DNA of 61,566 nt, filler included, from Kipferlia bialata (lineage: Eukaryota), in NCBI GenBank assembly GCA_003568945.1. It is 3 parts of 3 records of this genome, joined end to end, with 100 filler letters (N's around TTAATTAATTAA, not from the genome) between each part and the next. Parts side by side here need not be neighbours in the genome. Positions count along the whole stretch, not along the records: positions 1 to 26,776 come from BDIP01000103.1; positions 26,877 to 58,494 come from BDIP01000104.1; 1 more part is not named here. One strand, 5' to 3'. Position numbers and translations under genes: made by a program. Under the pieces are notes generated by a model that was not told the origin of the DNA, ran no database searches, and worked only from the letters and a program-made list of their open reading frames with translations. Position 1 is the stretch's first letter. Every line of letters begins with the position of its first letter. Below are positions 1 through 61,566 of the stretch, piece by piece.

Positions 1-483
1 TTGTAAGATGCTATCACCCCCCCCCCCCCCCCCCCCCCCCGCTTCCTTCCACTATTCTCTTTCTCTCAACTCACTATGTTGTTTATCATACAGAGACAAT
101 CCGAATAGTCTGATATGTATCCTATCTATCCTCCTACCTGTCTCTCTATAAATATGTATGTCTATGTAATCACAAGTCTACTCTCCATATCTGTTCCCAG
201 TCGGCCTCGACTTGATATGTGTGTATGTGGAGCTTAGTTAAGCTCAAGATCATCCTTACGACCCCTCGTCTCTCTCCCTCTCTCCCTCTCCCCCCTCCAT
301 CTATATATATAGGTATATATACACATATATACATTTTTGATATCAGGTCAAGATCATCCTCGAGGCTGCACTAATGCTCTCGCTCCTTCTCCTCTCTCGC
401 TCTCTCTCTCGCTCTTTATCTCTGTCTCTCTATATATATATAGAAATGTATGGCTATATACATATACACATGTCTAAACCTAG

Positions 484-2807
484 GTCAAGATCATCCTCGA
501 GGCTGCCCTGATGCTCTCTGCTGCCTTCTGGAGATTGTGTCCAGACAGGGCTCAGAAGTGGCTAGATACATACCTAGAGTATAAGGTATTATTGTCCATA
601 ATCTACCATATTTACATATACATACTAATGGAGACTGTGTCCTGGACACTGTCCAGACAGGGCACATGGGTGGCTAGATACATACCTGGAGTATAAGGTG
701 ATATACATTGTACTATCGATACTGCCCCCATCTACAAGGGGTCACACTCACATATATTTATGTGTATATATACACACACATACATGCATACATATATATC
801 TATGTGTCTCTTTAATACCTTAGGCAAGAGGCGATGCCGATATCTGCCCCACCCCCATCTACAAGGGGTCACACAAGAACCACCCCATGACACGGTATGT
901 GGGGGACTCACTGGCAAACTTCAAGGTGCGACGATGCATTCAAATAGAATACGTATATATATACATTTGGGGGGAGAGAGAGAGAGAGAGAGGATGCACA
1001 TTGACACGCTATGTGGGGGACTCACTGGCAAACTTCAAGGTACGGCTATTGGCATATACGTATATGGATATGATAGCACTGCTCTCACGTAACATTCCTA
1101 GTACGCTAACCCCCAGTACTCTGCCCACCATATCTTTGCAATATGTATGTGGGTTAATTGATTATTGTGTAACTATGTCAGCCTTACCCCTAGTACTACA
1201 CATAGGGATGGGCAGGCACGACGTCGGCCCCGACGTTGCCGACTTGTTGTGTACTAAACCATCAATGCATCATTACGTACCTATGTCAGCCTCACCCCCA
1301 GTACTCAGCCCACCATGCCTTGGCACTGGCAGAGGAGTACATATACAGGTATCACTATTATAATACAGTATATCGGCATTTCATATGCTATATGTACTAC
1401 ATAATTATATGCCCACCATGCCTTGGCACTGGCTGATGAGTATCGGTACAGGTACTATAACACTATATCACAATATATCACAATACGACACCTCTATACA
1501 TTTATACGTGTATGTGCTCGCTAGTCAATATTGTATTCTGCCGTGGCACTGGCTGATGAGTATCGGTACAGGTGGGGTATATGCGTATATATAGAAAGAA
1601 ATATTTCCCAATATGTATTGCCACTCTTCATCCGTGTTGTTATGATGCTATTTGAGTATCGGCACAGGTAGTGACATTAGGTTGGGGCTCATGCTGCTAC
1701 TATCAACTTGCTACTGGCCACTTGCTAGCCCTCTGTGTATGTACTGTATATCTACTATATATCTAGTGTCTCTATACTCGGTAGATACTGTTCACCCCCT
1801 AGGTTCCACAAGACCCACAAGTCGGAGAGAGTGATACGGTTCCTGCTAGAAAACCATCCTGATCCAGGTACTTTGTGTATATACTGTGTATGTATATGCT
1901 AATCACTACTAGGCCCATATTTGATATAGGGAACTCAGACTTGTCATTCACCCTAACCCAGCCCTCTTCCCTGTCAAGGCAGAGACACACTTACCACCTC
2001 CACAGTGCATGCCACAGGAGTATCAGGTACTGTATCATATAGAATATCCTATATAGACAGATGTATATATGGGTATATACCAATACAGTATATACCACCC
2101 CCACAGTGCATGCCAGAGGAGTATCAGGTATACAATACTATGCATCTATATACTAGGAAACCTTAAAGTCTTTACATATGTCTCATTGTAGGTCCCCGGC
2201 GACACTATCCTTGGCAACAGACAGTACTACATGTTGTGGATTATACTATATATATATTTTACTAGGTCCCTGGTGACACCATCCTTGGCTACAGACAGTA
2301 CTACATGGAGGGCAAGAGGCATATATATATATACATATACATGTATCAACAGTTATATGTATATATATCTCATACCAGGTGCCAGGTGACACTATCCTAG
2401 GCTACAGACAGTACTACATGGAGGGCAAGAGACACCTCGCATCCTGGAGACGCAGGGGCAAGCCATACTGGTACACTGTGGACGACAAGCTCCTCATAGC
2501 CGCAACACGTGCTGCGGGTAGGAAGACCATATTCCTCACACCAGATAGTGATGAGACTAGTGGTACAGTAGTGAAGAGTGAGGGTGTGGCACCTATTGTT
2601 CCTATTGTGGGAGAGGTCAAGGTTAAGCAGGAGGCAGTCGATCACCTGGTCAGACTAGTGGCACCAGAGATTGATTCCCAGATTGATTCCCAGATTGATT
2701 CCCAGATTGATTCTGGGATTGATCCGTCGCATAGGGTTGGCAAGAGGAGGGTGTCGAAGAGACTTGCTGCCAAGAGGGCGAGGCAGGCACTGAAGAGTAG
2801 TGTGTGA
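484..2807 (+). CDS. Pyrimidine-dimer DNA glycosylase/endonuclease V-like protein (phage/bacterial type), spliced, 5' exon(s) missing
   Basis: Phase-compatible GT-AG exons 484-585, 824-925, 1302-1348, 1803-1867, 1962-2026 and 2379-2807. They give VKIILEAALMLSAAFWRL..PIYKGSHKNHPMTRYVGDSLANFK..YSAHHALALAEEYIYRFHKTHKS..PPQCMPQEYQVPGDTILGYRQYYMEGKRHLASWRRRGKPYWY. This follows the family pattern VKMILExAQxL / YKxxHxNHP / EYxxRYxKxH / PxAMP / YRxYY..K..AxWxxRxxPxW, recognised from memory with no HMM run. Confidence 0.8.
2669..2713 (+). repeat. 12-bp coding minisatellite (GATTGATTCCCA)x~3.7 encoding IDSQ repeats
   Basis: Direct tandem copies inside the last exon of the glycosylase-like gene. Confidence 0.95.
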
Positions 2808-3041
2808 AAGGAATGATGGAATAGATATGGTTGTATCGTACTCATGTCAATCCAGTACTTACAGTGTGAAAGGATTTGACTAAGAATACTGCTAGAGGTA
2901 ACACTATTCCCTCTATTCCTACATATACACTCTGTCCATACACTCTAGGGCGTGGACATAGAAACTCAGACACACAAACGACACACACCAACTCTCTCCA
3001 TCTCACTCTTCTGAGAAGAGTCCTCTCCGTCTCTCTCTCTG

Positions 3042-3457
3042 TTAGTTGAGTGCATCTCCCAGCTCTCTGCATAGACGTCTGTACACTTGGCCAGAGGGAG
3101 CGCATACTGATGTAAGACTAGAGAGAGATAGAGACAGAGACAGAGAGAGTATATACCAGGTGACCAGGTGAGATAATAGTACATATATCATAATATCTAT
3201 CGAGTGAGGAAGAGAGAGAGAGACATCTGCCAAGTATCAAAAGAGGGATCCCATTCTGACATATAAATATGGACAGATAGAGTAATGGAAACAATAATCA
3301 CGTATATGGATATGGATACACATGAATACCTGTCACCAGTTGGGACAGGCCTCCTCTCTCCCTCTCTCTCTCTCTGTCCCTAGGGGTGCCGGGGAGGGTC
3401 AGGTCGGGGGTGCCATCGCACACAAGCTAGAATGAGTATACAACTTGAATATACGAG

Positions 3458-3498
<41 letters not shown>

Positions 3499-6400
3499 AG
3501 GAAGGGTCAGGTCGGGGGTGCAAGCTGGAATGAGTAGAGAGACTTTACTCATATAGAGAGAGTACATGAAGAGAGAGACGTTGGCATCAATACAGCACAC
3601 AAGCTGGGATGGAAAGAGATACTTTAGTTGTATACAGAGTATTGTAGAGAGCAGTAGTACACTAGTTGCTTATACTGCGGTAGTAGTATATGAAGATATA
3701 TAGAGTAGCATATGTACCTGCAAGGTATGGTGTGGGAATCTCTCCCCATCCCGGCTGTGCCTGTCTCCCTGTCTCTCAGACTGAGGGGGGTCCAGAAGCA
3801 TCACATCCTGAGGGTGAAACACAGGGTCTAGAGAGAGAGAATAGACGAGAAAGGGTCCCGCAAGAAACTGTCACACAACGGAGAAATAGGGGTCATGAGA
3901 GAGAGAGAGACTGTACCTTGAGAGGAGCCAAGCTGGCCAGGAGTCTGTATGCCACTCTCTCTCCCCCTCTCTCCCCTCTCACTAGGCCCTTCGACAGGGT
4001 CTTGACCTTGTCAGAGATGGAGCCTGGCTTGACCTAATGATGAATTAATATACAATATTAATATACAATATACACATATATATATACTTATATATATATA
4101 CATATGAATCATCTCTAATATCTGATACTGACTATACATATATATGAGTATAGTAGAAACTGTACAGGGTCTTGACCTTGTCGGAGAGGGAGCCTGGCTT
4201 GACCTAAGGGTGAAATAGTACATATATATATATATATATATGATATATTTATCACATGACATGGGTGAGTCAGTATTCTCAGAGGTTTTCACGTTCGTAT
4301 TCACGATGCCAATACATATGCATCCTTACGTTCTGCAGTACCAGTATGACCTCATTCAGCACCAATGTGTATAGAGTAATTCATATATACACACAAACTA
4401 TATACTATAAATACTATTGTTACCATACATACGAATATACTTCAAACGCTAATAGTACCTTCTGCAGCACCATTATGACGTCACTGAGGATACACATGTC
4501 ACATGGCACAGTGCATGGCAGCATGTCACTGGGTACAGAGGGAGGGATGGATAGGAGGGTGGAACCTGAGGTGAGAACGGTATCCATATATATACAACCA
4601 TACGCGTATTACTATTCATATGTACCAATATCTAGGTGGAACCAGGGGGTAAGGAGTATATAGATGTGGGAAGATGCATGAAGCTTAAACACATACCTGG
4701 ATAGGCTGGTGCCATATCCGTAGGCACTGCCTTGTGCACACAGCACTGAACATCGGACACAGTGGATATGTGGGTACGACCGGGCTAATATGTCAGTACT
4801 GGTATGTAGAGGTGTACAAATATATGTGTATATATATGCACATATATATACATCGGACACAGTGGATATGTGGGTACGACAAGGCTGAAGATGAGTATAA
4901 CTATAATAGGTAAGAGTAAATAATTGTGCGTATTGGTATGTATACTATGTTCATCGGAGACTGGATATATAGGTGCGGCAATACTGGGTATTAGGCAAAC
5001 AACACAATCAGAAAACAACATAGTAGATATGTCTTCACAAACTATCCATACCTGCGTCAGTGCCAGTCCCTGTGGGTACACTATGGCACGGTCTAGGGCC
5101 AGGACACGCTCCATGGCCTGGGGTCAAAGACACATATATATTCACGTATACACACATATATATATCTACATAACAATGAGATAAGAGCGAGGACACGCTC
5201 CATTGCCTGGGGTCAATGTGTGAGAAGTAAACACAATTTCTCATTACCTTACCAGACTTTCACCCATTCATCCATCTTGTTCTGCCCCATACACGTATAT
5301 GACCATATGCACTGTAAAGAATATATAAATAGCAGTATTGTTGTATATATCGGTAGGAATACATATTCGTATACTTACCTCCATCTTGTTCTGCCCCCTC
5401 TGCACGTCTCTGATCACACGGTTGATAGAGCGGAGGGTGCCCTGAGTGTCAGTGACGGCATGCATATTTATAGATATACACACACACACACATATATATA
5501 TATACATAGTCTAGAGTATACATATATGTACATGTATACATACCTGCGTCTTGACTCTGATTGACCCTCTCTTCAGTCCCTTCTCCTCCTGACCTGTCCA
5601 TACAGACGCAATGTCTCCCTCTCCCTCTCCCTCTGCCTCTCCACCTCTCTCCCTAGGGGAGTGGGTCAGGAGAGACTCCATGCACTCGGCATACCTCCTG
5701 ATAATAAGGGGGTNNNNNNNNNNNNNNNNNNNNNNNNNNNNNNNNNNNNNNNNNNNNNNNNNNNNNNNNNNNNNNNNNNNNNNNNNNNNNNNNNNNNNNN
5801 NNNNNNNNNNNNNTATATGCACTATATATACTGTTAATATATACCTTGTACACTGCAAAGTGTGCCACCAGGGCAGGCTGGAACAGGTCATCGGCCCTGG
5901 GGGTCAAAAGGAGAGATAGAGATAGTGTTAGGGGGAGGGAGAGCTAGAGATAGGAGGGAAATTTACCTTGGATCCTGTTTACTACTGTCCGTGAATGCCT
6001 CCACGCACTGTCTGGCAGACATCTGTAGGGCATGGGACACAGTGGACATGGTGGCTATATGGCTGGGATTAGAGATATATATGTATATGTATAAATAGAG
6101 AGAGAGAGAGAGATATGTAGGGCAGAGGATACAGTGGACATGGTGGCTATATGACTAGGGTGAGATAGAAAGATAGATGGCATGGGTGTACATTGAAGAA
6201 TATGTATATGTGTACCTTGCCGCACTCCTAACAACTGATATCTCCCCCGCTGTGAAGCACTTGGTCAGTCTGGTCTCTGAGAGCAAGGGGGACAGGTACT
6301 GGGACAGCACCGACAGGACACCCCCATAGGCCTGAGGGTGAGAAAGGAGACAGTATACATCAATACAGACACATAATAGAAAGTATCGATGGTCACTATA

Positions 6401-9400
6401 GCAACCACGCACCGTCTCGGATGTCAGGAGCATGTTGTATATGAACTGCCTGTACTGCCGCTCCCTCTCCCTACCCCTCTCCCTCTCCCTCTCCCCCTGC
6501 AGCGTCTCCATCCTCTCCCCCACCCCACTCTCTGTAGGTACTGCATCTGCATAGTAGCTGAATGAGTATGCCCCAATCTGCCTACCCCTCGCACTATCCA
6601 GCAGGGACAGAGAGTGACTACTGTACGGTGACATGCCCATACCGTCTACAGTTGTGTGGCTACCCTCGTGTCTTATGTCACTGGCTGACACGCCAAACAC
6701 AGACACAGCCTCAGCGACACGGGGGGAGAGACTCCCGCCCTTGCTCTCCCTGGGGGAGAGAGAGGAGGGGGTGCCTAAAGCATACCCCTCACCAGCTTCC
6801 TGACCCCAGTCACTCTCTCTCTCTCCCTCTAGACCCCTATCTCTCTCCGTTGTGGACCCTGATGGTGGAAGAGATGCCTGGGGGCGCTGTGGGCGCATCT
6901 GCTTCTTCTCTCTCTTAGGAACCACCTCACTCTCACTCTCCTCTGACACGGATACCTCTTCAGAAGAGGGTGCATACGTGACGTCATCGATCTGGCATTA
7001 GTAGTCTCAGTACATAAACCCATATCAACACCTGGTATCATATATCTATACACTATACTATATACCTGGTAGGTGATGTGGGTCCGAGGTGTGCACGTAG
7101 TGGAGTGCCGTCTCTCACCCTCCACTATCCTCTCTAGTCCTGCTGCGCCCCTTACTTCTGCTGATAACACCCCTGCGGCACTATCAGGCACTGCATACAC
7201 CTCTCTATCTCCATCCACTCCCCCTTGCTCTATGTCTCTTGCCGTATGCAGACCTGATGTTGCCCTAGACGGTGCCGCTGAGCGCGTGTGGGAGTGCGAG
7301 TGGTGGATGGATGAGTTGGAGGCACCAGGTTGGGACAGGAGTCGGGAGTCGGAGAGAGAGAGCTTCCGTTCAAAGGTGCCGTCACTACTGTAGGTGTAGC
7401 TGTAGGAGCTCTCTCTTTCCATCTCTGCTTGTGACGCACACACTCTCTCTACTCCCTCCTCCCCATCCCACTGCGGTAGAGTACCCTCTACGAGTACATC
7501 ATCCTCTGTATCTGATACCACCACTGTGTCACTCACATCATCGTCATCACTGGCACTCTCTGATGCACTATTGTGGTCTCTCTCTCCACCCCTTCTGAGA
7601 GACGCTGCCCCTCTCACTGCGTTAACGTCTATGGTAGGCACTATGATGAGAGAGGGCTGGTGGGTCAGGGTGCGGACAGGCGTGGCCCAGGGCTTCACAC
7701 TGCTCTCTCTCTCAATGTCGCTATCCACACCACTTGAGAGGTCAGAGGTGGAGCTAGCAGTTCCTTCCCTCTCTGCCTCTCTCTCCAGTGTCTGTTGCTC
7801 TACCCTCACTGAGCTAGTAAGTCTCCTCCCCACCACCAAGTGAGGGGTGGCCACGCTGATATGGCCTCCCTCCATACCCACATCCTCCCCATCATCCGTC
7901 AGTGTGTCACTGACATCACTACCATCAGAGCACTCTCCATCTCCCTTTACATCCCTAGTAGGCCCTAGCCCAATCTCAGCGGGACAGGCATGTACCTCCA
8001 TGTACATACCCATACCCTCTCTCTCTCTAAAGGATACATCCACTCTAGATACAGATGGTATGCTGCCTCTCTGCCTGGTATCCTGTAGATGCCCAACCAC
8101 AACCACCCCATCACACCACTCACATGTACCCTTATGAGTAACAGGTGAATGGTTGGCTGACATAGAGACCGGTGATCCTCTCTGTGATATGGGGGAGGGA
8201 GGGAGGGAGCTGAGTATGGCTGAGCCAGTTAAGCTGTGACTCTCTCCGGTAAAAGCAGAAGGAGAGAGGTGGTTGACGAGTGCCGAGGCATCTCCTCTCA
8301 CACCTACTATCACTCTCCCCCTCTGCACCACTGTCATCTCTCTGTACAGTGCATGGAGACTGGGTATCACTGTAACACCAGCCTCGGGCACTATCAACAG
8401 GGTGTTACATGTACCCGTACCGGCTGATAGTAGGTGGGTGTATCTAGCCAGTATCTCACTCTCTCTCTCTGCGTCTCCACAGGCATCTCTCATGTCTACC
8501 AGTAGATAGGGTGTACTGGAAGTACCGGCAGCACTGTCTACACCAGAAGCAGAGGGAGAGAGTGGTACATACTCTCTACCCATCTGGACCTCACCGACGC
8601 ACAGTGTCTCTCTCTCCGTACCCGTTTCACTCTCAGCTGGGTATACTGTAGCACCATGTGCGTTGACAACCAGACCCTGGGACCCAATGCAGTCTCTCTC
8701 TCTCCCCCTCTTCTGACGGCGGTGCCACTCCTCAAACCTACGGTTAGATAGGATGAAGTATTCAATCTTACGATGCATGTATTCATATGTGTATATCTAT
8801 ACCTCTGCCTTTGTAGCTGGGATGTGACAATGGCATGGTCCGTGAGGGTGTATGTAGAATATACACTATATACATTATATATTCACTATGTATACATATA
8901 CATGCATATACCTTTGTCTGGGTAGTTGAGGGGTGACAATGGCATGGTCAGTGAGGGTGTCAACGTCAATCAGAGAGGCCTGGCAGTGAGAGGATAGTAT
9001 ATAGAATAATCGAGAGTGAAGTCTGACATACACGAGTAGTATATTTAGAGTAAATATATGGTAAATGTGGTATATATGTAGTACCTCAGCCAAGAACCCC
9101 AGCACCTCCTGTGCCGACAGGTGACTGATGGAGTCGGACAGGGCAGTATAGATTAACAAGTACACCCACACACACATATATATATATATACTACTATTAT
9201 CAATACCTTAGCAAGGTATCCCTGTACTTCCTGTGCCGACAGGTGACTGATGGAGTCTGACAGAGCAGTCAATATATAGTATATAATACATGTGTAGTAC
9301 ATACATAGTACCTTTGCTAAATATCCCAGTACTTCCTGTGCCGACAGGTGACTGATGGAGTCTGACAGGGCAGTGTCCAGGGAATGACTGGCGACAAGGT

Positions 9401-10919
9401 CAGTCCCTCTATCGTGCTCACCGTCGACATCCATCTCTCTCTCTCCCTCAGCCTAAAGAGTAAGCGGGAGGTAGGAAAGAGAACACATGAATATTCTACA
9501 CCAACATACTCACTGAAAGGAATGAAAGTCAGAAGATCCTATACAGTTATGAGTACGTGTATTGGCAAATAGTACCTGAGGCATCGTCGTTGCGGCATAC
9601 ACTGACAGCGAGAGGTGTGAGGTGTAAGACGGGGTTGCACCACTGTATCTCTGGGGGGAGGCAGAGGGTGAGACCCCAAACTGGGATAGTATGTTTCTCT
9701 CCCTCTGCTCCTCTGGTGTGACACCGTCACCATCAACCACGACTAGAGGCTCATCTCCCTCTCTCTCTCCCTCTCTCTCCTCCGTCTGTCTCTCTCTCTC
9801 CTCTCTGTACAGTATGTCTGCAGCATCGATCAGCTGGTGCAGCGCATTCCTAGAGAGTGAGAGAGTAAGAGAAACTCGTATAAATGCACTATCTAGTATA
9901 TTATACTATCACTAATATGTTAGTGTGTCTGCTGCATCGATCAGCTGGTGCAGCGCATTCCTAGAAATGAGGTAGAGAGAGAGAAACTCGTATAAATGCA
10001 CTATCTAGTATAGTATACTATCACTAATATGTTAGTATGTCTGCAGCATCGATCAGCTGGTGCAGCGCATTCCTAGAAATGAGGTGGAGAGAGGCAAGAC
10101 ATTAATGTACATTCATCATTATACTATAGAGCATAGTATACTATCCCTATTATGTTAGTATGTGGAATAAGCTACATCAACTGGTGCAGCGCATTCCTAG
10201 AGGGTGAGACAGAAAGAGAAACAATAATGCATTACTAAAGAGAAGTCAAAGTCACTATGAGTTTAGGGAAACAAAATATGGGTATATATATGTCAAGAGC
10301 GACAAACAAGAATAATATATAGTATATATATATATAAGTAGTGGGATGAACCTGTTAGTTGTGTCGAACTGGGACAGCATTGAGACAGAGACCACTCTGC
10401 TACAGGCACTCCTCTGTCTATGCATGCCCCTGGGGGTTAGTGGTATAGACAATAGTATACACAAATGGTATATACACATGTACATACCCACTGATATCGT
10501 CCCCTAGCCCTATGTCCAGGTGGGTGGGGGCAGCGCCTGCAACGGCTCTAGCACTGAGGGTGAGATAAATAGACTACAAAACACACAGTACAGTACACCT
10601 AGTTACTATCTCACAGTAGTCATTGCCAATAGAGTTCTATATATCTGTACCTATCTGCCTGCGTATAGTCATTAGTATCTAGTTGTATATATATCTATAA
10701 GTATGTGTATGAAAATATACCTAGCTGCCTGCCACACATTGGCCAGGTGGGGTCCAAACACATCGACACCCTTGGCCCTCAGGGCAACTACACAGAGGGA
10801 CCTATTGATAAGAACAAGGTGTATTATAGATACAACACTTATACACAATGATACGCATACACATCGACACCCTAGGCCCTCAGGGCTACCACACAGAGGG
10901 ATCTGATGTCATTATGAAT

Positions 10920-10958
<39 letters not shown>

Positions 10959-13900
10959 CATATATATACATGTATATATATATATACATAGTATGTACAC
11001 ATCGACACCCTGGGCCCTCAGGGCAACTACACAGAGGGACCTAAAATTAAACAGAAAACATCATACATACACACACGCATATACATATACATATATATAT
11101 ATATACGTTAATCAAATGTATTGATCGCTGGGCCCTGATGAAGTGTAAGGCTGTTAGTCCAGTGAGACTCCACTTCTCAGTAGACTCACAGGTTACAATA
11201 TATACAATGGTGCTATCATTACCTAGTGACACTTTACCTTACTTTACCTGGTGACACACACATATATAAATATATATATGTATATATCCCATACCTTGTA
11301 ACAAGTGTCGCCAGAGATGCCCTGGCAAGTGCTGTTAACCTCGGTATGAGAGAGAAGAGGACTATGGATACGAAGGCTGAAATACCCACTATCAGAAGGA
11401 ACCAGTATCAGACAGTATATGTACATGTGTGTGTTTAAAGAGAGACGAATCGCCACCAACCGAGAGAGAGAGATATATATCATACCTCATGATGTGTCTG
11501 GGTGATGGGGCTACAGCCAACCAGTTCAGGGCACTCTGCACGGTCTGTAACCTAATAGTAAGCAAAGAGTGAGAAAACATACAATGATAATAACATATAT
11601 ATGATACATCAGAGTGAGAGTAATATATTCAATGAAATCAGTTCAAGGCACTCTGCACGGTCTGAAGCCTGAGAGTGAGTATATACATTACGTATATATA
11701 TATATGTGTCTGATGTATAGTATCAGGGCACTGCAGGGTATGAACAATGACAGAAGTAACATACATATAATAGAAGTGGGTCTTGACAGATATATGAAGT
11801 AACATGAGGAGAAATAGATACATGCCAACCTTGTAATGCCTGTTGGCAGTTCAGCTTCTCTCTCCATCTCCCTCTCCCTCCCCTGCCTCTTTACCAGTCT
11901 GAGCAGTGCCGCAGACAGTGCCTGACACCCACTGATGCATCTACCAGTGTGTCTAGACCCAAGCAGTGGTGATACACCCCCCTTCCTACTAGCCTCTAGT
12001 ATGGATGCACCCACTCTACTGGCTGTTGGACTGCCACCAAGGGTAACACCTAGCACACCTATAGGTTAGACCAGTACAGCCAGAATGGTGCGGATATCAG
12101 ACACATACACTTTACTTCATGTCTTCAATAATGATACCGGGTGGCAGTGTGTCCTCTACATATGAAGAGGAGACAAACCAAGGAGTATATGTATAGTACA
12201 TATACTCCATATATAGTAGAAATATACTCATTATACACGTATTGTGAATTATTTGATTATACCTGGAGGTAGTGTGTCCTCTACATATGAAGCAGAGAGT
12301 GGTGCCCCACCCTCTCCCTCTCCCTCTCTTGATGTGGACTCTGCCACTACCCTGGCCGTGGCCTCTCCCCTAGCAATGGCAAGGAGGATGGAACCGAGAT
12401 TATATCTGAGGTCAGACTGGATAGTATTTCTTGGGATGATTTAGTAGCAACAGTGGCCTCTCCCCTAGATATGGCAATGAGGATGGAACCAATGTTATAC
12501 CTACAGTGAGCGGAAGGTATGAGAAAGAGAAGTATCCGTTGTACATATTGAATGAGGAAAAGAAGGAGAAGAGATTTTGGAGAGAGATACGAGTCGTGGA
12601 AAACCGGGAGGGGGAAGACAATCATCATCATTGTGAGACAGAATAGCATACATACTAACCTGACCGACAGGGACATCGAGAGTGACATTGGCAGAGTCTG
12701 TTCCTCCGAGGGAGATAGACTGTCAAACCCAACCAAGGGGTCAGATACAGTCTCCAATAGCATAGCACAGACTCTGTGGGATAGGGACAGAGCATCAAGG
12801 CAGTCGTAGGTGTACACCCTCCTCTCCCCCTCTCCCTCTCCCTCTTGGCCTTCCAGTCCCTCTACAAACCCTGTTGTAGCTGCACTGAACACACCCTCTA
12901 GCACTGGTAATAGTCTATCAACTCTGATGTTAGGTGGTTCAGACAAAGAGAGTAGGAGTACGGGTGGTTATTCCGTAATCGATTACCATACTGGAGTAAG
13001 AATGACTGGTCTACAATTCTGATCACAACTTGGCCAAATAATGAGAGTAACTGTATCAAAAGAGTAGTACTCTAATACCATACCTGGCATCCAAGGGGGA
13101 GATAATAATAGAGATTAGGCGAACACACAAATGTCAAATGACAATTAATTAGAGTCAATGTATGACTATTGCTGATACCTGGCATCCAAGGGGGAGAGGT
13201 ACACAAAGGGGGAGAGAACTATAGAGATTAAGCTAATACACAAATGTCGAATGACAAGAAATAAGAGTCGATGTATGAATGATATGATACCTGGCATCCA
13301 AGGGTGAGAGGTACACCAGTGGGGAGAGAGGGAGGGCAGAGGAGGGTAGGGGCCCTGAGGGTCTCTCAAACAGGACACCCGCTGCGACTAGCTCATCCTT
13401 AGATAGTAGGGATAAGGCATCTAGACACGACAATACATGGACCTCCTCTCTCTCTCTCTCTCTATCCACCTGTCCCTCCCCCTCTCCCTCTAAGAGAACT
13501 GTGGAAGTAGCAGTGGCCAGTGGCATCTCCGACAGGCTATCGCGTAGATTAGCCATGGCAGTGTGGAGTGTGGTACCAGTGTAAAGGGAGGAGGTGTATG
13601 CGGAGAGGGTAGGGGGCACGTCTGAGAGACGCATACCCCTCTTTGCTGCTGTCTGCTGGGCACTCTCCACCAGTGCAGTGTACCCACCCACACTAGACAC
13701 AGCATCGCATACAGTCTGGGGTGAGAAGGGTAGTAGTGACATATATACTCAGCCTGGAAGAGAGAAGCGGTGAGTGAGAACAAGAACCTTGAGAAAGAAA
13801 GAGAGTAGATAAAATGCAGATATCGTGTGAGAGATATATGAATACAGAAGTGGAGAGAGGGTAAGAACCTGTGTTGCGAAGAGTGAGAGCGATAGCAGCT

Positions 13901-15960
13901 CCCCCCCGGCCTGTGAGTATGGGGTGTCACCCTTGGATGTGCATGTCACATAGGGTACAGCACCCTCTAGGGGGTACTGCTCCCTCCTCGCTCTCTCTCT
14001 CTCTCTCTCCTTCTGTCTCAAGGGATCAGTGTCAGTAGAGACCTTGGTCTTGGAGGGGGAGCCCGACGGGGACCTGGAGTTAGATGTATATACTATTATC
14101 ATGCATATGCTTGCACACATATACAATACTGTGCAGTGAGGATGCAGCGAAAATTCCCAGGTCATACATAGCATACATTCCTGGGTGGCGAGTGTATCCT
14201 CTGCAAGGATGGCGAGAAGCAGAGAGATAGGAGAGGAACGAATATCCATAGTACTCGTATGCTACATATACATACACATGGTATAGTACATATACGCAGT
14301 ACATACCTGGGTGGCGAGTGTATCCTCTGCATGGATGGCGAGTGTCCCAGTGACATAGGGGATGCAGGGGGGGAGTCCATGTCTCCATCCTCATACACAT
14401 GCCGCACTGCTGCCCTAACGGCATGTCTAGTGCCACTGGCTGGGATAAGAGTATATATATGAATATAGTATCATATAGATTTTACATATTTACATATATT
14501 TACATATATAGTATGCCGCACTGCTGCCCTGACAGCATGTCTAGTGCCACTGGCTGTGGTTAGTATACATATATATATATGTATGTTCACGACAGAGAGG
14601 AAGACAGGAGAAGAGAGCCTCGAGAGAGAGAGATTGAGCAATGCCAGAGGATACTGTGATGCGTCACGTCTAGGAGTGGAACAATGTACCTATGCCCCTC
14701 TCTGCCCCCTTGTCCATCAGAGACAGGGCTTCTATATAGTAATAGCACTCACTGTAGTACATAGTATATAATACCGTCACTATAAGAGGTAGTATCTATA
14801 CCTATGCCCCTCTCTGCGCCCTTGTCCATCAGTGCCAGGGCATCTCCCATGGCACAGAGCAGCGAAGTGGTACGGTCCTAGTGTAAGATGTATATATGAT
14901 TGATTGTGGTTAACAAATAGATATATCAACCACCGAACACATACTATGTGTGTACCTGCATCACGGGTGGTAGGGTCACCACCTCCACCCCCTTTGTGAG
15001 CATGGTGGGTGCTGACAGGAAGAGAGACTCCAGCTCAGAGGAGGCAGTGGCGAGAAACCTATTTCCTCCATTAGGCCCTTGTCCCTCTGTCAATGTCCTA
15101 CCAGGTACAAAGGCATCCAACACGGCCCCTCCGTCTCCCTCCCCTAGTAGGGACAGATACGCGCCGTGCTTAGTAGCAGCCACCCCTAATCCGCTCTCTC
15201 TCCCTACCTCTCCCTCTAAACATGATGGCATGACGCTGGCTAACGACAGGGATATGAGGGAGAGTGGGAGGTAGTTGGGTGTCTGGACATCCATGTACCG
15301 GCACAGAGATAGGTAGAGAGAGGCATCAGCAGCACTCTTCCCTACTTGTGTAGGATCTCTTCTCTCTCTCTTCCCCCCACAGAACAGTCTCGATAGAGAG
15401 AAGCACTTCTCTGAGGATGGTGTGGGTGATAGTGTGTGATGCGTGGGGACAGGGGGTGTGAGTAGTGGTGATGGGGGGAGCACCACTTGCACCACATCCA
15501 ATACAACTATCCTCGCACTCTCTCTCTCCCTCTCTCTCTCCCTCTCCCCATCGTGTGTCTGTGTATCATATGGATACAAGGCAACCTCAAGCAGTACAGG
15601 TGAGTGCACTATGGAGGAGACCTGCCTACAGAGCATGGAGAGAGAGAGGAGAGTGGAGGGGGACACCCTGATATCACTCTCTCCCCCTCCCTCTACTATG
15701 TTGAGAGGGGATGTGAACACTCCACCTCCACCCCTGCACTCCACCACTCTCCTCTGGACAATATTCCCCTCTCCTTCTTCCTCTCTCTCCCTCTCTATGA
15801 CTGAACAGGGTGTGCCGTCACTGGGGGCATGTACACATGCAGCAGAGGACCAGCTAAGGGTAAGAATTCATTCATTACTATATATATATATAGAGAGAGA
15901 GAGATTGTGGGTGCATGCACAGAGGCAGCAGAGGACCAGCTATGGGTAAGACTCATATAC

Positions 15961-15991
<31 letters not shown>

Positions 15992-17448
15992 ATTGTCGAG
16001 AGAGAGAGAGAGAATGGGTGCATGGACAGAGGCAGCAGAGGACCAGCGAGAGTAATAATATACTGAGTATACATACGGAGAGAGAGAATTGAACAGGTAT
16101 CAGTATACAGTACACTATACCTTCTAGCTGTAGGTCAGTGTCTGTGTGCAGAGCAGAAGAAACGATGGCCAAATTGACAACGAATACATGCCAAGACAAC
16201 ACAGCGATTTAGTACATATCAAATAGCATGTAGTATATAGTATACATTACATACCTCTTTGTTGAGTGTGTCAGTGTCTGTGTGCATGGCAGCAGGGATG
16301 GACAGGGGCCATGGAAGGTACGCACACGGGCTGGAGTGAGAATACAGTAAGAATTACATACATACAAGTACACTGAAAATCCTATATATATATATATATA
16401 CATATATATATGTGTGTGTATGTGTGTGTGTGTGTATTCATTATGTGCAATACGTTTGAAATGATGGATGGACAGGTATCATACATACATGTATATGTAA
16501 CTCTACTATATATCTATCTATATGTACATACATACCTGTATCCCTTGAGACCACATTTACATATAGTATCATACATAAACATACATGTATGAATCTATCT
16601 ATCTGTATGTACAAATATACCTGTGTCTCTCTCCCCGGTAAGGTCACTGGGTCTGTCTAGCCATGGCACCGTAGGGGCTATCTATATACTTATATATATA
16701 TATATATATATATATATGAATACCTGTGTCTCTATCTCCTCTCAATGGGTCTGAGGATATGGCCATGGCACTGTAGGGGCTGGTCTGCATCTGTTGCACA
16801 AGAACAGCGCCTTGTAGTGAGATACTTATACCAATTACAGACGAATACACCCCTATAGAAGTACAATAACATATTGTCGAATCATATGATATCAAGATAT
16901 GAACACTACCTTTCAGGGCCAGCAGTTCCTCCAGGACCCTCTCCCTCTCAGTGGGGAAGAAGGTGAAGGGTGTATCTACACCCTCAGTCTCCACACCATC
17001 TATACCATCTATGCCATCTATGTCGTCCACCACAGAGGTGGGTACACGCCTCACACTGTTGGAGAGTCTGGCAAGTGAGTAGAAAGACATACAACAGACA
17101 ATCATAAGTAGGGACAAGAGAGAGAGAGAGAGTGACAGTAACAGAGATATCCATACCTCCTGAGTGTGTCTGTGGAGTAGAGGTGTGCCCAGGTGGCCAG
17201 GACAGACCTAGGGAGTGAGAAGGAAGATTGCTGAGAAAAAGAAGTGGAGGGTAACAAATCTGGCACCACTGGCACCACTCTCATATGTGAAAGAGAGACA
17301 AAGAGAAGGTAAAGCTACTTTACCTCATTAGTGGCTGTACCCTGGCAGGCACTGCGAGATAGGCATGGCCATGGGTGGAGGTGCCAATGCCTGGTGGTGT
17401 AAGAAGTTCCGCAGATGGCTATATAGATATGTGGAGATGTCCCTGATA

Positions 17449-17479
<31 letters not shown>

Positions 17480-18755
17480 TGATAATGACTTGATGATGGT
17501 TAGGAATACATATACACATACCACTGAGTCTGACTGCCAGCCTTGGATCCACTGTGGTATATAAGTATACATACGATAGTACAGATTCAAATGTATGACT
17601 GCATATAATACATACACTATATAGATATAATTACACATACCACTGAGTCTGACTGCCAGCCTTGGCTCCACTGTGGTGCACAGAGGGTCATTGCTGATAT
17701 GCCTGGGTAAGGACATAGGTGTATTGACTTGACAGGGGATCAATCGAGTAACATATGTTGTGGAGTGAGTATATATACATGTTTAGTGTCTCTCCCAGCT
17801 CCAGTCTGAGCCATGTCAGTATATATACATATGAGTATATATTCATATATATATATGATTGTATACTACATACCTATCCAGTGCCTCTGCCAGCTCCAGT
17901 CTGAGCCATGTCAGACCATATACATATAAGAATATATATATATATATATATTCATCCCTACTATATATATATATATCTATCTATTCTCACCTATCCAATG
18001 CCTCTGCCAGCTCCAGTCTGAGCCATGTCAGAGTGTGCTCGGGGGCACAGGTGAAGTGCGTCAGAACACTGACGTAAGAATGATAAGGACGGATAGGGAG
18101 ACAGGGAGAGAGAGGGAGAGAGAGAATTATTAGGGTATGTTCAGGGGCACAGGTGAAGTGGGTGAGGACACTGAGATGAGAGAGAGAGAGAGAGAGAGAG
18201 AGATTTCAGATGCTATTGAGCCAGGTACCTCTGAGCCAGCACACATATTTCTAAGTATTATTACTATGAATTATAAGTATTCATTAGTATACTTGTATTA
18301 TAGAATTATTAATACACACAAAGAGAGGAACGGGTATACATATATATACAATGAGATATATAGTAGTTGTACCTCTGAGCCAGCACACCACACAAGGCAT
18401 CGCCTCCATCGGACAGAAGGGCAGGGAGAACCTGGGTTAAGGAGTGTGAGAATATATATAGATATATATACAGATAGATAGATATAGATATATATACATA
18501 TGCATCGGACAGAAGGACCTGGATATATAAGTATGAGAAGATGTTTTGAGATATATATAGATATATGTCTATATATATACAATGCATCTGACAGCAGGGC
18601 AGGGAGGACCTGAGAGTGAGTGTATGAATGATAAAGGTATAGAGCACAGCAATATATAGGAGAGAGAGGGAGAGAGAGAAATGATAGGGCGGGGAGGACC
18701 AGAGTATAAGAGAAGGGGGGGGGGGGGGAGAGAGAGGGGAAAAAAAAAAAAAAGA

Positions 18756-18797
<42 letters not shown>

Positions 18798-19126
18798 GAG
18801 AAGACACTCACGGCTAAACCACTATATCACACAGTACTATATAATACAATACACTATCCTCGAAGTAGTATAACACATATATAACACTCTTGTCTGCCTC
18901 TGCACAACTCTCTCTCTCTCTCTCTCTCTCCTCTGCACAATCATTTCATTATCGTGTCTAGCAGTGTCAGCATCGAGATACATTATACAGCTGGTGTGTA
19001 AACACTCTCTATGTAGACTGTACATGATACAATGGCACGCATTGAGTCACAGAGGATACGCATCCCTACCTTCTTGGTCAGTCTCTGCACATGCATCACA
19101 AGGTGATCCCTCTGTGCGCCGGACAT
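3042..19126 (-). CDS. Very large multi-exon hypothetical protein (roughly 2000-3000 aa)
   Basis: First exon 19126-19070 (MSGAQRDHLVMHVQRLTKK|gt) splices in phase to VLPALLSDGGDALCGVLAQ, SVLTHFTCAPEHTLTWLRLELAEALD and later exons. Long coding exons lie within ORFs 14944-15747, 13233-13742, 12347-12946, 6829-8778 and 6155-6949. The last exon ends RRLCRELGDALN* at 3042. Phase continuity was checked for about 19.1-16.9 kb and about 15-12.9 kb only, and the gene spans a 100-N gap at 5714-5813. No domain recognised. Confidence 0.6.
9815..10201 (-). repeat. Four tandem ~110-130 bp units, each an intron 3' end + AG acceptor + exon 5' end (exon-echo array)
   Basis: GCATCGATCAGCTGGTGCAGCGCATTCCTAGA recurs at ~9823, ~9933, ~10046 and, degenerate, ~10175. 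The intronic spacer GAGAAACTCGTATAAATGCACTATCTAGTATA is also duplicated. Confidence 0.9.
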
Positions 19127-19307
19127 TGTCTAGGGTATCAATGTATCCCTTCCCTTCCCTATATATCCTGCTTAGTATGAAAGAAGGAGTCAATAGTGAA
19201 CAGCCAAAAATTCTCGGTGTCGGAGTTCCACCTACACCCTTTTTCGGCTTGGTTCCTTGAAGGTCAGATACTCGCTTGTCTACCTAAGTGTCATTGGTAC
19301 CCCCAGT
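19127..19307. promoter_or_regulatory. Putative compact bidirectional promoter region
   Basis: 181 bp between divergent ATGs (19126 minus, 19308 plus). Lacks the TA/GA microsatellites that fill the introns. Confidence 0.55.
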
Positions 19308-20612
19308 ATGAAGACTGTTGTCATCATATACACATCGGTCACTGGTAACACCAAGCATGTGGCTGAGGTATGGCTCCATGGGTGTATCCCCCTCTCCCCA
19401 TCTCACTCTTGGATATATTGTGTATACAGTAGATAAAGTTGCGTATCTACCTCTCTCTTCCTCTATGTCTGCCATTACACTCCTAGATGGCCCCATGGGT
19501 GTATCCCCATCTCTCTTTCTCTCTCTTGGGTCTATACAGTTGATTGTCTAGGTATCTTCCTCTCTTCCTCTATATATACCATATACCGCAACAGTAAGGG
19601 ACAATAGTGCATTGAACCACGTTGTTGGATCTATTGCAGCACCCCCTCTCTCACACTTTCTCCATGTGTCTATTCGATCACTATCAGTCTTCCTCTCTCT
19701 CATTCTCTCTCTCTCCCCCATAAAGTGTGAGTTTGTCTTAACCAGGCCTTTGCTGGGTGCCGGACGCTTGGATGTACCTCTCTCTCTCTCTCTTCCTCAC
19801 TGTCTCTCCCAATACTCTCCCTCTCTTCCCATACCTTTGTGTTATATGTATGAATAGTGTATATGTTGCAGGGCATACATATATACACTATTCATTGTGA
19901 TTATATATTTACATTTGTATGCTTGTAAATATATGTTCATACATAAGCACTATTCAGTGTTATTATATATTACTTGTAAATATATGTTCATCTTATCCCC
20001 TAGGTCATCGCTGAGTGTCTGACCAGGGACCATTCCCGACTATCAGATATATACATATCATTAAGAATATGGGTATACACTATGTGTACACATATCTTAT
20101 CCCCTAGGTCATTGCTGAGCGTCTGACCAGGGACCAAGGCACAAGTGACACATTCAGTGGGGACGCCATTACTACAGTGCTAGGTAGGGGACATATACAT
20201 AGTATACGCGTAGTACACAAGGTAATTACAAATATATGTATTTATGTATAGAACGTATAGAGAAAGAGAGGGTGGCAGACGTCACATTCAGTGGGGACGC
20301 AGTCACAACTGTACTGGGTTAGTTATTTATATAGAGATATTACATATCTGTATACGCCATTACTACGTAGGCACATCGTGTAGTAATAATGTCTCTATCC
20401 CTCTCTATCTCTCCCAATGTAACTATTTTTCACTATTCTAGCCTCTAACTCTCAATCAATGCCGACACTGAGTACATGAGACAGCACACCAGACAGTACT
20501 AATTCTGTATTTATATATATGCATATATATATATATACGACTATATATATATACCCTAACTCCAGTCAACGCCGACACTGAGTAAAAGAGACAGCACACC
20601 AGACTAATAGTA

Positions 20613-20646
<34 letters not shown>

Positions 20647-23600
20647 TATAATACATATCCCTAACACAGTCAATGCTGATGTGGAGTACAAGAGACAGCA
20701 CACCAGACAGGGCTACACCGGATATATAGCTGGTGACGCATACATTGTGGGTAGTACAACGGCAGGTATGGGGTAAACCATATACTCCTCTCTGCCTCCC
20801 TCTTCCTCTCCATATCCCCTCTGACCCCCCAGCCTCCAGGATCTCTGACCTCATGAGGGAGTACCTAGGTAGGGATGCATATCATAATTTTGTTATACCC
20901 AATTTACTATAACATATACTATTATTTATACTAGTGTCATATATATACCTCGGTATGTATTTGTGCTGATAGAAATGTGCTAATGGTCTATGTTCTATGT
21001 TACTATTAACATACTCTCCTCTGATACTGACACCTGGGCAAATGTATGTGCATCATAGTCATATGTGTTCTTTCTCTCTATTGTGTTCATCATGATTTCA
21101 TATGTTCTCTCTCTTTCCTGTGTTCACAATGATATCTCCTTCTTACCACAACCCCACTGCCATGGTGTCTGGCACAGCCACAAGTACTACTCTCTCTCTC
21201 CGTCTCTTTCTAGAGTTACTTGTATTACTATTGTTATTGCAATAACACGCCTACCATAGGCAACTACCCGACTGACATGGTGCCCTGTACATTGTGTACT
21301 ACTCTCTCTCTCTCTGTCTGTTTCTTGTGTTACCTTCCTGCATACTATGGTTATTGCAGTGTCACACACCTACCCTAGGCAACTACCCCACTGACATGGT
21401 GTCTGGCAAGCCCTGTGCTGTGTATGCACTGCATGCAGGGGACTGTGGATACGTCAGGTATGGTGGGTACTGTATATAGTATATAGTTAGTATCTGTATG
21501 GGTAAATACTATAAGTGGTGGGGACTGTGGATACGTGAGGTATAGTGGGTACTGTATATATATGTGTATACCAATATGTATTATGGTATTATGGTATATA
21601 TCACTATATATATATATAATATACATAATACTGATACTGATACTGATACTACTATACTAACCACTAGACGTGGTCTGTGCACTCTGATGAAGGGGAGGGT
21701 ATTAATATTAATATATAATACTGGTATATATACGTGTGTATGTATTATTGTTATATATGTCACTTACCCACTAGACGTGGTCTGTACACTCTGATGAAGG
21801 GCAGGGGCGGCATCCCATGCTCAGACCAACAGTTCAAGGTGGGTATAGATATGGGACATACATATATGTATATGTGTGCTGTTGGGTGGAGTACTTTACT
21901 TGTGCTTGTATATGCACGGTTCACGGCGAAAATCACTAATATGGATGAAATTACGTATTTTAGAGTGTTGTCGACATTTCATTCAGTATTTGGTCTAAAG
22001 TGCGGTTCTGCAACGTGTGTATTAATTGGTAACCAGCTGGGGCCCAACTTGCTCCAGTACTCTCTCTCACTCCCTATCTCTCCGTCTCTATCACGTAAGG
22101 CTATGTTTATACACCCATTCTCACCCCCAGGCCCCTACCAACTTCCTTCCATTCAAGAGCTACCCAAAGACAGGTATAGAATATCCGCTATCTTTCTCCT
22201 TCTCTCATTATTTCTATCTCTCCCTCCCTCTCTAGACACCTATATCAGGTAAGACGTCTAAATAGAAAGCACGAATACTTCCATACTTCTCTCTCCTCCT
22301 CTAGCCCACTATTCCAGGCAATTCTCTTGAATGATAGATATACGTAAATATATATAAGTACACCCCTAATTCCAGGTGGAGACCCTGGGTTGGGTCAAGC
22401 ACCACCATATACTCTCTCTCTCTCTGTCTCTCTCACACTCTCTCTCTCTCTAGACCCTTATATCAGGCGAGACTCTAGGTTGGGTCAAGCACCACCACGA
22501 CACCATAGCACCCTGGGCAGACACACTGCTAGGTATGTATATATATATATTTATATATTAATATAGGTAGATTGATTCACATATATAGATACATTAAGAG
22601 AGGGAGTGTATAATAGATTAGTTACACCATGGTACCTTGGGCAGACACTTCTTGGGTATGTATACGCACTAGTATAGTGTATGTCTATGAACAAGTGTAT
22701 TATAGTATTTATAGATAAGGATATACCTCCATGACACCATAGCACCCTGGGCAGGCACTCTCTTGGGTATGTGGATATAGTATATACAGATACTTATAGA
22801 TAGATACTTATATATATATCCCCATATAGCTATATAGCTAAATGGCTATAATGAGTGTTACTTCTGTCTGATACGTCTAAAACCAGCCTCCTTCGACGCT
22901 GCTGTGGCTGATCCCACCATATAGATAGATACATATATATATATACACATAGAGTGCTACTCATGTATTTATATGTCTTATCAATACTCTTACACCTCAG
23001 CCTCCTTCGATGCTGCTGTGGCTGATCCCACCAGGAAGTACAAGGCACCAAAGGGAGGTAAGTATGTGGTGGTATACATAAATGGAGAGAGAGGGAGAGA
23101 GAGAGAGAGAAAGAAAGATACCCACCAGGAAGTACAATAAGCCGAAGGTACAGATAGATATATGGAATCTGTATGTATGCCCTTTACATCCTTGACACTC
23201 ATTTGACTTCTCTCTATACATCTATCTCTGCCCCCCTACCCCCTTTACCCCAGGTGTCATGGGTGGTGTGATGGGTCTGATACCCGGCAAGAAGGTAGGC
23301 ATATATATGCATGTATATATACATGGAAGAATGTTTGTATCTATAAGGTTATGGTATTATACCCCCAGATTGATGTGATGGGTCTGATACCCGGTAAGAA
23401 GGTAGGTTGTATGGATGGATATGTAGTTATGGATGTATATATATATGTATCTACGTCATTGTATGATGCACCGCGATTGGGTCAGTGTGATAATTCGTTG
23501 TACCCGTTATTTACTTGATTGATTCCCATGATATATTCTACCCCCAGATTGACTCTATGATGCGTGGCATGCTGATACTAGAAGATATATCTTCTTAATT

Positions 23601-25970
23601 GATTCTTGCGATTGATTCCTGCGATGTATTCAGCCCCTAGATTGATTCCATGATGCGTGGCATACCCAAACTAGGGTCTGCCAACCTAATATATTATTAT
23701 ATATGATTCCTGCGATATACTAGTATATTATTAATTGATCCCCAGATTGACTCCATGATGCGTGGCATGCTCATACTGATACTTGCTATACTATATACTG
23801 ATACTTGGTATTATGATGTATTTCTGCTAAAAATGATTCCACTTCAGATTGATTCCTGTAATTGATCCCCAGATTGACTCCATGATGCGTGGCATGATGG
23901 GTCAGTTGGTGGCAGACCCACACAGATGCCTGAGGTATAGATATGGGAATATACATGTCACCCTTAGTGCCAAGTGTGTGTGGCATATACATATGTATCA
24001 TATAATATGTATGAATATGTATAAACGTTTACCCCCAGGTGTGCCAAGTATGTGTTCTCCCTCTCTCTCTCTCTCTCTCTCTCTATCTCTATCTCCCTAT
24101 ATCTCCCACCAGGTGTGCCAAGTGTGTCACTGTCTGTCCCTATGGGGCACTGGCCATGGTACAGGCAGAGACCGAGTCCGGTATACTACGTATATAGATG
24201 TCTACACATAGTGTGTGTGAAGAGTGGTTGTGTATGCGTGTGTATTGTATCTTGGAGGAAGAGACAGAGGCAGTGGTGTGTAGCTGTACTTATAGTCTAT
24301 TGTGCAAAATGTCCTTAAATTCACAGTATTCTTACTCATTCTCAGACACCACCTTTGACCGTCCTCTGTCCTCTCTCTCTCTCTATATATATATATATAT
24401 TCATAGAAGTGGATGTATATACTGATACTAACACCAGACGTCACCTTCGACCCCTCCTGTGTTGACCCAGCCACTGCATACTACCCACTCAGAGAGCAGA
24501 ACACAGAGTGAGTGGATGTGTATTATGTGGATATGTTAGAGGAGCGGATGAATAGGCAGTACACTACCTAGGTATACAGGCCAACACAGAGAATGCATTC
24601 ATCCGTATAGGGGGATGTGTGTGTAGTATTGTAGTATATATATATATATATATATAGTGGTGTATTTATATCATTACTGACCCCAGGTATATCCAGGATA
24701 GCAGCTGGTGTCAAGATATACACTGTATGAGAGCATATCTATCTATATACATATATATATATATATGTGTGTGTGTGAATGTCTAACCCCCCAGGTATGT
24801 CCAGTCCAGGATAGCAGCAGGTGTCAACTCCACCAGGGTGGTGGTGCATGACCAGGCACTCTGCCACGGGTGCTACAGGTATAGATGTATACACGTGTCT
24901 CTCTCTCTCTATCTAAATGTATAACTATATATTTATTTATGTGTGTATATATATAGAGAGATAGACAGAGATTTTGGTGCATGACCTGTCACTCTGTCAC
25001 GGATGCTACAGGTGTATATAGATATATATATGGAGATATATGGATATATGGAGAGAGAGAGAGAGAGAGAAGGAGGAGTGACTGTGCCACGGGTGCTACA
25101 GGTATAGATACCATTGCCCTATACACGTATGGACAGACACTAGTTAAGATATAGATGTACAACTATTGACAAGGCACTATGCCCCTGGGTCCGGGTAATC
25201 AATACACACAATAGTAATATATGTGTGTACACTAAATGTATATATATTTGTATTCATTATTTGTATCTTTATATAGTGTCTTGTGTGTACTCTCCCTCTC
25301 ATCACAGATGCATCCACGTGTGCCCCACCGCTGCCCTGAACCCAGTCAAGAGACAGGAGACATGGCGGAGTATGCCTAGGTATACACAAGTGTATACAAA
25401 TACTACGAGAGGGAGAGGGAGAGATACATCAAGATATGGTGGAGTATGCCTAGGTATAGGGTTTGTATGTATAAATACTAAGAGAGGGGGAGAGAGAGAT
25501 ATATGTCAAGACACGTGGAGGAGTATGCCAAGGTATACACTAGTGTATATATATATATATATATACATATATGTAGAGAGAGAGGAAGAGAGAGAGAGAG
25601 AGAGAGAGAGAGCCAGGACACTTGGAGACACAGGCCTAGGTATATACGGTAGTCTATATGGTAGTGTATATATGTATATTTGTGACACACACATATACAT
25701 ACGTGTATGTCAAACTCCATTTACACCTACACCGATGGCATTGTTGTGGACTAATATATATATAGATACTTATAGAAATATATCCCTCTCTCCCTTTGTC
25801 TGCCTTGCTCCAGATACACATACACCGATACTATATAGTATAGTATAGTATAGTATAGTTTGTAGTATATATCTAACTCCAGGTACACCTACACCGATGG
25901 CATTGTTGTGGACTCCAGACACTCCAAGATGGGTGAGGGGGAGTTTGATAGGGTCGTGATCAGGGAGTAG
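19308..25970 (+). CDS. Flavodoxin-like domain fused to two 4Fe-4S ferredoxin motifs (EFR1-type architecture)
   Basis: Exon 1 (19308-19367) reads MKTVVIIYTSVTGNTKHVAE, the flavodoxin FMN-phosphate loop S/T-x-T-G-N-T. Later exons give GKPCAVYALHAGDCG and IDSMMRGMMGQLVADPHR. Spliced CLR|CAKCVTVCP and CHGCYR|CIHVCP are two CxxCxxCxxxCP motifs. The last exon ends FDRVVIRE* at 25970. Confidence 0.85.
23540..23895 (+). repeat. Exon-echo array: three upstream copies of CCCCAG/CCCTAG|ATTGA(C/T)TC(C/T)ATGATGCGTGGCAT before the functional exon
   Basis: Copies at ~23548, 23641 and 23746, with the functional exon at 23873. Period about 95-125 bp. Confidence 0.9.
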
Positions 25971-26476
25971 AGAGTAGAGGAGAGTAAAAGGGTAGAGACA
26001 GAGAGTAGAGGAGAGATGAATATTGAGATGTGGTTAGAGAGTGTTCATTGGTGTCAGAGAGGTTAGAGGTAGAGAGAGAGTAGCGCATGCCCCATCCCTG
26101 GATGGAAAGCGTCGGGAAGACATACCAATATACATGTTTGTATATGATACATCCCATGCATGAATAGATATGTACCAATACTCAATGCACCGTGCATACA
26201 GTTTCATATCACCTCACGCTGACAGGAATCCACAATTCAACACCACAATTCAAACCCAAACAATACTGACAAGCCATCTTTCCACTGATTTACTCTAGTC
26301 TGATAGGGTAGATAGACAAGAACAAAGTCAAGAGATCTGCTTCCGACCACTGCTATATAGGCCAATCACTATGCCTGGGCAGCCAGACCCGAAGCAGGCA
26401 GTACAACACTCACTCACACCCTAGGCACTAGCTAAGCACCACCAGTCAATGTCTCTCTCTCTCTCTGTACAGTTGT

Positions 26477-26713
26477 CTACTGGGAGAGGGGGAACATGGC
26501 GGAGTACTCGGCGGTGTCCTTGAGCTTCTTCAGAGCAGCCTCGATGCCCTCGTTCAGCTGGGCGGCGTCAGACTCAAAGTTGCGGAGGTCCTCCTCAGAC
26601 AGCTCAATCAGGATGCCGGTGACCTTGCGGGCCAGCTTCTCAGAGTGCTCCTGGGTGAAGTTGCGGGCTCCGAGGGTGGCAATGACCTGCTTGTAGATCT
26701 TGTTGCCGATCAC
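26477..26713 (-). CDS. PABP: Terminal exon encoding a PABC/MLLE domain, probably cytoplasmic poly(A)-binding protein (rest lies beyond scaffold end)
   Basis: VIGNKIYKQV..LARKVTGILIELSEEDL..E.DAAQLNEGIEAALKKL resembles the MLLE consensus LGERLY..V..AGKITGMLLE.....L..KVxEAxxVL. Strong G/C-ending codon bias, as expected for a highly expressed gene. Confidence 0.75.
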   Translation of the reverse strand: MIGNKIYKQVIATLGARNFTQEHSEKLARKVTGILIELSEEDLRNFESDAAQLNEGIEAALKKLKDTAEYSAMFPLSQ

Positions 26714-26721
26714 CTTGGGGT

Positions 26722-26752
<31 letters not shown>

Positions 26753-26776
26753 AAAAGGGGGGGGGGGGGGTAAAAA

Positions 26777-26876
26777 NNNNNNNNNNNNNNNNNNNNNNNN
26801 NNNNNNNNNNNNNNNNNNNNTTAATTAATTAANNNNNNNNNNNNNNNNNNNNNNNNNNNNNNNNNNNNNNNNNNNN
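26777..26876. other. Artificial scaffold-joining linker (N44-TTAATTAATTAA-N44)
   Basis: 12-mer with stops in all six frames centred in Ns. An identical construct lies at 58495-58594. Confidence 0.97.
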
Positions 26877-26882
26877 GAGAAA

Positions 26883-26925
<43 letters not shown>

Positions 26926-27113
26926 GGGAGAAGGGCAGTATCTGTACGTATTCACTGACAGATTGGAGAGGGGTCAGGAGGCTAGGGGGGAGGAGAGAGT
27001 ATGAGGGTGGATGGTAAATATGAGTGACCTGTAGTGAGAGACAATTTCACCTTATAGTATACGCATACACATAAAACACAAGCATGCACATAATAAACAC
27101 CGCTTCCACCCAC

Positions 27114-47511: not shown

Positions 47512-48593
47512 CTGATGGGTTAGAGACAGACAGACAGAATGTAGATATATGAGTATCCTAATGGATCCACTATCATGTGTAGAGTCAGGGAGAGATGCAC
47601 AGATACACACAGGGGTCACAAGGGGAGGTATCAAGAGGGGTTGTAGCACATATAGCACTAGTGGAGACATACAGCGACAGAAATAGACTGAGTCTGAGGG
47701 ACCACCAATACTCAAACTGATTGGGTACAATAATAGAATGGGGATGCTACCGCACCCTGCGCCACAACACAACAGTATATGACACAAAGGAGTACATAGG
47801 CACGAAACTGCACATACCACAAGTACACACACACTATATCACCCCAATCCAACACCATATAAGAGAGTGGGGTATGGCTGTTTCCTATACAATTCCCAAA
47901 TACACTCACAACAGATACTAACAGGCCGCAGCAGCCACATTATACTCTAATATGACTGTAGTGTCACCATAAGTAGTGGTATATGAGCATGGGAGGGCTA
48001 TACTGTGCATAAGGTAGTCATGTGTGTCTCACCCTACTCTCTCTCACTGAGTGGTATAACGACGCACACACATGTATATGATGGTAATCAGTAACCTAGT
48101 GCACATATATACACACAAAGTACACAGTGAGAGCCCCCCACCGTATATACGGTACTAAGATCATATAAAAGCACATGTACATACACATAGAGACAGGTGA
48201 AGGTGCCCACATACCGTAACAGCGGGGTCAAGAAGCGATGAGGGGTTCCGAGAGTGTCTGCTAGAGCCAGAACGGCTCGTGTGATTGCTTACCAGCTCTC
48301 AATGCGCCCCAAGGGCCGTCAAAACAGAGAAGAAATCCGCCCAGCCTCCAGATAGAGGTGGATACCAGCTAAAGCTGCTGATCTAGTGCCTAAGACGCAA
48401 CCCGGCAACTCTAGCCGCGGAGAACGGCGTAGAGGGCTGTCAGGTAGTGCAATTCACACTCTCTATGGGCTAGAGAAACAGCTCTGAAAGTGAGATCTGA
48501 ACGCGAGACAATCCGACTTGCATTTCGGAGAGACGTCACTTGCTCTTGATTGATACCTCTCTACAGTAGGCACTGACTGTATAGGAGAGTGCG

Positions 48594-48790
48594 ATGCAGG
48601 GCTGGCTACTGACATTGTTGTTTGGGGTGCCGTGTGTGGTGCTGGTGTATGTGCTGAGGCTGGGTCGGAGACAGGACACAGTCCTCCCCCCACCCACCGC
48701 TGCCTCTGTACAGGCTGTCAGAGACATGCACAGGGACAGTGAGTCCACAGATATGGCGGTGGTCACAGGGGCATCAAGTGGACTGGGCAG
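48594..48790 (+). CDS. First exon of a membrane-anchored short-chain dehydrogenase/reductase; downstream exons not found
   Basis: Hydrophobic N-terminus (WLLTLLFGVPCVVLVYVL), Rossmann motif AVVTGASSGLG, then a GTGAGG donor. Confidence 0.65.
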
Positions 48791-49114
48791 GTGAGGGTGT
48801 GCGTGGTATATACGCATAATCCCTCTTTGGTACTGGTATCGGTATCGGTGGTACATCTCTAATCATCTCCATTGGAGCCTCTCTATACCTACTTATGTCC
48901 CTCATCACCCAACTCAAGTGTAATATGCATATATTAGATACTGACAGATTGTGGTGTGTATGGTACTCTACCCATATTTGATATGTTTTGGTACCGGTAC
49001 CGGTATCAGTCAAGTGACATGTAACCAGCTACTTCACATAGTCGTCTAGCCATATATACATACATATACGTGTCCTATTACTCTTAGTCCTTAGTACTAG
49101 TGATGTGGGTGGTT

Positions 49115-49115
<1 letters not shown>

Positions 49116-49157
<42 letters not shown>

Positions 49158-49190
49158 CTCCCTCTCCCCCCCCCCCCCCCCCCCCCCCCG
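49116..49190. repeat. Long poly-C tract (similar G/C homopolymers at 17-40, 18715-18795, 26724-26770, 26883-26922, 58595-58621, 61530-61556)
   Basis: Homopolymer runs seen directly. Several sit at scaffold ends, so they probably mark assembly break or join points. Confidence 0.85.
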
Positions 49191-49279
49191 CCAGTGGCCT
49201 ACTGTCCTATGTTCCTAGATATCATGTGACATTCTCTTAACTGTATGGCTACTCCCCTCCTTTCTGTGTCTCACCCCAG

Positions 49280-52200
49280 ATGGAATACTCGGACCCTCTG
49301 GTTGACACCACCCACTCCCACCTGATCCACACCCCTCTCAGTGTGTATGTGGTGTCAGAGGAGGGACTGGAGGAGACAGAAGGTATCTTCAGCTTCGATT
49401 TAGTCACCATCGTTGTCTCCCCTTCACACCTCCCCGTGCACCATATTCTCTATTTCTCTCCTAAGCCTGATTCCAGGCACCTGGTATAGCGTTGATCCTG
49501 TCGGCCCCCTGAGCGTGTCTCCTATTCCACCTGAGTCTGTTCACACCCACCTTGCTGACATGCTGGGTGGACACACCCACCACACACTGTGGGTGGTAAC
49601 CAATCCCACCTCCGCATCATCCCCCTCAGTCACTACCAAGGCCACTGACGATGAGGCATCAACATCCTCTGCCACTCTCTCCCCTACGACATTCAGACGG
49701 GGCATCCTCACTCCTGCCTCAGTGTGTGTAGTGGATGCATCTAGTACACCTGTGGGTGGAGAGGGTGTGGAGTGTACTGTCCAGACAGTGAGGCCTGACA
49801 GGACTAGTGTGGACGCCTCATACACTGGGGTGTGGGATACCACATCGTCGTGCTACACCCTAAGGATGGAGGTCACATACGACTCCGCAGCCAATGTAAG
49901 TGTCATATAGTATATATTTTTCTTTTGTATATGTCACTTGCCTCTCTCATTATTAAGAGAGTTGTTTCACCCCCAGGTCTACATCGATGGCTGTCTTGTG
50001 CAGTCAATCGACATCACCACCAGGGACCCCCACACCCGTCCCATCCTGCACTACCCCAGTGAGGAGCAAGGGGGTGACGGAGACCTCCTCGGCAGCAGTG
50101 TCTCTCTCTCTGGGTCCACTCTGTTAGTGGGTGCCCCAGGTGCCGGAGAGGCAAGAGTAATGGAGGTGGTGGATGACACACTCACAGTCACATCCACACT
50201 GTCTGACCCTGACATCCCTCTCTTTGGAGAGGCTGTGTCTATAGATGGAGAGTGGGCTGCTGTCGGTGGGTACACTGCTGGGGGCGCCTGTTCTGTCAGA
50301 CTGTACCACTACCAGGGGTCAGACTGGGTGGACACGACCCAGGTGTTCAGCCCCATCACCAGTGATGCAGGTGGTGTGGCTGTCACTCTGGAGGGTGGTC
50401 TACTGGCCATAGGGTGCATGGCTGCAGAGGACTCTGGTGCTGTAGGCAGTGCCACTGTGTACACTGTAGAGACAGGCACATGGGTGATGGAGTCCTTCTT
50501 TGTAGGTACCGATGCCGGGTATGGGCACTCTGTGTCTCTAGACAGTGTGAGTGGTACGGACATGCTGGCGGTGGGTGGCAAGGGGTCAGCCTATGTGTAC
50601 ACCAGGGATACATCCTCTGGGGTATGGGACACCACACCCTACACGGTGGAGACAGACACTACCGATGAGGAGGATGAGGACTATCCATACAATGGGTCTC
50701 TGCTCTCTGTCTCTATGTATGACACGGTACTGGCAGTGGGTATACCACTCAAGGAGGAGGTACGCATATACGTTCTCTCTACTACTACATAACCATGTAT
50801 TCATAAGTGTATTGCCTCTTTCTCACCCCAGCTCCGAGTGTACAACTGTCCGGAAGGCACATGCTCATACCTCAACAGACTGACACACACCTCTGTCAAT
50901 CAGGACTCACTTTATGGTGTCTCCGTGGAACTGTACGGGAACAGTATGGCAGTGGGAGTGCCGGGTACGTATCTTCCTTCTACTCCTGACCCAAAATAGG
51001 TGGTAATATTTTGATTGATCAATATATGTTATAGTCTCACTATCAGGCAGGCGCACTGAGGACGGCGGTCTGTTCATCTACCAGCGTACCACAAGGTATA
51101 CCAACCACAATGTATCTCATTCACCATCACACACTCTCTCACACCAGCACCTCTGGATGGCGTATGACGTCCTATGTCGACGCGTACTACAACGAGTATC
51201 TAGGGTACTCAGTTGCCATATCGTCCAGTATGGCAGTAGGAGGCATGCCGAGAGACAACTCCTCGGAGGGCACTGTCTTGATTGTAGACGAGGGATACAC
51301 TGTACCGGTGACACCACCTATCATAGGGGGATTCAGAGAGCTCAAGCTAGACCCAGTCCGTGATTCATACGGAGAGGCAGTAGTGGATACGGTCTCCATC
51401 AACATGCATGTCAACGGGGCATATGCAGGGTTCCAGTGGCTGGAAGAGGAGGAGAAGTACCTCTCCCTGCGTCAGAACAGCTACCCGCCTGGCTCTTCGT
51501 CCTCTGTTGGATACTATGTGAGGCCTGTCGGTGATACCAGGCCTGTCTATCTCAGACTGTGGCACTCTGTGTCTATCATATTCGGCCCCACTGTTGGCAT
51601 TGATGCCCTACCCGCCATGATTGAGGTGGGTGGAGTGCTCCACATTTATATATGTATTGTCAGTCTATTTTCTAGTTAATATGCTATGTATGGTGTATAG
51701 CATATTTCCACTGCTCTCTTCATGATCAGTATATATTATATACTAGTACACTATGCAGGTACTAACCTCTCAGGGTGACCATGTGGAGCTGCGTATCTAC
51801 AACGAGAACGGACTGGCTATCACCGATGCCAACAGAGCGGTGTCCATAGCATGGACACAAGACACCCCAGTGTATGTGGATGCAGTGTGGGACAGTGAGA
51901 GAGAGGTCCACCTGGCCGCCCTCTCCCCCTCCACCATCACGTCTGATACCTCTGCTGCCCCCTCTGCCCCAGTCTCTGTCACAGTGACAAGCAGCACATA
52001 CGGCACATTGGGGGTAGAGGGGGAGGTGGCACTCTTCAGTGCAGAGGGCCTCTCCTCTGCTGGTGTTGTCACAGTGGCCCCTACCTCCTTTGCCGAGGGT
52101 GTGACAAGCAGTGTGCTGGTCACTGTGGTGGATGGCGAGGGTAGAGTAGTGGGTGGCAACCATGCGGATGTGACGGTAGTGGCAGGAGAAGGGTCTTGCC

Positions 52201-55200
52201 AGGTGTACTGGGACCAAGACCTCTATGCATTTGAGGCAGAGGTGGTGGTGCGTGAGCAAGGGACGCTGCAGGTGGTGTATGGGAGTCAGACCATCCTGTC
52301 GGAGCCTGACATCTACACGTACTACCCATATACAGTGGTCAGAGAGATGCAGGAGACAGAGGATGACGCAGTGGATATATACACCTATGGAGACACTGTC
52401 GCCATATCAGGGGACTGGGCCGCCGTTGCTAATCCCCTAAGGGATTCATCGTCCTACGGGTATGTGTACCTCTACCACAGGGTGGAAGGGTGTGTGTGGG
52501 AGCTCTCCCAAACCGTGCGTATCTATAGGAAGGAGAGAGTGTCTGTCGCACTCGATGGAGAGTGGCTGGTGATTGGCAAGATGGCCACCATCCATCACGA
52601 TGTCGACATCTACAAGCTCATAGAGGGCCAGTGGGAGTTGCACCAGGTACCGTATACATACATACTTCGATTCTCTCACTCTATCTGATATTTGTACTGT
52701 AACACCTTTCCTCATCCCAGGTATTCTACTACTCGTCTGTGGTCCACTTCTACCCTGAGCTAGATGTGTTCTTGAACAGCGTGTCTATGAGGGATGGGCT
52801 GTTGGTAGTGGGTAGACCCGAGGATAGGAGTGACGTCAACGGCTATGTCTATGTATACCAGTTGAGGGACAACATCTGGCAGAGCGTGGGTCGCATACCT
52901 GCATCTACCATCCTGGGTGATGGAATCGAGGCAGTGGCTGAGTTTGGGTGCCATGTGTACACGGATGGAGTGAGGGTTGGGGTGGGGTCCTTGGTGTCCA
53001 CTGATGCATCTGTCACCGAGGCCACGGAGAGCCACATCTCTGTCTTCGAGCAGTTTGGCACATCCACCACATCTTGGGAGGTTGTGATATCGTCTGCCGG
53101 TGACAGAGTGGCCATGTATCATGACACTGTTGCCATATCCAAGTACTTCTTAGTGAGTAACCCTGAGCCCTCTGTTGACATATATGCTCTTGTGGATGGG
53201 GGGTCAGTGGATGAGAGTGGGGACCCTATTCTAGAGTGGAGAGTGCAGCAGACACTGTCGGGGAGCAGGGAGGGTGACTTCGTTCCCGCTGCCTCTTCCT
53301 TCGGTGCCACTCTGGCCTTCTTCCACGATACCCTTGTGGTAGGGGGAGGGGTGGGTCTCAACATGTACCAGCCTGGGACAGAGGGGTGGGACCTTCGCTG
53401 GCAGTCTACCCTCAATGATAGCGAGAGACCTATCGAGAGTGTGGCTATAGGGGGCGATGCCGTCCTCGCCCAGGTGGGTGAGGGCCGCGTTGCCTTCTTC
53501 GAGTCTAACTGGGACACATGCCCCCCAGAGGGTATCGAGTTGTCAGTGGACGCCGGTAACTACGGGGTCTCTGTTGCTCTGACCCCCACTGCTGCTGACC
53601 TATGGGTGGATGATGAGGCTAGAGTGGGTATCGAGTACAAGTCGGATAAGGGAGAGTACCCCCTTCTGCTACAGGATGGAGGGGACGAGGACTCTCTACT
53701 ATGGTCTAGGGACACACAGTGGCTGGTGCCCGGGACAGTGGTGCTGGCAGACATCGACGGGATGAGGTACCAGTCTGACTATGTGAGGGTCAATGAGCAC
53801 ACCGTCAATGTCATCACGGGGGCATCGTCTACAGCACCGAGTCTAGTCCTAGTCTCCACCGGGGGTGTCCAGAGTATCACGGGCGTAGCACTCGCAGATG
53901 TGTACCCAGATGGCCTCGCGGCTACTGTTGTTATAGGTGGGTTGATAGGTGTGGTCTTGACTTCTTGAACTCAGATGGGTGGTTCCCGTGATGGATGATC
54001 AACATATAACTAACCCCAGGCGATGACGGTGTTGTGCGGCACTCCATCATTGACACGAATGAGACTGAGACATACTCTGTGGCAGTGTTTGACACCCCTT
54101 TGGATGTGCCATCCTCTTGGCAGCAGGGTGCCTCAGGCCAGGTCCTACCCGTCCCCCTCTCTGTCACTATACAACAGGATGGGGTGGAAGTTAGTGAGGC
54201 AGGGACCGGCTGGATCACTGCCTCCTCCACTGTTGTCATACCCACTAGGGGAGAGGTGGTGCATCAGGATATGGACCCAGTCCCTAGGGGGGCATGCTCA
54301 GAGGTCCAGGTTGCTCTGTATGACGCAGATGACAACTATGTGTCATGTGCGTCACCTGGTGTTGCCATTGAGCAGCCGTCATCAGAGCCCGATGACAGAT
54401 ATGTCCTATATCCACTTGGTACCACCAGTCACTGCACGATGCACTTCTGTGTTCCTGACAATGCCCCCGTCAACTCCAGGATACTCATCACATACGAGGG
54501 CAGGACACTGGTCTCTGTGCCAGTGGCAGTATCAGCAGCTGTTGACACCCATGTGTGGGTGACAGCCTCATACCTATGCATGCCTCTATTGGTGATTGTG
54601 CTAGGTTGTGTGTCCCTTGGGGTGAGTACCAAGCACCTTGCCCCTCCCCCTCCTGACATTGTCGAGGCCTGTGACGATGCAAGCACAAGGACATTCCGCA
54701 TGTTCTACCCGATTAACGTTGTGGTACTCGGCCTCCTCAGGTGTGATTCTTCCATTGTAATACAATACTCTCACTAGCAGTTTTCCTCCCCACTCATCTA
54801 ATCGACAGGGTTCTCGGTTTTGCCATTGACTTCTATGTGGTGCTTCGCTTCCTCGGCTACTTCTGGAACGTCCGCATAGCCACGAGACTGACCACCCTGC
54901 CTGTCGTCAAGTACCCTGTGCTTCTGTCCTCATGGCTAGCTGCATGGACATCCTCTGTCATAAAGGGCATAGCAGACAGAGACACATCCCCCTTGGTCTG
55001 TGTGCTCTGGTACATGGCTGGATGTGCTATCTTGGTGGCACTCGTTGTTGTGCTCTTCCGTCTCTGTGAGATGCAGGTGAGTATCGCGTAACTCTACGAA
55101 GATAACAACAAGTACCTGTCTAACACTCAGGTCAAGGCCTCTGAGCACAAGAGCCGTCTGTATGTGTACCCCCCCTTCCATCTAGCCAAGAGTGTGGGTG

Positions 55201-57255
55201 TCATCGCTGGGTGTATCCTCAGTGACATGGTGCTGTGGATGGTGGTGGGTGGGACAGGCCTCTCAAAGGGACTGGCCCTGCTTCTTATTGGCGTTGTAGC
55301 TGTTCTCTGCTACACCCTCATTGCATTCTTCGGAAACATGGAGATTCAGGCAGTCATTGTACACACACAGGTCGGTGATGGATATTTATGATTACTCTAT
55401 GTTCTACACCTATATCTCTCACTCCAGGAGTCCCTAGAGATGTTCTATGACTGGCTGAGGGGCGGAGACAAGCGCCGCAGACTGCTGTTGCGCTGGCTGG
55501 GGGCTGTCTTCGTAGGCCCCTCATACCTCTCCTACATGGTACTCTCCCCCTTCACCCACTCCCTTGCATATGTACTGATGTCCGTGTGTGGGGTCTATGA
55601 GTGCCTCTCAGCCACTGTAGAGCGTGTCACTCACCTGGTCGTATGTGTTCTCCTAGGTGCAGTGGTAGGGGTGTTCGTCTATCCCTTCACTCCCTATGCT
55701 GCAGGTATCGCTGGTTTCTGCCTTTTCTCGGACCTAGTTCTGTCCCTCTTGCTCGACCCCAAGACTCGGTTTGATCCCTACACAGTGGCCCAGGAGCGTG
55801 TGCGTGTGATGAACAGAAGGGTCTGGGATCTGAGGAAGGACCCGATCAAGCAGGTATTACACTTCCTTCTATTCTATTCGCTATTGGATTATTGTCTCTT
55901 CCTAATCAAATATACATTTCTATGTATCTGACCTGTTTTGTTCCCTTGACCCACAGGACCCTACCATGGCTGAACGCTATGTCGAGCTGAACTCTGCCCT
56001 TAGACGCACCTCCCTCCTCGTGTGTCCCCTTGTCGGACCTGTTCTATCCACTGTAGGGGACACACTCTCCTCCCCACCTCTACTAGTCCCTGGAGTGCGG
56101 CGCTACACCCTCAACTGGAGCACCAACCTGATATCCCTCGTGTGTCTGTTCTCACTTGTGGTTAATACCGACAGAGCTGGCATTCGTGTCCTGGCTCTGA
56201 TGATGTACGTCATATTGCAGGTACAGTGCAATGTCGTATGTCTATACCTATATTGTCCTGTCACCCCTCACAGTAGGCCTTCGATGTGTGTCAACGTTCC
56301 AGAATGCTAGCTAAGCGTTTCCGCCGTGCTGGATACATTGTGACCCCTGCTGATGTCCAGAGAGCTATCCCTGACCCAGGTGTGTATATGAGTATATAGT
56401 GTATATGTATGAAGAGAATATGTCAGATTGACGGTCTCTATGGTTGCGTTACGGAGAGAAGTGTGGTTTAGAGAAGGATACGCTATATCATTGTCCTCAC
56501 CCCAGTTGCTGAGGCCATGCGTCCCAGTCCCGTGGCCAGAGTGTTTGGATGGGGCAGGTGTGTATATGTATACATATATATTGAGTGTGGTCATAGAGTG
56601 CAATTGCAAACTCTGTTAGTCCTGCTTTGTTGATGTGTATCTTATCAACCAGGAAGGCTGGCCGCGCTGCCTCCAAGGCCGGCTCTAAGCTACGCGGTGG
56701 CAACCCTACACGTGCCCCTCCTGTGCCCACCCGCACCCCCCTCTCCTCCACTCGGACCAGGCAGTCACCCCCTCCCCCTCCCTCCCGAAGACAAGAGACT
56801 GCCCCACCAGCAGAGGGGGTGTCACTAGATAGATTGGACGCCTCGCAGACACGCACGCGGCCGTCACCCCCTCCCCCTCCTATACGGAGAGAGGCATCGA
56901 ATGCATCACTGCTATCCAGGTCTGAGAGCACCAGCAGGAAGTCCCCCCCTCCCCCACCCTCTAGACGCAGTGCCGCACCTGCACCTCCTGTCCCTACTAA
57001 TACTGAGAGGGAGAGGGCTAGTACTAGGGCTGCCCCCCCTGCACCCCCTCCCAGGAGCCCAGTGCTAGGGAGCAGCAGCAGTAGGACTCTGCTGAGTAGC
57101 AGGTACTTACGATGCACCATCTGAGTATTTCTGTAATGCAAGTCTATTATAGTATGTCAATGGCAATTAACCCCAGGAGTACGTCGCAACTAGGTGCTTC
57201 CCGCACTGCGCCCCCTCCCCCTCCCCCACGGAGAGAGACCAGGGGAGAGCTGTGA
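49280..57255 (+). CDS. Large surface protein: FG-GAP-like beta-propeller repeats, beta-rich spacers, multi-pass TM region and Pro-rich cytoplasmic tail (5' end uncertain)
   Basis: About 17 exons with short introns. Repeats LGSSVSLSGSTLLVGAPG, FGEAVSIDGEWAAVG, YGHSVSLD, YGVSVELYGNSMAVGVPG, LGYSVAISSSMAVG, YGDTVAISGDWAAVANP and FGATLAFFHDTLVVG. Many hydrophobic segments at 54560-56380. Tail with PPPPPSRR repeats ending RRETRGEL* at 57255. Confidence 0.8.
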
Positions 57256-57566
57256 CTATCACAGTGATAGCGCATGATGTATATTGATATCAGCTTGAAT
57301 GTACTTCATATCGTCATACTGACTGACATGACTAGAGAGTCATACTCGACTGAATTCCCTTGTACCTGTATTCCATAAATAGGACATTTTAACACTCTCG
57401 TAGTATATACACTGAAGTAGTGACCGAGCTGCACACTGGGAATATATATGTCCATGATATAATAATATGATTATGAGACTGCGGCAAAGATGATAGTTGA
57501 GTAAGATAAGAGGAGACACCCGGTCACAAACCAACACCAGACTACCCATATCCATTTACACCCCCT

Positions 57567-58367
57567 CTACTCGTGCCCCTCATCCAGAGTGAACATCGCC
57601 ACCAGTCCTGAGGTGTCTCCATTTGCATTGACCTGGGGGTAGGAGAGACACAATCGACACTGGATATATATAACTGGCCAGAGATTTGACTTCAGATACA
57701 TATACATATCCACATAATGACCTCCACCCACCAGCATGTCTGTGGCCCATATTGATATGTATGCACACTCACACATCTATATATGCCACCAACCTGTATG
57801 TCTGTGGCCCCGTGCAGCACTAGCGTGTCTCCCTTCATTAGAGAGTCAGTCACAGTGTCAACACCTGGGTCAGAGGGGACTGCACACATGGGACACCCAA
57901 TGACTCAATACATAGTATGGCCTCATACATATGTCATGATTATCAGAGTGTGCATATATGTATGTCACAATACCTGTCGTATGTGCCTGCACTGTCTCCC
58001 CCTCCAGCACATACATCAGGTGGGTGTGTCTAGGGTCCAGTCGGGTGGCCAGAGGGAGCTTGGATACCTGGGCGGTGAGACACTCAGAAGAGAGAAAGAG
58101 AAACAGAAAGAGATCAGTGGACTTGGGGGGGGGGCAAGTGAAGTACCCACCCTGACTGAAGCCCCAGCCTTGACTGGATCAGTAGTAGTACCTGTATAGG
58201 TATCACACGATAAGTATCCCTTCTATACCTTCACTGATGCCCCGGCCTTAGAGGGGTCGTATATGAGACCCAGGTCCTTGATGGGGCCTCTCAGTAACTC
58301 GCAGTGTGTGTCATCACTGCCACTAAAGACAGCTGGGACATGGGTCTCATAGGGGGTGCCATTCAGG
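57567..58367 (-). CDS. HutD/Ves-like (cupin-fold) protein, 3' four exons; 5' part beyond scaffold end
   Basis: Exons 58367-58229, 58067-57974, 57864-57794 and 57632-57567 give PAVFSGSDDTHCELLRGPIKDLGLIY..HLMYVLEG..LMKGDTLVL. This resembles HutD PFxFSGDxxVxxxLxxGPxxDFNLM..LxYVLxG..LxxGD. Confidence 0.6.
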
Positions 58368-58494
58368 CTATAGTCAGATGGGAACACAGAGAGAGACATA
58401 TGTAGAAGGGAAGAGAGAAAGGAAGATATACTAAATAACATGAGAAGTGACACTGGGTGGAAGGGGGGGCGGGGACATAGAGAGGGGGGGGGGG

Positions 58495-58594
58495 NNNNNN
58501 NNNNNNNNNNNNNNNNNNNNNNNNNNNNNNNNNNNNNNTTAATTAATTAANNNNNNNNNNNNNNNNNNNNNNNNNNNNNNNNNNNNNNNNNNNN
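58495..58594. other. Artificial scaffold-joining linker (N44-TTAATTAATTAA-N44)
   Basis: Same construct as 26777-26876. Confidence 0.97.
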
Positions 58595-58681
58595 CCCCCC
58601 TCCCCCCCCCCCCCCCCCCCCTCCACCCCCGTATCAGAGTATGTATTAGTGAATGTATGAGTACCTTGCCCTGACCCCCAG

Positions 58682-59253
58682 TATGCTGAGGAGGCTGGAG
58701 ATACACTCGGAGCCAGTGCTCGCAGGTATATAGTAGATATTTGTATTGGTATATATAGATATTTACATGGAGCCAGTGCTTCGAGGTAGATAGTGTATAT
58801 AGATGTATATACATTGCACACTAACAGTATATGACTCATTGATTATGTACCAGTTCCTGTTCCCTGTGGTTGTTCTGTGACGTAGCGTATACATATACCC
58901 TGTATCTACATCAGTATCCATACGACGCAGTGTAACACCCCTCTATCCCACTACTATACAAGTATAGTCATATCCCTCTATATGTAAATACCCTCCCTAG
59001 ATCTATGTAGCTTCCCTTTTCAATAGACTTTCCAGTCTGACTATATGTATATATGTGTGTGTACATTGACTCGTTGCATACATTATGCCCTCTCCACACA
59101 CCCTCATTCTCTGACTGAATACATCTATACCTCTACACCTCTAACCACAGGCACGTGGCTGTCTGAGACCTCTGTGGTGACAGGGGGGGCAGACATGCAG
59201 GTGGTATACGTGTATATATTAATATGAGTGTATATATATATGTATGTGTGTGA

Positions 59254-59286
<33 letters not shown>

Positions 59287-59827
59287 GTGACGGGGGAAGC
59301 AGACATGCAGGTGGGGTGTGTACATATGGGTAGACATATGTGTGTGTGTGGGTGTGGGTGTATTGTAATCAATATAGTGCGTGTGTGACAGAGAGGATAC
59401 ATGTTCTGTTCCTTCATTGATATCTCTGATGCGTTTGTATGCGTCGGGCCCTTCCTATTGTACTCTTACTGACACTGACACTGATGTTCAGGTCACTGTA
59501 TCTGACATCCGGAGGGGAGACAGTAAGTCTGTGGGTGAGTGTATGTATGATGTATATGCATGGTGTGTCTATATTGCTTTGTACTTCGTTTCCACTACAT
59601 GCAAGACATGTCTCAACCATATACTATGAGGCGAACACTCTACATCCTATATCGTGGTTTCCACTGTTGATACACGTCCTGCATCCATATACCTATATAT
59701 CCCCTGACTGTATTGTGTATACTGTATTGTCTGACCTTTAGGCAAGCACTCTGCTGCCATCTCTGCCCTCGAGGCAGTCCCAGACATCAGGTACATGTGT
59801 ATGTGTGCACGGATATGTAAATAGTAT

Positions 59828-59862
<35 letters not shown>

Positions 59863-61185
59863 TCTACTCATACCTCTGCCATCTCTGCCCTCGAGGCAGT
59901 CCCAGACATCAGGTATATACATATATATATGTGCATGGGATTTGTAAATAGTATAGATAGATAGATATTCATTTCTATATATATATATATATAGGTGTAT
60001 ACACTTGTGTTTCCCCACCTCCAGCCCCAACTGTGTCCTGGGACATACATATATATATATATATATATATGCATCTACTCATACCCCAGCCCCCACTGTG
60101 TGTTGTCTGGGTCCTGGGACAAGACCCTGGCCCTGTGGGACAGTAGACAGGCACGGGCCGTGCAGAAGGCAGACCTCCCAGGTACAGGGGTGTATTCATT
60201 GATATGTATATATGTGTACAGAAGGGAGGCCTCCCAGGTATATGTATATGTTGGAGGTATATGTGTATGTGGATGTATGTATCACTGCCTGACCCCCCCA
60301 CCCCCAGGCAAGGTGTTTAGCATGTCCAGGATGGGGCCCTACAACGTGGTGGTAGGTCTGAGCAACAGACTGCTCAGGATATTCGACATCAGGTGTGGAC
60401 ATGTATATAGATGTATGCGTATATACACCCCAGGGACCTGTCCCACTCTTTGTGAATACAATATATGTGTATGCGATATATATGTGTTTATACTCTTTAG
60501 GTATATGTGGTATATATATAGTATATGCAATCCCCCACCCCAGGGACCTGTCGCACCCTCTTCAGCTGAGGGAGTCCAGCCTCAGACACCAGACCAGGGC
60601 ACTCGCGGGGAGGTATGGTTGTGTTCTCATATACTAATTTCATAGGTATTGTAGTTTCCACCGAGTGCCCCCCCCCCCCCACCCCCCAGGCTGGATGGGG
60701 AGGGCTATGCCATGTCATCTGTCGAGGGCAGGATCGGCATAGAGCGCTACTCCATGCAGGAGCAGAATGACAACACCAAGAAGTACTCCTTCCGATGCCA
60801 CAGGTGTGGATGTATATATATATATACACCTATATATATATACACACACACATATATATATACATATATATATATATATAGGTGTGTGTGTATATATAGG
60901 ATCTGGCACAGCCAGTATCTAGTATATCCCCAATGTCCATGTAACTCTGTGTCTATTGACTATCCCTTATTCCAATGATATTGACTATCCCTTATTCCAA
61001 TGATGCCAGGTCTGGAACTGACCGTGTCCTGGTGTATCCTGTCCATGCCCTGGTCTACCACCCAAAGGTACCACACACTATGTATATACATGTGTCATAT
61101 ATATATACAGATATTAGTCTGGTCTTCCACCTAATGGTATCTCACACACTATATGCGTGTGTCTTATATATATATATATTTAAAT

Positions 61186-61225
<40 letters not shown>

Positions 61226-61469
61226 TCTGATATTCGTCTACCAGATGTCTCTTTGAGACTATAGGTACTCTCACTACCCGACATCCATATGCATCTCTGT
61301 TACAGAGATTCTCTGTACCATCAAATAACTCTCATTATCATACTAATATGTCTCACATGGCTGGTCTATCCTATTACTTCAATGATTTCGTCTCTCCCTT
61401 ATATCGCAGAACACGGAGTTCCTTCTGAGCGGCGGCGGAGATGGGGTCATCAACATGTGGAACACAAAG
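58682..61469 (+). CDS. BUB3: Mitotic checkpoint WD40 protein Bub3 (Rae1/Bub3 family), partial at both ends
   Basis: Spliced HSEPVL, VVTGGAD, GKHSAAI, LSGSWDKTLALWDSR, GKVFSMS, RESSLRHQTR, GYAMSSVEGRIGIE, KKYSFRCHR, VYPVHALVYHP and LSGGGDGVINMW. Confidence 0.88.
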
Positions 61470-61566
61470 GTATATATCAACAGTTGTGTTATTGTATTCT
61501 CTTCTCTCCCTCCCTCTCTCTCTCTCTCTCCCCCCCCCCCCCCCCCCCCCCCCCCCTTCCCTCTTC

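What the first reader, a model, noticed from the sequence alone, without database searches (positions are those of the whole stretch)
2192..58172. Echoes differ from the functional exon mostly at synonymous sites
Hand alignments (synonymous/nonsynonymous codon differences): echo 2266-2320 vs exon 2379 is 5/0 (gtc/gtg, cct/cca, acc/act, ctt/cta, agg/aga); echo 2192 is 4/1; minus-strand echoes ~9204 and ~9082 vs ~9309 are 4/1 and 6/2; kinase echo 39114-39079 is 3/0; TTLL9 echoes 29477, 30336 and 31584 are 2/2, 2/0 and 3/1, including agg vs cgt for Arg; HutD echo ~58153-58172 is 3/0. Total about 32 synonymous to 7 nonsynonymous. A neutrally decaying intronic copy should give mostly nonsynonymous differences. 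The echoes may therefore be snapshots of functional alleles inserted by unequal exchange or templated repair between divergent haplotypes, or still be translated or selected, or the exon may diverge rapidly at silent sites away from its echo. Caveat: I chose the cases by eye.
Basis: partly seen in the sequence, partly recalled or inferred. Interest (0 to 1): 0.88.

Follow-up and report, generated by a model that had tools for sequence, protein, structure and literature searches.

The report
Introns archive former exon-end alleles
In this stretch of the protist Kipferlia bialata about four in ten introns hold short copies of the neighbouring exon's end with its splice site, and these copies differ from the working exon five times more often at silent than at protein-changing positions, so they are likely former working alleles shunted into the intron by misaligned recombination, which would be a record of sex and very high diversity in a group where neither has been observed.

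Summary
Confirmed, but weaker than the hand-picked tally. The window is Kipferlia bialata. A codon-blind search of 148 modelled introns found 98 echoes in 62 introns: about 30 nt of exon end plus GT or AG, repeating every ~105 nt. Codon differences are 153 synonymous to 98 nonsynonymous (61%, not 82%; neutral 25%, frozen copy 40%). Fourfold sites differ at 23.6%, nondegenerate at 4.8%: ratio 4.9 (bootstrap 3.8-6.5), where a frozen copy gives 2. Changes private to the nearest echo are also silent-biased (P=0.001), so the exon is not simply drifting away. Echo and exon share single full-depth DNA contigs (11 of 13 checked); a spliced TTLL contig and the deposited kinase protein exclude the echoes. 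So: not an artefact, not translated where checked. Best reading (0.6): out-of-register exchange between alleles ~25% divergent at silent sites parks once-working exon ends in introns; a toy simulation reaches ratio 4 only this way. No second strain was available to test it. The scan noted similar junction echoes before in a sea-urchin gene, without this silent-site result shown.

The parts
484..2807 (+). Gene A (unnamed; 6 exons modelled, 5' end not found); 9 echoes in 4 of 5 introns
   Evidence: open spliced frame, GT-AG introns; echoes; no Pfam hit for two exons
2192..2233 (+). acceptor echo (far) of exon 2379-2807, 4 syn / 1 nonsyn
2266..2322 (+). acceptor echo (near) of exon 2379-2807, 6 syn / 0 nonsyn over 19 codons
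3330..19126 (-). Gene B (large unnamed protein; 38 exons modelled in two parts around an assembly gap); 33 echoes in 20 of 36 introns
   Evidence: open spliced frames; model not checked against RNA
9085..9147 (-). donor echo (far) of exon 9312-9452, 6 syn / 2 nonsyn
9207..9269 (-). donor echo (near) of exon 9312-9452, 4 syn / 1 nonsyn
19308..25970 (+). Gene C (flavodoxin- and ferredoxin-like by recalled motifs; 16 exons); 24 echoes in 11 of 15 introns, up to three per junction
   Evidence: open spliced frame; model not checked against RNA
27567..33234 (+).
   Evidence: Pfam TTL E 8e-10 on one exon; RNA contig lengths 386 and 847 nt equal the echo-free model
29477..29515 (+). acceptor echo of exon 29583-29667; includes the two-base Arg change cgt/agg
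   Evidence: on one DNA contig with its exon
30336..30357 (+). acceptor echo of exon 30443-30508
   Evidence: not wholly spanned by a listed DNA contig
31584..31613 (+). acceptor echo of exon 31695-31774, 3 syn / 1 nonsyn
   Evidence: on one DNA contig with its exon
36233..47511 (-). Gene F, Ser/Thr kinase KIPB_000839; 48 exons; 18 echoes in 15 of 47 introns, none in the deposited protein
   Evidence: (1406 of 1406 residues match)
39079..39114 (-). acceptor echo of exon 38937-39029, 3 syn / 0 nonsyn
   Evidence: on one DNA contig with its exon
49977..57255 (+). Gene G (long exons, short introns; modelled part): internal control with no echo in 13 introns
57567..58367 (-). Gene H, HutD family; two weak donor echoes (score 13), one at 58151-58174, 3 syn / 2 nonsyn over 8 codons
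   Evidence: Pfam HutD E 1e-5
58682..61067 (+). Gene I, WD40 protein (BUB3/RAE1-like by recall); 3 scored echoes in 3 of 8 introns

Best explanation
The echoes are real tandem copies of exon ends with their splice site, left out of the mRNA where checked, and they likely descend from exon ends that worked in other, highly divergent alleles and were moved into the intron by out-of-register recombination. Shown: each unit is about 30 nt of exon end, its GT or AG, and about 72 nt of intron-like spacer; units sit beside their own exon; divergence is about five times higher at silent than at constrained sites. Inferred: (1) a first copy arises by local duplication or a repair slip that spans one junction; (2) because introns of different alleles are microsatellite-rich and hardly alignable, the 30-nt exon pieces are the only local homology, so a homologue's exon sometimes pairs with the echo; (3) the exchange puts the other allele's working exon end, splice site and intron into the echo slot, the reciprocal product deleting a unit; (4) the captured piece carries the silent differences that separated the two alleles and only then decays neutrally. 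This needs allelic diversity near 0.2-0.28 at silent sites and recurrent exchange between different haplotypes, that is sex or parasex.
For: Ratio 4.9, P=3e-11 against the frozen-copy value 2, 0 of 5000 junction bootstraps at or below 2; the same for donors (5.1) and acceptors (4.8) and for genes E+F alone (4.8); holds for every reference base, third-position changes symmetric in direction. Changes private to the nearest echo: 10/91 fourfold, 8/360 nondegenerate, P=0.001 against 1, and as frequent at fourfold sites as exon-private ones, 9/91. Echoes without any nondegenerate change still differ at 14.6% of degenerate sites; seven synonymous codon pairs need two base changes. Intron flanks align in only 15 of 79 units, with 19% substitutions, like fourfold and unlike nondegenerate sites; only 4 of 20 near-identical echoes have an alignable flank. 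Toy simulation, pooled over 7 runs: no exchange 1.9, sister exchange 1.5, conversion within the array 1.5, out-of-register allelic exchange 2.7-4.1. Precedent for the needed parts: silent diversity 0.20 in Schizophyllum (PMC4576712, abstract) with crossovers concentrated in exons (PMC4209137, abstract); metamonads lack NHEJ, fornicates lack Rad51A and keep Dmc1, meiotic genes are conserved (PMC8516963, passages).
Against: No second haplotype was seen: the DNA run shows no alternative exon letters over 13 kb (contigs drop variants), and no other strain turned up, so high diversity and exchange are inferred from one genome. Echo-versus-echo ratio 3.3 exceeds 2 only at P=0.035 and far-echo-private changes do not exceed 2 (P=0.36). 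Ordinary in-register crossing-over alone gave 2.7 pooled and up to 4.2 in single runs; single runs without allelic exchange reached 2.8 and 3.5. The higher silent divergence next to the junction (49/157 against 37/170, P=0.06) was not reproduced by the simulation. Flank divergence may reflect microsatellite slippage rather than time. Sex has not been observed in metamonads (PMC8516963). One 61-kb window only.
Confidence: 0.6

Rival explanations
1. Echoes are ordinary same-allele duplications that decay neutrally; the excess arises because normal in-register crossing-over or allelic conversion later swaps the working exon for a divergent allele. This still needs high diversity and recombination, but echoes are not former alleles.
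For: Simulation of in-register exchange alone gives pooled ratio 2.7, single runs 1.6-4.2; exon-private changes have the highest silent bias (9/91 against 5/360); some units are plain recent duplications with the intron included (9922-10072).
Against: It leaves echo-private changes neutral, but near-echo-private changes are silent-biased (P=0.001); it predicted more silent divergence away from the junction (0.25 against 0.21) and the data lean the other way; near-identical echoes mostly lack an alignable flank.
Confidence: 0.13
2. The divergent templates were not alleles of an outcrossing population but long-separated chromosome sets (hybrid, polyploid or ameiotic heterozygote) or paralogues, exchanged by mitotic repair and later lost.
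For: It gives the same silent-biased signature; fornicates are thought to rely on homologous repair (PMC8516963, passages); no sex has been seen.
Against: Junctions with two or three echoes often show three or four distinct versions, more than two sets would supply at once; no second copy at 90% likeness or more was laid on the exons of genes E and F.
Confidence: 0.12
3. Echoes are under present purifying selection because some transcripts splice them in as alternative exon halves, or because they serve as repair templates for the exon.
For: Amino-acid sites are conserved; echo splice sites score as high as real ones (donor 6.7 against 6.3, acceptor 7.0 against 6.3); 79 of 94 junction-near echoes keep GT or AG; flank divergence matches fourfold divergence, as it would if only echo coding sites were held.
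Against: 0 of 79 echoes have the matched second splice site needed to replace their half exon; echoes cover a median 36% of the exon; 3 stops among 98 nonsynonymous codons (4.2% expected if neutral) and 3 frameshifts seen by eye among 4 gapped pairs inspected; the TTLL contig has the echo-free length and the RNA run shows no other letters; conversion within the array lowers the ratio (1.5).
Confidence: 0.07
4. Selection drives the working exon away from its echo at silent sites, to avoid mis-splicing or deletion.
For: Exon-private changes are strongly silent; silent divergence is highest in the first 6 nt from the junction (36%).
Against: The exon is not the outlier: fourfold changes private to exon, near echo and far echo are 9, 10 and 10 of 91; intron flanks are as diverged as fourfold sites, so the exon's silent rate need not be raised.
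Confidence: 0.05
5. The assembler placed two divergent alleles in tandem.
For: Short-read draft with gaps; only contigs, possibly from the source reads, could be laid; two of 13 echoes in the tested stretch were not spanned.
Against: 11 of 13 echoes lie with their exon on one separately assembled contig with no other letters or gaps, at depth 448-475 against 444-521 for all eight listed contigs; up to four versions per junction; stops and frameshifts in echoes; the RNA run shows only the exon version.
Confidence: 0.03

Closest known systems
Human F7 intron 7 37-bp VNTR spanning the exon 7-intron 7 border (PMC1557585, abstract read)
   Same: Tandem units begin inside the exon, repeat the donor site in the intron, and the repeated sites are intact yet silent; the site nearest the exon is used.
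   Different: One human locus with identical donor sites; here 98 units at 76 junctions of one 61-kb window, acceptors as well as donors, ~105-nt units with unalignable spacers, and a purifying-selection signature between copies.
Intron gain by tandem genomic duplication of an AGGT-containing exon segment (PMC3443670, passages read)
   Same: Local tandem duplication involving exon sequence and splice signals; leaves exon-like sequence inside an intron.
   Different: There the duplication makes a new intron out of exon sequence; here an existing junction is copied into an existing intron, which grows by about 100-150 nt per echo (median 99 nt without, 249, 367, 468 with 1, 2, 3 echoes).
Hypervariable Schizophyllum commune: silent diversity 0.13-0.20, crossovers confined to conserved exons (PMC4576712, PMC4209137, abstracts read)
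   Same: The diversity level and exon-centred exchange that the best explanation requires.
   Different: The abstracts report no junction echoes; in Kipferlia diversity and crossovers are inferred from one genome, not measured.
Mutually exclusive exons from tandem exon duplication (recalled, no paper read)
   Same: Neighbouring exon-like copies that differ mostly at silent sites.
   Different: Those are whole exons with both splice sites and are translated; echoes are part-exons with one site and are skipped where checked.

Membership tests
Junction-spanning VNTR (F7 IVS7 type) | unit spans the exon-intron border and repeats in tandem into the intron | tested here: met
   94 of 98 echoes reach within 10 nt of the junction, period mostly 74-138 nt
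Junction-spanning VNTR (F7 IVS7 type) | repeated splice sites intact but not used | tested here: met
   79 of 94 keep GT/AG with normal scores; not used in the TTLL contig or the deposited kinase model; genes A, B, C, H, I unchecked against RNA
Junction-spanning VNTR (F7 IVS7 type) | units nearly identical along their whole length | tested here: not met
   spacers align in 15 of 79 units; fourfold sites differ at 24%
Junction-spanning VNTR (F7 IVS7 type) | copy number varies among individuals | not testable with these tools
   no second isolate found
Intron gain by tandem genomic duplication | intron begins with a copy of the downstream exon and ends with a copy of the upstream exon | tested here: not met
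   the reverse: upstream-exon echoes precede downstream-exon echoes in 14 of 14 introns holding both
Mutually exclusive duplicated exons | copy has both splice sites or a matched internal pair | tested here: not met
   0 of 79; median 36% of exon length, maximum 87%
Mutually exclusive duplicated exons | copy appears in mRNA | tested here: inconclusive
   absent from the main TTLL contig; contigs drop minor isoforms
Mutually exclusive duplicated exons | purifying selection signature between copies | tested here: met
   fourfold/nondegenerate ratio 4.9
Hypervariable recombining species (Schizophyllum type) | silent diversity above about 0.1 among isolates, crossovers in exons | not testable with these tools
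   inferred only: echo-exon fourfold distance 0.28, nondegenerate 0.05 after correction
Haplotypes collapsed in tandem (assembly artefact) | copies on separate or half-depth contigs, both versions in RNA | tested here: not met
   11 of 13 echoes on one full-depth contig with their exon; no other letters in the RNA run

The most novel reading that the evidence does not exclude
Across the Kipferlia genome tens of thousands of introns grow by captured exon ends of other alleles, so one genome stores a dated sample of its species' allelic diversity (about a quarter of silent sites) and of outcrossing in a metamonad; echoes cycle back into function by reciprocal exchange, and the reduced spliceosome must ignore full-strength upstream acceptors to tolerate them.
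Probability: 0.5. Interest if true: 0.88.

Novelty: new variant of a known kind. Interest (0 to 1): 0.76.

Why it matters
If true, a single genome would reveal both extreme diversity and allelic recombination in Metamonada, where meiotic genes exist but sex has not been observed, and it would make that question directly testable with a few isolates. It names a route of intron growth (about a third of the modelled intron length here: 10.5 of 29.9 kb) driven by recombination at short exon islands in an organism whose group lacks NHEJ. It also sets a splicing puzzle: full-strength branch/acceptor copies about 105 nt upstream of the real acceptor are skipped, which first-AG scanning would not predict. 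In practice, echoes fool gene finders (my own model took many for micro-exons) and read mappers.

Tried and rejected
No whole genome is held, so the test stayed within the window. A metagenome scan with a kinase-gene exon gave one weak unrelated locus (49% over 37 residues); the protein search gave only the window's own protein among 69 candidates of 185-2000 residues: no second isolate. The run search listed no run on record as RNA; run X2 is a guess, though its contigs skip introns. RNA support exists only for gene E and the 3' part of gene F; genes A, B, C, H and I rest on open frames and GT-AG ends. The first automatic gene model absorbed echoes as micro-exons and was curated by removing them. 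For the 847-nt check one exon had two in-frame donors (32421, read by eye; 32442, from the model); 32421 fits. Base composition as cause: rejected, the fourfold excess holds for all four bases. Search bias: rejected by simulated echoes. The junction-proximal gradient (P=0.06) and the near/far difference in nondegenerate changes are not counted as discriminating: the simulation gave no gradient and gave near<far under every mode. The donor-before-acceptor order follows from tandem geometry and is no proof of exon definition. A first single-run simulation was too noisy. PMC12625411 (passages) proved irrelevant. Searches for a prior description listed none for Kipferlia; the genome paper's main text has no hit for 'duplicat', 'heterozyg', 'ploid' or 'alternative'. 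Supplements were not read, and subscription papers are outside the library.
Full report
Source. A 105-residue exon of the kinase gene matched one protein at 100%, KIPB_000839 of Kipferlia bialata, a free-living fornicate with 124,912 GT-AG introns (PMC5874029, passages and methods section read). No whole genome is held for this window, so all counts below are for 61.6 kb.

Gene models. I bootstrapped a small gene finder; it took many echoes for micro-exons. Removing them left open frames with GT-AG introns for genes A, B, C, E, F, G, H, I: 158 exons, 148 introns (5' ends of A, F, G, H, I, the gap-spanning intron of B, one junction of G and the MLLE fragment are not modelled). Two outside checks exist. 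The 48-exon model of F equals the deposited protein at 1406 of 1406 residues (that annotation is AUGUSTUS with transcript hints). A spliced contig of run X2 over gene E places 386 and 847 nt between its listed pieces, the same as the echo-free model; these two intervals contain all 11 scored echoes of E.

Anatomy. An ungapped, codon-blind search of each intron against its two flanking exon ends reached score 14 in 77 of 296 cognate pairs and 2 of 592 non-cognate pairs. After dropping one low-complexity row, 98 echoes remain at 76 junctions in 62 of 148 introns; 44 copy an exon's 3' end, 54 a 5' end; 94 reach within 10 nt of the junction and 79 of these keep GT or AG. Median echo length is 30 nt, 36% of the exon. 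Units repeat every 105 +/- 17 nt, of which 72 +/- 17 nt is intron-like spacer (93 of 96 periods under 160 nt). Median intron length goes from 99 nt without echo to 249, 367 and 468 nt with one, two and three. Gene G, with long exons and repeat-poor introns, has none in 13 introns. Echo splice sites score as well as the real ones.

The observation. The nine named cases hold, 34 synonymous to 11 nonsynonymous over my spans. In the unbiased set the tally is 153 to 98 (61%), against 25% for neutral decay and 40% for a frozen copy beside an exon that drifts at silent sites (P=2e-11). Simulated echoes passed through the same search give 0.95 (neutral) and 1.94-1.99 (frozen copy). The excess holds for each reference base, and third-position changes run equally towards GC and AT.

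Not an artefact. In 26940-39940, 11 of 13 echoes lie with their exon on one contig of DNA run X1 with no other letters or gaps, at depth 448-475 (range 444-521 for the eight listed contigs); the few variant rows fall in a low-complexity intron patch and a high-copy repeat. X1 may be the source data and contigs drop rare variants, so this is a separate assembly, not a separate sample.

Not translated where checked. Besides the two model checks, no echo of 79 has the matched second splice site needed to replace its half exon; 3 of 98 nonsynonymous codons are stops (4.2% expected under neutrality); three of four gapped pairs inspected show frameshifts; run X2 shows no other letters. Minor isoforms remain untested, and five genes lack an RNA check.

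Which lineage carries the signal. At 19 junctions with two or more echoes, using the two nearest, fourfold changes private to exon, near echo and far echo number 9, 10 and 10 of 91 sites, nondegenerate ones 5, 8 and 17 of 360. Under serial same-allele duplication the near echo's private changes must be neutral; they are not (P=0.001). Echo-versus-echo gives 3.3, which exceeds the proper bound of 2 only weakly (P=0.035), and far-echo-private changes do not exceed it (P=0.36). Intron flanks beyond the copied GT or AG align above background in 15 of 79 units, with 109 substitutions in 561 sites (19%), and in only 4 of 20 near-identical echoes. So the neutral distance between units looks like the fourfold distance, and it is the nondegenerate distance that is suppressed: both copies spent most of their separate history under protein-level selection. 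Microsatellite slippage could inflate the flank figure.

Mechanism (inferred). Since echoes are not translated now, the simplest way to have been selected is to have been the working exon end of another allele. Out-of-register pairing between an echo and a homologue's exon, the only local homology when introns are this divergent, puts that working end into the echo slot and deletes a unit in the reciprocal product. A toy forward simulation (150 haploids, 7 runs per mode, chosen parameters, constrained sites lethal) gave pooled ratios of 1.9 without exchange, 1.5 with sister exchange, 1.5 with conversion inside the array, 2.7 with in-register allelic crossovers and 2.7, 4.0, 4.1 with rising out-of-register allelic exchange; single runs scatter widely, and no junction gradient appeared. 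Only modes with exchange between alleles pass 2 when pooled. Corrected distances of 0.28 and 0.05 imply silent diversity near 0.2 or more, in the range of Schizophyllum commune (0.13-0.20; PMC4576712, abstract), where crossovers fall in exons (PMC4209137, abstract). Metamonads lack NHEJ, fornicates lack Rad51A but keep two Dmc1 copies, meiotic genes are conserved, and sex has not been observed (PMC8516963, passages). No second isolate was found to test this.

Relation to what is known. The geometry is that of the human F7 intron 7 minisatellite, whose repeated donors stay silent (PMC1557585, abstract, found); it is the reverse of intron gain by tandem duplication (PMC3443670, passages) and lacks the paired splice sites of mutually exclusive exons (recalled). 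Searches listed no description for Kipferlia and none of this silent-site signature; supplements and subscription papers were not seen. How the spliceosome skips full-strength upstream acceptors is open; PMC6679479 (passages) reports 87 spliceosomal proteins and no snRNA candidate in a preliminary search of this species.

Verdict. Real, pervasive in this window, not explained by neutral decay, search bias, assembly or translation. Allele capture by out-of-register exchange is the best reading (0.6); readings that need divergent templates of some kind sum to about 0.85. New variant of a known kind; interest 0.76.

Noticed in passing
window 33800-35850: Intergenic element with very high DNA depth (contigs at 25,000 against about 480) and 99-nt tandem repeats at 35368-35706: a multi-copy repeat or mobile element between the TTLL and kinase genes.
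   Followed up: no
window 49977-57255: Gene G (FG-GAP-like repeat, weak Pfam hit) has long exons, 52-126 nt introns poor in dinucleotide runs and no echo in 13 introns, unlike its neighbours.
   Followed up: partly
window 23295-23401: A whole 74-nt GT-AG intron is followed by 5 nt of the next exon and then a copy of the previous exon's end: a fused acceptor and donor echo, i.e. a duplication that spans an entire intron; a possible skipped 33-nt pseudo-exon.
   Followed up: partly
window, all echo arrays: Repeat period is narrow (105 +/- 17 nt; one of 96 below 74 nt), and the spacer (72 nt) equals a short intron; short units may be removed by selection against competing splice sites.
   Followed up: partly
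window 47512-48475: The RNA contig of the kinase gene has 259 nt upstream of exon 47458-47511, whereas the deposited protein starts with 20 residues encoded at 47815; a candidate first exon ends at the donor below 48215, so the annotated start may be wrong.
   Followed up: partly
window 26480-26713 (-): Last exon of a gene with an MLLE domain (Pfam E 1e-9), cut off by the assembly gap at 26777; a 12-nt AT palindromic linker sits between N runs at 26821-26832 and again at 58539-58550, marking scaffold joins.
   Followed up: no
window, acceptor echoes: Echo acceptors score at least as high as their real acceptor in 23 of 42 cases yet are skipped in gene E, which argues against simple first-AG selection in this spliceosome.
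   Followed up: partly
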